64,000 nucleotides of DNA from an uncultured Chloroflexia bacterium (GTDB lineage Bacteria > Chloroflexota > Anaerolineae > Anaerolineales > UBA4823): contig CAWBUW010000007.1 in assembly GCA_963792075.1 (NCBI GenBank), positions 974,429-1,038,428 of the forward strand, given 5' to 3'. The position numbers and the translations under genes are program-made. Positions 1 to 64,000 of this stretch are shown piece by piece (position 1 is the stretch's first letter; every line of letters begins with the position of its first letter). Below the pieces are notes generated by a model. That model had not been told where the DNA came from and did not search any database. It saw only the letters and a program-made list of their open reading frames with translations.

Positions 1-25
1 TTACGGTTTTTCGACCCCTACTTCT

Positions 26-1414
26 GTGCTGCATCCCACCCGTTATTGGATGCAGTCGCTGCCCTTCATGATCCCAGGGCTGCCCCTTTGGTTTCACCGC
101 CTGTGGCAGGTGCTGCTCTGGCTGCTGACGTCCTTCGGCTGCGGTCTTTTATTGGCCTGGCGGCTGCGCCGGCGCGGCGCTCCGCTGCAGGGGTGGCTGC
201 CTGGGCTGGCCCTGACCGGCTGGACCTTCTTGTTTTTGATGCAGGGCCCGGTGTATTACCACCTGCTGGTCATGCCGCTGCTGCTCCTGTGGGGTGTGCA
301 AACGCGCCGCTTTGGCCGGACTCTGCTGGTCGTGCTCCTGGCTTCTGCCTGGGCCGGCATCAGCCGCATCAACTGGTATCCCATGCCGGGACTCATTGCC
401 GCCACCTTGTATTTCCTCGAACAGCCGCTCGAGAGCGCCGTCAAAACGGGGCTCCGGCCAGCCCTGGCGCGCATGCTGCGTTATTTAATGCCACCCGCTG
501 CCTGGACTCTGCTCGGCGCCGGCGCGGCTTACCTGGCCAACAACCTGTACATCCTGCTCTCGGGCAATCCTGCCGGCCAGTTCGGCTCTTCGTTTACATC
601 CGATCTGCTCTGGTACCGGCTATATCCCAACCCCACGTATCCCGAAGGCATCTTGCGCTCCGTGATCCTGGTGTCCATGCCTCTGGGCCTGGTCATCCTC
701 TACCATATCTGGCAGCAGCGCCGCGCCTATCACGGACTGCGTCTGCTTGGGCTGGCCGCCATCCTGCTGATCGTCCTGGCGGTTGGGCTGGTCGTCTCAG
801 TCAAGATCGGTGGCGGGTCAAATTTGCATAACCTGGATGCCTACCTGGTGCTGCTCTGGCTGGTAGGGGCTTACGCTTTTTACGGCGTGCTGGCTCCTGA
901 ACAAACCCGGCCGCGGCCCGTCGTCCTCTTCGAACCGCTCGCCTGGGCGGCCCTGGCCATGCCGCTTTCAATCGCTCTCACTTTCGGCGCGCCTTTCGGA
1001 CATCGCGATCTGACTGCCCCGCTCGCCGATTTGCAGACACTGCGCAGCGTGCTTGCTACTGCCCAAGGCGATGTCCTTTTCATCAACCAGCGCCAACTGC
1101 TCACTTTTGGCGAAGTGCAAGGCATCCGCCTGCAGCCAGACTATGAAGTCGTTTTCCTGATGGAGATGGTGATGGGCAACAACCAGCCTTACCTGCAAGG
1201 GTTTTATTCCCGCCTGGCCGCGCACCAATACGCCATGATCGTCAGCGATAATGTCAAAGTCATCTACAAAGGCAGCGACTACTCCTTTGGCGAGGAAAAC
1301 GATGTCTGGGACTCGCGTGTCTCCGAGCCGCTGCTCTGCTATTATGAACCAAGCTTGAGCCTCCCCTCGGTTGGCGTCCAGGTGCTCGTACCTCGCCAGG
1401 AGAATTGCAAATGA
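26..1414 (+). CDS. polytopic membrane protein, probably 5'-partial
   Basis: 462-aa ORF with many hydrophobic helices. The frame has no stop between the window edge and nt 26. Its TGA overlaps the next ATG (ATGA at 1411-1414). Confidence 0.6.
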   Translation: MLHPTRYWMQSLPFMIPGLPLWFHRLWQVLLWLLTSFGCGLLLAWRLRRRGAPLQGWLPGLALTGWTFLFLMQGPVYYHLLVMPLLLLWGVQTRRFGRTLLVVLLASAWAGISRINWYPMPGLIAATLYFLEQPLESAVKTGLRPALARMLRYLMPPAAWTLLGAGAAYLANNLYILLSGNPAGQFGSSFTSDLLWYRLYPNPTYPEGILRSVILVSMPLGLVILYHIWQQRRAYHGLRLLGLAAILLIVLAVGLVVSVKIGGGSNLHNLDAYLVLLWLVGAYAFYGVLAPEQTRPRPVVLFEPLAWAALAMPLSIALTFGAPFGHRDLTAPLADLQTLRSVLATAQGDVLFINQRQLLTFGEVQGIRLQPDYEVVFLMEMVMGNNQPYLQGFYSRLAAHQYAMIVSDNVKVIYKGSDYSFGEENDVWDSRVSEPLLCYYEPSLSLPSVGVQVLVPRQENCK

Positions 1415-2259
1415 AATCAGATCCGGGCTTACGCTTTTCCAAGTATCACGGCCTGGGGAATGATTACCTGGTGATTCCTGCGCCGCTGGCAGCGCTGCCT
1501 CTCGCCGAAATCCAACGCATCTGCCACCGCAACTTCGGCATCGGCAGCGACGGCATCCTGGTACCGGTAACGCCTCCGTCTGGAGCTCCCTGGCCCGGCG
1601 CGGTCTTTGCGGTGCGCATCTTTAACCCGGATGGCTCTGAAGCCGAGAAAAGCGGCAACGGTCTGCGCATCTTCGCCCGCTGGCTGTTCGACCAGCGCCA
1701 GGTCGCCGAAGAGCCCTTCGCCATCTGGGTGCCCGGCGGTTGGGTGCGGGCGCGCGTCGCTCCCGGTGGCTCTCCCATTACCGTGGACATGGGCCGGGCC
1801 AGCTTCGACAGCGCAAGTATCCCGGTGAATGGTCCGCCGCGCCAGGTGATAGATGAACCATTGATCGTCGGCGCTGAGACGCTGCGCATCTGCGCAGTAA
1901 ATCTGGGCAACCCCCACTGCGTGGTGCTCAATGCTCCCGTGGACGAAGCGACTGCCCGCCGCCTCGGTCAGCTGATCGAGACCCACCCCGCATTTCCCAA
2001 CCGCACCAACGTGCAGTTTCTGCATGTAATCGACCGGGCAAATATCGAGATCCAGATCTGGGAGCGCGGCGCGGGCTATACTTTAGCTTCTGGTTCCTCT
2101 TCGTGCGCTGCCGCCATATCAGCTCACCGTATGGGCTGGGTCGATACGGAAATCACCGTGCACTGCCCCGGCGGGCAACTCCAGGTGAGCCTCCATCCGG
2201 ATAATAACATCACCTTAACCGGGCCGGTCGTGCACATTGCGGACGGAGTGCTGGTGTAA
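1411..2259 (+). CDS. diaminopimelate epimerase (DapF) family protein; both catalytic Cys positions are Ser
   Basis: Motifs FSKYHGLGNDYLVI, NPDGSEAEKSGNGLRIFARW, LGNPHCVV and ERGAGYTLASGSSSCAAA. AGGAGA lies 7 nt before the ATG at 1411. Ser codons AGC at 1651-1653 and TCT at 2089-2091 sit where DapF has Cys. Confidence 0.8.
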   Translation: MKSDPGLRFSKYHGLGNDYLVIPAPLAALPLAEIQRICHRNFGIGSDGILVPVTPPSGAPWPGAVFAVRIFNPDGSEAEKSGNGLRIFARWLFDQRQVAEEPFAIWVPGGWVRARVAPGGSPITVDMGRASFDSASIPVNGPPRQVIDEPLIVGAETLRICAVNLGNPHCVVLNAPVDEATARRLGQLIETHPAFPNRTNVQFLHVIDRANIEIQIWERGAGYTLASGSSSCAAAISAHRMGWVDTEITVHCPGGQLQVSLHPDNNITLTGPVVHIADGVLV

Positions 2260-2262
2260 CTC

Positions 2263-3312
2263 TTACTCTGTCTCGGTCACTTTATGGATCGAGCGCGGCG
2301 CTTCGGTATTGTAGCCTTTCACCTGCGTCAAAAAGCAGGCGAAAAGCTGCGCCGGAATAATGGCCGGGATCGGGCTGAGCCACTCAGGGATACCCGCCGG
2401 CAGCGACATCGGCGACTGCGCCTCGGCTAATATCTCTGCCCGGTCTGAGATCACCACCAATTCAGCTTTGTGCTGGCGGCGCAGCTTCTGGAGCAGGGGC
2501 AGGAAGTTCTCATACACCTTTCCCGAGGGGACGATTGCCAGGATCGGGAAACCCAACTCGACGATGGCGATGGGGCCGTGTTGGAAATCCGCCGAAGAAT
2601 ACGGCTCGGCGACGACGTAGGTGAGCTCCTTCAACTTAAGCGACCATTCGAATGCGGTGGCATAGTTATACCCTCGCCCAAGCACCACACAGCGTTCCAT
2701 ATAGCGATAGCGTTCAGCCAGGCGCGCAATCTTCTCCTGCCCGGCGAGCACCGTGCGCACCCACATCGGTACCTGTTGCAGAGTCGCGGTCATTTCCTTC
2801 CGCCGCGCGCCGTCCGGCTGCATCGCCGCAGCCAGCATGGCGATGGTCATTAACTCGGCGGTGTAGGTCTTTGTCGCAGCCACTGCGGCTTCGACCCCCG
2901 CGTTGATATCGATCACCCATTCGCCCGCTTTTGCCAGCGGCGAGTCCGGCTCATTGGTGATGACCAGCCCCTTTGCGCCCTGCGCCCTGCCTTCTTCCAG
3001 TACACTGACAATATCCGGCGACTGTCCGGACTGAGAGACGCCCACGATCAACGCACCCTGCAGCCGCGGCGGCGCTTCGTAAAGGGTAAACAATGAGGGC
3101 GCCGCCAGCGCAACTGCCAGCCCGTTCAGCGAACCCCATACATAATTAGCATATCGACCTGCGTTATCTGAAGTGCCGCGGGCCGCCAGGAATACGTATT
3201 TCGGTTGATATGCCTGGATTTCGGCAGCGATTTTTTCAACCAGTCCCATCTGCTTGTCTAATAGCGCAGCCAGGATATGGCCTTGTTCTTGGATTTCATC
3301 GATCAGCGGCAT
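2263..3312 (-). CDS. SIS-domain sugar-phosphate isomerase/deaminase (GlmS isomerase-domain-like, NagB-II type)
   Basis: ARGTSDNAG, VGVSQSGQSPD and a second SIS half; no glutaminase domain. Adjacent to and co-oriented with nagA. Confidence 0.75.
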   Translation of the reverse strand: MPLIDEIQEQGHILAALLDKQMGLVEKIAAEIQAYQPKYVFLAARGTSDNAGRYANYVWGSLNGLAVALAAPSLFTLYEAPPRLQGALIVGVSQSGQSPDIVSVLEEGRAQGAKGLVITNEPDSPLAKAGEWVIDINAGVEAAVAATKTYTAELMTIAMLAAAMQPDGARRKEMTATLQQVPMWVRTVLAGQEKIARLAERYRYMERCVVLGRGYNYATAFEWSLKLKELTYVVAEPYSSADFQHGPIAIVELGFPILAIVPSGKVYENFLPLLQKLRRQHKAELVVISDRAEILAEAQSPMSLPAGIPEWLSPIPAIIPAQLFACFLTQVKGYNTEAPRSIHKVTETE

Positions 3313-3322
3313 GCTTTCCTCT

Positions 3323-4471
3323 TTAATTTGCCTGGTAAACCATTTCCCCTGCGACCATCGTCTTGACCACGTGTCCTTCGGGTGTCAGCAGCACCAGGTC
3401 GGCGTCTGCGCCAGCTTCAAGCAGGCCCTTGCCCTGCAAGCCCAGTCCGCGGGCAGGAGTGGAGGTAACACAGCGCAGCACTGCATCCAATGGGCTGCCC
3501 GTCCAGGCGCACAGATTGCGCAGCGCCTGGTCCAGCGTGACGATGCTGCCCGCCAGGGTGCCGTCGGCCAGTCGCGCCGAGGTTTTATCTACCTGCACTT
3601 CATAATCACCCAGGCGGTACACGCCCATCGGCATACCCATCGCAGCCATCGCATCCGTCACCACCACCAGGCGCTCGCTGCCCATGATCTTCCAAATCAG
3701 GCGCACCACACCAGGGTGGACGTGGATCCCGTCCGGGATCAACCCGGCGTAGATGCGGCTGTCTTCCAGCAGCGCCGCTGCCAGCCCAGGAGAGCGATGG
3801 TCGAGCGGTGGCTGGGCATTGAACAGGTGGGTACCGAAGGTCACCCCTTCTTCGAATGCAACCTTCGCCTGTTCGTAGGTCGCCAGCGAGTGCCCCGCGC
3901 TGACCGTCACCCCACGCGCCCGTAAAGCCCGCACCACCTCCAGCGCGCCGGGCTGCTCTGGCGCCAGGGTCACTAACACCACGCCGTTCTGCCGCGTCCA
4001 GCCCTCGATCACCTCGAGGGAAGGGGGAACGATGTAGTTCGCATTGTGCGCGCCCTTTTTCCCCGGATTGATCATCGGCCCTTCCAGGTGAAACCCCAAA
4101 GGCTGTGATCCCCGCCAGCCAGGGGGTGGTCCCTGGTGAAACACTTCTAATGCGTGTATCACCGTGGCATGCGGGCTGGTAATCACCGTGGGCAGGAAAG
4201 ACGTGATGCCGTAGCGCGGCAGCTTCGCAGCTACTTCCCAGAGCGCATCCGGCGCTTCGGTGAAGTCTTTCCCGAACCCGCCGTTGAGCTGGATCTCGAT
4301 CAGCCCTGGCGCCAGCACCAATCCCGATGCATCCAGCTTCTCCGCGCCGCTGGGGGCTTCCAGCGTATCCACGGTGCCGGTGGCAGCAATCTTTTTCCCC
4401 TGCACCAACAGGGCTCCGGCCTCTAGCTTACCCCGCGGCGTGATAACCGCCGCCCCATGAATATACAGCAT
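3323..4471 (-). CDS. nagA: N-acetylglucosamine-6-phosphate deacetylase
   Basis: GLIEIQLNGGFG, HLEGPMINP, SAGHS, THLFNAQ and DGIHVHP, which are typical NagA amidohydrolase motifs. Confidence 0.88.
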   Translation of the reverse strand: MLYIHGAAVITPRGKLEAGALLVQGKKIAATGTVDTLEAPSGAEKLDASGLVLAPGLIEIQLNGGFGKDFTEAPDALWEVAAKLPRYGITSFLPTVITSPHATVIHALEVFHQGPPPGWRGSQPLGFHLEGPMINPGKKGAHNANYIVPPSLEVIEGWTRQNGVVLVTLAPEQPGALEVVRALRARGVTVSAGHSLATYEQAKVAFEEGVTFGTHLFNAQPPLDHRSPGLAAALLEDSRIYAGLIPDGIHVHPGVVRLIWKIMGSERLVVVTDAMAAMGMPMGVYRLGDYEVQVDKTSARLADGTLAGSIVTLDQALRNLCAWTGSPLDAVLRCVTSTPARGLGLQGKGLLEAGADADLVLLTPEGHVVKTMVAGEMVYQAN

Positions 4472-4525
4472 AAGACACTCCAGTATCTATGTTTGATCTA
4501 CTGCCCGGCGGACCGCACAGCGGCG

Positions 4526-5650
4526 TTAACCCGTCTGCAGTGTGAAGTAAAAAGTACTGCCATTCCCCGGTGTTGATTCAACGCCGACAGTACCCCCCAG
4601 CTTGGTGATAATCCGCTCAACGATCGTCAGACCCAGGCCGTGCCCGCTGGCGCGCTCTTTGTGCAACCTGGAGAACGGCTTGAACAGCAAAGCGGTCTCT
4701 TCAGGAGACAGCCCGGACCCATTATCCTTGACTTGAAAACGCACCAGGCGGCCATCACTGAACGGGGTTGACTCCAGGTCCAGAAATGGCGGCTCCCCGC
4801 CGTATTTTATGGCGTTGCTGATATAGTTCATCCATACTTGCTCGATCCACGGTGCGTACCCCATCGCAGTCGGCCAGCTTGCCGGCATCGCAATCCGTGC
4901 CTTGCTTTGATCGATCTCCGGTTGCAGCCGGTGGAGGACTTCATCGACCACCTTGCCCATCGAGACCGGCTCCAGTTCCACTACTTGCTGGCGCACTCCC
5001 GACAGCAGCAGCAGACTCTCGATGATCTCGTTCATCTTGAAGCCACCATCATAAATCCACTTGCATATATCATCCAAAGCGGATTCATCTAACATCTTCC
5101 GTCGCTGCAACAACTCCGCGTACCCCATGATATTGTTCAAGGGATTCTTTAGATCGTGCGCCACCGTGTGCGCAAACGCATCCAGCTCCTCATTCTGCCG
5201 TTGTAAAACCACCACCTGTTTCTGGAGATCACGGTTGGCGCGCTCGAGCTGGCGCCGCAAACTGCGCAGCGTCAGGTGGGTCTTAACCCTGGCCAACACC
5301 TCCTCCACCTGGAAGGGCTTGGTAATGTAATCCGCACCTCCCAGGGAAAAGCCGCGCATCTTGGATTCCAATTGGTCCAGCGCGCTGATGAAGATGATCG
5401 GGATCTCACGCGTCCGGTCGTTCATCTTCAGTTCCTGGCAGGTCTGGTAGCCGTCCATATCCGGCATCATCACATCCAGCAGGATCAGGTCAGGCGTGAT
5501 TGTCTTGGCGGCGCGCAGCGCGGCTGCACCCGAGTTGGCTACACGCACATCGTAGCCTACCTGAGAGAGCATTTGAGCCAGCAGCCTCAGATTGGCGGGG
5601 GTATCATCCACCACCATCACGATCGGTTTTGAATTAATAAAATCACTCAT
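4526..5650 (-). CDS. hybrid response-regulator receiver / histidine kinase
   Basis: N-terminal REC (VMVVDDTPANL...DLILLDVMMPDMDG...KP), HisKA (FAHTVAHDLKNPL) and HATPase_c (DNGSGL...GHGLGLTIV). Start chosen at MSDFINSK (ATG at 5650); the ORF opens at 5761. Confidence 0.85.
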   Translation of the reverse strand: MSDFINSKPIVMVVDDTPANLRLLAQMLSQVGYDVRVANSGAAALRAAKTITPDLILLDVMMPDMDGYQTCQELKMNDRTREIPIIFISALDQLESKMRGFSLGGADYITKPFQVEEVLARVKTHLTLRSLRRQLERANRDLQKQVVVLQRQNEELDAFAHTVAHDLKNPLNNIMGYAELLQRRKMLDESALDDICKWIYDGGFKMNEIIESLLLLSGVRQQVVELEPVSMGKVVDEVLHRLQPEIDQSKARIAMPASWPTAMGYAPWIEQVWMNYISNAIKYGGEPPFLDLESTPFSDGRLVRFQVKDNGSGLSPEETALLFKPFSRLHKERASGHGLGLTIVERIITKLGGTVGVESTPGNGSTFYFTLQTG

Positions 5651-5790
5651 TTTGATTATTAGCTTTCCAGCAATTGCCGTGGAAGGGGGGATTAGTGGCC
5701 CTTCGTCACAACAACTCCCCTTGTACCAGAATATTGTACAGCCACCGTGAAAGGTGGTCAAGTGATAAAATGATCGAAAAGGAGACCTGC

Positions 5791-7323
5791 ATGCACGAAA
5801 AATACATCACCCTCAAAAACCACCTGGCGGAGATCCAGGACCTGGGCAAGGCCAGCGGTTTGCTCGGCTGGGACCAGCGCACCATGATGCCAACCAAAGC
5901 CAGCAGTCTGCGCTCTGAACAAATGGCCACGCTGGCCAAGGTCATCCACCAGATGTTCACCTCCCCTGAGGTCGGCCACCTGCTGGAGGAGCTTCGCCCC
6001 TACGAGCAGAGCCTGCCCTTTGATTCCGATGAGGCCAGCCTGATCCGTGTGGCCCGCCGCGACTTCGAAAAGGCCACCCGCGTCCCCACCGAGCTGCGCA
6101 TGGCGCTGGCCCGCGCCGGCTCCAAAGGTACGCAAGTCTGGATCCAGGCGCGCAAAGAATCGAACTTCGCCATGTTCCTGCCTGCGCTGGAAGAGGTCAT
6201 CGAGCTGAAACGCCGCTATATTGAGTGTTTCCCACGGATCGAAGACGATCCTGCGGCCAGCGTCTACGACCCGCTGCTCGACGACTTCGAACCCGGCATG
6301 AAAACCCAAACGGTGCGCGCCATCTTCGACGAGCTGAAGCGCGACCTCGTCCCGCTCATCCGTGCCCTTTCGGCCCGGGCCGGCGAAGTGGATGATGCTG
6401 TGCTGCATGGGCATTTCCCCCAGGAGCAGCAGCGCTCCTTTGTGATCAGTATCCTGGAACGTTTCGGTTTCAACCCCGATACCTTCCGCCTGGACCCCAC
6501 GGTGCACCCGTTTGCATCCTCGCTGGGGACCACGGATATCCGCCTGACCACCCGCTACAATGAAGATTTCATCAACGCCTGTCTCTTCGGCTCGATGCAC
6601 GAATGCGGCCACGGTTTATACGAGAACGGCGTCAGCCCGGCCTTAGAGCGCACGCTCCTGTGCCGGGGCGCATCCAGCGCCACGCACAAATCACAGTCCC
6701 GCATGTGGGAGAACCTGGTCGGGCGTTCGCGACCCTTCTGGTCTTTCTTCTACCCCCGCCTGCAGACCGCCTTCCCCGAGCAGTTCGGCCGGGTGAAGAT
6801 GGAAACCTTCTACCGCGCCATCAACAAAGTCCAACCTTCCTTCATCCGCGTCGAAGCCGACGAAGTCACCTATGGCATCCACATCATCTTGCGCTTCGAG
6901 CTGGAGCAGGAAGTCTTCGAAGGCCGGCTGGCGCCAAAAGACCTGCCCGAAGCCTGGCGCTCCCGCTTCAAAGAATACCTGGGCCTGGAAATCCCGAACG
7001 ATGCCCAGGGTGTGCTGCAGGATATCCACTGGTCTTCCGGGATGTTCGGCTACTTCCCCACCTACCAGTTAGGCAACATCGTTGCCTCCCAGCTCTGGGA
7101 AGCCGCCCTGGCAGATATGCCCGGCCTGTACGACCAGTTCGCCCGGGGTGAATTCACCCCCCTGCGCGAGTGGCTGCGTGCCCACCTCCACCAATATGGC
7201 CGCAAGTACACTCCGCTGGAGACGCTCGGCAAAGCGCTGGGCCAGGATGGAGCAGCGGCCATCCAGGTCGCCCCTTACCTGCGCTACCTCAAAGCCAAAT
7301 TTGGAGATATCTATTCTCTTTAG
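5791..7323 (+). CDS. carboxypeptidase Taq-type (M32) metallopeptidase
   Basis: HECGHGLYE zinc motif, IRVEADEVTY and DIHWSSGMFGYFPTYQLGN. GGAGAC lies before the ATG at 5791; alternative starts are at 5770 and 5674. Confidence 0.88.
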   Translation: MHEKYITLKNHLAEIQDLGKASGLLGWDQRTMMPTKASSLRSEQMATLAKVIHQMFTSPEVGHLLEELRPYEQSLPFDSDEASLIRVARRDFEKATRVPTELRMALARAGSKGTQVWIQARKESNFAMFLPALEEVIELKRRYIECFPRIEDDPAASVYDPLLDDFEPGMKTQTVRAIFDELKRDLVPLIRALSARAGEVDDAVLHGHFPQEQQRSFVISILERFGFNPDTFRLDPTVHPFASSLGTTDIRLTTRYNEDFINACLFGSMHECGHGLYENGVSPALERTLLCRGASSATHKSQSRMWENLVGRSRPFWSFFYPRLQTAFPEQFGRVKMETFYRAINKVQPSFIRVEADEVTYGIHIILRFELEQEVFEGRLAPKDLPEAWRSRFKEYLGLEIPNDAQGVLQDIHWSSGMFGYFPTYQLGNIVASQLWEAALADMPGLYDQFARGEFTPLREWLRAHLHQYGRKYTPLETLGKALGQDGAAAIQVAPYLRYLKAKFGDIYSL

Positions 7324-7325
7324 AT

Positions 7326-7368
7326 GTGTGGTGTTTTGCGCATGCTTCGCATGCGCAAAACACCACAC
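7326..7368. terminator. perfect 20-bp-stem hairpin between convergent genes
   Basis: gtgtggtgttttgcgcatgc-ttc-gcatgcgcaaaacaccacac, located between stops at 7323 (+) and 7374 (-). Confidence 0.6.
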
Positions 7369-7373
7369 TATTA

Positions 7374-8216
7374 TTAATCCTTGTGACTGGAGAGGCGCAA
7401 AGCTTTCGCTTCTTCCAGCGTAAACAGGTTATCCGGTCCCCGGTCTGAGGCGGCGTACACGGTGGTATCCGCAAAGTTGAGCTGCGCGGTCACCTGGTCT
7501 TTGACTTCCTTCCCCTCGACCGCTTTCTTTAGCTCGCCGAACATCCCAAAGAGCAAGTCCACCGGTTTGCCCTGCCAGAGGAGCCAATGGTGTTTCTCAA
7601 AAACCCAATGGGCGCCATGGTCCACGTTGCCGGTCTTGAGCTGTTTGTCAATGATCCTGCCGCCCCCCTCGATAAAGATAAACCCTTCCAAATCGCGCTG
7701 CTCCAGCTTGATCCCCAGGGCTTCCCAGGCGACCAGGCGGAACTCGGTCAGCAGAGTCTCGCAGTCGCCTTTGCCCTCGAAAGGCTTATTCTCGGTGAAG
7801 TTGTATTCGAAGTCCTTTCGCTCGAAGAAATTCTGGGCCAGGTGCTTCAGGGCCTCCTCTTCGCTCAATCCGCCATGCATCCCCTCCAGCCAGGCCGTCC
7901 TTTCGTGGTGCGACTGGATATAAGCCTCCAGGCGCTGGTTGCGCTCAGCCTCCGTCGCCTCAGCATACGGCACAGGCCCTTTCCTGGAACCTTCCCGCTC
8001 TTCAGGCCCTTCCCCTAGCAGAGCGCTGGACTGCTGGTTGCCCACCGTCCGCTGCAACTGCAGCGCCTGGTCTTTGCTCAGGCCGTGAGGGTCCTGCCGG
8101 GCGCGCTGGACCAACGCCTGGATATTGGCCGGCTGCGGAAGCAGCTCACCATCCCCCCGCCCGCCTCGGCGGCGGCGTGACTTTCGAAATACTCGCGAGC
8201 GCGCCGGCATGGACAT
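7374..8216 (-). CDS. hypothetical protein with basic N-terminus and LQLQRTVGNQ leader motif (DUF4157-style N-terminal motif), unknown C-terminal domain
   Basis: 280-aa ORF. The motif ALQLQRTVGNQQSSALLG sits about 60 aa from the N-terminus. There is no HExxH. Confidence 0.65.
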   Translation of the reverse strand: MSMPARSRVFRKSRRRRGGRGDGELLPQPANIQALVQRARQDPHGLSKDQALQLQRTVGNQQSSALLGEGPEEREGSRKGPVPYAEATEAERNQRLEAYIQSHHERTAWLEGMHGGLSEEEALKHLAQNFFERKDFEYNFTENKPFEGKGDCETLLTEFRLVAWEALGIKLEQRDLEGFIFIEGGGRIIDKQLKTGNVDHGAHWVFEKHHWLLWQGKPVDLLFGMFGELKKAVEGKEVKDQVTAQLNFADTTVYAASDRGPDNLFTLEEAKALRLSSHKD

Positions 8217-8263
8217 TTCTCACCTCCTATAACAAATAGAGTCAAGGTGTATAATCTATAATT

Positions 8264-8330
8264 GATTTTGTTAGGTAGTGTGTGCAGCGGCGACGCCGCC
8301 GCACACACTACCAAAATAATTTTCGGATAG
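8264..8330. repeat. palindromic repeat element, copy 1 (imperfect)
   Basis: gattttgttaggtagtgtgtgcagcggcgacgccgccgcacacactaccaaaataattttcggatag. Related to 47357-47425, including the trailing aattttcggata. Confidence 0.7.
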
Positions 8331-8372
8331 GCTCCTATTCCCAATTATACGCCAGGGAGGTTAAAAAACGAT

Positions 8373-10055
8373 ATGCCTTTGAATACTCTCGATTGCCCTC
8401 GTTGCGGCGCCCCCCTGGATCCACCTGTACCTGCCGGTCCAACCATGGAATGCCCTTACTGCAAAAATACCGTGGTCATCCCCGACAGTGTGCGCAGTAA
8501 GGCCGGAGCAGAAGCCCTACAGAATCCTGCCTTTGCCCGTTCGGCTGCGCCCGACCTTGCCCGCCTGGCTGAATTGGGCAAGCTGGTCAGGTCAGGCCGC
8601 AAGATCGAAGCGATCAAGCTGGTACGAGAGATGACCCCGCTGGGCCTGAAAGAAGCCAAGGACCTGGTCGAGGCGATGGAGCGCGGTGAACCGGTCCAGC
8701 TTCCCACGACTTCATTCCAAACCACGACCCTTTCCGCCTCCGAATACCTGGCAAACTCATCCCCCTCTGAGGTCCCGCCCGGCCTGGAAGCGGAGCTGCG
8801 CGCCCTGTTACAACAGAACCAACGCACCGCTGCCATCCGCCTCCTGCGTGAGCGCATGGATCTCAGCCTGAGCGTTGCCGACACCACGCTGGCCATGATC
8901 GCGCTGGGCACGCCCCTTCCGCAAGCGTTGGCCCAGGCTGGCTGGAAAGCTGCGGTACAGCGTACCGCAGCCGGCCTTCAGCCCGTCCGCGTTGACCTGC
9001 ACAGCGCGGAATTCAACCGGACCGCCCTCAAAGCTGCCGGGGCCAGCGCGGCCGGTTGTTCCGCACTCTCGGTGTTCATCATCCTGGTCGGCGTCTTGCT
9101 GCCCTTGGGAGTCATTGCCCTGGCCTTGCTCGCGCCGAGTGGGCCCTGGGGTGAATTTGGCTCTCGCATCAATCCCTTTGCCTTTGCCAGGAATGAGCTC
9201 GCCTTTGGTACAGAAGGTGAAGGGCAGGGAATGTTTACCGACTTGCGCAACGTCGCGCCCGCCTCGGATGGCTCGGTCTATACCGCGGAATACGAGACGG
9301 GCCGCGTGCAGCATTTTGATGCCCAGGGTAAATTCCTGAACCTCTGGTTCATCCCCCCTGCCGAGAACCAGAATGACGTGTACATCTCGGATCTCGAAGC
9401 CGGCCCGAATGGCCTGGTCTACGTCCTGGTACAGGGCGACATCATGGTTTACGATGGGAATGCCGGCGTGCTGCAAGGGACGGTCCGGGCTGAGCGTGAT
9501 GGGAGAAAGCTTTACCTGGATGACCTGGCCTTTGGCCCGGACGGCGTGCCCTACGCCCTGGGAGATTCCGAAACCCTGGTGCGCTTCGACGTTACCACGG
9601 AGCCTTGCCCTCCGGAAATAGCGGCCCTCCAGGGTTCGCTGCCCAACTGTTGGCTGCCGGTATTGCTGCGCGAAAAGATCATCTCTGCGATTACCAAAGA
9701 TTCGGAATCCACCTCCTATCTCGCCCTGGATGGGAGCGGATTTGTTTATATCCTGGGTTATTACAATTACTCCGTATTCAAATACGACCGCGACGGCGCT
9801 TACCTCAACCGCTTCGGCAGCGAAGGCGAGAAACCCGGCGAGTTCACCTCTGTGGATGATCTCGCCATCGATGGCTACGGGCGCGTTTTCGTTTCGGATA
9901 TGAATGGGATCAACGTTTTTGACTCGGGAGGCAAGATCCTACGCCGTTTTGACATTCCCGGCGTCGCTTTCGACCTGTCCATCGACGGCCAGAACCGATT
10001 GTGGGTCGCCAGTAATAACCAGCGCATCATCCGCTACGTCCTCTCTGCTCCTTAG
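8373..10055 (+). CDS. membrane protein: N-terminal zinc ribbon, two ribosomal-L7/L12-C-terminal-like modules, TM segment, NHL-type beta-propeller
   Basis: CPRCGAP...CPYCKN; IEAIKLVREMTPLGLKEAKDLVEAMERGEP and a weaker second copy; hydrophobic ALSVFIILVGVLLPLGVIALALL; NHL-like repeats (GEFTSVDDLAIDGYGRVFVSDMNGINVFD). Confidence 0.7.
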   Translation: MPLNTLDCPRCGAPLDPPVPAGPTMECPYCKNTVVIPDSVRSKAGAEALQNPAFARSAAPDLARLAELGKLVRSGRKIEAIKLVREMTPLGLKEAKDLVEAMERGEPVQLPTTSFQTTTLSASEYLANSSPSEVPPGLEAELRALLQQNQRTAAIRLLRERMDLSLSVADTTLAMIALGTPLPQALAQAGWKAAVQRTAAGLQPVRVDLHSAEFNRTALKAAGASAAGCSALSVFIILVGVLLPLGVIALALLAPSGPWGEFGSRINPFAFARNELAFGTEGEGQGMFTDLRNVAPASDGSVYTAEYETGRVQHFDAQGKFLNLWFIPPAENQNDVYISDLEAGPNGLVYVLVQGDIMVYDGNAGVLQGTVRAERDGRKLYLDDLAFGPDGVPYALGDSETLVRFDVTTEPCPPEIAALQGSLPNCWLPVLLREKIISAITKDSESTSYLALDGSGFVYILGYYNYSVFKYDRDGAYLNRFGSEGEKPGEFTSVDDLAIDGYGRVFVSDMNGINVFDSGGKILRRFDIPGVAFDLSIDGQNRLWVASNNQRIIRYVLSAP

Positions 10056-10063
10056 AGGTTTCG

Positions 10064-11089
10064 ATGGCCCATGATGACGAACCACCCGTCAGCAGCTTGA
10101 GCGGAGACGAAGCCACAGACCCGCCGGATTTCGCCAGCATTTTCAAAGTCACGCAGATCGAACCGGCCTCCGTGGATATTGCCTTCCGCCTGTTTATTAC
10201 CCCCGAGGCGCTGTGTTTTGCGCACATCGGCGAAGCATATTCCGATGAAGACCTGAGCCTGCGTTACGAAAGCATCGATCCCTTATCCCTGGCCTTTATC
10301 GACGCCGATCCGCGCAACTTCCGCCTGCCCACCGGCGACATCCGCCTGGTCGTTGAACGCCGCCCGCACCTGCACAACCCACTCAATAGCGGCTCGCTGC
10401 ACATTTGGCTGGCAGAACCCAAGGCCGACAGATCCTCATCGCTTTGCTTCACCTTCCTGCTCGATTACACCACGAATGTGGATTTGCTCATCGAAAAACT
10501 GCGCCCGTTTTATCCGGCGCTCGAAGTGCTCGAAGACCCGGCGCTCAAGATCGAAACCGGCAATGCGCAGGAAAATTGGGCGCTTCGCATCATGCTGCAG
10601 TGGCAGCGCGGCATGGGCCTGCTTTTGCTCGCCTTTGCCCTGGGCTGGATTGGGCTGATCGCCTCGATCAGTATCGCCCAGTTGGCTGTCACCCGCATGA
10701 ACAATACCAGCACTTCATCTTTTCTGGCCGTCCTTTTCCTGCTGGGGATGCTGGCTGTATTTCTGCTGGCGGGCCTGTTCCTGCTCTATTACGCCCTGAC
10801 CCACCTGGTGAATACCACCACGCTCACCTTACGCGGCAGGGAGCTTTCAATCCGGCATGGACCGCTGCCCTGGTCGCCGGCGCGCCGGCTTACCTTCCCG
10901 CCCCGCGCCGATATCCGCCTCCGCACTCGGAGGCTGGAACAATGGAACAGGGTCCCCACCCTGACCAACTACGTGTATGACCTCAACGTGTGGGGCGAAT
11001 CTCCGGACGGCCCGCCCCAAAGGGTCATCTCCCTCAGCCGCCTGCCCCACGCCCAACGCGTCCGCCGCGCCCTGCGCCAAGCGCTCTAA
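10064..11089 (+). CDS. hypothetical membrane protein (two TM helices in the C-terminal half)
   Basis: 341-aa ORF starting 8 nt after the preceding stop. TM segments GLLLLAFALGWIGLIASISIA and FLAVLFLLGMLAVFLLAGLFLLYY. Confidence 0.6.
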   Translation: MAHDDEPPVSSLSGDEATDPPDFASIFKVTQIEPASVDIAFRLFITPEALCFAHIGEAYSDEDLSLRYESIDPLSLAFIDADPRNFRLPTGDIRLVVERRPHLHNPLNSGSLHIWLAEPKADRSSSLCFTFLLDYTTNVDLLIEKLRPFYPALEVLEDPALKIETGNAQENWALRIMLQWQRGMGLLLLAFALGWIGLIASISIAQLAVTRMNNTSTSSFLAVLFLLGMLAVFLLAGLFLLYYALTHLVNTTTLTLRGRELSIRHGPLPWSPARRLTFPPRADIRLRTRRLEQWNRVPTLTNYVYDLNVWGESPDGPPQRVISLSRLPHAQRVRRALRQAL

Positions 11090-11096
11090 TAGGGTT

Positions 11097-11137
11097 TAGG
11101 GATATTGGATGGGGCTTCGCCCCATCCAATATCCCTA
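11097..11137. terminator. perfect 19-bp-stem hairpin between convergent genes
   Basis: tagggatattggatggggc-ttc-gccccatccaatatcccta. Confidence 0.6.
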
Positions 11138-11144
11138 TATTTAT

Positions 11145-12395
11145 TCAGCTTCCAATAAGGAAGCGCAGCTCGGCGCGCTGGCCCTCGTTCATCAGACTGG
11201 TAATGTTGTTTTGGATATAATACCGGATTTTGGATCTCTCCGGCTCTACCAACTCGTTGTAGAGCTCTTTGATAGCTGCGATGTCATCGTCCGAGACCCA
11301 GCCGCTGAACAGGTCTTCGACCACCGCCATTGCGCCGCGTTCGATCATGTCATTGACCAGGGCCATATTGCCGCTTTGCATCGCGGTGGTGAAGCGGGTA
11401 AACGAGCCTTTACCCAGCCGCTCGATGATGGCGTTTTTCAGCGCGTCCAGGCCGCCAAAATAAGCGTCGGTCACGGCGCCGCCGAAGGCGGTGCTCAGGC
11501 GGCGGGCGAAGGTCACCCATTCCGTGTATGTGTCGGAAGCCACGCTGTAACCGCTCTTGGCGAAGGCATCGATGGTCAGCATCTCGGTAACGCCTTCGTC
11601 CAGGCCCTTGCCGTAAGCGCCCAACAGCGCGCCACCGGAGGAGGCGTGCAGCATCTCGTGGGCGATCGTGGCGGTCTGCTCGTCGGGCGGCTTGCTCTTG
11701 TCGACGTAGATCTGGTTATTCTGGGTGTCGCGGAACCCGGAGAAAGAGGAGCGCATGTCGGGGTGTTTGGAGCTGTCGCCGGCTGCCCAGGGGCGCTCGG
11801 TTACCGTTCCATCCGCTGCGGTCTCCTTGAACGTCTTTCCCTGCGCCATCATCGAACGGTCGTACTCGGCGCGCAGGGCGCTCTCGTCTGCCACGGCGTT
11901 GATCGGAGTATCTGCCTTGATCCGGTCGCCGTAGGCCTTTTTCAGGACCATGATGGCGAACGCATTGCGCTCCTCAGGGGTGGGCAGAGCCGGCATGGGC
12001 GTGGTGTCGCCGCCGCCAGGAGCCCTTTGGATGCGGTTGGCGGTCGCCAACTGCAAGATGGCGCGCTGCACCGCCTGGTTGCCCTGGATACGCTGCATGC
12101 GCTCCACCTGGCGTGGGCGCAGCGCGGGCGGGATGGCGTGCAGACCGACCGGTAGAGGCAGCGCCGGGGCCAGCTCGGCTTCCAGGCCGAGCTCGCTCAC
12201 CTGCGCCGGCGACTTGCTGGCCGGTGCTTTTTCCGTCGTTTTAGTTTGGGCTTCTTTAGCGATGGCAGCAAACTCCTGGGTCGATATTAATCTTATCAGT
12301 TTTTCAATTGGTGTCAACCAACTCTGCCCCCGCTGGCGGGGGAGAAGAGAAATTGGGGTATGCATGGGAAGCAAAGCTTCCCATGCATACCCCAA
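11145..12395 (-). CDS. putative zinc metallopeptidase with MQRIQGNQAVQRAI leader motif (DUF4157-like); true start uncertain
   Basis: HEMLH followed by DEGVTE about 20 aa later (gluzincin-like), and a GNQAVQR motif. The first ~25 codons of the ORF overlap hairpin repeats. A TTGACA-16-TAAGAT promoter-like site lies on the minus strand at 12290-12317, so the real start is probably downstream. Confidence 0.6.
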   Translation of the reverse strand: MGYAWEALLPMHTPISLLPRQRGQSWLTPIEKLIRLISTQEFAAIAKEAQTKTTEKAPASKSPAQVSELGLEAELAPALPLPVGLHAIPPALRPRQVERMQRIQGNQAVQRAILQLATANRIQRAPGGGDTTPMPALPTPEERNAFAIMVLKKAYGDRIKADTPINAVADESALRAEYDRSMMAQGKTFKETAADGTVTERPWAAGDSSKHPDMRSSFSGFRDTQNNQIYVDKSKPPDEQTATIAHEMLHASSGGALLGAYGKGLDEGVTEMLTIDAFAKSGYSVASDTYTEWVTFARRLSTAFGGAVTDAYFGGLDALKNAIIERLGKGSFTRFTTAMQSGNMALVNDMIERGAMAVVEDLFSGWVSDDDIAAIKELYNELVEPERSKIRYYIQNNITSLMNEGQRAELRFLIGS

Positions 12396-12400
12396 GCCCC
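12321..12400. repeat. composite double-hairpin repeat (inverted copy of 63601-63690)
   Basis: ctctgcccccgctggcgggggagaagag + ggggtatgcatgggaagcaaagcttcccatgcatacccc. Confidence 0.7.
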
Positions 12401-12420
12401 TACTTTATGAAAAACTGATT

Positions 12421-12457
12421 GTGTATGTGTGGGCAGCTTTGCTGCCCACACATACAC
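12421..12457. repeat. perfect 17-bp-stem hairpin in a divergent intergenic region
   Basis: gtgtatgtgtgggcagc-ttt-gctgcccacacatacac. Confidence 0.6.
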
Positions 12458-12514
12458 AACTTCTCTTATGTTTTTCTTACATTCATCTGGTATCCTTTCC
12501 CTTGGAGACCCCTT

Positions 12515-14499
12515 ATGGCCGATAAAAAAACCAAACACTTCAAAGCTGAAACCTCTCAGATCCTGGATATCCTCATCCACTCGATCTACACCGAACGCGA
12601 GATCTTCCTGCGTGAGCTGATCTCCAACGCCTCGGACGCCCTGACCCGCCTGGAATTCGAGCTGCTTACCAACCGGGACGTGCTCGATCCGGATGCCGAG
12701 CTGGGCATCTGGATCCATACCGACGAAGGAGGGCGCACGATCACCATTACCGATACCGGCATCGGCATGAACGCAGACGAGCTGGCCGAAAACCTGGGCA
12801 CGATCGCCTATTCCGGTGCACGGGCGTTCATCGGTTCCGCCAAGGCCCAGACCGCAGCCCAACCCCAGGCAGAGGGCCAGGGGGAGGGCGAGAGTATCCC
12901 CCCTCCAAGGTAGCCGACATCATCGGCCAGTTTGGCGTCGGTTTTTATTCTGTCTTCATGGTCGCCGAGTCCGTGCGCGTCACTTCCCGCTCTTTCCGCC
13001 CCGGCGACCAGGCTGCTGCCTGGACCTGCACCGGCGGCGATACCTTCACCATTGAGCCTGCCGAACGCGCTGCGCGCGGCACGACCATCGAGATCAAGCT
13101 CAAGGAAGATGCCACCGAGTTCGCCCATATGCCCCGCTTGCGCGAGGTCATCCGCAAGCACTCTGACTTCATCCCCTTCCCCATTTACGTGGAAACGCCT
13201 GCCAGGCCGGAGGAAGCCGGATCGGCGCCAACCCAGGAACAGGCCAACCGCCGCACCGCCCTCTGGCGCCAACCACCGCACCAGACCAAGAAAGAGGATT
13301 ACGAAGAGTTCTACCGCCAGCTCACGCTGGACTTCGCCGCGCCGCTCACTTATGCCCACATCGCCGCGGACGCTCCCGTCCAGTTATACGCCGTGCTCTT
13401 CCTCCCCGCCTCCGCCGAACGGGGCATGTTCTCGCTGCGCCGGGACGAAGGGCTCAAGCTCTACGCCCATAAGGTGCTCATCCAGGAATATACCAAGGAC
13501 CTGCTGCCAGACTACCTGGAGTTTATCCAGGGCGTGGTGGATTCCGAAGACCTGCCGCTCAACGTCTCGCGCGAGTCGGTCCAATCCAACCGCGTCATGA
13601 CCGCGCTGAAAAAGCTGGTCACGAACAAAGCCCTGGATATGATCGGCAAGCTGGCCCAGGACAGGCCCGAGGATTACGCTAAGTTCTGGGGCGAGTTTGG
13701 GCGCTACATCAAGCGCGGCATCGCCTCGGACATTGAAAACCCTGCCTCCTTGCACAGCCTGTTACGCTTCCATACCACTACCCACCCCGACGCCTGGGCC
13801 TCGCTGGATGAGGTCGTCGGCCGCATGCCCGAGGGCCAGCCCGCCATCTACTACATCCTGGGCGACGATGAGCGCTCGCTGCGCCACTCGCCGCACCTGG
13901 ACGCGGTGCACAGCCACGGCTACGAAGTGCTGCTGCTGGCCGACCCGCTCAATTCTTTCATGCTCATGCGCTTCAAAGAATACCAGGGCAAACCGCTGGC
14001 GAACGTCGCCAACGCCGACCTCAAGCTGCCCCCCAAGACCGGCGAAGAACCTGAGACGAAACCCGATCAGGCTGCCGCGCTGCCCGCGGAAGAATGGGCG
14101 CCGCTGGTAGACCGCTTCAAAACCACCCTCGGCGAGCGCGTGCAGGACGTGCGCATGACCGACCGCCTCTCCGGCTCGCCTGCCCGGCTGGTCGACCCCG
14201 AAGGCGCGCTCGGCCAGGAAATGCAGCGGGTTTACCGCTACCTGCGCGCCACCGGCTCCTCCACGCTGGCCGAGGACGAAAAGCTGACCAACCCCAAGAA
14301 GATCCTGGAGCTGAACCCCGCCCACCCCATCATCACCCGCCTGGCGCAGCTCGACTTCGACGATGACAGCGCGCGTGTTCTGGGCGACAGCGTCATCGAG
14401 CAGCTCTTCGAAAACGCCTTGCTGATCGAGGGCCTGCACCAGGACCCCGCCAGCATGGTCGCCCGCATCCACACCCTGATCGAAAAAGCGCTCGGCTAA
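12515..14499 (+). pseudogene. htpG: Hsp90-family chaperone HtpG, interrupted by a -1 frameshift in a C6 run (12898-12903)
   Basis: N-terminal part [34 protein letters not shown]...[11 protein letters not shown] ends at TAG 12911. The next frame continues [24 protein letters not shown]... to 14499. Adding one C restores a single ORF. GGAGAC lies before the ATG at 12515. Confidence 0.85.
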
Positions 14500-14541
14500 G
14501 GTTATTTTTCTCCGGGAATCGCCGTGATAGGGCGGTTCTGT

Positions 14542-14578
14542 GGGGGCGTTTTACGGGCCAGGCCCGCAAAACACCCCC
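14542..14578. terminator. 18-bp-arm hairpin (2 mismatches) downstream of htpG
   Basis: gggggcgttttacgggcc-a-ggcccgcaaaacaccccc. Confidence 0.5.
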
Positions 14579-14690
14579 TTTATTGGATTCTGTCACGCCA
14601 ACCGGCCGGGTTCCCGTCACCGCGGGGCATACTATGGCCGAATATGGGTATAATGGATATACCGAGTGGGTTATAAAGTAGGAGAAACGC

Positions 14691-15995
14691 ATGAGAATGC
14701 AATACAGATTTCATTTCCTGGTAGCGGTCGCGCTTCTTGGAGGCTGCATTCCTCCCGCAATTGCACCGGTCTCACCTGTCGAGAGCATCCCCCCCACAGC
14801 ATTGGCGACAATGCTTACCAGTATGCCGGCTGAGCCACCGGCAACTTTCACGCCTACCTGGCCAGCGCCGACGATCACCTCCTCGCCGGTTGGACCTGCG
14901 GCTACCAGTACAGTTGCTTTGCCTCCCGAAAGTACTTTAAGATACCAACCTCTTGAAGTGACTTCTAACCTTTCGTCAGATGTAAAACCGGCTGGCGACT
15001 TGCTTGTCTGGGAGGAACAACCACACCTCCTGCGCTTCAATCCTCAATTGCAGTTAGAAGATTTGCCCGGTATTGATATCGCTTGCCTTTCAACCTCTCC
15101 TAATGGGCAATGGATTGCTTACTGTGTGCTTTCTGAAGATTCACCCACTGGCCAGTGGCTGATCGTCGAATCAGCCGACCGGCAGCAGCATTACCAAGTT
15201 CCCATTGATTTGCATCTTGCCTACTTCGGCGCATATGAATGGTTGGACAATCAACGCCTGGTCTTCCCTTTTATGCAAGAAATAGCTACTGTCTATCCTG
15301 TGATGATCATCAACCCGTTCATAGGAAAGCAGACTGAGCTAGGCTCCGATTATCCGGGCATATCTGGCACTGTAGTGGGGCCCATAGGCAGATTGGCTTT
15401 CGAGTATAGCAGCCTCGTGTACCACCCATCGCTTAACCTGGTGATTTTCCCGGAAATGACCCCACAGAGATATATCGTACTATGGGACCGGCAGTCCAAC
15501 TCGGTTCTGGCGAAAGTCGAAGACAAGGGTGAATTTCTCAACTATCCCCTCTGGTCACCTGATGCAAAGCAGTTTGTGGTTGCAGTGCGAAAAGATGACG
15601 GAAACAGTATTGAGGAATGGTTCGGCGTGAGCCGGGAGGGACAGGTGGAGCAATTGACCCATTTTGGAGATTATTTCGCAGATGCTGAAATTGGCCATGC
15701 GAATTGGTCGCCGGACGGCCAAAAGCTGGCTTTCTGGCTGGAAACTAGCTCAGGGCTGTGCTCGGGCACGCGCCTGGACGTTCTGGAGCTGGCAACACGG
15801 CAGGTGACGAACACCTGCATTCCAGGATCGCTTGAATTCGCTCCACCCCCAATCTGGTCTTTGAATAGCCGTTATATCGCTGTAATAAACGCTGATGCCA
15901 GTCCAGATCAAACGATCCTTGTAGACCTTGAACGGGGCCGAGCTTATGATATAACAAATTATGGTTCACCGGTTGGATGGCTGGCGTTACCTTGA
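14691..15995 (+). CDS. lipoprotein with Pro/Thr-rich linker and PD40/TolB-like beta-propeller (P family, copy P0)
   Basis: Signal peptide plus lipobox LLGGC, PT-rich linker and recurring WSPDG-type blades (SPNGQWIAYC, WSPDAKQFVVA, NWSPDGQKLAFWLE). By eye roughly 60 percent identical to 47463-48782. Confidence 0.8.
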   Translation: MRMQYRFHFLVAVALLGGCIPPAIAPVSPVESIPPTALATMLTSMPAEPPATFTPTWPAPTITSSPVGPAATSTVALPPESTLRYQPLEVTSNLSSDVKPAGDLLVWEEQPHLLRFNPQLQLEDLPGIDIACLSTSPNGQWIAYCVLSEDSPTGQWLIVESADRQQHYQVPIDLHLAYFGAYEWLDNQRLVFPFMQEIATVYPVMIINPFIGKQTELGSDYPGISGTVVGPIGRLAFEYSSLVYHPSLNLVIFPEMTPQRYIVLWDRQSNSVLAKVEDKGEFLNYPLWSPDAKQFVVAVRKDDGNSIEEWFGVSREGQVEQLTHFGDYFADAEIGHANWSPDGQKLAFWLETSSGLCSGTRLDVLELATRQVTNTCIPGSLEFAPPPIWSLNSRYIAVINADASPDQTILVDLERGRAYDITNYGSPVGWLALP

Positions 15996-16084
15996 CACTC
16001 AAATTTCCGTGAACAGTGTTTCGAATTCCCAGAATGGCTTGAACCGTGCATTTGGCCTATGGTTAGACAGGCACGTGAAAGGAA

Positions 16085-17527
16085 ATGATGTTGTTCGTAG
16101 GAAAAAAGAAGTCATTGCAGTATTTACTAGCTCTGTTTGAAGCTGTTCTGTGCTCTCTTCTGACCGGTTGCCTGACAATTTCAATAAGACCATCAGAAGG
16201 AGTTCGTATGCAATGCCCTGCATCGACACTTCTTATTGAAAAAGATATTCTTCCTGATCGAAAGTTGCAAGATGTCTGGAAGGATATTTACGACACTCCC
16301 TTTCGTATAGGAATTGATCGTGCGAGCGCAGGTTTTTCAACAAGCCATGATGGAGGAGTAGTACAGGCCGTTTATTTACTTGAAACCGAAAAGGAAGCAG
16401 AGAACGAGTATGATTTTATGGAGAAAGCGCTTTTTCGTAAAACGACTTACATGAGTGAATGGTTTGTACCAGAGTTTTTGAGTAACCTCCAGCTAAAAGC
16501 TGATAAATATAAACTTGCGTGCGCATCGGATATTTCAAGTGGTTCAATACAGTGTGAATATTGGGCGTTGTACGGAGCTTATCTAATAGAAATAAATGCT
16601 GACGTTCATGCAGTTCAGTATTCTGACTTAAAAACCGTTGTACTTGCCACTGATGAGCTAGCCAGAGGCTGTGTGGAAACTAAACAAACCATCCTGCCAA
16701 CAATTACCTCGACTTTGACCGCCACGAGAACTCCTGGCCTAAAAACTGAAGAAGTTCTTTATAAGACTTCCACTCCTACCATTACCCCGGTCCGAACTTC
16801 AACAGTACCAGTCAGGTTAACTCCGACAATCCAACCTACTTATACTCATGAAGAAAGGAAAATGGTTCTTCGAGATCTCTATAAGAATAATGGGGGATGT
16901 AAATTGCCATGCTGGTGGGGCTTTACTCCTGGCATTACTTCCTGGGCAGAAGCATCTGGCCTATTAGGAAAATTAGCAACCAGGATTTATGATAGCCCTA
17001 CAGTAGAAGATATTTCCTTTTATGAAATCTTTATTCCTCCCGACGATTTAGGCTCACCTATTGAGCGGGAATACTGGCAACTCTATAAACTAAAAAATGG
17101 GGTTATTGAATCCATTGAAATTGGTATTTTGAATATCGATCACTATACGTTAGAAAACTTGTTGGAGGAGTATGGCCCACCCGATGAAATCTGGGTCCGT
17201 ACCGGAAGAAAAGATGAATACCAGACAGTGACAGACCTGTATCTATTTGTTTTTTATAAAGGGGAAGGGATAGCTGCCTGGTACTATGATATAAATGCCA
17301 GGGTGGAAGATAATTCTATTGTGGGATGTCCAGAAATATCTGGCCATTTAATGGTATGGAATCCAATGCAACCATACACATTTGACGAAATAAAAAATCA
17401 TTTTACTGTGGCGCCCAAGGAATTGTCATTCAAGCCATTGGTGGAAGTTTCTGGCATGAGCATTGAAGAATATACCAGGCATCCTTCTTGTATTGAGGCG
17501 CCCCTCGACTTGTGGCCTTTACCATAA
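16085..17527 (+). CDS. lipoprotein of the NGGCxLPCWWG family (N family, copy N1)
   Basis: Lipobox LLTGC, T/P-rich linker and motif NNGGCKLPCWWGFTPGITSWAEA. AT-rich gene. Paralogues at 44777-45795 and 54770-55577. Confidence 0.75.
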   Translation: MMLFVGKKKSLQYLLALFEAVLCSLLTGCLTISIRPSEGVRMQCPASTLLIEKDILPDRKLQDVWKDIYDTPFRIGIDRASAGFSTSHDGGVVQAVYLLETEKEAENEYDFMEKALFRKTTYMSEWFVPEFLSNLQLKADKYKLACASDISSGSIQCEYWALYGAYLIEINADVHAVQYSDLKTVVLATDELARGCVETKQTILPTITSTLTATRTPGLKTEEVLYKTSTPTITPVRTSTVPVRLTPTIQPTYTHEERKMVLRDLYKNNGGCKLPCWWGFTPGITSWAEASGLLGKLATRIYDSPTVEDISFYEIFIPPDDLGSPIEREYWQLYKLKNGVIESIEIGILNIDHYTLENLLEEYGPPDEIWVRTGRKDEYQTVTDLYLFVFYKGEGIAAWYYDINARVEDNSIVGCPEISGHLMVWNPMQPYTFDEIKNHFTVAPKELSFKPLVEVSGMSIEEYTRHPSCIEAPLDLWPLP

Positions 17528-17892
17528 GGTGACGTAGCATAAGCGACGGCTGAGGCATTTAAACTGGAAACCCGTTAGCCTAAGAGAAGGTATATGAGAA
17601 CATTAAGAATGGATCACCCAATTTTCAAAGTTGAGGATAATGTAGAAGCTTGGAAAATATTTTGGGCAAGGCAGTATCTGAAGTTAATCCACTTTATTTC
17701 GATGCTAACCATAGAGAGACCGAAATTATTGATGGGTGTTTTGGAAAGAATAGTAACTTCGCAACTGGTGCAGCCATCGCTGAGAACACCAATTACAACT
17801 TTATGGTAAAGCAGGGTGAACTTATCAAGTAGTTGAGACAATTCCCGATGGTTTACGGTGATTTTGTTTCTTCAGAATCAGAGGTAATCTAC

Positions 17893-18264
17893 ATGTCAAA
17901 ATTGCATAGTAAAGCGATCCTCATTTCTTGGATTTTGTTTACAGCGGGTTTTAGCTTAAGAATAGTGTGGAGTTTTTACGGATTAGAATGGTCCTATTGG
18001 CTCGGTAATATTGCTGCAAGTTTATTTTTTATCCTTCCCGGTATAGCCACATTACTTACAACTATACCTATGTCCTGGCAAGATGGCATGTGGATTAGAA
18101 ATAAGAAACTCGATAGTCGGTCCGACCTTACTCCAATTCGAAAAATTGCCTATTTAATACTGGCTTTTCTGGAATTGCTTATCGGCACCTTAATTCTTTT
18201 CTCAACTTTCAAAAGAGTGATTATGGGTTGTTCACCAATGGAAGATTGTGGAGGATTATTCTGA
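17893..18264 (+). CDS. small membrane protein (about 3 TM helices)
   Basis: AT-rich ORF. ATG at 17893 is preceded by GAGGT (the ORF opens with TTG at 17833). Hydrophobic helices. Confidence 0.45.
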   Translation: MSKLHSKAILISWILFTAGFSLRIVWSFYGLEWSYWLGNIAASLFFILPGIATLLTTIPMSWQDGMWIRNKKLDSRSDLTPIRKIAYLILAFLELLIGTLILFSTFKRVIMGCSPMEDCGGLF

Positions 18265-18422
18265 TTTGTCGTTTAGCCTCTTAGACTTGGGTTTAGAGTT
18301 CTGACTCTTTGGTTTTTAGGTGCTTTTAACTTCCTTTTTCTTCTCCGTATTTCCGTTTTTGGGTTAAAATGGAGATGACGGATTCGCAACCGTAGAACTT
18401 TGCCCCTGAAAGGAGCATCGTT

Positions 18423-18902
18423 TTGGCACCCGATCAAGCCTCTTCGAAATTGATCTTTGGCAGGCCCATATCCCAGGTGAGCGCCCCACCGGGCGAAAGC
18501 AGTTCCCCCATCCCCTCTGCCCACCGGTTGTTGGTGCTGATCCCTGAGCTGCACTTTACGGATAACCCTCAACTGGCTCAGCACCTGCGCGAACTGGCCG
18601 GCGAGGCCGGGGCCAACATCACTTTGCTTTCGCTCGTAGAACAGGAAGATGAGGGGCTGCACATGCAGCACCGCCTGGAGACCTTCGCCTCCATCATCCG
18701 CAACAGTCGTACGGCTGTAAACGTCATCATCGAGATCGGCAGCAACTGGCACCACGCCGTTCAGGAAGCCTGGCAGGTAGGCGACCTGATCGTTTGCCCG
18801 ATTGAACATACCATCAAAACCGGTATCTTTCACCGCACGCGCATCCTGGCGCAGGTGATCGTAGAAGACCTGCACAAAACCGTTTATGCCATCTCTACCT
18901 GA
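18423..18902 (+). CDS. hypothetical protein, weakly universal-stress-protein-like
   Basis: TTG start 8 nt after AAAGGAG. RLLVLIPE...ANITLLSLVE...GDLIVCPIEH resembles a USP fold. The stop abuts the next gene's start. Preferred over the antisense ORF 18273-18911. Confidence 0.4.
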   Translation: MAPDQASSKLIFGRPISQVSAPPGESSSPIPSAHRLLVLIPELHFTDNPQLAQHLRELAGEAGANITLLSLVEQEDEGLHMQHRLETFASIIRNSRTAVNVIIEIGSNWHHAVQEAWQVGDLIVCPIEHTIKTGIFHRTRILAQVIVEDLHKTVYAIST

Positions 18903-18903
18903 T

Positions 18904-19890
18904 ATGACCAACCAAATCCTTTATCTCTCCCGCCAAGACGTTGAAACCGTAAACCTGGCTGCCGATGCAGACGGCATGCGCCTGATCATCCACCTGCTCG
19001 AAACCGCCTTTGCCGAAAAAGGCGCCGGGAAGGTGGAAATGCCTCCCAAGCCAGGCATCCATACCCGGCCGGATGCCTTCATCCACGCCATGCCGGCCTT
19101 CATCCCTGCCATGCGCTCGGCCGGCATCAAGTGGGTCAGCGGTTATCCCGAGAACCAGGCCCGCGGCCTGCCCTACATCAGCGGCCTGCTGGTGCTCAAC
19201 GATGTGGATACCGGCCTGCCCTACGCCATCATGGACTGCACCTGGATCACCGCCTATCGCACCGGCGCAGCGACCGCCCTGGCGGCGCGCTACCTGGCGC
19301 GTCCCGATTCCGCCGTCGCCGGCATCCTGGCCTGCGGCGTGCAGGGACGCACCAACCTGGAAGCACTGCATGCGCTTTTCCCGCTGAAGCGGGCCTATGC
19401 CTACGACCTTCACCCGGACGTGCAGCAGCGGTTTGTGGACGAAATGTCCAAACGGCTGGGGCTGGAGATCGTCGGCGTCAGCCAGCCGCGCCTCGCCGTA
19501 GAGCCCAGCGACCTGGTGGTCACTTCGGGCCCCATCCTCAAGCACCCCACGCCCACCATCCAACCCGGTTGGCTGCAAGCGGGCGCGTTCGGCAGCGCGG
19601 TGGACTTCGACAGCTACTGGTCGTCCGCGGCGATGCAAGCCATGCACCGCATCTCGACCGATGACCACGCCCAGTTCCAATACTACCGCAGCGTGGGCTA
19701 TTTCGAACACACGCCCGACCCTTACGCCGACCTGGGCGAGCTGGTCTGCAAGACGCAGCCCGGTCGCCAATCCCCCCAGGAGCGCACGCTGGCGATCAAC
19801 CTCGGCCTGGCGCTGGATGACATGGCGCTCGCGCCCGAAATCTACCAGCGCGCCCGCCAGATGGGCCTGGGCACCTGGCTCGACCTCTAG
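18904..19890 (+). CDS. ornithine cyclodeaminase / mu-crystallin family protein
   Basis: MPPKPGIH, IKWVSGYPEN, TAYRTGAATALAARYLARPDS and GILACGVQGRTNLEAL (Rossmann). The ATG at 18904 directly follows the upstream TGA. Confidence 0.8.
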   Translation: MTNQILYLSRQDVETVNLAADADGMRLIIHLLETAFAEKGAGKVEMPPKPGIHTRPDAFIHAMPAFIPAMRSAGIKWVSGYPENQARGLPYISGLLVLNDVDTGLPYAIMDCTWITAYRTGAATALAARYLARPDSAVAGILACGVQGRTNLEALHALFPLKRAYAYDLHPDVQQRFVDEMSKRLGLEIVGVSQPRLAVEPSDLVVTSGPILKHPTPTIQPGWLQAGAFGSAVDFDSYWSSAAMQAMHRISTDDHAQFQYYRSVGYFEHTPDPYADLGELVCKTQPGRQSPQERTLAINLGLALDDMALAPEIYQRARQMGLGTWLDL

Positions 19891-19919
19891 ATCATCACCC
19901 CCAAGATAGCAGAGATTCT

Positions 19920-20504
19920 TTGATACCTGATTTCTCCATCGTTCCAATACAGGCAGCCGATCGCGCCTGGCTGAGGCAGTTCTGGATCGAGCATTGGGGC
20001 GCTGCGGAAATGGTCTCGCGCGGCAAGGTGCACCGCGTCGATGACCTGCCCGGCTTTGTAGCCCTGGGGAGCTGCGCCGAAGGTCTGCTGCGACCCGCCC
20101 CAACCGGTAACGAAAGCGCCGCCCAGCCAGGCGCCAGGGTCTGCGGCGTCGCCACGTACTGCATCGAAAACGAGCAGTGCGAGCTGCTCTCCATCGACAG
20201 CCTGGCCGAGGGCCAGGGCATTGGCAGCGCTCTGCTGGATGCCGTGCGCCAGGCCGCCGCATCCGCCTGCTGCCGCCGCCTGTGGCTGATCACGACCAAC
20301 GATAACCTGCCCGCGCTGCGCTTCTACCAACGGCGCGGCTTGCGCCTGGTAGCTGTCCACGCCGGCGCTGTCGACCAGTCCCGGCGCATCAAGCCCTCCA
20401 TTCCCGAAACCGGCCTGGATGGCATCCCCCTGCGCGATGAGATCGAATTGGAATTTCTTCTACCGGCTGTCTGGCAATGCCGATGCATCGCCAGACACCG
20501 GTAA
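19920..20504 (+). CDS. GNAT-family N-acetyltransferase
   Basis: GQGIGSALLDAVRQAA...LWLITTNDNLPALRFYQRRGLRLV. TTG start, with no nearby ATG. Confidence 0.7.
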   Translation: MIPDFSIVPIQAADRAWLRQFWIEHWGAAEMVSRGKVHRVDDLPGFVALGSCAEGLLRPAPTGNESAAQPGARVCGVATYCIENEQCELLSIDSLAEGQGIGSALLDAVRQAAASACCRRLWLITTNDNLPALRFYQRRGLRLVAVHAGAVDQSRRIKPSIPETGLDGIPLRDEIELEFLLPAVWQCRCIARHR

Positions 20505-20512
20505 AACTGCTC

Positions 20513-20536
20513 GCCCTCCCCCCATTGGGGGAGGGC
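20513..20536. terminator. GC hairpin after the GNAT gene
   Basis: gccctccccc-catt-gggggagggc. Confidence 0.4.
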
Positions 20537-20552
20537 AGGTTGCGGAGCAACC

Positions 20553-21125
20553 GTGGCGTGTGAGGGAGGAACCGAAGGTGAGGCCGGGACTGGCGTCGCC
20601 GGCGCCCGCCTCTCCCGCCGCGCCATCTACGAATCGCGCTGGGTCAACCTGTACCTGGACCACATGCGCACCCCTTCCGGCAAAGAGATCCAGGATTACC
20701 ACGTGATCGACTTTTCCACCCAGGCCGTCGGGGTGTACGTCACCAACGACCAGGGACAGGTGCTCATGGGACGCTACTACCGCTACACCATCAACCAGGT
20801 GCGCTGGGAAGTGCCCGCCGGAGGCATCGAGGAGGGCGAAGACCTGCTGGATGCCGCCCGCCGGGAAGTGTTCGAAGAGACCGGTTACACCACGCACAGC
20901 CTGCGGCATTATTACACCTACCACCCGGGCGCGGGTTCGTCCAACAAAGTTTTTCACCTGGTGCGCGGCTTTGCCGGCGATCGCACCGGCAGCCATGACC
21001 CGGACGAAGTCGAACAGATCGCCTGGTTCACACCCGATCAGCTTCGCCAGATGATCCAACGCGGCGAAATCCAGGATGGCTATACGCTCACCGCCCTGCT
21101 GATCGCGTGGGAGCTAGAAAAATGA
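20553..21125 (+). CDS. NUDIX hydrolase (ADP-ribose pyrophosphatase-like); start uncertain
   Basis: Nudix box WEVPAGGIEEGEDLLDAARREVFEETGY. Confidence 0.8.
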   Translation: MACEGGTEGEAGTGVAGARLSRRAIYESRWVNLYLDHMRTPSGKEIQDYHVIDFSTQAVGVYVTNDQGQVLMGRYYRYTINQVRWEVPAGGIEEGEDLLDAARREVFEETGYTTHSLRHYYTYHPGAGSSNKVFHLVRGFAGDRTGSHDPDEVEQIAWFTPDQLRQMIQRGEIQDGYTLTALLIAWELEK

Positions 21126-21325
21126 CCCCACCCAGGCGCAGTGAAATCCACCCCGGTTCCAGGGTGCAGATTATTGAGAAACAAAACCAGCGCAGCGGCC
21201 AGCTTACCGAAGGGGTGGTGCTGCGCATCCTGACCTCCAGCCCCACGCACCCGCACGGGATCAAGGTGATGCTGGAGGATGGCCGGGTTGGCCGGGTGCA
21301 GGCAGTGCTTGGAGGCAGACCCTAA
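21122..21325 (+). CDS. YwbE-like small protein (DUF2196 family)
   Basis: SRVQIIEKQNQRSGQLTEGVVLRILTSSPTHPHGIKVMLEDGRVGRVQ. The ATG overlaps the upstream TGA (ATGA). Confidence 0.7.
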   Translation: MTPPRRSEIHPGSRVQIIEKQNQRSGQLTEGVVLRILTSSPTHPHGIKVMLEDGRVGRVQAVLGGRP

Positions 21326-21349
21326 AGGTTTTAAAAACCTTTAGGGTCT
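21317..21349. repeat. 33-nt perfect palindrome, copy 1; contains the stop codon of the preceding gene
   Basis: agaccctaaaggtttt-a-aaaacctttagggtct. The identical core recurs at 27001-27037. Confidence 0.8.
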
Positions 21350-21399
21350 ACCAGGTTCGCGCCCGGCGCCGGAATAGCCCGGCGATTTACTAGGAGCTG

Positions 21400-21951
21400 A
21401 TGATGAAAACCGAAAGTGTGATGTGGCTATTGGTAGTCGTCTTTATGATCCATGACTTTGAGGAAATCATTATGATCCAGCCCTGGCTCGCGCGCAATGC
21501 TGGCAATTTGAATAGACGATTCCCAAAGGTGACTGGCAAGCTCCTGTCCCAATACGAAAAACTCTCCACATCTTCCTTTGCGCTGGCCGTAGCCGTAGAG
21601 TTTATCTTGCTATCCTTCCTTACGTACATCACCGTCGAACGTGAATTATATTCACTATGGACTGGCATTTTACTGGGATATTTTATTCACCTGCTGGCGC
21701 ATATGGGGCAATACATCGTATTTCGTCGTTACGTTCCGGCCATTTTTACCAGCGTTTTAACCAGTATCTATTGTATATGGGCGATATTTTATCTCAACGC
21801 ACGCCACCCCCTCGTCTGGAACGAAGTGTTGCTCTGGACTTTGGTTGCCTTGCTTGTGCTGGTGGTTAACTTGATCTTGATACACTGGCTTGCCCGGCAA
21901 TTCGAGCAGTATCTGAGAGTGTTTTCGAGGACAGAAGAAGATTCCAACTGA
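21400..21951 (+). CDS. HXXEE-domain membrane protein
   Basis: MIHDFEEIIM motif near the N-terminus, multiple TM helices, AT-richer than flanking genes. Confidence 0.65.
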   Translation: MMKTESVMWLLVVVFMIHDFEEIIMIQPWLARNAGNLNRRFPKVTGKLLSQYEKLSTSSFALAVAVEFILLSFLTYITVERELYSLWTGILLGYFIHLLAHMGQYIVFRRYVPAIFTSVLTSIYCIWAIFYLNARHPLVWNEVLLWTLVALLVLVVNLILIHWLARQFEQYLRVFSRTEEDSN

Positions 21952-22011
21952 AAATAATCCGTAGAACCAGGTGTTGATCCTTTACCGAATCAAATATGAC
22001 TACGTATACAA

Positions 22012-23019
22012 ATGAAAAAGTATTTGCACACTAATTGGTTTACCTGGATAACTTCTATTATTCCTGGAGTTGGGATGATTCTGGTGGGTGAGAAGACGTT
22101 GGGGCTCAGCACCATGCTGATTGTCTTTTTGTTACTTGTTATTTTCTGGTTGTTTCCATCTTTGGTCACCTGGTATATAGTTGGTGTAATATATATTGCG
22201 CAAATGGCTTACGCTGTTGCCAAAGCCACAATCCATAAAACCAAAGAGACATATAGAGAAATAACGCCAAATTCGAATCTCGCACAAAAGTTACCTGAGA
22301 AATTCTCGGATAAAAAACAATTAGCTAAACAAGTTTATCAATCTCTATCAACTATTGTAAACAACGATGACCACCTTATTGCTGCTGTAGTCGGTCTTAA
22401 ACTTAATACATCAAGGTTTATTTTTGTAGGAGCCACAAATAATCATCTGATATTGGCGGATTGTAATCAATCGGGAAATCCCGTAAAGCCCAGGCTGATC
22501 CAAAATGGTCATGTTGAGTGGCTGGATATAAAATTAGGTGAACGGAATCTAATTCTTACTATCGAAGAAGAAAGCGGTAAGATAATTCCTTTGCACATAC
22601 CAGGAAAATTACGTGAGCAAGCAAAAGCTTTACTAGAAAATGTCCCAGGAACATGGGCAACTGAAAATCCTATAGAGGATTTAGTGTCGCTTCATACGCA
22701 GGAGTTTCGCTCCGGAGCAGTTATCGTTTATGGAATTAGTTTTATCATATTTATTATTGCCATGTTACAAACAGACAATATGCAACAACCTTATCAGAGA
22801 ATCGCTGAGGATCTAATCTGGTTAATATTGCTCTTTGTATTTGGATGGCCTCCATTCGTCTACCTAGTACGTCGTTTTGTAAAGGAGCCGGGAATAACAT
22901 CCGTAAATGTGTTTGCATCATTTTCTGGAATTGGTATTGCTTCTTTATGGCTAATGACGATACATTTCACAGGGGTTATAGTGGTCGCTCTCGTAAAGTA
23001 TATACAAAGTTTGGGCTAA
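22012..23019 (+). CDS. hypothetical membrane protein with a central soluble (bacterial PH-like?) module
   Basis: 335-aa AT-rich ORF with TM helices at both ends. Confidence 0.55.
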   Translation: MKKYLHTNWFTWITSIIPGVGMILVGEKTLGLSTMLIVFLLLVIFWLFPSLVTWYIVGVIYIAQMAYAVAKATIHKTKETYREITPNSNLAQKLPEKFSDKKQLAKQVYQSLSTIVNNDDHLIAAVVGLKLNTSRFIFVGATNNHLILADCNQSGNPVKPRLIQNGHVEWLDIKLGERNLILTIEEESGKIIPLHIPGKLREQAKALLENVPGTWATENPIEDLVSLHTQEFRSGAVIVYGISFIIFIIAMLQTDNMQQPYQRIAEDLIWLILLFVFGWPPFVYLVRRFVKEPGITSVNVFASFSGIGIASLWLMTIHFTGVIVVALVKYIQSLG

Positions 23020-23100
23020 TCACTGCATGGATGCAGACTAAGTGCTATTCGCCTTATACTGGTAGTGTTTTTGTCCCTTCTGGACTAAAGGCCTCTTAAA

Positions 23101-25875
23101 CTACTTATCTCGCACAATAATTGGCAGGATAACCTGATAGGTGTCACCCACCAGCTTATAGACCCCGCTCTGGCAGACCGGGAGAGCCAGGACGCGCTGC
23201 GCCGCATCCCGCGTGTACTCGCTCGCCGGGCTGCAGGATTGGCTGGCCTCCTGCCAGGCTGCGCCGTCCCAGCGCCACAGCGCCAGACTCTGCGCATCGG
23301 TGACCACCTGGATATCGTCCGCACTGTACTGGATGGTCAGCGTGACCGGCGTGCTGAAGGTGAAATCGGCCGCCCGGGCAGCACCCGGGAGGACGGTCAG
23401 CTCGAAGGCATGCCCGGTAAAGCTGTGCCCCGGCGCTCCCCCGGCGTCACCGGGCGCCAACCCGACCGTTGCAGCGGTGGCGAGGGCGCTGCCGGGGATT
23501 TCCAGCCGGGTGGGCAGGCCCTGCGTATCGGTATAGACCAGCGCCAGGTCCGTTCCAGGCGTGAAGACGCCACTGACCGGCGCTGCCAGGATGGTGAAGT
23601 TCTGCTGCTCCGCTGATGGTGGCAAGGTAACGGTACGCGAGGAGGGCGTAAAGACGTATCCGGCCAGGCTGGGGGTGAAAGTATAAGCTCCAGCAGGTAG
23701 ACTGCGGAGTGAAAACGCGCCTTGCAGGTTGGTGATGTTTTCGAACAAGGGATCGCCTGTGGATACCCGCACTCCTGGCTTCGGTTGGTGGTTGGGTTGG
23801 ATCACCCACCCGCTGATGGAGGGCAGGCTCGGGTCGATAGTACGGGCGAGATAAATGTTGTCGCCGAAGAAAAAGATCCGGTCGCCCGAATGGGTCACAC
23901 CATGCATATATTCTGGAGGGTCATAGGAACCGATTTCCACCGGCGCGGCGCTGTCGGTGAAATCATAAATGCGCAGCCCCTGCCTCTGGTAAACAATAGA
24001 AGCACGCTTGTTTTCCAGGCTGATGCTCCACGGAGCCCAACCGAACTCGTTGGAAATTCGGTGGGCCAGGGTCGGTGCTGCTGGATTTGTGACGTCGATG
24101 AGCCAGACATCCCCTGAAAAAAAACCTGCCAGGGGTGTGGGAGGCGGTTCGACCGTGGTGAGAAAGGCAATGTTGTTTTGAACGGCTACACTGGTTGCAC
24201 TTTGCCCCCCAGAATACCTGTCTAAAGGATCATAGATTCCAAGCTCTTCGGGAACAGCCGGATTGGAGGCATCCACCATGACCAGGTTGCCGTTATCAGC
24301 AGCCAGGTACAACATGGTCCCCACCGCGGCGATATCGATAATCCCATAGGCTGGCGTGTAAGCACCGGTTTGCTGGGGGCTAAGCGGGCTGCTGATATCC
24401 AGGATGCGCAGACCTGCCGTCCCTGCGGCAGCATAAAGCGTGTTATCGATTCGCGTCAACTGTTTTAGCTCGATCGGCAAAACAAACGCCCCGGCTTTAA
24501 TGGGTAGCGCAGGGCTGCTGATATCCAGGATCCACAGTCCTTCATTCTGGAGGGCAACATAAGCATATCCGCCTTTCAGAACGAGCGAAACCGCCGGTTG
24601 GGGGGTGACCAAATGCGCTTGCAGAGCTGGCATCCTGGGGTTTGAGACGTCCAGGACCCAGAACCCGTCATCCGCCGCCAGGTAAGCATAGGGGTACGCA
24701 GACACGACCTCGTTGACAGTTCGCGGATTTGAGAACAAATCCCGCTGAGCCAGGGCATTAATATCCAACATCTCCAACCCAAACGCACCGTTGGCCAAAT
24801 AGCCGGTGGCTCCAAAGATATCGATATCCGTTGTCTGCCCGGTCGTGGTGTAAGCACCCGTTACCGCGGGGATTAGCGGATTTGTGATGTCCACGCGCAG
24901 GATTTGGGAGGCATTCGTGCCAATATAAGCGCTTAAGCTTTCGATCTGAATCACCTGGGCTTCGCTCGCCAGGGTGTAGGTGATGGCAGGGACAGGATCC
25001 CCTGGGCCGCTGACATCGACCACCTGGAGCCCATCCGCTCCGGCTGCCAGAAATGCGTAACTGCCTGCCAGAGCGATCCCTTGGGATTGTCCGGATACAG
25101 GCGTTGAGCCAGTCTCAACAAGTCCGGCGGGTAAGGAGGTGTCGAATACTTTCAGGGTTGCGCTGGGACTATCCAAAATGGCATAGACCTGGTTATTCCT
25201 GACAGCTAATCCACCGATTGAGCTCATAGGGGTGCTGAATTCCGCAAGCACAATCGGGTTGGTGGGATCAGAGATATCCAGGCGGTTCAAATAAGCCCCC
25301 GCATTCTGGATAATCCCCCCGTAAGCTGAACAGGCGGTATAAGCAAAGAAAGCAGTCGGGCCGCTTGCAATCACGTACGGGGACGAGCCGCAGTCACTGA
25401 ATTTCAGGTTAATTAATGATACCGGTATGTCCGGATGGCGGATGTCCACTACCTGCAATCCGGTAGGGCCATAATTTCCCTTCAATTCTCCCCGGTAAGC
25501 GATAAAAGCAAAATCCCCGTAAATAGAGATATCCATCACAACACCCGCAGTTGCCAGCCAGCCCACGCGCTGGATTTGCGCCGGGTTGGAGATATCCAGG
25601 ATGTCAAATTCTGTTCCGAAGCCGGCATAAGCATAAGGCGCTCTCACCTGAATCGCTTGTGCTGCGCCTCCTATTTGTCCCAGCAGCTCGACACTCTGGG
25701 CAGTATGGGGCTGTTGAGGGACTGGCATGAGGCCGGGTAAGGAATTCTCAGCAATACTCTTTGTGCTGGTGGCTTCACCATGGGCCAGCGGAATAACGAG
25801 AAGACTGAATACGATGATCGCTGTAAACACGCTTTGAAGATGTCTTTTCGTGGCTGGTCGATCTGTAATGAACAT
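23101..25875 (-). CDS. secreted LVIVD-repeat beta-propeller protein with C-terminal Ig/carboxypeptidase-regulatory-like region
   Basis: Signal peptide. Repeated GLQVVDV, GLEMLDI, GFWVLDVSNP, GLWILDISSP, GLRILDISSP and NLVMVDASNP units. Confidence 0.75.
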   Translation of the reverse strand: MFITDRPATKRHLQSVFTAIIVFSLLVIPLAHGEATSTKSIAENSLPGLMPVPQQPHTAQSVELLGQIGGAAQAIQVRAPYAYAGFGTEFDILDISNPAQIQRVGWLATAGVVMDISIYGDFAFIAYRGELKGNYGPTGLQVVDIRHPDIPVSLINLKFSDCGSSPYVIASGPTAFFAYTACSAYGGIIQNAGAYLNRLDISDPTNPIVLAEFSTPMSSIGGLAVRNNQVYAILDSPSATLKVFDTSLPAGLVETGSTPVSGQSQGIALAGSYAFLAAGADGLQVVDVSGPGDPVPAITYTLASEAQVIQIESLSAYIGTNASQILRVDITNPLIPAVTGAYTTTGQTTDIDIFGATGYLANGAFGLEMLDINALAQRDLFSNPRTVNEVVSAYPYAYLAADDGFWVLDVSNPRMPALQAHLVTPQPAVSLVLKGGYAYVALQNEGLWILDISSPALPIKAGAFVLPIELKQLTRIDNTLYAAAGTAGLRILDISSPLSPQQTGAYTPAYGIIDIAAVGTMLYLAADNGNLVMVDASNPAVPEELGIYDPLDRYSGGQSATSVAVQNNIAFLTTVEPPPTPLAGFFSGDVWLIDVTNPAAPTLAHRISNEFGWAPWSISLENKRASIVYQRQGLRIYDFTDSAAPVEIGSYDPPEYMHGVTHSGDRIFFFGDNIYLARTIDPSLPSISGWVIQPNHQPKPGVRVSTGDPLFENITNLQGAFSLRSLPAGAYTFTPSLAGYVFTPSSRTVTLPPSAEQQNFTILAAPVSGVFTPGTDLALVYTDTQGLPTRLEIPGSALATAATVGLAPGDAGGAPGHSFTGHAFELTVLPGAARAADFTFSTPVTLTIQYSADDIQVVTDAQSLALWRWDGAAWQEASQSCSPASEYTRDAAQRVLALPVCQSGVYKLVGDTYQVILPIIVRDK

Positions 25876-25987
25876 ATCTTGCTCCTTCTTCCGAACAACG
25901 CTGCCGTTGTTCGTACAGCAATGTTTGACTCTTTTTATTGTATACTTAAAAAAGCTGATTTGTTACACTCACTTTTGATAAGAAGGG

Positions 25988-26018
25988 TATGCGTGTGCGG
26001 CTTCACTGCACACGCATA
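25988..26018. repeat. hairpin upstream of the LVIVD gene
   Basis: tatgcgtgtgc-ggcttcact-gcacacgcata. Confidence 0.45.
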
Positions 26019-26120
26019 TCTTCGTGGATGAGAACCCACCAGCCTGGCAGATATCAGACATTTACGATACAATTAGCTTAATATAGACCAATCAATATAC
26101 CGTATAAGGATAAAAAGCTT

Positions 26121-27011
26121 ATGCAAAAAATAATCCCCCATTTATGGTTCGACAAAGAAGCCATCGAGGCAGCGGATTTTTACGTCTCCACGTTTCCCAA
26201 ATCGAAGATCAAGAACAGCTCAAAAATCAACGATACTCCTTCGGGCAGGGTCGATATTGTGAACTTTGAGCTTTTGGGATTGGAATTCCAGGCCATCAGC
26301 GCCGGTCCGCTTTTCAAGTTCAATCCGTCCGTATCGTTCCATGTCCCATGTAAAACAAAAGATGAAGTGGACGCCATCTGGAATAAGCTCTTGCCGGGTG
26401 GGCAGGTGCTCATGGAGCTTGGAGCCTACCCTTTCAGCGAACGATATGGCTGGATACAGGATAGGTACGGGCTTTCCTGGCAAATCATTTATCACAGTGG
26501 ACCCGGCGTAAAACAGAAGATCACTCCGGTGATGCTGTTCGTGGGCAGCGTATGCGGCAAGGCGGAAGAAGCCATCCATTTGTGGGCCTCCGTGTTCCGT
26601 GAAGCGAAAGTCGATTCGATCCAGCGTTACGGCAAAGGCGAGGCACCGGACAAAGAGGGTACGGTAAGATATGCTGCTTTTTCGCTGTTCGGCCAGGAAT
26701 TCGGAGCCATGGACAGCGCGCAGGATCATCGCTTCGCTTTCAATGAGGCCATTTCCTTTATCGTAAGCTGTGATACTCAAGACGAAATTGACCGCTATTG
26801 GCATGGACTCTCTGCCGTGCCTGAAGCGGAGCAGTGCGGCTGGCTCAAAGACAAATTCGGCTTTTCGTGGCAGGTGGTACCTTCGAACATGGGAGAGCTG
26901 CTGGGAGGCAGCGACCAGGAAAAAACCGACCGCGTGACGCAAGCATTTCTAGCCATGAAGAAATTTGACATGGCAAAATTGCAGGAAGCATACGACGGGA
27001 AAAGACCCTAA
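26121..27011 (+). CDS. tandem PhnB-like / VOC (glyoxalase-fold, 3-demethylubiquinone-9 methyltransferase-domain) protein
   Basis: Two repeats of IIPHLWFD...FYVSTF...GWIQDRYGLSWQI / ...GWLKDKFGFSWQVVP. Confidence 0.75.
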   Translation: MQKIIPHLWFDKEAIEAADFYVSTFPKSKIKNSSKINDTPSGRVDIVNFELLGLEFQAISAGPLFKFNPSVSFHVPCKTKDEVDAIWNKLLPGGQVLMELGAYPFSERYGWIQDRYGLSWQIIYHSGPGVKQKITPVMLFVGSVCGKAEEAIHLWASVFREAKVDSIQRYGKGEAPDKEGTVRYAAFSLFGQEFGAMDSAQDHRFAFNEAISFIVSCDTQDEIDRYWHGLSAVPEAEQCGWLKDKFGFSWQVVPSNMGELLGGSDQEKTDRVTQAFLAMKKFDMAKLQEAYDGKRP

Positions 27012-27037
27012 AGGTTTTAAAAACCTTTAGGGTCTTT
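27001..27037. repeat. 37-nt perfect palindrome, copy 2; supplies the stop of the + gene and overlaps the stop of the - gene
   Basis: aaagaccctaaaggtttt-a-aaaacctttagggtcttt. Confidence 0.8.
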
Positions 27038-27503
27038 ACCCGTACACCACCGTCACCACCAGGTCCGCGCCTGCCGTCGAGCTGCCTACCTGGTCCACGT
27101 CGATCGTTAAATATTCCCCCGCCGCCCAGGTGGGCTGCTCCACCGTACTGCTGTAGCCCGCATTCGCCCCCGCTGCCACCTGGGGGCGGGTCGTCTGGCT
27201 CGTGAAGATGGTCGTGCCATTTTTATGCACATCCACGATCAGCGCTGCGCCCAGCGGCGCCGTCCCCACCGCCAGGTGCACTTCGCCAATCGTCACCCCA
27301 TTCCCGCTGCGGTTGTAGAAACGCAGCACGCCGCTGCCCACGCTCAGTGTACCGCTGAGCGTATGCCTTAACTGCTGCTGGTAAGCCCCTCCGCCCGCCA
27401 GCACCAGCTCCAGCCGGCCGCTGGCATCCGTGCGCAGGGGGTGTGCCAAGCCCGCCTCATCCATCCCGATGGGCATGGGTTGGTCTCGCCTCGGCATCGT
27501 CAT
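27036..27503 (-). CDS. phage-like module protein, unknown function (last gene of the module)
   Basis: 155-aa ORF. Its start abuts the stop of the upstream gene (TAGATG). Beta-rich sequence. Confidence 0.55.
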   Translation of the reverse strand: MTMPRRDQPMPIGMDEAGLAHPLRTDASGRLELVLAGGGAYQQQLRHTLSGTLSVGSGVLRFYNRSGNGVTIGEVHLAVGTAPLGAALIVDVHKNGTTIFTSQTTRPQVAAGANAGYSSTVEQPTWAAGEYLTIDVDQVGSSTAGADLVVTVVYG

Positions 27504-28241
27504 CTACGCCTCCACCCGCCGCAGGCGTTTCCGCTCCGGCATACCCCAGGGTGGGCGCTCCAGCCGCTTCTTCTTGAGCTCGTCCAGGTTGGCATCGAAT
27601 TCCTGCATGAACTGGTCGCCCAGCCCCGCCAGCACCCCCACGTGGTACGCATCGATAAACCCCGGCTCCGTACCGGCAGCCACGCTCAGCCCGCTCTCAC
27701 GGCTGCGCAGCGCATACGCCGCACCGCCCATCTCCAGCAGGTGGAAGTGGTTCTTCGGCACCGTTGAGCCGGTCACCGCGGACCCGCTCCCGTACTCTTC
27801 GGGTGTCATGCCATCGATCGTATGCTCCAGGATGCCGTAATACAGCACGTAGTCATTCGCTGCCGGGAGGGTTGCGCCGGACACCTGGAAGCCGAAATGC
27901 GGCATGTACACCAGCGGGGGATTGGTGCTCCCCGCCGCATACCATACCCACCAGTCGGTGATCTTGTTCTCCGTGGTTGTGTTGGCAACCGTGCTCGCCG
28001 CGGGCCAGTGTAAATAAGCAACGTCGTTCGGCACCGTCAGCCCGCTCCAGGTGAACTCCAGGTCATACAGCCCGCCGTTTTTGAGCTGGGTCACCTTGCC
28101 CTCGATCCGTTCGAAAACCTGCCCGTAGCGCCAGACTGCCATGCGCAGGCAGCGGTCCAGCACCGCCGCGTCCCATTCATCAGCGGCGATGTCGCCCAAC
28201 AGGTCCCGTAACCCTCCGATCAAGACACTGTAATCACTCAT
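27504..28241 (-). CDS. phage-like module protein, unknown function (appears distantly related to 30782-31459)
   Basis: 245-aa ORF on the same strand and tightly packed. N-terminal LRDLLGD...W and basic C-terminal tail patterns are shared with the 225-aa gene. Confidence 0.55.
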   Translation of the reverse strand: MSDYSVLIGGLRDLLGDIAADEWDAAVLDRCLRMAVWRYGQVFERIEGKVTQLKNGGLYDLEFTWSGLTVPNDVAYLHWPAASTVANTTTENKITDWWVWYAAGSTNPPLVYMPHFGFQVSGATLPAANDYVLYYGILEHTIDGMTPEEYGSGSAVTGSTVPKNHFHLLEMGGAAYALRSRESGLSVAAGTEPGFIDAYHVGVLAGLGDQFMQEFDANLDELKKKRLERPPWGMPERKRLRRVEA

Positions 28242-28265
28242 TCTGATGGGTTACCTTTTTAATTT

Positions 28266-29441
<1,176 letters not shown>

Positions 29442-29559
29442 GAAAAAGAAGAAGAGAGAAGACGTAGAGAACCTTCAGAGCAGAAGCTGTTTTTTTTATT
29501 TCTTTCTTACTCCTCTTACTCTCTGCGCTCTCTGTGTCTCTGTGGTAAACCTCCGGGTT
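29442..29559. other. 118-bp unique centre between the two IS110 copies
   Basis: Purine-rich left half and pyrimidine-rich right half. Contains ctctctgtg and ctctgtggt (29528-29546), which resemble the IS right-end junction. Confidence 0.6.
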
Positions 29560-30736
<1,177 letters not shown>

Positions 30737-30781
30737 GTCCTCTGTTTTCTTTCTGGCCGGGCTGGGTAGTTACGATCGGTA

Positions 30782-31459
30782 TTAATAAATTCTGTCCTTG
30801 CTATCCATCTTCCAGCCTCCCGTCCAACCGCCGGGCGCACTCTCCTGCAACACCTGCTGGATACGCTCCCGGTACACCTGCTCCGCCCGCAGCGCGTTAA
30901 ATCCCAGGGCATGCAAGACATCGGCTTTTCTCTGGACGTCCATCTCTTCGCTCAGTTCCAGCGAGCTCAAGGCCTTCCAATGCACGAACAGCCTGACCAG
31001 CTCCAGGTGCTTCTCTGGGATGGTCAGGGTGGTGCTCTCCAGGCTCGGATACGTGTGCTCAGACAGGTAAGTGAACCCAATGCTGTCGCTTGCATTCGAC
31101 GGAGTTTGCCCCAGCACCAACGTCAGCGAGTATCCCTCCAGGCGCAGGTCGTAATATGCGCCGCCATAGAAATCCGCCTGGCGCTCGTCCTTGCGCCTCA
31201 ACATCGTCGGCGGCTCGTTCCCGGTGGGGTACTCCACCCCCAGCACGCCATGCACGATCGTCACCGCCGCTTCTGCATACACCACGTAGCTCCGCGTCCC
31301 TGCCACGGTATGCCAGGTCGCCGTCCGGGGATAGGGAAAGTGCAGGCTGTAATCATACACGGCCTGTTTCGTCCACTCATCCACCTGGCTGTCCGGGAAT
31401 GCCGTTGCATCCGTCAACAACTTACGCATCCCCAGCCTCAGCTCCGCTTTCGTGGTCAT
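30782..31459 (-). CDS. phage-like module protein, unknown function
   Basis: 225-aa ORF with an ATGA overlap to the upstream 69-aa ORF. Confidence 0.55.
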   Translation of the reverse strand: MTTKAELRLGMRKLLTDATAFPDSQVDEWTKQAVYDYSLHFPYPRTATWHTVAGTRSYVVYAEAAVTIVHGVLGVEYPTGNEPPTMLRRKDERQADFYGGAYYDLRLEGYSLTLVLGQTPSNASDSIGFTYLSEHTYPSLESTTLTIPEKHLELVRLFVHWKALSSLELSEEMDVQRKADVLHALGFNALRAEQVYRERIQQVLQESAPGGWTGGWKMDSKDRIY

Positions 31460-31665
31460 CGCTTACGTCCCTGCTTTTTCTCAGGATCGCGCTTCCTCCG
31501 AGGGAGGGTATTCGTTTCGCTGGCTTCGCCGCAGGTAGAGCTTGCGGCATCATACGCCACCTGCTTCCCGCCCAAGAGAGTCAGGTGAATTTTCGTTTCG
31601 CTTACTTGCTCAAAAGCAAGGATCGGAACGTCAATTCCGAGCGCCCGGACAGCTTGATACAACAA
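31456..31665 (-). CDS. small phage-like module protein with basic tail
   Basis: 69-aa ORF, overlap-coupled to the next gene. Confidence 0.4.
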   Translation of the reverse strand: MLYQAVRALGIDVPILAFEQVSETKIHLTLLGGKQVAYDAASSTCGEASETNTLPRRKRDPEKKQGRKR

Positions 31666-31690
31666 AATAGTGTTCTTCCATATTCCACTC

Positions 31691-31972
31691 CTACACCATC
31701 CCCACGATCAACCAGCAGACCCCCTCCCCATTCACCGCCGCATCGACCCAAAGGTTAGCCAGGTCATGCACGTAGTCAAATTCTGCTGCGTCTCCCGCGC
31801 TCAGCTCGAACCCGTTGGCACTGCTCACGTCGCCGCTGCCATCGTTTCCCAGGTACACCAGCCCAGTATTGGCTGCCAGCGCCTTGACCAGCAGCGCTGC
31901 GTTCACGGCCTGGTCTCCCAAAGTCACGGCTGTCCCTGCCGTGGTCACTATTTTCTTCCCGGATACTGCCAT
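31691..31972 (-). CDS. small phage-like module protein
   Basis: 93-aa ORF, Gly/Ala/Val-rich with beta character, downstream of the capsid genes. Confidence 0.5.
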   Translation of the reverse strand: MAVSGKKIVTTAGTAVTLGDQAVNAALLVKALAANTGLVYLGNDGSGDVSSANGFELSAGDAAEFDYVHDLANLWVDAAVNGEGVCWLIVGMV

Positions 31973-32002
31973 CGTTTCGCTCCTTCTTAAAGAGAATAAG
32001 TG

Positions 32003-32027
32003 GGTTTGGGGGCAAAGCCCCCAAACC
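32003..32027. repeat. hairpin inside the phage-like module
   Basis: ggtttgggggc-aaa-gcccccaaacc. Confidence 0.55.
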
Positions 32028-32038
32028 TACTTTATTAC

Positions 32039-32395
32039 CTAACCCTCGAGATACGTCAGCGCCAAAGTCACGTTGGCGGCCGCGGTTCCCGAAGAACCAT
32101 CGTAATCCAGCGTGATGAGCACCACATCGCCACCGGCGATGTGTGGGTACTGCGCGCCCGGAAAGTCAGCCTTCCCCTTCTCCACCGGGTTCCCGCTGTC
32201 CCCGATCGTGCATGCCGCCAGGTAAGCGTCATCGTCCTCCGGAGTGCCGATCTTCAAGGTCGCATCGCTGTCGTTCGTCGCCACCGCGCTCACGTGGATC
32301 AGCGTCATACCACACTCCGCGGTCCACTTGGGCGTAACGTTCGCTGCCAGTGTTCCCGGGATATGGATCGTTTGTAAGATCCGGTTACCTTGCAT
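32039..32395 (-). CDS. small phage-like module protein (decoration/adaptor position)
   Basis: 118-aa ORF immediately after the capsid gene. Confidence 0.5.
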   Translation of the reverse strand: MQGNRILQTIHIPGTLAANVTPKWTAECGMTLIHVSAVATNDSDATLKIGTPEDDDAYLAACTIGDSGNPVEKGKADFPGAQYPHIAGGDVVLITLDYDGSSGTAAANVTLALTYLEG

Positions 32396-32416
32396 TGCGT
32401 TCCTCCATCCTTCTCG

Positions 32417-34510
32417 CTAAGCTACATTATGCTTGTACAGCCCACGCCAATCGGTCGGCCCCACGGCATAGAAGAACCGCGCCTTGATCGGCATCGTGTC
32501 ATTGGTGAACATCAAGCCGGCGGTGGGACTCGCCACCGAGAAGATTTCCGGCGTCCGCCCGTAGCGGAAGCCCAACCCAATCGTGGGATACAGCAGCGGG
32601 TCAGCCACCGCTGCCCAGTTGTTCGTATCCGTCCACAGGTCGACGGTGACCACGCGTTCGCGTGCCGAGCGCAGTCGGGCGATCGCCAGGTTACCCTCGG
32701 CAAACACGTTATCCGGCGCGGCGACTCCGTTGCTCAAAGCGTAGGTGTAATCCTTTTCTGTGCCCAACACCTGCATGGCGGTGATCTCCAGGTCTGGCGG
32801 CACCAGCAGGTACTTCGGGGCTGTCAGCGCTCCCAGGCGCTCGGTGCTGTTCAGCTCGGCATGCTTGCGCATCGCCAGGCGGGTTGCCGCCCAGGAAGTG
32901 ATGGAAAGCGCGGTGCTCCCCAAATTGCCATGCCCGCTGGTAAAAAGCGCCGTGCTGTCGCTCATGGTCGGCCCGGTGCCGGTGTTATCCGTGAAGATCG
33001 CACTGACACTCTTGCTCAGGCTCAGCCAGGCAGCCTGCGCCAGCGCCCGCGGCGCGGCTGCCAGCCTGCGTGTATCGTCTTTATCGATGGCTTCCAGCGT
33101 GATCCCCAGATAGCCGCCTTTCTTCACGAAGCTGGCGGTTTCCGTCTGGTCATCCCAGGTCAGCTCGGTATAAGCCGCCCCCTCCGCCACCGTGGGGAGA
33201 TCCCCAACGCCACCCAGGGTAATCCACTTCACCTGCTGCAGGCTGGAGAAATCTTCCTGGAAAACGATCGGTTCCCACCAGCGCGGGTATTCCTGAAAGC
33301 CTTTCACCACGCTCTTATTCAGCGCGTTGGCGACCATCCCCGCCATCGTACTGGCATTCACGTTGGCGAACTGGACTCGCTCAGGCCGGTATAACCCGGT
33401 CATTTCATAATCCCCGGACAGGAGCACGTACGCCTCCCGGATGCCGCTCAGGGGATGCACCCCGCCCTCGGGCATGCGTCCCTGCATCAGCGCCTCCAAC
33501 GCCACCTGCAGGCGCTCCAGCCCATCCATTCCAACCTGCACATGCCCGCCGCGCGGCGCCTGCCCCCCGATCTGCACCACGTTTGCCTGCCCCAGCTTCG
33601 CCAGGTAGTCGCGCTCCGCTGCGATCGCCATCTCAACCTGGTCAGGGCCGGTGAGACCCAGCGTCGCCAGCCGCTCCCGGCTGGCTGCCGGCAGCCCGCT
33701 GGATGCCAACATGGCCTGGGTGGCCGCCCTGGCCACGGCTGGCAGCCAAGCCTCGGCTCCGGCAGCCCCGTGGGGAGCCGCGCCGGCACCCACCTCCGTA
33801 CGGTCCTTCGTATCTGCTTCCCTCACGGCCTGACCTCCCTCGAATTTCGTTTGTTCTTCGTTCATTCCTTCCTCCAAAGTCTTTGTTTGAACCATCCCAC
33901 AATTCAGGCAAATCATCTCATCCGCGCACGCATGCCAATCGTGCGCCCCCTCGCAATCTTGCAGCCTCCTTTCTCCACTCAGCGCCCTCAGCAGCCGCCC
34001 ATCCGCTGCCGGCTGGAACACCAGGTCCAGGCTTTCTATGTGCTTGATCTCCACCACCTGCCGCACCCCGTGTTCATGGATCCCCCACCTGGGGTAAAAC
34101 ACCATGCTCAATCCCACGTCCGGCGCGGATTCTCCTTGCGCCAGGATTTCATCCAGCAGATCCCCTACGTCTTTGACCACTCCGTACAGCTCGATCACCC
34201 CTTCCACCGCCTGGGCGGTCGCGTTCCAGGTCGCCTCCCGCGTCACCCCTACCAGGTTGCGCAGGCTGGCGTTTTCAAACAGGCCCACGTGGTCCACGAA
34301 CACAGCCCGGCCTTCGAAAAGCTGGCTTTCCACAGCCGCCTGCAGCGCCGAGGCCAGGAGGTCGATATCTCCGGGTTCGTTCCCGGCCGCCCGCACCCGG
34401 CCGGCGCGGGCAAACCGCGCCGCATAGCACCGTTTGCCATCCGTTTGCGTGCGCACGGATCGCAGGCCGATCCCCGTGCCTAAGTCACATCGCATCCTTC
34501 CGATCATCAT
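32417..34510 (-). CDS. putative major capsid protein fused to an N-terminal protease/scaffold-like region
   Basis: About 700 aa between portal and small head genes. The C-terminal ~350 aa looks like a phage major capsid protein (my recognition only). AGGAGG lies before ATGATG at 34510/34507. Confidence 0.55.
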   Translation of the reverse strand: MMIGRMRCDLGTGIGLRSVRTQTDGKRCYAARFARAGRVRAAGNEPGDIDLLASALQAAVESQLFEGRAVFVDHVGLFENASLRNLVGVTREATWNATAQAVEGVIELYGVVKDVGDLLDEILAQGESAPDVGLSMVFYPRWGIHEHGVRQVVEIKHIESLDLVFQPAADGRLLRALSGERRLQDCEGAHDWHACADEMICLNCGMVQTKTLEEGMNEEQTKFEGGQAVREADTKDRTEVGAGAAPHGAAGAEAWLPAVARAATQAMLASSGLPAASRERLATLGLTGPDQVEMAIAAERDYLAKLGQANVVQIGGQAPRGGHVQVGMDGLERLQVALEALMQGRMPEGGVHPLSGIREAYVLLSGDYEMTGLYRPERVQFANVNASTMAGMVANALNKSVVKGFQEYPRWWEPIVFQEDFSSLQQVKWITLGGVGDLPTVAEGAAYTELTWDDQTETASFVKKGGYLGITLEAIDKDDTRRLAAAPRALAQAAWLSLSKSVSAIFTDNTGTGPTMSDSTALFTSGHGNLGSTALSITSWAATRLAMRKHAELNSTERLGALTAPKYLLVPPDLEITAMQVLGTEKDYTYALSNGVAAPDNVFAEGNLAIARLRSARERVVTVDLWTDTNNWAAVADPLLYPTIGLGFRYGRTPEIFSVASPTAGLMFTNDTMPIKARFFYAVGPTDWRGLYKHNVA

Positions 34511-34552
34511 TTCCTCCTGTCTTCTCGTTTCACTCAGAAGAGGAATGGGGGG

Positions 34553-34579
34553 AAAATGTGGGGGCAAAGCCCCACATTT
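34553..34579. repeat. hairpin between the portal and capsid genes
   Basis: aaatgtgggggc-aaa-gccccacattt (one bulged G). Confidence 0.5.
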
Positions 34580-34602
34580 CACCCCCCAGCCTCCACTTAT
34601 AC

Positions 34603-35931
34603 CTACTCTTCCCAGGGATGGGCCAGCGCCTCTGCGTACATCGCCTCGATATCTTCTTCGGCCTGGGGTGAAGCGGCGGCTTTCATCGTCAGCTTGACTC
34701 CCAGTTTGGCCAGGCTTTCGCTCCTCCCCGGCATTTGGGGGTTCAGGATCTGCATTGCGGTTGCCATCTCCCGCGCCGCCCGCGCCGTGCTCTCGTTATC
34801 CCACCGGCTCACGTCTGGCGTGATCAGCTTGAACAGCCGGGCATAGTCCTCGAAGGGCAGCGGGTTGGCCAGCCCCAGGGCCGCTTTCCGCCGGTAGGCC
34901 TGGAAGAGGATATCCTGGAGCATGTACCCGAAATACTGCTGCCGCCGCAGCAGGTGCCGCTCGGTAGGCCCTTGCATCGCCGTCGCCGTCGCCAGGTTGG
35001 CGTCCCCGGCTTCTCCCCGCCAGTGGGGCGGGTAGCCGCTGCCGGCGTCGATCATGCCGCGCACCGCCTGGAGGTCATACTTTGCATCCAGCCCTTTCAG
35101 GTCCGGCGCAACCGCTTCCCACGCCTCGGCCTCGTCCTTCACCACGATGTTCCCGCTTTCCGGCTGGGTGCGGTATTGTTCTTGCTTCGCTTTCACCATG
35201 TTGGTGGGCACGGTCACGAACCACAAGAATGAACGCACTGCCCAGTGCAGTTGGACCCGGTCCTCCAGCATCCGGCTGTAGCGCTGCAGCCAGGGCAGCA
35301 TGGTGGTCAGGTCGCTCTCGCCCAGCAGCGCGCCGACCGGCCGGTTCACGGCGTAGTGCAGCATGATCCCTTCTGCCTCCGCCGCCTCGGGATGGTTTGG
35401 GCTGAGCCACACTTTGACCCGGCCTCCGGCGTCGAGCGCTTCGTGATACTCCAGCTCCTTTTCCCAATCGTTCTCCGCGGTCACGATCTTGGTGATCCGG
35501 TCTTTGGTCACCAGGCGCAAATAGCTCATACCGTCCTGCGCGTTGCGGAACAGGACAATAAAAAGGTCGCCGCTGCGCGCCAGCTCATCGCTGAGCCCTT
35601 CCAGGCGCAGGTCCATGTGGTTTTCGCTGTGGTTCCAGAACTGCCGGATGAAAATGTCCAGGTCTTTTACCGGGCTGTCCAGCCTCAGTTGGTCGCCCAC
35701 CAGGTAATCGGTCGTGATCGCCACGATGCGCCAGGCAATGGGGTTCTTGCGCCAGGCTACCAGCGCATCCTGGTAAAGCTCCTGCACCTGCGGCCATTCG
35801 TAATCGTGCGATTTCCCGCTCGCGGAGGCCCACCCGCTCGAATCGTCCACCCGCGCCTGCACCGTGCCTGCCTCGCTGCGGCCCGCTCTGTCCCGGCTCT
35901 CTCCCCAGGCCTGGATCCATCGTCTGAACAT
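34603..35931 (-). CDS. putative phage portal protein
   Basis: 443 aa directly after TerL, with a TGATG stop/start overlap at 35929-35933. Size and position are typical for a portal. Confidence 0.6.
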   Translation of the reverse strand: MFRRWIQAWGESRDRAGRSEAGTVQARVDDSSGWASASGKSHDYEWPQVQELYQDALVAWRKNPIAWRIVAITTDYLVGDQLRLDSPVKDLDIFIRQFWNHSENHMDLRLEGLSDELARSGDLFIVLFRNAQDGMSYLRLVTKDRITKIVTAENDWEKELEYHEALDAGGRVKVWLSPNHPEAAEAEGIMLHYAVNRPVGALLGESDLTTMLPWLQRYSRMLEDRVQLHWAVRSFLWFVTVPTNMVKAKQEQYRTQPESGNIVVKDEAEAWEAVAPDLKGLDAKYDLQAVRGMIDAGSGYPPHWRGEAGDANLATATAMQGPTERHLLRRQQYFGYMLQDILFQAYRRKAALGLANPLPFEDYARLFKLITPDVSRWDNESTARAAREMATAMQILNPQMPGRSESLAKLGVKLTMKAAASPQAEEDIEAMYAEALAHPWEE

Positions 35932-37622
35932 CAATACACCTCCCTCATCCCCTCCAGGGGGCTGCGGCCCGCCACCACTGCGCTCTCGGCCCGGCCCCAG
36001 GACAGCTTGTCCAGCAGAGCGCACAGCGCCGCGCTGAGCAGCAGGTCATCGTGCACCAGCTCGCCGGTCACCCCATCCCGGGTCCCATCGGGCACGCCCC
36101 AGCGCAGCAGCCGCCCAGGTCCAGGCAGCACCTGCGCCTGGCAGTGCCGGAGCTGGTTGATAAAAGTTTCCTGCGCCCCGCTTCCCCCTCCCGCGGCGGA
36201 AGGCGGTGTTACAGGCGCGTGGTCCTTGAAGCGTCCCGTCTCCACGACTGCCAGGAAGGACCAACCCAGGTCAGACTTGCTCTTCTGCGAAAATACAAAG
36301 GGCATCACCTTCCCCGGCAGCGCCTTTTCCAGGAAGCTGGCCAGCCCGGCGCCTACTCCTGTGGCATCGATCACCACGGTTTTGGCCTGCCACAGCTCCG
36401 CCAGCGCCTTGATCTCGCCGTACAGGGCGCTGTGCATCGTCCCTGTCCACACGCGGCGCTCCATCACCCGGTAGGTCGGCGCGCGCAGGTGTTCATCCTC
36501 CAGGGAGCACAGGTCTACTTCCACCACGGTCAGTGCGGTGCTGTCCCTCCGCAGCCCGGCAGAGGCTGCGGCCAGAAGGCCGGGGCTGATGTTCAGGTCC
36601 GCCGCGCCGTTCTCCCCGTTCTCCTCCCCGCCCACGTCCAGGAGCAGGGCATACACCTTCCCGGACTGCGGTGCGACCTGCCGCGCATGGCTGCCTTGCA
36701 TCATGGCCTGCCTCGATTCGTCGAATAACCCTCCCTGCGCTTCCAGCTCCTCCCCAAAATACTGCGTTTTTACCAGTGGGTGCTGCCTCCCCATGCGCCG
36801 CACTTGCTCGGCGACGTGCAGCCCATAAGCCGGGACCTCCCGGGCCACATCATCCGCGGAGAGGATGAACACACGCCGGATCCCATCTTCCCTTTCTGCG
36901 AGCTGCGCTGCACGCAGCTCACGCGCCAGCAGGGTCTGGCTGGTCCAGGCTGTGCCCCAGAAGACGCGCGTGGCGTTCGTGCTGGCTGCCATCGGGGCAA
37001 TGTCCTTGTCCCACTTCGCCGGCAGTACGTCTTGCGCCTCGTCACAGCTCAGCAGCGTGCTGGCGGTTGCCCCGACCACATTTGCCGTCGGCTCCCCGGA
37101 CAGGAAATAAATGTGCGCCCCGCCCATGCGGTAGACGTAGCCCTGTTCCTTCCGCCAGCGCCCACGCGTCAGCGGGTTGCGCCCCAACACCCGCTCCAGC
37201 CGCCGCATGGCGTTCAGGCTCTGCGGCTTCCAGGTCGGACTGATCTTCACCATCTCTCCGCCCTGCGCCGCCAACTGCGCCAGCAGATATGCCTCGATCT
37301 GCGCCTGCAGCTCGTTCTTTCCGCTCTGCCGGGGGAACATGACCACGAAGCTCAGCCCTGAGCCTTGAAACACCGACGCAACCACCGCCCGGGCCACTGC
37401 TTCCTGGTACGACCGCAGCCGGATTTGAGCCGCCTGGTGCACAAATTCGACCACGTCTCGCGGCAGCGCCGCCTGGGCGCTCTCTGTCTTGAGCAGCAGC
37501 TCGAGCGCTGCGGCCTTTAATTTCCTCAGGCTGACCTTCCAGAACGGATTCTGCTCCATGTAATAATTAGACCCAGCTACCACAGGTAAGATCTTGGCTT
37601 CTTCTACCGGACTCAGCGCCAT
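35931..37622 (-). CDS. phage terminase large subunit
   Basis: Walker A-like FPRQSGKN, Walker B-like LLSCDEAQD and a C-terminal nuclease-size domain, 563 aa. Confidence 0.75.
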   Translation of the reverse strand: MALSPVEEAKILPVVAGSNYYMEQNPFWKVSLRKLKAAALELLLKTESAQAALPRDVVEFVHQAAQIRLRSYQEAVARAVVASVFQGSGLSFVVMFPRQSGKNELQAQIEAYLLAQLAAQGGEMVKISPTWKPQSLNAMRRLERVLGRNPLTRGRWRKEQGYVYRMGGAHIYFLSGEPTANVVGATASTLLSCDEAQDVLPAKWDKDIAPMAASTNATRVFWGTAWTSQTLLARELRAAQLAEREDGIRRVFILSADDVAREVPAYGLHVAEQVRRMGRQHPLVKTQYFGEELEAQGGLFDESRQAMMQGSHARQVAPQSGKVYALLLDVGGEENGENGAADLNISPGLLAAASAGLRRDSTALTVVEVDLCSLEDEHLRAPTYRVMERRVWTGTMHSALYGEIKALAELWQAKTVVIDATGVGAGLASFLEKALPGKVMPFVFSQKSKSDLGWSFLAVVETGRFKDHAPVTPPSAAGGGSGAQETFINQLRHCQAQVLPGPGRLLRWGVPDGTRDGVTGELVHDDLLLSAALCALLDKLSWGRAESAVVAGRSPLEGMREVY

Positions 37623-37625
37623 CGT

Positions 37626-37874
37626 TCAGCCTCCCAGGAATGCCCGCAGTAACGCCAACAAGGACATGACACTGCTCCCCGCAGAAGCCAACCCGGACCA
37701 CATGCGGAACTGCACCACCCCCTCCGTGGCTGCACGGATGCGCGTCTCGTGGTCGGCCACCTCTTTCTCCAATACTTCCAGCCTTTGAGACAGCATCTTA
37801 TTTTCTAAGCGCAGCAGGTCTACCAGGTGGCTGATCTGCTCGCCGATCAAGCTCCCTTGTGGTTCTGGCATCAC
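37626..37874 (-). CDS. small coiled-coil protein with hydrophobic C-terminus
   Basis: 82-aa ORF between the TerS-like and TerL genes, overlapping its neighbours by a few nt. Confidence 0.4.
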   Translation of the reverse strand: MMPEPQGSLIGEQISHLVDLLRLENKMLSQRLEVLEKEVADHETRIRAATEGVVQFRMWSGLASAGSSVMSLLALLRAFLGG

Positions 37875-38413
37875 TTGCTCCCCTCATTTTGTTCTTTCCT
37901 GATCTGATCGGTCTTGGATTTGATATCATTACCGATCCCTTGGACCGTTTCTGTACCCTGGGGCGCTTTTAAGACCTGCTGTGCACGCATTAAATTCGCC
38001 AGCCGCATAGCGCCCTGGCTCAGGCTCTCTAACACCTGGATCCACAGTTTCAGGCTGGGCTGCTCATCGCTTTCCGAAACAGCCTCTCCTCCGCTGTCTT
38101 TTATAAAATCGAAGGAAAACTGGGCGTCCAGGCCGTCTTCTGCCAGGAGCCCTTCTTCCTCCAGGTCTTCCAGGTCATTTCCGTATTGGCTGGCCAGCCT
38201 GAAGATGCGCCGCATCGCCACGCGCAGAATCGAGATTTCGCCAGCCAGGTCAGACTGCGAAAGTAATTCCGTCTCGCGTTTTGCTTTGATCAGCGCCTCT
38301 TCATCTGCCAACTCCCGGCGGGCGGCGCGGCTGATCTGCCTCTGCCGGCTTTCACCCGGCAGCGCATCCTTACGGCTCTTCTTATTCCTTATTTTTGGTT
38401 TTGGATCGTTCAT
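37871..38413 (-). CDS. first gene of the phage-like module, small-terminase position; basic N-terminus
   Basis: Start chosen at MNDPKPKIRNKKSRK (ATG at 38413, AAGAGGG upstream). Function inferred from position only. Confidence 0.45.
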   Translation of the reverse strand: MNDPKPKIRNKKSRKDALPGESRQRQISRAARRELADEEALIKAKRETELLSQSDLAGEISILRVAMRRIFRLASQYGNDLEDLEEEGLLAEDGLDAQFSFDFIKDSGGEAVSESDEQPSLKLWIQVLESLSQGAMRLANLMRAQQVLKAPQGTETVQGIGNDIKSKTDQIRKEQNEGSK

Positions 38414-38425
38414 CCCTCTTAGTAT

Positions 38426-38443
38426 ATAGAACAATTGTTCTAT
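38426..38443. promoter_or_regulatory. 18-bp perfect palindrome ATAGAACAATTGTTCTAT containing GAAC-N4-GTTC (LexA/Cheo-box-like operator)
   Basis: Lies 13 nt upstream of the first ATG of the phage-like module (minus strand). A TATACT -10-like hexamer overlaps it. Confidence 0.55.
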
Positions 38444-38629
38444 GCGTAAGAGGCAAATCAAACTGGAACAAAACTGGAATGTTTCTGCAACAGTGCACGC
38501 ACAAAACACTCTACACCCCCTTTTAATGAAATATTAATCCTACATTAATGTTTCGCGTTGATCTATTTGCTATAGTAGTTTTTAATGTTGTTTTAAGCAA
38601 CAACAATTGCATACCAGGGAGGAATAACA

Positions 38630-39532
38630 ATGGACATGGGGACCGGAAGAATAGGCAATATCGATAACGACACCCGCCGGGTGGACTATGCCCAGCTTGG
38701 CGCAGTAGCCGGGGTGGATACCGGCACACGCGGCGCGTACTACCTGGATGCGTTCGAATCCCGCCGCCAGACCTACATCGGCCTGGCGAGTGAGGCGTCG
38801 CGTACCCTGGGCGCTGCGCTCAATCTCAGGCAGCACCCCGGTTCCACGAGGGTCAAAGCGCAGGCGCTCGACACCGCCAGCTTTGTCCGCGTCGAAGGGG
38901 TGACCTTCTCCACGGGCGCTGCCATCACTGTCACACAGGTGGTCCAGGCCACCTTGCCTGCCGCGGCGCACGTCAGGGCAGTCCTGGCGCCCTCGACTGA
39001 GGCGCAGCCGCTGCCTGGCGTAAGCGGCGCGCCAGCCCTTACCAGTGTGTCGCAAACCATCACTTATACCTACGACCCGCTTTACAGCTTGAAGCGCACC
39101 GATTACAGCGACGGGACGTACTTCAGCTACACCTACGATGCTGCGGGCAACCGTCTGACCGAGCAGACCACCGGCGGGACGAGCAGCGCCTACGTTTACG
39201 ATGCCGCCAACCGGATGCTCAGCGCCGGAGGCATCGTCTATACCTGGGACGACAACGGCAATCTGCTCTCGGATGGGGGGCGCACCTATACCTATAACCA
39301 CGCCAACCGGCTGGTGGGGGTCAATTCTCCTACACTGGTTTCCAGCATGGCGTATAATGGTCAAGGAGACCGTCTGCAGCAGACGGTGAACGGCGTGACC
39401 ACGACCTACATGTGGCCTGGTTATGGCAAGGATTCTGTTGGGGACATGGTGATATTGACCAGAGCGCAAGAAGATTACCACTGCGGTACGAGCCATGAGA
39501 AATACCCGTGTGGAAATACAACGACTCCGTAA
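38630..39532 (+). pseudogene. internal Rhs/YD-repeat gene fragment with a unique 40-aa tail
   Basis: 38656-39410 is near-identical to 49318-50075 of the 738-aa rhs gene. It lacks the 5' part and the Rhs core/C-terminal tip. YD repeats are present (YTYDPLYSLKRTDYSDGTYFSYTYDAAGNRL...). Confidence 0.75.
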
Positions 39533-39549
39533 TCCAGGAGGATAATCAC

Positions 39550-40877
39550 ATGAAACCCATCTCTCGCGTTGTGATCGTTATCCTGCTGAGCAACCTGTTC
39601 TTTGGCTGTCAATCGCCCACACTAGAGACGCCAATTAACACCCCTTCCGCCGTAACGCCATCGCCCTCGCCGCCCTCGACCGTTACTACCACCGCAACAC
39701 CCACTCCATCAGTGTCGCCGACCGTGACGCTCCAACCGACCTTTACGCCAGCGCCCAATACATCTACCCCCACGCCCATTTCACTCCCTCTGCACACCTT
39801 CGAGCAGCGTTGTGTGATGATGGAAAGCTCTCTTCCGCCAGGTTTCCTTGCGGAAGGGACGATCATCCTAGATTGGGAATACAAATGGGGAAGCTTCGCG
39901 CTCATGGCGCTAACCGCTGAAGATGAGCAGCCGCGTCCACTTCCTGACCTTCCTGAGATTGGCAGCGGTGGAAAAGTATCCCCTGGTGAAAAATGGCTTG
40001 CTTTTTATGGTGGTACCAATGGCGACCTGATAATCCTCTCGTCCGCCGGAACAATTCATGCGACTAGCGCCAGAAATAACGACTGGGGAAACATGCAGGA
40101 AGGTTGGCTGGACACGGAAAGGATCCTCTTTCAGAGTCTTTCCATGCCAGCCGCGCTTTACATTATCAATCCGTTTACCGAACAGGAGGAGCTCTTTGCA
40201 CCTGAGATAAAGGACCGCTACGAGTACGATCGCGAGTGGTCGGGTTGGTACGTTTGGAAGCTCGTTCCTGACCCAACGCTGACCCGCCTGGCATACGTGC
40301 GTGCCTATTTCGATGGACAAAAAAGGTTAGCTCCTCCTGCTCTGGTACTGGTCAATTTAGAGAATGGACAGACTCTTTGGGAGTTGAGACGCTTTTCCCC
40401 AGGTGACCGTCACATGCCTGCTTGGTCCCTGGATGGAAGCCAAATGGCCGTCATTTCTGATGACTATCAGTACTTGGAAAACGCTTATCATTGGGAGGTG
40501 TTTACAGTAAGCCGGGGTGGACAGGGTATTCACTGGCTTGATGTCGAAGTGGGATCGGATGCAAAGCCTTTCCCCACATTAGGAGAGAACCTTGCGTGGT
40601 CTCCTGACGGGCGATACATAGCCTTTTTTGGCAATAGTTTATATATCCTGGATACAGAGATGCGCCGAGTATTTGACCTTTGTATTCCCTATGCAACACA
40701 AACGGAGAAACTCATCTATCCTGAGAACACGATTACATGGTCGCAAGATAGCACACAATTCTCTTTCAGCGCGGCGATGCTCCTGCGCTGGTCATCGACC
40801 TCGAGAGCAACCGGGCTGCTCCACTGGTCGAAGATTTCAATATCCGCCCGATTGGTTGGCTGCGCGTAGAACCATGA
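39550..40877 (+). pseudogene. P-family PD40 propeller lipoprotein (P1), -1 frameshift near 40771-40777
   Basis: AGGAGG + ATG at 39550, lipobox FFGCQ and PT linker. The C-terminus DAPALVIDLESNRAAPLVEDFNIRPIGWLRVEP is only readable after a shift. Its TGA overlaps the ATG of the next cassette. Confidence 0.7.
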
Positions 40878-41209
40878 GTAAGGATGATTACATTAAGTTG
40901 CAGTATCTACGTTCCCGGTGGTATTCAATGGAAATTGGAAGGTTCCTCTCGAAAGATACCTGGGCGGGAGATCCGATGCAGCCCTTGTCATATAATGCCT
41001 GGTTGTATTCTTTCGCGAATCCGATAAATTATACCGATCCTATGGAGCTTTCCACTATAAACACTTGCGATTTGTTACAACCAGATGATCGCGAAGCCTG
41101 TCTTATTATACTGACGCCTACACAGAGAGATGATTTGTGCGGCGATCATAACTGCTTTAATCCTGACCTGCCCGAACCTGTATGGCTGAATAAAACCCAG
41201 GAGCCTTAG
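40874..41209 (+). CDS. orphan Rhs C-terminal cassette O1 (core-end motif plus a short Cys-rich tip)
   Basis: YIKLQYLRSRWYSMEIGRFLSKD...NAWLYSFANPINYTDP. The 60-nt block 40888-40947 matches 50335-50394 with 2 mismatches. Confidence 0.7.
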   Translation: MSKDDYIKLQYLRSRWYSMEIGRFLSKDTWAGDPMQPLSYNAWLYSFANPINYTDPMELSTINTCDLLQPDDREACLIILTPTQRDDLCGDHNCFNPDLPEPVWLNKTQEP

Positions 41210-41210
41210 T

Positions 41211-42448
41211 ATGCAAAAGATGTTTAAAATCTACCTGGTATTCTTCAGCGCTTTACTGGGTGGCTGCCAGCAAGGGCCGGCAGCCACTTCTATCACGCCA
41301 GGTTCCCCTTCACAAGCAACAGCGCTGCCAACCTATGCAACCCCAACCTTCGAGGCAAAAGAACCTGCGACGAGTACCGCGACAGCAACGCATACGTTTA
41401 CACCGAAGATCACACCAGTCCCAATTCCTGGTTACCAGGAAAATTGCCTGGCCATTGAAGAAAAAGTTGCTCTTGGCTTTCTATCAGGGGATGCGCTGAT
41501 CATGATCAGTAGTCAAGTTGATGGAGTATTCGCCCTAACCTCTGCAGAAAATGACATCCATCTGTTGAGTGATATCATGAACCATAGTCTTCCAATCGTG
41601 TCACCGAATGGAAAACTGGCTAGGCTACGAAGTAGAGGCCCGGATGGCAAGCGTTTCCTGGAAGTCAGGTCATTCGGCGGTCAACGGCAATGAACCGTCT
41701 CTTATCGAGAAAATTGGTATATGCTGTCTTATTGGTTGGATAATGATCGAGTCGTTATCCTGCGAAGCGGCAACGGAGTAATCGTTGTCAATCCCTTCAC
41801 AGCAGAGATCACCGAGCTAGATTTTTCTTCTCCAAAGTTCTCCGCCAGTCAACCTGTAACAAACTTCTTCCTGGATCCATCCCTCGATCGGGTGGTTTTT
41901 TATCGGAATATACTGACAGAGTTTGCCAGCCTTATGCTGTGGGATGTGCAGGCGAAACGAGAGTTGTGGAGGGCGGAGATCGGTGATCAATTATGGTACC
42001 TTCAACCGCAGTGGTCGCCGGATGGGACACAATTCGTGGTCGGCATTCCGCCGGCGCTGTATGACCCTGTTTTCGAGCTGTTTGTCCTGGATCGCGAAGG
42101 CAAAAGGACGCTATTGACTCATTGGAAAAATGACAACCGTCGAGGAAAGGAACGATCATTGAATCACGATGGGCTCAAGCCGGACGGTATATCGCTTTTT
42201 GGTTAACAAATTCTTTGGCTGTTTTCGATATGATGACAGGAATGGTGAGAGACTATTGCCTTCCGTCGAACAGTTCCATGAACGCCGAAATCTATTGGTC
42301 CCCTGACAGCGAGCAAGTTGTATTTTCCCAAAGAATTCGACCCTATTATGGCCTCCTACGAGTGATTATGATAGACATCCAGAAAACTCTGGCCATTGAG
42401 GTAGCAAGGAACCAGCCGGATTGGGCTGGATGACAGGAGAGCCTTAGC
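41211..42448 (+). pseudogene. P-family propeller lipoprotein (P2), with an in-frame TGA and at least two frameshifts
   Basis: Lipobox LLGGC. In-frame TGA at 41691-41693, frame change between about 42130 and 42185, and another near 42411-42417. Confidence 0.7.
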
Positions 42449-42888
42449 CTGGATAACCAACGCCCGCCGACCTTCACTCCGACCCCTACGCCGCCCATCC
42501 GCCGGATGCTATCATTACCGATATTTTGAGAGCGGTAACAGCTCTGCCTGGTGGGACAGCCAGACCGGCGTTGGATCACCCTCATGTGCACGATGTGATC
42601 TAACTCAATAGCGGAAGGGTATTGGGGCAATTGATACGAGACAGTTATAAACGATCAAGCATGGAGTAAAATATGCCGACCTGGCAAACTGTATAACCGC
42701 CAATGGAAGATTTCTACCGATAATCGGAATCATGTTGTGTCGTTTACGAGTAGCTGTTCGCTGGGAGGGGGCGCACAACAGGTGCAGCCAGGGCCTACCT
42801 ACTTATCGTCAATTGCTTTATCTTTACTTTCCGCTAACTGAGTTATTTGGGATGCAAGAATTATTTCCTATTCATCGAGAGGTAATTT

Positions 42889-43047
42889 ATGATGAAAAAA
42901 TTTATACCATTAATTTTGTTGGTAATATTCTTTTGTGTAAGTTTAGCAATAAAACAAGATCTCCTAACGAATGCATTCCAAGTCCGAGATAATGAGCTGC
43001 CTTGCATCAGAAAATGGCTTCCGATAATTAGCGACCGGAAGATGTGA
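42889..43047 (+). CDS. possible 52-aa signal-peptide-bearing small protein
   Basis: GAGAGG + ATGATG; MMKKFIPLILLVIFFCVSLA.... Lies in an 870-bp AT-rich gap. Not in the supplied ORF track because it is under 60 aa. Confidence 0.2.
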   Translation: MMKKFIPLILLVIFFCVSLAIKQDLLTNAFQVRDNELPCIRKWLPIISDRKM

Positions 43048-43303
43048 TTTTGATAAAACCGCTCGTTTTATTGCATTGGGTTAACTCAACTTTTGATACA
43101 AAATTATCCAGGGCTTCGACCATCAAAATATTTGTTTTACGATTATTCGGTATTGGGGAAATGATTGCTACCATTCGATCATTAATAATTCAATGTACGA
43201 TACTGATTAAATAACTATTGCCTTCGTCACTACCCCAGAACAGCAACGTAACTTATGCGGAAACGCATCATGTGTTACAGGAAAGTAGAAATATGGCAAA
43301 ACA

Positions 43304-44584
43304 ATGTTCTCAATTCTTATCTTGTTTTGTCTGCTGGTAAGCTGTGGGATACGTACTCCAAATTCTCAGCCCACCATGACTATTAATTCGTCTATTGCTG
43401 TAACTCCCACGTCAACAACATTGGCTACGATTTCTTCTACACTGATGTCCACCGCAAAGCCCCCAACACCCACAGTGATGGAAGCGCCAACCATTACACC
43501 CCCTCTCACAATGAGTGCAGTGACACAAATATGTCTGGAGATTACTGGAAAAGAAACAGACCTGGATGCTGTTTCAGATTTGGGTAAGGTAGTTATATTA
43601 GACAACCTCAATGATCGCCGCATCTATCACATCCTAGATCTTTACACGGATGAAAGTTTTGATTTACCTCTCTCCAATCCGGATGATCCTTTCTATACTG
43701 GAATGACTGTCTCCCCAGATGGTTCCACGCTAGTATATCGTGAAGGGCGTCATGATAAAGCAGTGTGGGTAGTGACAGCAGAAGGAAAAGTGTTGGGCAA
43801 ATATCCTCCCTTCGAAATGGGACTAGTAGGAGAAAGGTGGATAGACAACGAACGCATGGAGTTGGATTGGAATGGATCCTCCTATCCGCCTGATATAGAG
43901 CAAGGCGGGGTTGTTATCTTTGACCCTTTCACAGGTCAGAGGCAATATCTTGCTCCAACATTTCCAGATGTATATGACACTTCACCACCAGCTTATTGGA
44001 CGGCACAATACAGTTCAGATTTAGAATGGGCTGTTTATGTTCAATGGTGGCCCGAGCAGGGCCCTGGGATCGGTGTATGGGATGTCGCGGCGCAAAGGAT
44101 AATCTGGCAACAACAAGAATCTATTGTGACTTCTTGGCGGAGTCCTCCAGTGTGGGTGTCTTCAGGTGAATGGGTTGCGCTTTTGGTAGATGGCGTGCTC
44201 TATCGCATTAATCGCACGGGAGATGTCATGCTTCTTCCTGAACTAAGCAGCTCATCTTGGGGTTTTATCAATTCCTTTAGTGGGTCCCCTGATGGACATT
44301 ATTTAGCCTTCTGGGTCACCATCGTCGAAGGGTTCAAGGAAACCAAGCTCTTTATCCTTGATACGGAAACAAACCAGCTTTTTGATTATTGCATTAATAA
44401 TGATTTTCTATCTGGGCGTATTATATGGTCGTTCAATGGCCAGCAGTTCATAATTCAGGGATCAAAGCAGAATAATAACGGCCAATTGCATAACCAGGTA
44501 ATTTTAGTAGATCGGGTACAGCAGAAGGCATATCTTCTTTCCCCAGATCAGGTGCCGCTAGCTTGGTTGAGATCTAGGCCATGA
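43304..44584 (+). CDS. P-family PD40 propeller lipoprotein (P3), intact
   Basis: Lipobox LLVSC, T/P-rich linker and blades (VSPDGSTLVY, GSPDGHYLAFW). AT-rich. Confidence 0.75.
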   Translation: MFSILILFCLLVSCGIRTPNSQPTMTINSSIAVTPTSTTLATISSTLMSTAKPPTPTVMEAPTITPPLTMSAVTQICLEITGKETDLDAVSDLGKVVILDNLNDRRIYHILDLYTDESFDLPLSNPDDPFYTGMTVSPDGSTLVYREGRHDKAVWVVTAEGKVLGKYPPFEMGLVGERWIDNERMELDWNGSSYPPDIEQGGVVIFDPFTGQRQYLAPTFPDVYDTSPPAYWTAQYSSDLEWAVYVQWWPEQGPGIGVWDVAAQRIIWQQQESIVTSWRSPPVWVSSGEWVALLVDGVLYRINRTGDVMLLPELSSSSWGFINSFSGSPDGHYLAFWVTIVEGFKETKLFILDTETNQLFDYCINNDFLSGRIIWSFNGQQFIIQGSKQNNNGQLHNQVILVDRVQQKAYLLSPDQVPLAWLRSRP

Positions 44585-44776
44585 AATAAAATGCAATACC
44601 ATGAGTTGGGTATAAGATTTGCCCAAAGCGGAAATCGCGATATCAATGGAGAGCCTGAAAGTTTCTGGGATATTTGTCAAAAGCGGTTTGTTGAGATGCC
44701 AGATTTTGTACTGTTAGGAAATATATGCCTGTATGGCTCGAAATAGCTGCTGGTAACCCACTGCCGGAGGATCGAA

Positions 44777-45795
44777 ATGATGCATGGCGTTAATCCTAAG
44801 TTTGTTTTGTGCCTGGTTTTCCTCAGCCTTTTGGCCCAGGTTGGCTGTAGTAATATAGCCTCTCCTAAAACGAGCACAGCGGTATCTCCTGTCTTGCCCA
44901 CTCGCGTTTTAGAGGCATCTACGATCACGCCATCTTTAGGAATCCAACCAACTCAAATGCTTCTACTGACAGAAACACCGACGCTAACGCCAACTGTAAC
45001 TCCATCGCCAACCGTTACACCTTCACCCACCGTTCAAACCACGCCCACCTTGGAAGCGGAGGAAAGTTATACATACGTCATGAATTTGTTCAAGACGAAC
45101 GGCGGTTGTACCCTTCCCTGCATCATTGGGATAACACCCGGTAAAACCAGTTGGGGCGAGGTGCAGGCTAAGTTCGCTTTCTTAGGAAAAGAGCCTCCAA
45201 AACCATGGATCATTGATCATTATGGATTGAAATATTACCGTTATCAATACCTCCAAGAAGGACAACCTACTTTGGCAGGATTCTCTTTTATGTTAAGGAT
45301 GATGAAGTCACTATTATGGGTATGGGAATCCACATGATCACCGATCCTGGTATCGAAAAACAGTACGCAATAAAGACGATTTTGTCGACGCTCGGGAAGC
45401 CGAAAGAGGTATTCCTTACCCTGACCGGTTTGGGAGCGCTGGGTCCGGAAGAAATTAATCCTTACGACATCAAATTATATTATGATGATGAACGAACTTG
45501 GATGATTGTTTCTTATGAAGGGATCGCACTGATGACAGGCAATGTGCTAAGATTCTGCACAACGGATCTTCGTCAAGGAATAGAGGGAAGAGTCGAGAAC
45601 GATGTTGGCTTAACCATCCAACCTGGTCAAAATCATTATATGCCTGAAGATCTTGCTCAAATCGAGGGTGGTGGCGGTCCGATTTTATCTGGCAAGTCAT
45701 TCGAAGAAGCAACGGGTGAAGATGTAGCAAGCTTTTTTGAAAAAGCAACCGGACCAGGTGAGGCTTGTTTCACCACACTAAAGGGGATTTGGTAG
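44777..45795 (+). pseudogene. N-family lipoprotein (N2), -1 frameshift at the T4 run 45286-45289
   Basis: Lipobox AQVGC, TPTVTPSPTV linker and TNGGCTLPCIIGITPGKTSWGE. The second half reads on as FYVKDDEVTIMGMGIH... in the -1 frame. Confidence 0.7.
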
Positions 45796-45919
45796 TAAAG
45801 CGGTTCTTCTCGTGGCATCTATGGTATGGTATTAATCAAACCCACTTATTACTACTACTATCATAGGGGAGATCATTTGCCTTACTAACTTTGATGACAT
45901 CGAATGGAGCGCCTGCGCT

Positions 45920-47302
45920 ATGAAGAGAAAATTTTTGTTCCTGCTTAGTGCAATATTGATGATCTTGCCTGGCTGCCAGGCTGGCGAGGGCGTAGGAACC
46001 CAAATCCTGAATATCACACCATCTGGCTTCGCGACAGATACGGCGCCCCGCCTGGCGACCCTGACGCCTCGGCCGCTAACGTTGGCGCCGGCTTTCACCC
46101 CGATGCTGCCCACAGACTGGCCTTCCCCTTTCGCTGTAACCGAGTCTCCAACATATCCAAGCGCTCCGGCAACTCTTACTTCCCGGCTCGCGGCGACTTT
46201 AACCGCAACCCCCTCTGCAAGTTTTCCTCCACCAGGTGAATATACTATTTACTACTTCGAATCGAATGATACACCAGACCATTACCTGGAGTTCGCATCG
46301 CTGGATGGGGAAATCCGAGGGCGACTCCTGTCGTTACCTCCGGCGCGGGTTTATCTTTCTCCATATCGTGCAGAGGTGACAATCGCCCCGCTCGATAGCA
46401 CACAATTGCCTTATCGGCTTGACCTTCAAACCGGCGTTACCACACCCATTCCATCCGCAGATCAATCCTGTGATGATTTCAGTTGGTCACCAGACGGGAA
46501 GCAGGCGATTGCGACTTGTGCCGACCCAGATACAGAAGGCGGCCAGACGCTTTACCTGCTATCGCTTCAAGATGAGCAGCGCACTCGATTGATAAATTGT
46601 GAAACCGATCTGTGTGGGTTAACAGCATGGTCGCCAGACGGCCTGTGGATTGCGTATTTGAGAAAAACACTTGCTTCGGGAGTGTATTCGACCGATGGAC
46701 TTTATCTATTTGCAGCCCGGTGCCTCAATACGCCAGGCACTTGTGACGCAACCGTCAATGGACCTTATGCTACGCGCCTGCCATTGTTCTGGTCTCCGGA
46801 CAGCCGGTACCTGGCGAGCGCATGGCATAACAAGACGATACGGGTCTTTGAGACCGGCGAACGCGGCCTGCAATTTTCTTATGAGATTATGGCAGGATGG
46901 TCTATCTGGGCGTTGGCCTGGCTGCCTGATAGTGAATGGATTGTGTTTGATATGGGGAACGGTATTTATAAGGTGCCTGCACAAGGCGGGGAACCAATTT
47001 TTCTAAATAGGGGGCCTAATGAAGATGTCATTGGGTGGCTGTGCGTACCCTGGCCGGCCCAGCCCGGCGCGATTTTCACTGTCACCCCCGCCGGCGACAA
47101 TCTCAACCTGCGTGACGCGCCTGCGCTGGCCGGAACAATCCTGCAAAAGCTCCAGCCGGGCGATACGGTGACGATCCTCTCCAGCCCGGTGCAGGCAGAT
47201 GGCTACACCTGGTGGCAGATGCAGGCAGAAGATGGTACGGCAGGTTGGGCAGTAAATATCCCAGAGTGGTATGAACCTGTCGAACAGGAAAAACCAGGTT
47301 AG
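45920..47302 (+). CDS. PD40 propeller lipoprotein with C-terminal bacterial SH3 domain (P4)
   Basis: Lipobox ILPGC; FSWSPDGKQAIA, AWSPDGLWIAY and FWSPDSRYLAS blades. C-terminus: LNLRDAPALAGTILQKLQPGDTVTIL...DGYTWWQMQAEDGTAGWAVNIPEWY. Confidence 0.8.
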   Translation: MKRKFLFLLSAILMILPGCQAGEGVGTQILNITPSGFATDTAPRLATLTPRPLTLAPAFTPMLPTDWPSPFAVTESPTYPSAPATLTSRLAATLTATPSASFPPPGEYTIYYFESNDTPDHYLEFASLDGEIRGRLLSLPPARVYLSPYRAEVTIAPLDSTQLPYRLDLQTGVTTPIPSADQSCDDFSWSPDGKQAIATCADPDTEGGQTLYLLSLQDEQRTRLINCETDLCGLTAWSPDGLWIAYLRKTLASGVYSTDGLYLFAARCLNTPGTCDATVNGPYATRLPLFWSPDSRYLASAWHNKTIRVFETGERGLQFSYEIMAGWSIWALAWLPDSEWIVFDMGNGIYKVPAQGGEPIFLNRGPNEDVIGWLCVPWPAQPGAIFTVTPAGDNLNLRDAPALAGTILQKLQPGDTVTILSSPVQADGYTWWQMQAEDGTAGWAVNIPEWYEPVEQEKPG

Positions 47303-47356
47303 TGATAGCCAACAAGAAAGCAATACCCTTATGTGGGCATCCTCATTGTTCTAATG

Positions 47357-47425
47357 AATTTTGTTTGGTAGTGTGTGTGGCGGCATAGCCGCCACACACA
47401 CTACCAAACAAAATTTTCGGATAAG
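47357..47425. repeat. palindromic repeat element, copy 2 (perfect 28-bp arms)
   Basis: aattttgtttggtagtgtgtgtggcggc-ata-gccgccacacacactaccaaacaaaatt, followed by ttcggataag. Confidence 0.8.
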
Positions 47426-47462
47426 TTTTTATTAATCCCGGCAGAATCTTTTGGAGAAACCT

Positions 47463-48782
47463 ATGTTACGGCATCCTAAATTCATTCTCATCATCTTGGC
47501 AGCAGTTGTTCTTCTGGAAGGCTGTTCGTCCCCCACAATCGTGCCAGCCCCACCTATCGAGAGCACGACACCCACCGCGCTGGTGGCAACGCCTACCAGT
47601 ATACCGACTGAGCCGCCGGCGACTCTCACGCCTACCCAGCCGGCGCCAACGCTCACCCCATCGCCGGCTGAGCCTGCGACAACAAGTACAGTTGTCCTGC
47701 CCCCTGAAAATATCTTGAGATACCAGCCATTCGACATTGCTCCCGATCTACCAGCAGACGTAAAGCCATCCGGCGCATTGCTGGTCTGGGGCGAGCAGCC
47801 ACAACTTCTGCACTTCAATCCACGAGCGTGGTTGGAAGACTTGCCAGGTATTGATACGGGCTGCCTTTCGATCTCTCCGGATGGGCAATGGATTGCTTAC
47901 TGCCCGTTGTCCGATGATTCTCCAACAGGGCAGTGGTTAATTGTCGAGTCGGCCGACCGGCAGCAGAAGAAAAAGGTCCCGATGGATACACGTCTGCGAT
48001 ATTTCGGTGCCCACCTCTGGCTGGACAACCAGCACTTGATCTTTCCCCTGATTCGGGAAGAGTATGAGCTGCGCCCCATGGTGGTCATCAATCCTTTCAC
48101 CGGAGAGCAATTCGAGCTGGCTTCCGATTACCCCGACCTGCGGCCCGACCCGGGGGGCATCACAGGTTCCATGCAATTCGGTATCAGCGATGTAGTATAC
48201 GACCCTACTCTTGACCTGGTAGTATACCCGCAATGGGGACCCCAGGCTTACCTCGTGGTATGGAATCGACAGACGCAAACTGTTGTGGCGAAGGTCGAAG
48301 ACCTGGGTCCTATGGAGCACTATCCTCTCTGGTCATCCGATGGAAAACAACTTGCGCTTGCGGTGACGTATCAGTATGGGGAACAATACGGCGATTTCAT
48401 CGAGGAATGGTTCAGAGTGAGCCGGGAAGGGCAGGTGGAGCGTCTGACCTACTTCGCGGATTATTTCGTGCATGCCAGGGTTGGCGCCGCCAATTGGTCG
48501 CCGGACGGCCAGAAGCTGGCTTTCTGGCTGGAAACCAGCCCAAGTCTGTGTCCAGGCACGCGCCTGGCAGTTCTGGAGGTGGCAACACGGCAGGTGACGA
48601 ACACCTGTGTTCCAACGCCTGAATATTTTGACCCGCCTCCGCTCTGGTCTTCGGACAGCCGCTATATTGCCGTGATCAATGGCGATGACAGTCCATACCA
48701 AACGATCCTCGTAGATTTTGAACAGAGCCAGGCCTTTAATATAACTTATGGTTCACCGATTGGATGGCTGGCGTTACCTTGA
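47463..48782 (+). CDS. P-family PD40 propeller lipoprotein (P5), close paralogue of 14691-15995
   Basis: Lipobox LLEGC. Shares long identical stretches with P0 (SPTGQWLIVESADRQQ, NWSPDGQKLAFWLETS, ATRQVTNTC). Confidence 0.8.
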   Translation: MLRHPKFILIILAAVVLLEGCSSPTIVPAPPIESTTPTALVATPTSIPTEPPATLTPTQPAPTLTPSPAEPATTSTVVLPPENILRYQPFDIAPDLPADVKPSGALLVWGEQPQLLHFNPRAWLEDLPGIDTGCLSISPDGQWIAYCPLSDDSPTGQWLIVESADRQQKKKVPMDTRLRYFGAHLWLDNQHLIFPLIREEYELRPMVVINPFTGEQFELASDYPDLRPDPGGITGSMQFGISDVVYDPTLDLVVYPQWGPQAYLVVWNRQTQTVVAKVEDLGPMEHYPLWSSDGKQLALAVTYQYGEQYGDFIEEWFRVSREGQVERLTYFADYFVHARVGAANWSPDGQKLAFWLETSPSLCPGTRLAVLEVATRQVTNTCVPTPEYFDPPPLWSSDSRYIAVINGDDSPYQTILVDFEQSQAFNITYGSPIGWLALP

Positions 48783-49051
48783 AGCCAGTGGGTGAGTGGT
48801 GAATTTTCCTAATCGTATGAACTTGTTGATAAATGACAAAGGAGTAAGCGAATACAAACGATGGACTGACAAATCTTATGTAATTTCAAGGTATTGTTAA
48901 AAGATGGCGGCAATGGACCTAGCTGCTTGAGACTATGATGCCATAGCAGGTTGTTATCAATGATGATGGCAGTCTTTACATATAGGATGACACACCAGCC
49001 AGCGAAGAACGCTGCCAGGCGCGCTTCCTGTTCGACGTAAATACTCTCCCT

Positions 49052-51268
49052 ATGGCGAACAATACCGGCCACCACCTGTTCTACGCCCTGAACCGGGATA
49101 ACACCGTCGTGATGCGGCTGGAGCTGCGCTACTACAACTCCGCTTACCAGGTGCGGGCCGAGGCGGTCAACGACGCCGGCTGGTATGTGTCGCTCTCCTG
49201 GACAACGCTCACCGACGCCCCGCACTACATCGAGATCGAATGGAAGGCCGCCGCGGCGGCCGGGGCCAACAATGGTGTGATCACCCTTTGGGTAGATGGG
49301 ACACAGACCGGCAGCATTGCCAATATCGATAACGACACCCGCCGGGTGGACTATGCCCAGCTTGGCGCAGTAGCCGGGGTGGATACCGGCACACGCGGCG
49401 CGTACTACCTGGATGCGTTCGAATCCCGCCGCCAGACCTACATCGGCCTGGCGAGCGAGGCGTCGCGTACCCTGGGCGCTGTGCTCAATCTCAGGCAGCA
49501 CACGGGTTCCACAAGGGTCAAAGCGCAGGCGCTCGACACCGCCAGCTTTGTCCGCGTCGAAGGGGTGACCTTCTCCACGGGCGCTGCCATCACCGCCACG
49601 CAGGTGGTCCAGGCCACCTTGCCTGCCGCGGCGCACGTCAGGGCTATGCTGGCGCCGGCGAGCGAGGCGCAGCCGCTGCCTGGCGTAAGCAAAGCGCCAG
49701 CCTCCAGCAGCGCCTCACAAACCATCACCTATACCTACGATCCGCTCTACCGCCTGAAGCGCACCGATTACAGCGACGGGACGTACTTCAGCTACACCTA
49801 CGATTCTGTAGGCAACCGCCTGACCGAGCAGACCACCGGCGGGACGAGCAGCGCCTACGTTTACGATGCCGCCAACCGGATGCTCAGCGCCGGAGGCATC
49901 GTCTATACCTGGGACGACAACGGCAATCTGCTCTCGGATGGGGGGCGCACCTATACCTATAACCACGCCAACCGGCTGGTGGGGGTCAATTCTCCTACAC
50001 TGGTTTCCAGTATGGCGTATAATGGTCAAGGAGACCGTCTGCAGCAGACGGTGAACGGCGTGACCACGACCTACACGCTGGACCTGGCAGGAGGCCTGAC
50101 GCAGGTGCTCTCGGACGGGACACACACTTACCTGTACGGCAGCGGGCGTATCGCCCAATACGCCGGAACGACCCCGGAGTATTTCCTGCCGGACGCGCTG
50201 GGTTCCGTGCGGCAGTTGGCGGATGCCAGCGGCAGCGTGACGTTGGCGGAGAGTTACCAGCCGTATGGCGAAACCTTGAGCCACGGCGGCGCAGGGCAAA
50301 GCCCGTATGGATATGCTGGGGAATGGGAGGACAGTTACATTAAGTTGCAGTATCTACGTTCCCGGTGGTATTCGATGGAAATTGGAAGATTCCTGACCAA
50401 AGACTCCTGGCAAGGGGATTATAACAGACCAATGTCGCTTAATGCCTGGCTATACGTAGGGGCGGATCCGGTCAACCACACGGATCCGAGTGGAATGTGC
50501 CCGCCGGGTTATATAGACGGAGACCTGGATGGAAGATGCGAAAAGACATGCGATCCTTGTGAGAGTTTTCCACCGCCGCCACAAGGATTACCTGAAAGCA
50601 ACCCCGTGGAAAAAGTATACAAAAGATTGGCGACAGAACCATGGAAATGCAAATCTCGTTATGGGGAAATAACTTCGCTGGCCCCGTGGTGGAAAACGGT
50701 AGAGGCCAGCGGCAAGGACCCTACTTATGTAAATACTACACTTGCAATCGCCACAATGATTTACCTGGAAGAAAATTTATTGTATGCATTGAACCCCAAT
50801 GCTATAGTCTATGAAACGGAAGCCCTTGCTCACAGGTTTTGGTATTTTTGTAATATGTATGGGAGCTGCTCCATTAGCAAGACCGGAGTTATTGGGGAAG
50901 GAGTAAAAAAATACTTGCATTGGAGTATCAGTTTTGAAAGCCTTGCAAGTAATATAGAACTATTCTCTGAGGGTTATGGCCCTCCGGCAAGTGCATATAG
51001 GGAAGCAAAGAAAATTACAGATGCGTATAGGAATAATCCAAGTTGGACGACTTGTAAAGATTATCACATGGGAGATTGTTGGGACAGACCATGGGGACCT
51101 TTTAGCGCAATACTGGATTATAAGTATTTCTATGATAGATATGATAGAGAAGGGGACACCACTGTCAACAAGGTTTTCTATATGTGGAGCAACCTTGTAA
51201 TATTGACTTTTGCACAAACCAATTATCACTGTGTACAACCCGGCGTTTACTGTGGGACTAAGAAATGA
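49052..51268 (+). CDS. Rhs/YD-repeat protein with LamG-like N-terminal remnant, Rhs core end and an unrecognised Cys-rich C-terminal tip; probably 5'-truncated
   Basis: YD repeats; core-end motif YLRSRWYSMEIGRFLTKD...NAWLYVGADPVNHTDPSGM; then about 240 AT-rich-encoded residues with 11 Cys. No signal or secretion domain. Too short for a full Rhs shell. Confidence 0.8.
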   Translation: MANNTGHHLFYALNRDNTVVMRLELRYYNSAYQVRAEAVNDAGWYVSLSWTTLTDAPHYIEIEWKAAAAAGANNGVITLWVDGTQTGSIANIDNDTRRVDYAQLGAVAGVDTGTRGAYYLDAFESRRQTYIGLASEASRTLGAVLNLRQHTGSTRVKAQALDTASFVRVEGVTFSTGAAITATQVVQATLPAAAHVRAMLAPASEAQPLPGVSKAPASSSASQTITYTYDPLYRLKRTDYSDGTYFSYTYDSVGNRLTEQTTGGTSSAYVYDAANRMLSAGGIVYTWDDNGNLLSDGGRTYTYNHANRLVGVNSPTLVSSMAYNGQGDRLQQTVNGVTTTYTLDLAGGLTQVLSDGTHTYLYGSGRIAQYAGTTPEYFLPDALGSVRQLADASGSVTLAESYQPYGETLSHGGAGQSPYGYAGEWEDSYIKLQYLRSRWYSMEIGRFLTKDSWQGDYNRPMSLNAWLYVGADPVNHTDPSGMCPPGYIDGDLDGRCEKTCDPCESFPPPPQGLPESNPVEKVYKRLATEPWKCKSRYGEITSLAPWWKTVEASGKDPTYVNTTLAIATMIYLEENLLYALNPNAIVYETEALAHRFWYFCNMYGSCSISKTGVIGEGVKKYLHWSISFESLASNIELFSEGYGPPASAYREAKKITDAYRNNPSWTTCKDYHMGDCWDRPWGPFSAILDYKYFYDRYDREGDTTVNKVFYMWSNLVILTFAQTNYHCVQPGVYCGTKK

Positions 51269-52589
51269 ACAAGCTGAAATTAATAGGCATAACACTTCTG
51301 GCCTTTTTCCTGACAAGCTGCAGCTCAGTCACCCCATTGGCGGTTCAACCGACTTCCTCTGGAGCTTCTCTAAGTACAGCGACCCTATTCTTCAATTCAG
51401 TAGCCACTGTTTACCCGCCGCTTTCTCCGCCCCCAGTTTTAACGAATACACCCTTGCTAACCGTTACCCCTACTTCCACATTTACTCCTTCGCCTACACC
51501 GGAGTCGTTGCCCATTCGCGTCGCTAAGCAGCAGTGTATTCCAATTCGACCTGAGCTTGCTCCAGGTTTTTTGTCGAGCGGTGTTTTGATTCTGGGAAAC
51601 TTCACTAATCATGTCTATGTTGGTGACCTGGTGGCGCTCACACCACAGGTTAGCCAGCCCAAATTCATCCCTGGCGCTGTGTCTTTTGGTTATGGCAAGG
51701 TCTCTCCAAATGGAAAGTTGCTTGCTTATGCAAATGATGGACAGTTGGTAATTATCTCTGCAGATGGCAAGATCCACGTATCTGAATCTTGGGATTCCCA
51801 ATGGAAAGGAGGCTTCCTTGAATGGCTCGGACAAGACCGTTTACAGTTTAATGACTGGGAGCCTTCTGACTCAACTGCTTCAAGGATTATTCTAAGTTCG
51901 AGAATAATTCTGAACCCTTTTACAAAGGAGATTCAACGGTTAAACCTCCTCAAGATATGTATTACGACCCAAATCCTATGATCGCGGAGCCATGGAAAGT
52001 AGTATATGATTCTACCTTGACCCGACTAGCTTACATGCGCGATGACGGCCCCACCTTTGTGCTTTGGGATTTGCAGAATAATCAGGCGATATGGACATTG
52101 AAAAAGTATTCGGTCAAATCGACCCCACCCATGTGGTCTCCAGATGAAATGCAGTTGGCTGTCGTAGCGATGAATCAGCCTGAGGACAATTGGGATCGAC
52201 TCGAGCTGTTTCTGGTCACCCGTGATGGGCAAGCGCAAAAGTGGGTAGACCTGCAAGGATATCACCCAACTACTGGTCAGGGTACTCTAAGATGGTCGCC
52301 GAATGGGCGCTATATTGCATTCTGGGAATGGAGTTACAAAGCCCCGATTCTAATCCTCGACACAATCAAGAAACAGTTGTTGGATTACTGTATCATTGGC
52401 GCTGCCGGATATGGGGATTTTGTTTGGTCGCCGGATAGCACTCAGGTGACTGTTACCAGATATGAGGCCCCCTCTATCGTTATTGATGTAGAGAAAGGTA
52501 TCGCATCACAGATCACGCAAGACTGGCATTTCAGGCCAGTAGGGTGGATGGTTAACTCATCTGAAATCATGGCCACGCCTACGCCATGA
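51265..52589 (+). pseudogene. P-family propeller lipoprotein (P6), -1 frameshift at the CC run 51945-51946
   Basis: The ATG overlaps the rhs TGA (ATGA). Lipobox FLTSC. Restoring CCC gives ...EIQRLNPPQDMYYDPNPMI.... Confidence 0.7.
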
Positions 52590-52682
52590 ATAGGTGCTTA
52601 TACGGGGGGCGGCATGTTCATGTTGATGGAGCAAATAGGGCCAACAATAACGTCTCATCCCCCTCGAAGGGAGTGTGAATAA

Positions 52683-54055
52683 ATGATACGCAAAGTATGG
52701 TTACTAACCACAGTATTGTTAGTAGGCGGATTTATTGCAGCTTGTTCATCGCCGCAACCTAATTCAGAATACCGAGAAACAGCTACCACTTCTGAGATAA
52801 TCTCGCCCACAAAAACACAATACTCTTTAGTGTTATCATCTACAGAACATCCTAATACTGTGACGCCTGCTGCTGCTGAGGGTTCCCCATCAGCTTCACA
52901 GACACCCAATCCTGTAACGCCTACCCCAGTGGCTGCCCGGCTTACTAACGTGGCCGATACTTCGGTCTGGTGGGAAAAGTTGCTGCCGGGCCAATACCTG
53001 CTTTATTGGGTTTTTGATGAGCCCAAGCAATACTCTCTTTATGCTACATCGTACGATGGAGCTCACGAAGTACGCTTGGGGGCAGGAGTCGCTGATTTAG
53101 GGGTAATTTCAGCCGACTTGACAATGCTGCTTTATATAACCCCGAATGCTTTTTCAGGGATACAGAGCTGATTATAAAAAACCTGAATGATGGCACGATC
53201 AAGAGAATCCCCGATACACAAGGTTGCCATGAACCAAGTTGGTCACCTGATAGCAAGAGCTTTGCTGCTCAGTGTCACGGTGAAATATGGGTTTTCTATC
53301 TCGAAACCAATGACCGGGTTTTAATCGCGGAAGGACCAACTTATTGGAGTTCGCCTGTCTGGTCACCGGATGGGAAATGGGTTGCATATTTTAACCGGCC
53401 TGATATCCATGTAAGACCTGATGATGGGTTATATGTTGCGGATGTATCCTGCATCTTCAGTGAAGTTACCTATCAGATTAATAAAGTAGGGCCTTTTATG
53501 GAAGCCTTGAATCCTCCCATTTCATGGTCTTCTAACAGTCAATACTTGGCCACAGTTACTGAAACTTCCATTTCCATTCTAGACTTCCAGAAAGGTAAGT
53601 TTCGCGAGCTTGTTGAAATTTATAACAGTATGTACCCGGAAGCTGTAACCTGGTCTCTGGATGGAAAATATATTGCTTACGACATTTTTGGGAGTGATGT
53701 TTATGTAGTGGATTCCTTGAGCGGTGCGCTAGTATTTCGTGTATATCCTCCTCCTCAGAGCTTTCAAATCATTACTTGGATTTCGATTCCACATCCATGT
53801 ACGCCGGGAAAGATCTACAACATTACCGAAAATGGAGCGGACCTTAACCTGCGTGATAGTCCTTCTCTGAATGGCACAGTTGTGAAGCAACTCAAACCCA
53901 ACGATATGGTTACAGTCCTGGATGGGTTAATCCGAGCCGATGGTTATACCTGGTGGAAATTGCAGACAGAAGGTGGCACAGAAGGTTGGGCGGTGAATAT
54001 CCCAGAGTGGTACGCGCCGTTGGTCCCGGCAATTACTGTTACGCCCACCTCATAA
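52683..54055 (+). pseudogene. PD40 propeller lipoprotein with C-terminal SH3 domain (P7), -1 frameshift at the GGG run 53157-53159
   Basis: Lipobox FIAAC. The second frame is open from about 53160 (TELIIKNLNDGTIKRIP...WSPDSKSF...WSPDGKWVAY...). SH3 tail: DGYTWWKLQTEGGTEGWAVNIPEWY. Confidence 0.7.
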
Positions 54056-54757
54056 AGATGTGGTCAAGGAGACTGGCTGCAGCAGACTGTGAACGGCGTG
54101 ACCACCGCTTACACGCTGGATATGGCAGGAGGCTTGACGCAGGTACTCTCGGACGGGACGCACACTTACCTGTATGGCAACAGGCGCATCGCGCGGCGTA
54201 TCGCGCAGTACAGCGGGACAGCGCCGGAATACTTCCTGCCGGATGCACTCGGCTCGGTGCGGCAGATCACGGACAGCAGCGGGGAGGTAACTCTGGCGCA
54301 AACTTACCAACCATTTGGTGAAATCTTGAGCCAGGGCGGCGCGGGGCAGAGCCCATATGGATATGCCGGGGAATGGGAAGATTCCGAATCAGGGCTGGTG
54401 TATCTCAGGGCTCGGCATTACAGCCCTTATCTTACCAGTTCATCCAGCCTGATCCTATTGTACCAAACCCTTACCAGCCCTGGGAGTGGAACCTTTACAC
54501 ATATTCACGAAACAATCCAATCAGGTTTACGGATCCAAGCGGAAAATATTCGACTGACCCAGGCGACCAAACCTCCATTACGCCGCTGGCCATATTCAAG
54601 CTCGGATATCCCTACACCGGCTCCTGGAAACCGGATGGTCCATAACCGATGGGAAGTCAAGCCGGATGGCAGCTTATCAGAAACTGCATTAAAACGTGCT
54701 GATTACATGAGTTCTCGCATGCCTGGCTGGATAACAGCAATCATCCTGGCAAGGTAA
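54056..54757 (+). pseudogene. orphan Rhs 3' cassette O2 (YD repeats, core end, short tip), frameshifted
   Basis: 54063 to about 54360 is homologous to 50024 to about 50330. LVYLRARHYSPYL is followed in the -1 frame by QFIQPDPIVPNPYQPWEWNLYTYSRNNPIRFTDPSG. It opens right after the stop of P7, in the same frame. Confidence 0.7.
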
Positions 54758-54769
54758 AGGAAGAGTTTA

Positions 54770-55577
54770 ATGAAATCTAGGTTTAGAAATCTGGTAATAG
54801 GTATCCTTATCCTGCTTATAGCGAGCTGCCGTTCACTGCCTCAACCTTCCGACACACTCGTAAAGCCATCGGTCACCCTGACGAGCACCACAATGAGAAA
54901 AACCGCGACACCTTCTCCTTCAATTCCGTTGACGCCAAGTCCCTCTGTCACATTGACTTCAAGCTCTACCCTCACCGCAAAGCCTACCATCACGCAAACA
55001 CCTGCACCAGAACCTACCTGGACACCCCTACCTACTCTTCCTGCAAGCGAAGCTCTAGCCATCGTCAAAGATTTACTAAAAAACAATGGCGGCTGCCGTT
55101 TACCATGCTGGTGGGGAATCGTGCCCGGCGAAACTACCTGGTTGGAAGCCCAGCATTGATATTGGACCAGACTCGACGGTTCAAAGTTTCCAATTGCACC
55201 AACTGCTCTCGGATTATGGGAAACCAGATAAAATTCTTATAAAAACCTATTCAAATACTCCCGCATCCTACTTACCATTTCGACTAGTCCTCTTTTATTC
55301 AAGCCAACAAATCATGGCATTCTTTGAATATGAAGCGCAAAAGAATAAGGATATCCTTGTTGGCTGTCCGCAACCTGTTGGTCCATGGCTCACATTATGG
55401 GGATGGGATAGATTGTGGTCAGATAAAGATATCGATGAAGCAGTTTCAGGTCCAGACAGCCCACAGCCATTACGGCCACTTGAAGAGGTTACGGATATGA
55501 GCGTCGATGATTTTTATCAAACATTCAAAGATTCACAAAACACAACATGTATAACAACGCCGGCTGACTTGTGGTGA
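54770..55577 (+). pseudogene. N-family lipoprotein (N3), internal deletion with a frame change near 55140-55160
   Basis: Lipobox LIASC and NNGGCRLPCWWGIVPGETTWLEAQ, then a stop. The +1 frame continues IDIGPDSTVQSF...KPDKILIKT.... About 45-60 residues present in N1 are missing. Confidence 0.65.
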
Positions 55578-55639
55578 CGCCAGTATGATCCCCCGAACAC
55601 TTGTTTTCGTCTTTTTGGACAACCCCTATAAGCGCTTTA

Positions 55640-57967
55640 TTACAATGCCCCAGGCAAGGTAAAGTAAAAGCGGCTGCCCTCGCCGGGCTGCCCGCTGCTT
55701 TCAACCCCCGTCGTCCCGCCCAATTTCTGTACAATACGCCGCACAATGGAGAGCCCCAACCCTGTCGAGCGCGCCGGCAAGGGCTGCCCGCCGACATTCT
55801 GTGTGACCCTGATCTCTCCGGTCTTCTTCTTGCCGGGCAGCCTTCCAAAAGGCTTGAAAAGCTGTTTCTGGACTTCCGGGGAGATACCTTCCCCGTTGTC
55901 CTGTACCCAAAAACGGACGAAAATCTGGTCGGGCATACGCTCTGCCCCCAAGATCACCTTGGGTGGGCGACCGCCATAGGTGATGGCGTTGCTCACGTAA
56001 TTTGCCCACACTTCTTCCACCCAGGCCGCATAGCCCAATGCCACGGGCCAGGTATCCACCGGCGTTGCGAACTCGATTTCTACCGCGAACTCTTTGCTCA
56101 GGTAATCCAGGCGTTCCAGGACCTCATTCAGGATCGCCGCGCTGTCCAGCTCCGCCAACAGCACTCGCTCCTGGCGCACGCTCGCCAACAGCAGCAGCTC
56201 GGAAATGATGCGGCTCATCTTATTCACCGTCTGCTGGGATTTTGAGACCAGGTCGAGAGCGGTCAGGTTGTTCTGCCTGGATGCCTCGATCTGCAGCAGC
56301 TTATTGCTCAAAGCCAGGTTGGTCAGCGGTGATTTCAAATCGTGAGCGACCATCGAGGCAAACGCATCCAGGTCGGCGATCAACTGTTCACGCTGCGCCA
56401 TTTCAACCCGCAGTTGTTCGTTGGCTACCTTTAATGCCTGTTCTGCCCGCGTCCGTTCCAAAATTTCCTGCTGCAAGAGCGTATTCTTTAGATCCGAGAG
56501 CTCCGCCTCGCGCCGGGCATTCTCCACCTGGTGTAGCGCTTGCAGGTTGCGCAGGCGGTCCATTGCCTGCTGGTTGAACACCGCCTCGCGGAATTTCATG
56601 TACTGTTCGTAATGGATCAGGGCGGGCTCAAAATGACCCGCATCTCGCTCGACCCTGGCCAGCCACTGGTGGCATTGGAATTGATCCGGCAGCGCCTTCG
56701 ATTTCACCGCCTGCTCCAGGGCACGGTTCAATACCTCCAGGGCTTGCGGGAATAACCCCAGGCAGTGATACGCCTGGCCCAGCTTGAACAGCGCGTCGTT
56801 GATCTCGAGGGTGAAATCCTCTTTTTGCGCCAGCTCCAGAGCGGCCAGGAAAGGCGGCAGGATATACTCTGCAGTCAGCTCCTTCTTGGAGGCTGTCACC
56901 ATCAGCAGCTCGCCCTGGCAAACCAGTGTGCGCGCTTCGCCGCGCTGATCCCCCAATTGGCGATACAGGCTGGCGCAGCGCTCCACCCATTCCCTGGCAG
57001 CCTGGCCTTCGACCTGCTGCTCTCGTCGCTGCCCTGGTTTGACTGACTGGATCTGCCCTCTTTTGGCTAACAGCGTGTCATCCCTGGCCTGGTCTTGAGG
57101 CGCCTCTCTCCGGCTGCTTGCGGTTGCCGGGTGCTCAGGCTTGGTCTCAGCCCGCAGGCTGCCAGAATTCACGAACAGCTTCACCAGGTTTTCCAGCGCC
57201 GAGGCTTCCACCGCCTCCGCCTCACACTGCCTGGCTATCGAAACGCTCTCCTCTAAGGCCTGGTATGCCTGCCGGACATTCCCCACGCGCAGGTGCATTT
57301 CCCCCACCAACACCAGGGCACGCGCCTCATCCTCGTACAATTGGCGCACGATGGGTGATTGGGAGACAGCCGCCAGCAGGCTCTCTTCCTGGCCCGCGTC
57401 TTCCCCGGTGCGCTTTCTTGGCCGTTTGGCCGGAGTGACGGCCAACGGCTGCAGCGGCAGTTGCGCCGCCAGTTCCTGCCGGTAGATTTGCAAACCCTTA
57501 AGGGCATATTCCAAAGCTGCCGGGTATTCACCTAAATAACTGTAGGTCCGGCAAATTAACATGTACAACCCGGCTGTGCGAGACCGCGTGACTGCTTGCA
57601 GCGGCTCCGACTCGGCCTCGACCTGGTCTTGCTCCTTCAATATGGATAATGCCCGGAACAGGAAGGACAGCGCCATATCAAAGTGTGCCATCTGGATATA
57701 GAACTCACCCAGGTTTTGCAGGCTTTCGATCAACAAACGGTGCAAAGCCGCGTGGACTTCAGGCTCCGTTGGCTGGCTCAGCGCACGCTGGGCTTCTTCG
57801 CTGGCAGATTCACTGAATGCAATGGCGCGCGCCAGTTGGCGCGGCTGTGCCTGGTTGTATGCCTGCGCCAGCCGGAGCATCAAACCGGCTCGCTCAATAG
57901 CATCACAAGCCAGAGCCAGTTTCTCTTCAAGAGCCTTGATATCCTCTATCCGCGCGTCAATCTGCAA
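55640..57967 (-). CDS. TPR-repeat sensor histidine kinase
   Basis: Long helical-repeat N-terminal region, HisKA (FASMVAHDLKSPL) and HATPase_c (QDNGEGI...GLGLSIVRRIV), with a ~20-aa insert before the G2 box. Confidence 0.8.
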   Translation of the reverse strand: MQIDARIEDIKALEEKLALACDAIERAGLMLRLAQAYNQAQPRQLARAIAFSESASEEAQRALSQPTEPEVHAALHRLLIESLQNLGEFYIQMAHFDMALSFLFRALSILKEQDQVEAESEPLQAVTRSRTAGLYMLICRTYSYLGEYPAALEYALKGLQIYRQELAAQLPLQPLAVTPAKRPRKRTGEDAGQEESLLAAVSQSPIVRQLYEDEARALVLVGEMHLRVGNVRQAYQALEESVSIARQCEAEAVEASALENLVKLFVNSGSLRAETKPEHPATASSRREAPQDQARDDTLLAKRGQIQSVKPGQRREQQVEGQAAREWVERCASLYRQLGDQRGEARTLVCQGELLMVTASKKELTAEYILPPFLAALELAQKEDFTLEINDALFKLGQAYHCLGLFPQALEVLNRALEQAVKSKALPDQFQCHQWLARVERDAGHFEPALIHYEQYMKFREAVFNQQAMDRLRNLQALHQVENARREAELSDLKNTLLQQEILERTRAEQALKVANEQLRVEMAQREQLIADLDAFASMVAHDLKSPLTNLALSNKLLQIEASRQNNLTALDLVSKSQQTVNKMSRIISELLLLASVRQERVLLAELDSAAILNEVLERLDYLSKEFAVEIEFATPVDTWPVALGYAAWVEEVWANYVSNAITYGGRPPKVILGAERMPDQIFVRFWVQDNGEGISPEVQKQLFKPFGRLPGKKKTGEIRVTQNVGGQPLPARSTGLGLSIVRRIVQKLGGTTGVESSGQPGEGSRFYFTLPGAL

Positions 57968-57972
57968 AGTTT

Positions 57973-59184
57973 CTACTCGTTCTTCTTTGGCGGAATCTTC
58001 CCCAAAAGGTCTTCGCGTTTATAAATCACCGTCGCCCCTGATTCCTCCTCGGCAGGCGGTTCCACAGTTTCCGCTCCCCTCGCCCCTTGGGAGAGGGTAG
58101 GGTGAGGGCTTTCCTCTTCCGTGGCAACCATCTCTGCCTCCGCCTCGATCACCGGGAGATTTTCTACTCCTGGTGCAGCTTCCCTGGCTGGCTCAGCCAG
58201 CGCCTCTTTCAATTCGGCGCGGTCCATCATCACGGTAGCCACGGCTGCCGCAGCAGCTTCGGGCGGCGTAAGCTTCGCCGCCTGGGCAGCGATGGCTCCC
58301 CGGTCGTAAACCGCAGTCGCGATGACTTCCGCTGCTGCCGCTGCCGGTTCCGGGGTTTCCGCTACCCTCGCCCTTTGGGAGAGGGTAGGGTGAGGGCTCT
58401 CCTCTTTTGGAGCCACCCGCGCTGCCGGCGCTACCACGCCCAGCCGCTCCCACACCCGCTGCCGCCCGATGCGGTATTCGCGCGCCGCCAGGGCTGACTG
58501 GACGATTGCGATATAAGCCGTTATTGCGCCGATCAAGAAAGGCGTCAAACACAGCAAGACGATCGTCACGCTGAGGAGGGTCAAGGCCAGGGACATCCCT
58601 AACGAGAGCGCCATCACGACCGCGTAACTGAGCAAGAAACCGCCCAGGTTAGCCCGCCAGATGGCCAGCCAATCCTTCACGTCAAACACTGCCCGGTAGG
58701 AGTGCTTGGCAATCACATGCATGATCGCGGCAGGCATCACCAACCCCAGTGCCAGAGCCGCCAGGATCACGAATATCGAAATGCAGCTTCCAAAGACCAC
58801 CGCCAGGATCGCAGCCAGTTCGCCTTTCTGAAGCGAATCGCTCATCGCCGTCATTGGCGCAATCACGATTGCATAGAGCACCAACGCTAACAGCACTAAC
58901 GGCAGGATCAAAGTAAGGATCGCCCCGCCAACTCTGAGCCCATCCTTGAACATTTCCACCGGCTCATCCCATTCGGGGAGGCGCGGCAGTCCGCCATCAC
59001 TGTCATCCAGGACGCTCTGCGCCAGGCGCGTGCAGTAACCTGCCAGCAGGACCAGCGGCAAGATGGGGATGAACAGCATCGTCAGCCCTACCAGGGCTGT
59101 AATCCCCAACTTGCGCTTCCAATCCACATCCCGGAAAGGGAAAACAATAAAAGCCTTCATATCGGAGAGTGTAGAGGAATTCAT
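57973..59184 (-). CDS. DUF4013-like polytopic membrane protein with a repeat-bearing C-terminal tail
   Basis: FPFRDVDWKRKLGI N-terminus and several TM helices. The C-terminal Ala/Glu/Pro tail carries two EESPHPTLSQ(R/G)AR units. Confidence 0.65.
   Translation of the reverse strand: MNSSTLSDMKAFIVFPFRDVDWKRKLGITALVGLTMLFIPILPLVLLAGYCTRLAQSVLDDSDGGLPRLPEWDEPVEMFKDGLRVGGAILTLILPLVLLALVLYAIVIAPMTAMSDSLQKGELAAILAVVFGSCISIFVILAALALGLVMPAAIMHVIAKHSYRAVFDVKDWLAIWRANLGGFLLSYAVVMALSLGMSLALTLLSVTIVLLCLTPFLIGAITAYIAIVQSALAAREYRIGRQRVWERLGVVAPAARVAPKEESPHPTLSQRARVAETPEPAAAAAEVIATAVYDRGAIAAQAAKLTPPEAAAAAVATVMMDRAELKEALAEPAREAAPGVENLPVIEAEAEMVATEEESPHPTLSQGARGAETVEPPAEEESGATVIYKREDLLGKIPPKKNE
58068..58120. 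repeat. about 50-nt repeat element inside the CDS, copy 1
   Basis: tttccgctcccctcgccccttgggagagggtagggtgagggctttcctcttcc. Confidence 0.7.
58356..58408. repeat. about 50-nt repeat element inside the CDS, copy 2
   Basis: tttccgctaccctcgccctttgggagagggtagggtgagggctctcctctttt. Confidence 0.7.
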
Positions 59185-59216
59185 AGCGCCGCCTTTCCTG
59201 ATTTATACTGAAAAAA

Positions 59217-59753
59217 TCACTTGGAGGTTGGCCTCGCCAGATACAACCAATCTTCTGGAACTTGCACCGTCACAATTTCACCGCGAACACAGACCACGCC
59301 CTCTGCTGCCAGCGTGATCGCCACGACCACTTTTCGTCCTACGGGCTTCCCACCGATTTCCTTTACCTTCCCGCGTAGCTCCAACACTGGACCCAGCGGG
59401 GTTGGCTTGAGGTAATCGACGTGCAGAGAAGCGGTCACGTAGCGCAGCGCAGGCAGCGTATCCATCTCCCTGCCTTGCAAGCGATACACGGCCGCCGCGG
59501 CTGTCCCCGTACCATGACAATCAATCAGCGAGGCGAGCAGCCCTCCATAGACATATCCAGGGATCGCCGTATGGTACACCTTCGGTTGAAAAAGGCACAC
59601 GCTTTCCCCACTCTCTGCGGTGCTGCTATCTGCCCAATAGCTCTTGATCTGCAGCCCATGTTCGTTCAAGCTGCCGCAGCCATAGCAATGGCTCAGGTTT
59701 GCAGGGTAATAATCTTGGAAGGCTTTTTTATTCATCATGAGAAATTTTATCAC
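59217..59753 (-). CDS. PaaI/hotdog-fold thioesterase family protein
   Basis: CYGCGSLNEHGL N-terminal motif and GYVYGGLLASLIDCHG, 178 aa. Confidence 0.65.
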   Translation of the reverse strand: MIKFLMMNKKAFQDYYPANLSHCYGCGSLNEHGLQIKSYWADSSTAESGESVCLFQPKVYHTAIPGYVYGGLLASLIDCHGTGTAAAAVYRLQGREMDTLPALRYVTASLHVDYLKPTPLGPVLELRGKVKEIGGKPVGRKVVVAITLAAEGVVCVRGEIVTVQVPEDWLYLARPTSK

Positions 59754-59773
59754 AACATTGGTATAATTTCTCC

Positions 59774-60586
59774 ATGCAGCTCTACTTTATCCGCCATGCC
59801 CAATCGATAAATAACCGTCTTTATTCCCTCACCGGCTCTTCCGCTGGCCGCAGCGAGGATCCAGAAATTACCCCCCTCGGCCGCCGCCAGGCGAGCACCC
59901 TGGCCCACTTCCTGGCGCATGGGCCGGCCGCCCCGGGGCCCATCGATGCAGTCCACCCCGATGACGAACCATCCCGCCCGTCCGGTGAAGCGCAAGCCAC
60001 ATTCGACGTGAACGATCTCCACAACCGGCGCGGTTTTGGCATCACCCATTTGTATTCCAGCTTGATGCTGCGCGCCGTCTCTACCGGCGAATTCATTTCC
60101 CAGGCGCTCGGCCTCCCGCTGGTTGCCTGGCCCGACCTGCACGAAGCCGGCGGCATCTATTTTGATGACAAATCCGCCAGCGCTGCAGCAGGGGCGCCCG
60201 TGCGCGTTGGGCTCCCCGGCAAGTCGCGTTCCTATTTCACTCAGCACCACCCTGGCCTGCGCCTGCCGGAGGACCTGGACGAAACCGGTTGGTACAACCG
60301 GCCCTTTGAAGAGCGCCCCGAACGCTTCGCGCGCGCCCGGCGCTTCCTGGATGAGGTGTGCGCCCGCCATACCGCCCAGGACCGCGTTGCCGTGGTCAGC
60401 CACGGTGCGTTTTACGCTTACATGCTGCACACACTCTTCCGCATCCCCATCCGGATGGACCAGGATTTCCCCCAGTGGTTTGCCCTCAACAACTGCGCCA
60501 TCTCACGTTTCGACTTCACCGATCAGCCAACCGTCGTCGTCTACCTCAACCGCGCCGACTTCCTCCCCGCAGAATTAATCACTTGA
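59774..60586 (+). CDS. histidine phosphatase (phosphoglycerate-mutase-like) family protein
   Basis: LYFIRHAQS catalytic motif and a distal VVSHGAF motif. Confidence 0.75.
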   Translation: MQLYFIRHAQSINNRLYSLTGSSAGRSEDPEITPLGRRQASTLAHFLAHGPAAPGPIDAVHPDDEPSRPSGEAQATFDVNDLHNRRGFGITHLYSSLMLRAVSTGEFISQALGLPLVAWPDLHEAGGIYFDDKSASAAAGAPVRVGLPGKSRSYFTQHHPGLRLPEDLDETGWYNRPFEERPERFARARRFLDEVCARHTAQDRVAVVSHGAFYAYMLHTLFRIPIRMDQDFPQWFALNNCAISRFDFTDQPTVVVYLNRADFLPAELIT

Positions 60587-60636
60587 CCCTCTAATTCTAA
60601 TCCCCTCTTCCCTTCGCGGCTTTGCGCCTTTGCGGT

Positions 60637-61047
60637 TCAATTAGGATTACCTGAATGTTTCTTCGCCTCGGCAATCTCCAGCGCAGGCATCACCAACAGC
60701 AGGAAAGCTGCTGCTGCGTGCGCCGGTGAATACATCTCCGCTACCCGGCCCACATATTCATCTGGCGCCAGCCGTTTGTGCAGGACCAGTGCGCCATCAT
60801 TATCCACTTTACCAATCAGCTCATCCGGCCCAAGCGCGGCGCGGTAGACCTTACCGCTCTCCGCGTCCAGCCGCCCGGCATAGTGATCCGGGCCCAGGCG
60901 GGTTTCGTAAATCTTCCCCGTCTCTACCTCCACCCGTCCGACTTCGTGGTCGGGGCCCAGGCGGGTCTCAAACACGTGCCCAGGCTGGTCCACATGCCCC
61001 AGGTACTGGTCGCGGGATAACGACCGGTGTAAAAATACTTTGTTCAT
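60637..61047 (-). CDS. hypothetical protein with five ~21-aa LGPDxxxGxV repeats and a hydrophobic C-terminus
   Basis: LGPDHEVGRVEVETGKIYETR / LGPDHYAGRLDAESGKVYRAA / LGPDELIGKVDNDGALVLHKR / LAPDEYVGRV.... Confidence 0.55.
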   Translation of the reverse strand: MNKVFLHRSLSRDQYLGHVDQPGHVFETRLGPDHEVGRVEVETGKIYETRLGPDHYAGRLDAESGKVYRAALGPDELIGKVDNDGALVLHKRLAPDEYVGRVAEMYSPAHAAAAFLLLVMPALEIAEAKKHSGNPN

Positions 61048-61065
61048 CCTTTGCTCCTGTTTTTC

Positions 61066-61854
61066 CTACAACAACTTCCCTTTCAAGTTGAAGCCGTTCT
61101 TTAGCCAGTTGACCACGGCGCGTAATTGCTTGCGCTCTTTTTCGTCCATACCGAGATAAGCCTTCGCCACCTTGATCATGATCGCCATCATCGTGGAAGA
61201 GCCCACGGTCAATCCCGCCGGTGGCACAATGCTTGTGACCGCCGTGAGCACCACCCCGCCCAGCGCCAGCGCCCCCACAATTTTGAGCAGTTTCTTCTTG
61301 CCCTCGTCCAGCTCAACTTTCTCATACATTTCGCCGGCAAATTTTGCCAGGTCGTCCTCTAACTTTTTGAGGCCCTTTTTCTCCGCCGTTGTAGGTTTGC
61401 TTCCTGCCTGCGCCCCGGCAGCTTTCGCCTTTTTCTGGCCTGTTTTGGCTTTCCTCCGGCTGCCCTGGCTTGCCTGGACAGGCGGTTTCGCCTCCTTGTC
61501 TGCCTGGTCTTTCAAAGTAGGCTTGGCATATGATTTTTTCGATGGGCTGGCGACAGCCACCGCCTCTCCTGGCGATTCTTGTCGTGCCGGCCAGGATCGC
61601 TCTTTCGTGCTTGCGCCTTTACCGGTCTTCCGGGAGGGTCTGGCATCTTTCTTAGCTGCTGCAGCCGCGCTGTCCTTCGGCTTCGGCTTCGTTTCCCCCT
61701 TCGTGTTTTCTAAGCGTGCCACTTCCGCCTCGGTCAGCAGTTTTCCCGCACGCACGTAGATCGTCTTTTTGCAGTACGGGCAGATCGTCTTCCGCTTGGG
61801 CGTCTTTTTTAATGCCTTATGGCAGTATGGGCAGGTTTGCCTGGTTTCGGTCAT
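61066..61854 (-). CDS. zinc-ribbon protein with Lys/Ala/Pro-rich low-complexity region and C-terminal TM helices
   Basis: CPYCHK...CPYCKK; basic low-complexity middle; LKIVGALALGGVVLTAVTSIV. Confidence 0.55.
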   Translation of the reverse strand: MTETRQTCPYCHKALKKTPKRKTICPYCKKTIYVRAGKLLTEAEVARLENTKGETKPKPKDSAAAAAKKDARPSRKTGKGASTKERSWPARQESPGEAVAVASPSKKSYAKPTLKDQADKEAKPPVQASQGSRRKAKTGQKKAKAAGAQAGSKPTTAEKKGLKKLEDDLAKFAGEMYEKVELDEGKKKLLKIVGALALGGVVLTAVTSIVPPAGLTVGSSTMMAIMIKVAKAYLGMDEKERKQLRAVVNWLKNGFNLKGKLL

Positions 61855-61916
61855 GATTCTTCCTCTTTATTTGGACAAGTTGGTACAGGGAACCCTGTGC
61901 CAACTCGTCCAATCAT

Positions 61917-62741
61917 TTAATCCCACAGCCTGAGCAGTGTCGCATAATATACCGCGGCCAGGATATGGATGAATGCCGCCATAAACAGTACCATTCCAAT
62001 GGGGATGTGTACCACATGCCAGATGGCCAGCATCTTTCGAGCGGAGGCCAGCGAAGCTAATTGTCCCTGCAGTTCTTGTCGCTGCCAGACCAGCGCCTCT
62101 AACTGCTCCGCTTTCTGGCGCGCCAGGCCGCTCATCCCCCTCCGCAGCTTGAACCATTCCCAACGGGTTCGCCAGCCTAAAAGCCCGCGCTGCCAGATGA
62201 AACCGCTGCCCCCAGCGGACGTCAGCGCCGCCATCTTTTCACCGATCTTGAGCAAGCGTGGGCTGACCGTCTGTTCCGCCATCCAGGATCCAATCGCGGC
62301 TTGCACAGCCTGGATGCTGCCTCGCAAGACTTCTGCCTGCACCTCCACGCCATCCACCGTGCGTGGCACTGCGGTGTAAATATAACGCCCCACAAACCCG
62401 CTGGCCACCACCACTGCGGTCAACAGCAGCGTCACACCCGCCAGGCCGTTCAATTTCCAGGCCGAGTGCAGCAGCACCATATAGGGGCCCACCAGCCCGG
62501 TATAAATATGGAACTCCAGCCAGCTTGCCATCCGCCCCCAGCCGGCCATGCGCTGCCGTTTCCGCAGCGAATACAGCGTTTCAGTCATCAGCATCAGCAA
62601 GAACCCCGCCACGCCGAGCCCGTGCCCGAAAAATTCAGATGCGGCCGGGATGCTCCCCCGCCAGATCACCACACCGAGATAAAGCAGCGTGATCAGGATG
62701 ATCGTTATAAACGCGGCCCACAGCTCACGGTTCGTTTTCAT
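61917..62741 (-). CDS. polytopic membrane protein with conserved-looking His in TM helices
   Basis: Start moved to MKTNREL (ATG at 62741) because the upstream ORF extension overlaps hairpin 62768-62810. Confidence 0.55.
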   Translation of the reverse strand: MKTNRELWAAFITIILITLLYLGVVIWRGSIPAASEFFGHGLGVAGFLLMLMTETLYSLRKRQRMAGWGRMASWLEFHIYTGLVGPYMVLLHSAWKLNGLAGVTLLLTAVVVASGFVGRYIYTAVPRTVDGVEVQAEVLRGSIQAVQAAIGSWMAEQTVSPRLLKIGEKMAALTSAGGSGFIWQRGLLGWRTRWEWFKLRRGMSGLARQKAEQLEALVWQRQELQGQLASLASARKMLAIWHVVHIPIGMVLFMAAFIHILAAVYYATLLRLWD

Positions 62742-62767
62742 CAGGTTTCTGGTCTTTTTATAAAGAC

Positions 62768-62810
62768 CTGGGGTGTTGGAAGGCGGTATCACCGCCCGCC
62801 AACACCCCAG
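62768..62810. terminator. hairpin downstream of the HD-GYP gene
   Basis: ctggggtgttgg aa ggcggt-atc-accgcc cg ccaacaccccag. Confidence 0.5.
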
Positions 62811-62834
62811 ATTTTCATGGTTCTCCGTTCGAAA

Positions 62835-63452
62835 TTAGATGTTGAGCTGCCGCAGCTTGGTCAGGCTGTCAATATTTTCCACAAAAGCCTGCACCAGGTC
62901 TGGGTCGAAGAGTTGGCCGGAAGTCTCTCGGATCATGTCCCGCGCTTCCTGCACGGATATTTCCTTCTTATACGTCCGCGGCGTCGTCAGGGCATCAAAC
63001 ACATCCGCCAACCCGCACAGCCTGGCTCCTGCCGGGATTTGGTCGCCGCGCAGGCCCTGGGGATAGCCCGAGCCATCCCAGCGCTCGTGATGTGACAGGC
63101 AAATCGGGGCTGCCATTTGCAGCACCGTCATGGACGATTCGCGTAAGATCTCATACCCGATCGTGGTATGTTTTTTGGTCGATTCCAGCTCGGCGGGGGT
63201 CATGTTCCCCACCCGAGAAAGCAGGTTATCCGGCAGCCCGACTTTGCCAATATCGTGCAGCATGGCTGCCACAGCAATCGTTTCAGCTTCTTGGGTCGAA
63301 TATCCCATGCCCAAAGCCAGCGTGTTGACGTACGCACGGATACGATCCAGGTGGCTGAGCGTACCCGCATCCCGGTACTCCGCCATCCAGGCCATCCGCT
63401 TGACCATGTCGGCTGTCTCTCGATTTATTGTTTCAGGAATACGCATTAGCAT
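62835..63452 (-). CDS. HD-GYP domain phosphodiesterase (stand-alone)
   Basis: HDIGKVGLPD and HHERWDGSGYPQGL motifs. Confidence 0.85.
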   Translation of the reverse strand: MLMRIPETINRETADMVKRMAWMAEYRDAGTLSHLDRIRAYVNTLALGMGYSTQEAETIAVAAMLHDIGKVGLPDNLLSRVGNMTPAELESTKKHTTIGYEILRESSMTVLQMAAPICLSHHERWDGSGYPQGLRGDQIPAGARLCGLADVFDALTTPRTYKKEISVQEARDMIRETSGQLFDPDLVQAFVENIDSLTKLRQLNI

Positions 63453-63582
63453 GATAGCCTTCCAAAATTATATATAACACTGGCTGATTAAAATAATCAA
63501 AACTTGAAGCACCTCACTGCAAGAATGCCCTTATCATTCTATAACAAAAAGCTCAAAGGCACAAGAAGCTGCGACGGGGTGC

Positions 63583-63734
63583 CAGGGTTTTCTTAAAGTC
63601 GGGGTTTGGGGTATAAGTGGGAAGCAAGGCTTCCCACTTATACCCCAATTCCTCTTCTGCCCCCGCCAGCGGGGCGGGGGCAGGGGGTGGGGATGGCTCC
63701 GCCGACAGGGGTTTCTGACTTTAAGAAAACCCTG
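63583..63734. repeat. MITE-like structured element: 18-bp terminal inverted repeats enclosing two hairpins
   Basis: cagggttttcttaaagtc (63583-63600) pairs with gactttaagaaaaccctg (63717-63734). Inside are ggggtataagtgggaagcaaggcttcccacttatacccc and ctgcccccgc-cagcggg-gcgggggcag. Confidence 0.65.
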
Positions 63735-63910
63735 AACTGAATCAATACGTTCATTGCAAATAAAGCCATTTGATGTTAAAATCTAATATCAGATCGCGTA
63801 AATCAATTGTTGGTCGACGTATCGATCACAATTGTATATATCGTCTCATATCTGGAGGCATCGAACCGGCATAATTTATTGTGGTCACGCAGAATGCTGG
63901 GGAGCCAAAC

Positions 63911-64000
63911 GTGAAACCGGCCAGGTCTTTACTTGCGCTGGTTTTTCTTTTTACGGCTCCCCATTTGGGTTTTGAGGGGAAAGGGATTATTGATGAGCTT
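63911..64000 (+). CDS. possible 5' end of a secreted/membrane protein (runs off the window)
   Basis: GTG + KPARSLLALVFLFTAPHLG...; only 30 codons are visible. Confidence 0.2.
   Translation, partial: MKPARSLLALVFLFTAPHLGFEGKGIIDEL

What the first reader, a model, noticed from the sequence alone, without database searches (positions are those of the whole stretch)
38630..55577. Rhs island in which toxin-tip cassettes alternate with large extracytoplasmic lipoproteins in a translationally coupled chain
Gene order: rhs fragment A - P1 - orphan tip O1 - P2 - (AT-rich gap) - P3 - N2 - P4 - P5 - rhs (738 aa) - P6 - P7 - orphan cassette O2 - N3.

The junctions are very tight:
- The P1 stop overlaps the O1 start (ATGA at 40874-40877).
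- The O1 stop is 1 nt from the P2 start.
- The rhs stop overlaps the P6 start (ATGA at 51265-51268).
- O2 opens in frame directly after the P7 stop.

Interpretation:
- In classical rhs loci, the gene after each C-terminal tip is a small cytoplasmic immunity protein, and orphan tip/immunity pairs accumulate downstream.
- Here the immunity position is occupied by 430-460-aa lipoproteins (PD40 propellers, some with SH3b) or by N-family lipoproteins.
- The tips themselves are Cys-rich.
- Together this suggests toxins acting outside the cytoplasm with surface-anchored immunity. That is analogous to periplasm-acting T6SS effectors and lipoprotein immunity, but with a different and much larger immunity fold.
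- Alternatively, it may be a system that is not toxin/immunity at all.
Basis: partly seen in the sequence, partly recalled or inferred. Interest (0 to 1): 0.72.

Follow-up and report, generated by a model that had tools for sequence, protein, structure and literature searches.

The report
Decayed Rhs cassettes paired with lipoproteins
This stretch of a Chloroflexota genome is a partly decayed array of Rhs toxin-tip cassettes, each followed at once by a surface-lipoprotein gene; the same tip-lipoprotein pairs recur in many metagenomes, so the lipoproteins are probably a new kind of cell-surface immunity protein.

Summary
The gene order and all four tight junctions are real. However, at least 7 of the 13 genes are broken by frameshifts, a nonsense codon or deletions. 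The 738-aa "rhs" is a 5'-truncated orphan, and the window holds no full-length Rhs.

Every rhs tip is followed within -4 to +14 nt by a lipoprotein gene. Lipoprotein-to-lipoprotein gaps are 93-870 nt, so this is not one coupled chain.

Comparative data support functional pairing:
- The 256-aa Cys-rich tip belongs to a rare family: 12 representatives among 1.84 billion proteins.
- It has no Pfam, PDB or BFVD match, despite a confident model.
- It is followed by a P1/P6-type PD40 propeller lipoprotein in 5 of 5 cases, with matching divergence.
- N-family lipoproteins follow an Rhs core in 29 of 45 testable metagenome copies.
- 33 of 35 such tips carry HExxH. The window's O2-N3 pair is a decayed member of this module.
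- P5-type lipoproteins directly follow full-length Rhs genes elsewhere.
- P and N genes also occur without rhs, including P0-N1 in this window.

Best reading: orphan Rhs cassettes whose tips act in the cell envelope, with lipoprotein immunity. Toxicity and binding are untested. This is a new variant of a known kind.

The parts
38630..39532 (+). rhs fragment A. YD-repeat segment that duplicates rhs738 aa 86-341, joined by an internal deletion to the last ~38 aa of a tip of the same family as the rhs738 tip.
   Evidence: 94% aa identity to rhs738. 300-nt repeat at 96%. The tail is 58% identical to the tail of the P0124 tip, E=7e-16. RHS_repeat and YD_repeat hits.
39547..40877 (+). P1. PD40-type beta-propeller lipoprotein with a frameshift near 40750. 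The corrected stop TGA (40875-40877) overlaps the O1 ATG.
   Evidence: Three-frame reading. 49% identity to the lipoproteins that follow the same tip family in L007 and L008. PD40 21.6 bits against a cut-off of 20.9.
40874..41209 (+). O1. Orphan fragment made of the last part of the Rhs core plus a 56-aa tip with 4 Cys.
   Evidence: TIGR03696 36.4 bits. 72% identity to rhs738 aa 426-479. Sequence.
41211..42433 (+). P2. P-family lipoprotein pseudogene with an in-frame TGA at 41691-41693 and a frameshift near 42170.
43304..44584 (+). P3. Intact, divergent P-family lipoprotein with no tip upstream; it follows an 870-nt AT-rich gap.
   Evidence: Cluster members at 90% identity or more exist on other contigs.
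44777..45795 (+). N2. N-family lipoprotein (NGGCxLPC motif) with a frameshift near 45320 and no tip upstream.
45920..47302 (+). P4. Intact propeller lipoprotein with a C-terminal SH3b domain.
   Evidence: SH3_3 30.7 bits, plus PD40 and WD40 hits.
47451..48782 (+). P5. Intact PD40 propeller lipoprotein (probable ATG at 47463), paralogue of P0. Its subfamily directly follows full-length Rhs genes in other genomes.
   Evidence: PD40 41.8 bits. 61% identity to P0. Homologues in L093, L006 and L092.
48947..51268 (+). rhs738. A 5'-truncated orphan Rhs C-terminal cassette. The ORF runs 49052-51268, the core is at 50255-50497 and the tip at 50498-51265.
   Evidence: TIGR03696 59.8 bits at aa 402-482. 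Homology to the L006 Rhs starts at 48947, upstream of the ATG and across a stop codon.
50498..51265 (+). Tip of rhs738. A 256-aa domain with 11 Cys and no recognised fold. Y89, E91 and R113 are invariant; conserved Cys pairs sit at 118/124 and 245/252.
   Evidence: 12 homologues among 1.84 billion representatives. Alignment. Model pLDDT 80.7. No PDB or BFVD match. No Pfam hit.
51265..52589 (+). P6. Propeller lipoprotein of the P1 type with a frameshift near 51950. Its start overlaps the rhs738 stop (ATGA).
52683..54055 (+). P7. P4-type propeller plus SH3b lipoprotein with a frameshift near 53170.
   Evidence: SH3_3 38.7 bits. 35% identity to P4. Three-frame reading.
54056..54757 (+). O2. Orphan rhs fragment (last repeats plus core) with a frameshift near 54425. 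It ends in a shrunken, interrupted relic of an HExxH-type tip: 'LHEFSHAW' in frame 1 and the tail 'ALKRADYMSSRMPGWITAIILAR'.
   Evidence: 79% identity to rhs738 aa 325-441. TIGR03696 34.5 bits. Three-frame reading. The tail matches the tail of the L058 HExxH tip, E=0.013.
54770..55577 (+). N3. N-family lipoprotein pseudogene, 12 nt after O2, with a ~48-aa internal deletion and a frameshift.
14691..17527 (+). P0 (14691-15995) and N1 (16085-17527). An intact P/N pair in a low-GC patch next to htpG, with no rhs sequence nearby.

Best explanation
The region is the orphan-cassette part of an Rhs polymorphic-toxin locus in an Anaerolineae-like Chloroflexota genome.

**Structure**
- It holds four displaced 3' fragments of an rhs gene: A, O1, rhs738 and O2.
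- Each fragment ends in a different C-terminal tip or a remnant of one.
- Each is followed within a few bases by a gene for a membrane-anchored extracytoplasmic lipoprotein.
- Further lipoprotein genes of the same families sit between them without a tip: P3, N2, P4, P5 and P7.

**Shown**
- The tip-lipoprotein units are conserved modules.
- One module is a Cys-rich 256-aa tip of unrecognised fold paired with a P1/P6-type PD40 propeller lipoprotein.
- A second module is an HExxH tip paired with an N-family lipoprotein.

**Inferred mechanism**
- A full-length Rhs encoded elsewhere in the genome would carry such a tip outside the cell and release it after the DPxG core motif.
- The disulfide-bonded tip would act in the envelope of neighbouring cells.
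- The cognate lipoprotein, tethered to the outer face of the membrane by a Pro/Thr-rich linker, would bind and block the tip.

**State in this genome**
Most cassettes and several lipoprotein genes are decayed. The island is mainly a relic or reservoir; P3, P4 and P5 are intact and may act as orphan immunity genes.
For: **The fragments are Rhs orphans**
- YD repeats and the TIGR03696 core are present.
- rhs738 and the L006 orphans match the last ~530 constant residues of a 3263-aa Rhs and then diverge into different tips.

**Junctions**
- Tip-to-lipoprotein gaps are 14, 1, -4 and 12 nt.

**Conserved pairing**
- The tip family is followed by a P1/P6-type lipoprotein in L007 (39 nt), L008 (26 nt), L009, and twice in the window.
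- Partners track tips. The fragment A tail is close to the P0124, L007 and L008 tips, and P1 is 49% identical to their partners. The divergent rhs738 tip (27-37% identity) pairs with the divergent P6 (29-35%).
- For the N family, 29 of 45 copies have an Rhs core upstream. Of 35 pairs, 33 have HExxH in the tip, and the gaps are tight.
- P5-type genes follow full-length Rhs genes in L093 (10 nt) and L006, and alternate with rhs fragments in L092.

**Extracytoplasmic location**
- All partners have a lipobox-like Cys and a Pro/Thr/Ser-rich linker.
- The tip has conserved Cys pairs.
- Tip homologue P0129 has its own lipobox.

**Mosaicism typical of conflict loci**
- L001 shares only P5 (94% nt identity). 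It also carries a SUKH gene and rhs relics.
Against:
- The tip has no recognisable catalytic fold.
- P and N genes also occur with no rhs nearby: P0-N1 in the window, and L002, L004, L011 and L094. In L010 a P1-type gene follows gyrB with no tip upstream.
- The window holds no full-length Rhs.
- At least 7 of the 13 island genes are disrupted.
- The tips preceding P5-type genes in L006 and L093 show no detectable similarity to each other, so subfamily-to-tip specificity is not strict there.
Confidence: 0.6

Rival explanations
1. The tip and lipoprotein work together, but not as toxin and immunity. The lipoprotein could be a surface anchor, receptor, chaperone or substrate of the tip. For example, an HExxH peptidase might cut Pro/Thr-rich lipoprotein linkers. 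Alternatively, the pairs could form a variable cell-cell recognition or adhesion system in filamentous Chloroflexota.
For: - The conserved adjacency and co-divergence show a functional link, not its direction.
- The partners are large (270-480 aa) compared with typical immunity proteins.
- The tip has no known toxic fold.
- P4 and P7 carry SH3b domains, which usually bind cell wall.
Against: - The polymorphic orphan arrays with retained downstream genes match the classical toxin/immunity pattern.
- A SUKH immunity-family gene sits inside a related P array.
- Stand-alone P and N genes without any tip are expected for orphan immunity genes, but not for a dedicated anchor or chaperone.
Confidence: 0.2
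2. The adjacency is incidental. P and N are large lineage-specific families of envelope lipoproteins with housekeeping roles, and rhs fragments have simply recombined into an array of them.
For: - The P family is widespread in Anaerolineae-like genomes (147 or more hits).
- It occurs next to glycosyltransferases, ruvABC, two-component systems and phage genes without rhs.
- P0-N1 sits beside htpG.
Against: - The tip family is followed by one P subfamily in 5 of 5 cases.
- 29 of 45 N copies have an Rhs core 0.45-1.3 kb upstream on the same strand, and 33 of 35 of those tips carry HExxH.
- 4 of 8 long-contig contexts of P5-type genes contain rhs.
- Such rates are far above what unlinked genes would give.
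Confidence: 0.08
3. The island is functionally dead and many of its oddities come from decay or assembly error. The frameshifts are either true pseudogenisation or homopolymer errors of a long-read assembly.
For: - htpG, a housekeeping gene, is split at a C-run near 12900.
- The P1 shift fits the loss of one A in a short A-run.
- At least 8 disruptions lie in 17 kb.
Against: - A nonsense codon in P2, a 48-aa deletion in N3 and large deletions in A, O1 and O2 are not indel errors.
- Ten other backbone ORFs read through as long ORFs, and those with a family-model match cover most of it.
- This explains the state of the locus, not the conserved modules seen in intact form elsewhere (L007, L008, L052, L093).
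Confidence: 0.12

Closest known systems
Classical Rhs / YD-repeat polymorphic toxin loci with orphan tip-immunity cassettes (enterobacterial Rhs; Bacillus subtilis WapA-WapI in a monoderm)
   Same: - YD repeats are followed by the Rhs-associated core ending in DPxG, then a variable C-terminal tip.
- Displaced 3' fragments repeat the constant region and carry other tips.
- Each tip is followed at once by its own partner gene.
- The arrays are mosaic between strains.
   Different: - The partner genes encode 270-480-aa lipoproteins with signal peptide, lipobox and Pro/Thr linker, not small cytoplasmic proteins.
- The tips carry conserved Cys pairs and match no known nuclease, deaminase or other toxin family.
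- No full-length Rhs lies in this window.
Periplasm-acting T6SS effectors with periplasmic or lipoprotein immunity, in particular Tse1-Tsi1 of Pseudomonas aeruginosa
   Same: - The toxin acts in the envelope and the immunity protein is exported to the same compartment.
- Tsi1 is described as a partial beta-propeller whose nearest structural relatives are DPP IV propellers (PMC3391265).
- P proteins give PD40 and weak DPPIV_N hits.
   Different: - Tsi1 is a small, fragmentary propeller. P proteins are full-size propellers, some with SH3b.
- Delivery here would be by an Rhs protein in a Chloroflexota cell, not by a T6SS.
- No sequence relationship to Tsi1 was tested or found.
Zincin-like metallopeptidase tips of polymorphic toxins (Tox-MPTase1-5 of Zhang et al. 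2012)
   Same: - These are HExxH tips attached to RHS repeats.
- The paper lists no immunity protein for them (PMC3482391).
- The HExxH tips paired with N lipoproteins have the same general layout.
   Different: - The tips found here match no Pfam model or PDB sequence.
- Membership in any Tox-MPTase family was not shown.
- They have a conserved partner, the N-family lipoprotein.
- In the window only a relic remains (O2).
TolB and other PD40 beta-propeller proteins
   Same: PD40 repeat hits above the gathering score in P5, P0, P4 and P1. Weak profile matches to TolB structures.
   Different: The TolB equivalog scores 33 bits against a cut-off of 343. The proteins are lipoproteins with no TolB N-terminal domain and no Tol-Pal context.

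Membership tests
Rhs / YD-repeat polymorphic toxin | YD (RHS) repeats | tested here: met
   PF05593 scores 35 bits in fragment A and 27 bits in rhs738. TIGR01643 also hits.
Rhs / YD-repeat polymorphic toxin | Rhs-associated core domain (TIGR03696) ending in DPxG, immediately before the variable tip | tested here: met
   rhs738 scores 59.8 bits at aa 402-482, ending 'DPSGM'. O1 scores 36.4 and O2 34.5, against a cut-off of 32.5.
Rhs / YD-repeat polymorphic toxin | Complete YD shell with an N-terminal trafficking region (a full-length, deployable protein) | tested here: not met
   - The largest ORF is 738 aa, with only a short YD segment between its N-terminal region and the core.
- Its homology continues upstream across a stop codon.
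- Full-length relatives are 3263 and 3728 aa.
- All four copies in the window are orphan fragments.
Rhs / YD-repeat polymorphic toxin | Orphan cassettes that repeat the constant 3' region and carry different tips | tested here: met
   Window copies at 38642, 40880, 49052 and 54062. The L006 orphan is 78% identical to the constant end of the main gene.
Toxin-immunity pair | Partner gene immediately downstream of the tip, conserved across unrelated samples | tested here: met
   5 of 5 for the rhs738 tip family. 35 Rhs-N pairs with gaps mostly of -4 to +33 nt.
Toxin-immunity pair | Partner diverges together with the tip | tested here: inconclusive
   - Holds for the P1 group against P6 and for HExxH tips with N.
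- P5-type partners follow tips in L006 and L093 that have no detectable similarity to each other.
- hhalign of the L093 tip against the tip profile gives only 32% probability.
Toxin-immunity pair | The tip is toxic, and the partner binds and neutralises it | not testable with these tools
   This needs expression assays or a complex prediction.
Bacterial lipoprotein | N-terminal hydrophobic signal ending in a lipobox with an invariant Cys | tested here: met
   Pattern check and direct reading only. A Cys at residues 14-29 follows a hydrophobic stretch in all P and N proteins, for example 'LFFGC', 'LLGGC', 'ILPGC', 'LIASC'. A linker of 28-61% Pro+Thr+Ser follows. No dedicated signal-peptide predictor was available.
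PD40 / TolB-type beta-propeller | PD40 repeats above the Pfam gathering score | tested here: met
   Scores against a cut-off of 20.9: P5 41.8, P0 26.8, P4 24.5, P1 21.6. P3 and the pseudogene pieces have no hit.
TolB (Tol-Pal system) | Match to the TolB equivalog model at its cut-off | tested here: not met
   TIGR02800 scores 33.4 bits (P5) and 20.2 bits (P4) against a cut-off of 343.
Zincin metallopeptidase tip (Tox-MPTase-like), for O2 and the metagenome tips paired with N | HExxH motif within a recognised metallopeptidase domain | tested here: inconclusive
   - The motif is present in 33 of 35 tips.
- In O2 it survives only as 'HEFSH', in a frame cut by stops.
- No Pfam or PDB sequence match exists for the domain.
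Any known toxin or enzyme fold, for the rhs738 tip | Significant sequence or structure match | tested here: not met
   - Pfam and NCBIfam: none.
- The PDB sequence profile matched only the Rhs core part.
- Foldseek best E-values were 2.2 against PDB and 1.1 against BFVD.

The most novel reading that the evidence does not exclude
Chloroflexota carry a previously undescribed branch of Rhs warfare. In it, disulfide-bonded tips act in the cell envelope. One tip family has a fold with no solved or viral relative; another is an unclassified HExxH domain. These tips would be neutralised by large, membrane-tethered lipoproteins: full-size PD40 beta-propellers and the N-family domain. Neither fold class is currently in the catalogue of polymorphic-toxin immunity proteins.
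Probability: 0.5. Interest if true: 0.72.

Novelty: new variant of a known kind. Interest (0 to 1): 0.58.

Why it matters
**Gap in current catalogues**
- Polymorphic-toxin catalogues were built mostly on cytoplasm-acting tips and small cytoplasmic immunity proteins.
- The 2012 survey found no beta-propeller immunity protein and only one lipoprotein immunity family. It listed no immunity partner for Rhs-linked metallopeptidase tips (PMC3482391).

**What this would add if correct**
- Two sizeable lipoprotein families as immunity proteins.
- Two unclassified tip families, one with no recognisable fold.
- A hint at how a poorly studied, filamentous phylum fights or recognises neighbours at the cell surface.

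**What can be tested directly**
- The L007 409/422, L008 340/426 and L052 pairs are intact and suitable for expression, binding and structure work.
- The tip's conserved Y-x-E / R positions and the HExxH motif suggest point mutants.

Tried and rejected
- **Word-indexed homologue search with the tip** found nothing. The cluster representative is the 300-aa fragment A, which lacks the tip. The exhaustive search then found 12 relatives.
- **Single-sequence structure prediction** of the tip failed, with pLDDT 35.
- **SleB / lysozyme-like idea** for the tip, from the 'YTEASP...NR' pattern, was rejected.
  - No Pfam hit.
  - hhalign to the L006 tip that looked similar by eye gave 0.2% probability.
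  - The BFVD 'cell wall hydrolase' rows have E above 1 and TM-scores of at most 0.32.
- **Genome-collection scan with the tip alignment.** The first alignment was too divergent. The narrower one found no GTDB genome.
- **Plasmid collection** gave no match to the tip.
- **Promoter and terminator scan** of the island found fewer sites than in shuffled sequence, so it is uninformative.
- **PDB profile search with the P1/P6 alignment** gave only marginal TolB / WD40 matches, E of 0.01 or higher.
- **Exact-match look-ups** of P5 from its TTG start, and of P0005, returned nothing.
- **Motif-based extraction** of Rhs-N pairs first returned 0, then 8 pairs. It was replaced by extraction from tblastn hits.
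- **BLAST between the tips that precede P5-type genes** in L006 and L093 found no similarity.

Full report
**1. What is in the sequence**

tblastn with the intact members shows four copies of rhs sequence:
- Fragment A (38642-39409) is 94% identical to rhs738 aa 86-341.
- O1 (40880-41041) is 72% identical to aa 426-479.
- rhs738 itself lies at 49052-51268.
- O2 (54062-54424) is 79% identical to aa 325-441.

YD repeats and the Rhs-associated core TIGR03696 are detected. Core scores are 59.8 bits for rhs738, 36.4 for O1 and 34.5 for O2, against a cut-off of 32.5.

The P proteins are PD40 / WD40-type beta-propellers. P4 and P7 add an SH3b domain. The N proteins share an 'NNGGCxLPCWWG' motif and match no Pfam or NCBIfam model.

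Every P and N protein begins with a hydrophobic stretch and a lipobox-like Cys at residues 14-29. A linker of 28-61% Pro+Thr+Ser follows.

**2. Junctions and gene integrity**

- O1 stop to P2 start: 1 nt.
- rhs stop and P6 start overlap in ATGA.
- O2 homology starts on the codon after the P7 stop.

The fourth, the P1 / O1 ATGA overlap, holds only after a frameshift near 40750 is corrected.

Three-frame reading and tblastn show widespread damage:
- P1, P6, P7, N2 and O2 are frameshifted.
- P2 has an in-frame TGA plus a frameshift.
- N3 lacks about 48 residues and is frameshifted.

Fragment A is a deletion derivative. 'QTVNGVTTTY' is joined directly to the last 38 residues of a tip. That tail is 58% identical to the tail of the tip of P0124.

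rhs738 is a truncated orphan. Homology to the Rhs genes of L006 begins at 48947, upstream of its ATG and across a stop codon.

htpG elsewhere in the window is also split, at a C-run, so some single-base shifts may be assembly errors. The nonsense codon and the deletions are not. Ten other backbone ORFs read through as long ORFs, and those that match a family model cover most of it.

Tight junctions occur only in two settings:
- Tip to lipoprotein: 14, 1, -4 and 12 nt.
- Lipoprotein to the next orphan: -4 and 0 nt.

Lipoprotein-to-lipoprotein gaps are 93-870 nt. The repeating unit is therefore [rhs 3' fragment + tip + lipoprotein], not one coupled chain.

**3. The orphans are typical Rhs orphans**

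- In L006, a 3263-aa Rhs is followed by a P5-type lipoprotein. Next comes an 806-aa orphan whose first 534 residues are 78% identical to the constant C-terminal region of the main gene. A propeller protein, a 422-aa orphan and another P-like lipoprotein follow.
- rhs738 aligns with the same constant region at 47% identity.
- L092 shows three rhs fragments alternating with P-type genes.
- In L093, a 3728-aa Rhs is followed 10 nt later by a P5-type gene.

**4. The rhs738 tip**

- The 256-aa tip has no Pfam or NCBIfam match.
- An exhaustive HMMER search of 1.84 billion representatives found only 12 relatives. Most sit after an Rhs core. One (P0129) is a free-standing protein with its own lipobox and Pro-rich linker.
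- Y89, E91 and R113 are invariant. Cys pairs at 118/124 and 245/252 are present in 9-10 of 12 sequences.
- With the 12-sequence alignment, AlphaFold2 gave pLDDT 80.7 and pTM 0.79.
- Foldseek found nothing significant. The best E-value was 2.2 against PDB and 1.1 against BFVD.

On present evidence the tip is a domain of unrecognised fold, probably enzymatic and probably disulfide-bonded.

**5. Tip-lipoprotein linkage (the key test)**

Three other members of the tip family could be placed on contigs:
- In L007 the tip gene is followed 39 nt later by a 422-aa PD40 lipoprotein.
- In L008 it is followed 26 nt later by a 426-aa PD40 lipoprotein.
- In L009 the contig ends inside a lipoprotein start of the same type ('LFFATGC', Pro/Thr linker, '...EKRCP').

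With rhs738-P6 and the fragment A tail-P1 pair, that makes 5 of 5.

The partners cluster together:
- P1, L007_422 and L008_426 are 49-74% identical.
- P6 is next, at 29-35%.
- Other P proteins are about 25% identical to these.

Tip divergence runs in parallel. The fragment A tail is close to the P0124, L007 and L008 tips. The rhs738 tip is only 27-37% identical to the rest.

**6. The N family**

- A metagenome scan returned 80 loci.
- Of 45 N-domain copies with at least 1.6 kb of upstream sequence, 29 have an Rhs core on the same strand ending 0.45-1.3 kb upstream. Most distances are 0.93-1.06 kb.
- Of 44 copies with enough downstream sequence, 19 are followed within 900 nt by more rhs sequence.
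- Of 35 Rhs-N pairs, 33 have an HExxH motif in a 220-350-aa tip, typically with 4 Cys. The gap from the tip stop to the first Met of the N gene is mostly -4 to +33 nt.
- These tips match no Pfam model or PDB sequence.

In the window, O2 keeps 'LHEFSHAW' in a frame interrupted by stops. Its tail, 'ALKRADYMSSRMPGWITAIILAR', resembles the tails of these tips (E=0.013). O2-N3 is therefore a decayed copy of this module.

**7. Counter-evidence**

P and N genes also occur without rhs:
- P0-N1 next to htpG in this window.
- L002, L004, L011 and L094.
- In L010, a P1-type gene follows gyrB with no tip upstream, although an rhs fragment lies downstream.

It is also what orphan immunity genes look like. 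L001, the closest relative of P5 (94% nt identity), shares only that gene with the window. It carries a SUKH immunity-family gene and rhs relics among its P genes.

Of eight long-contig contexts of P5-type genes, four contain rhs.

The tips before P5-type genes in L006 and L093 are not detectably similar to each other. hhalign of the L093 tip against the tip profile gives only 32% probability.

**8. Interpretation**

*Shown:*
- This is an array of Rhs orphan cassettes.
- There are conserved tip-lipoprotein modules of at least two kinds.
- The partners carry extracytoplasmic features, and the tips have conserved Cys pairs.

*Inferred:*
- The tips are toxins that act in the envelope.
- The lipoproteins are their immunity proteins.

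*Not shown:*
- Toxicity, binding, the target and the export route.

The main rival is that the pairs cooperate in some other way, as anchor, receptor, substrate or recognition system. Pure coincidence is contradicted by the linkage rates.

**9. Relation to what is known**

- The system type, Rhs with orphan tip / partner cassettes, is well known.
- Envelope-acting effectors with exported immunity are known from T6SS. Tsi1 is a partial beta-propeller related to DPP IV propellers (PMC3391265).
- The 2012 survey of polymorphic toxins stated that beta-propeller domains had not been found among immunity proteins. It found Imm65 to be the only lipoprotein immunity family, and it listed no immunity for Tox-MPTase1-5 (PMC3482391).
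- A text search found no paper on Rhs systems of Chloroflexota.
- The P proteins are not TolB: 33 bits against a cut-off of 343.

I classify this as a new variant of a known kind.

**10. Origin of the window**

The proteins are on record from an NCBI / ENA assembly with a 1,061,499-nt contig. Named relatives come from Anaerolineaceae, Anaerolineales and 'Chloroflexi / Chloroflexia bacterium' MAGs. An Anaerolineae-like Chloroflexota origin is therefore inferred.

Noticed in passing
window 27036-38509, - strand: Phage head and packaging genes lie at 32417-37622: a prohead protease / major capsid fusion (32417-34582), a portal (34603-36024) and a large terminase (35931-37622). A transposase lies at 28285-29253. 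This prophage remnant ends just before rhs fragment A, whose 5' truncation point is at about 38640.
   Followed up: partly
window 12419-14499: htpG is split into two ORFs by a frameshift at a run of C near 12900. This hints that the assembly may contain homopolymer indel errors.
   Followed up: partly
window 14691-17527: An intact P0-N1 lipoprotein pair sits in a low-GC patch (0.40-0.51) directly after htpG, with no rhs sequence nearby. N1 has an extra ~200-aa N-terminal region that N2 and N3 lack.
   Followed up: partly
window 8259-8323 and 47352-47416: A 65-nt palindromic element ('GGTAGTGTGTG...CACACACTACC') occurs twice at 82% identity. One copy lies between P4 and P5. It may be a terminator or a small repeated element.
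   Followed up: no
L052 958-6484; also L053, L065, L048 and others: Metagenome contigs carry tandem [Rhs fragment with an HExxH tip of ~250 aa and 4 Cys] + [N-family lipoprotein] units. These tips match no Pfam model. This module is well conserved and apparently undescribed.
   Followed up: partly
L001 5461-5805: A SUKH (SMI1_KNR4) immunity-family gene sits inside an array of P-type lipoprotein genes, in the contig that holds the closest relative of P5. That contig shares only this one gene with the window.
   Followed up: partly
L007 17218-18525: A 435-aa protein with three SH3b domains and a weak CHAP / NlpC-P60 match lies next to rhs fragments. It is a possible cell-wall hydrolase in the same island.
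   Followed up: no
L006 13860-14870: A PQQ / BamB-like beta-propeller (336 aa) overlaps the stop of an 806-aa rhs orphan. A second, unrelated propeller type therefore sits in the same position after a tip.
   Followed up: no
window 23101-25875, - strand: A 924-aa secreted protein has many repeats of the type 'GLQVVDI..P..P', which look LVIVD-like by eye. It has no PHROG hit and was not analysed further.
   Followed up: no
window 58052-58143 and 58340-58431: A 92-nt direct repeat at 80% identity lies inside the 403-aa ORF at 57973-59184 (- strand), so the protein has an internal repeat.
   Followed up: no
window 42434-43303: The AT-rich gap between P2 and P3 holds only a short ORF with a signal-like start (42732-42992, 86 aa). 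Nothing else was recognised.
   Followed up: no
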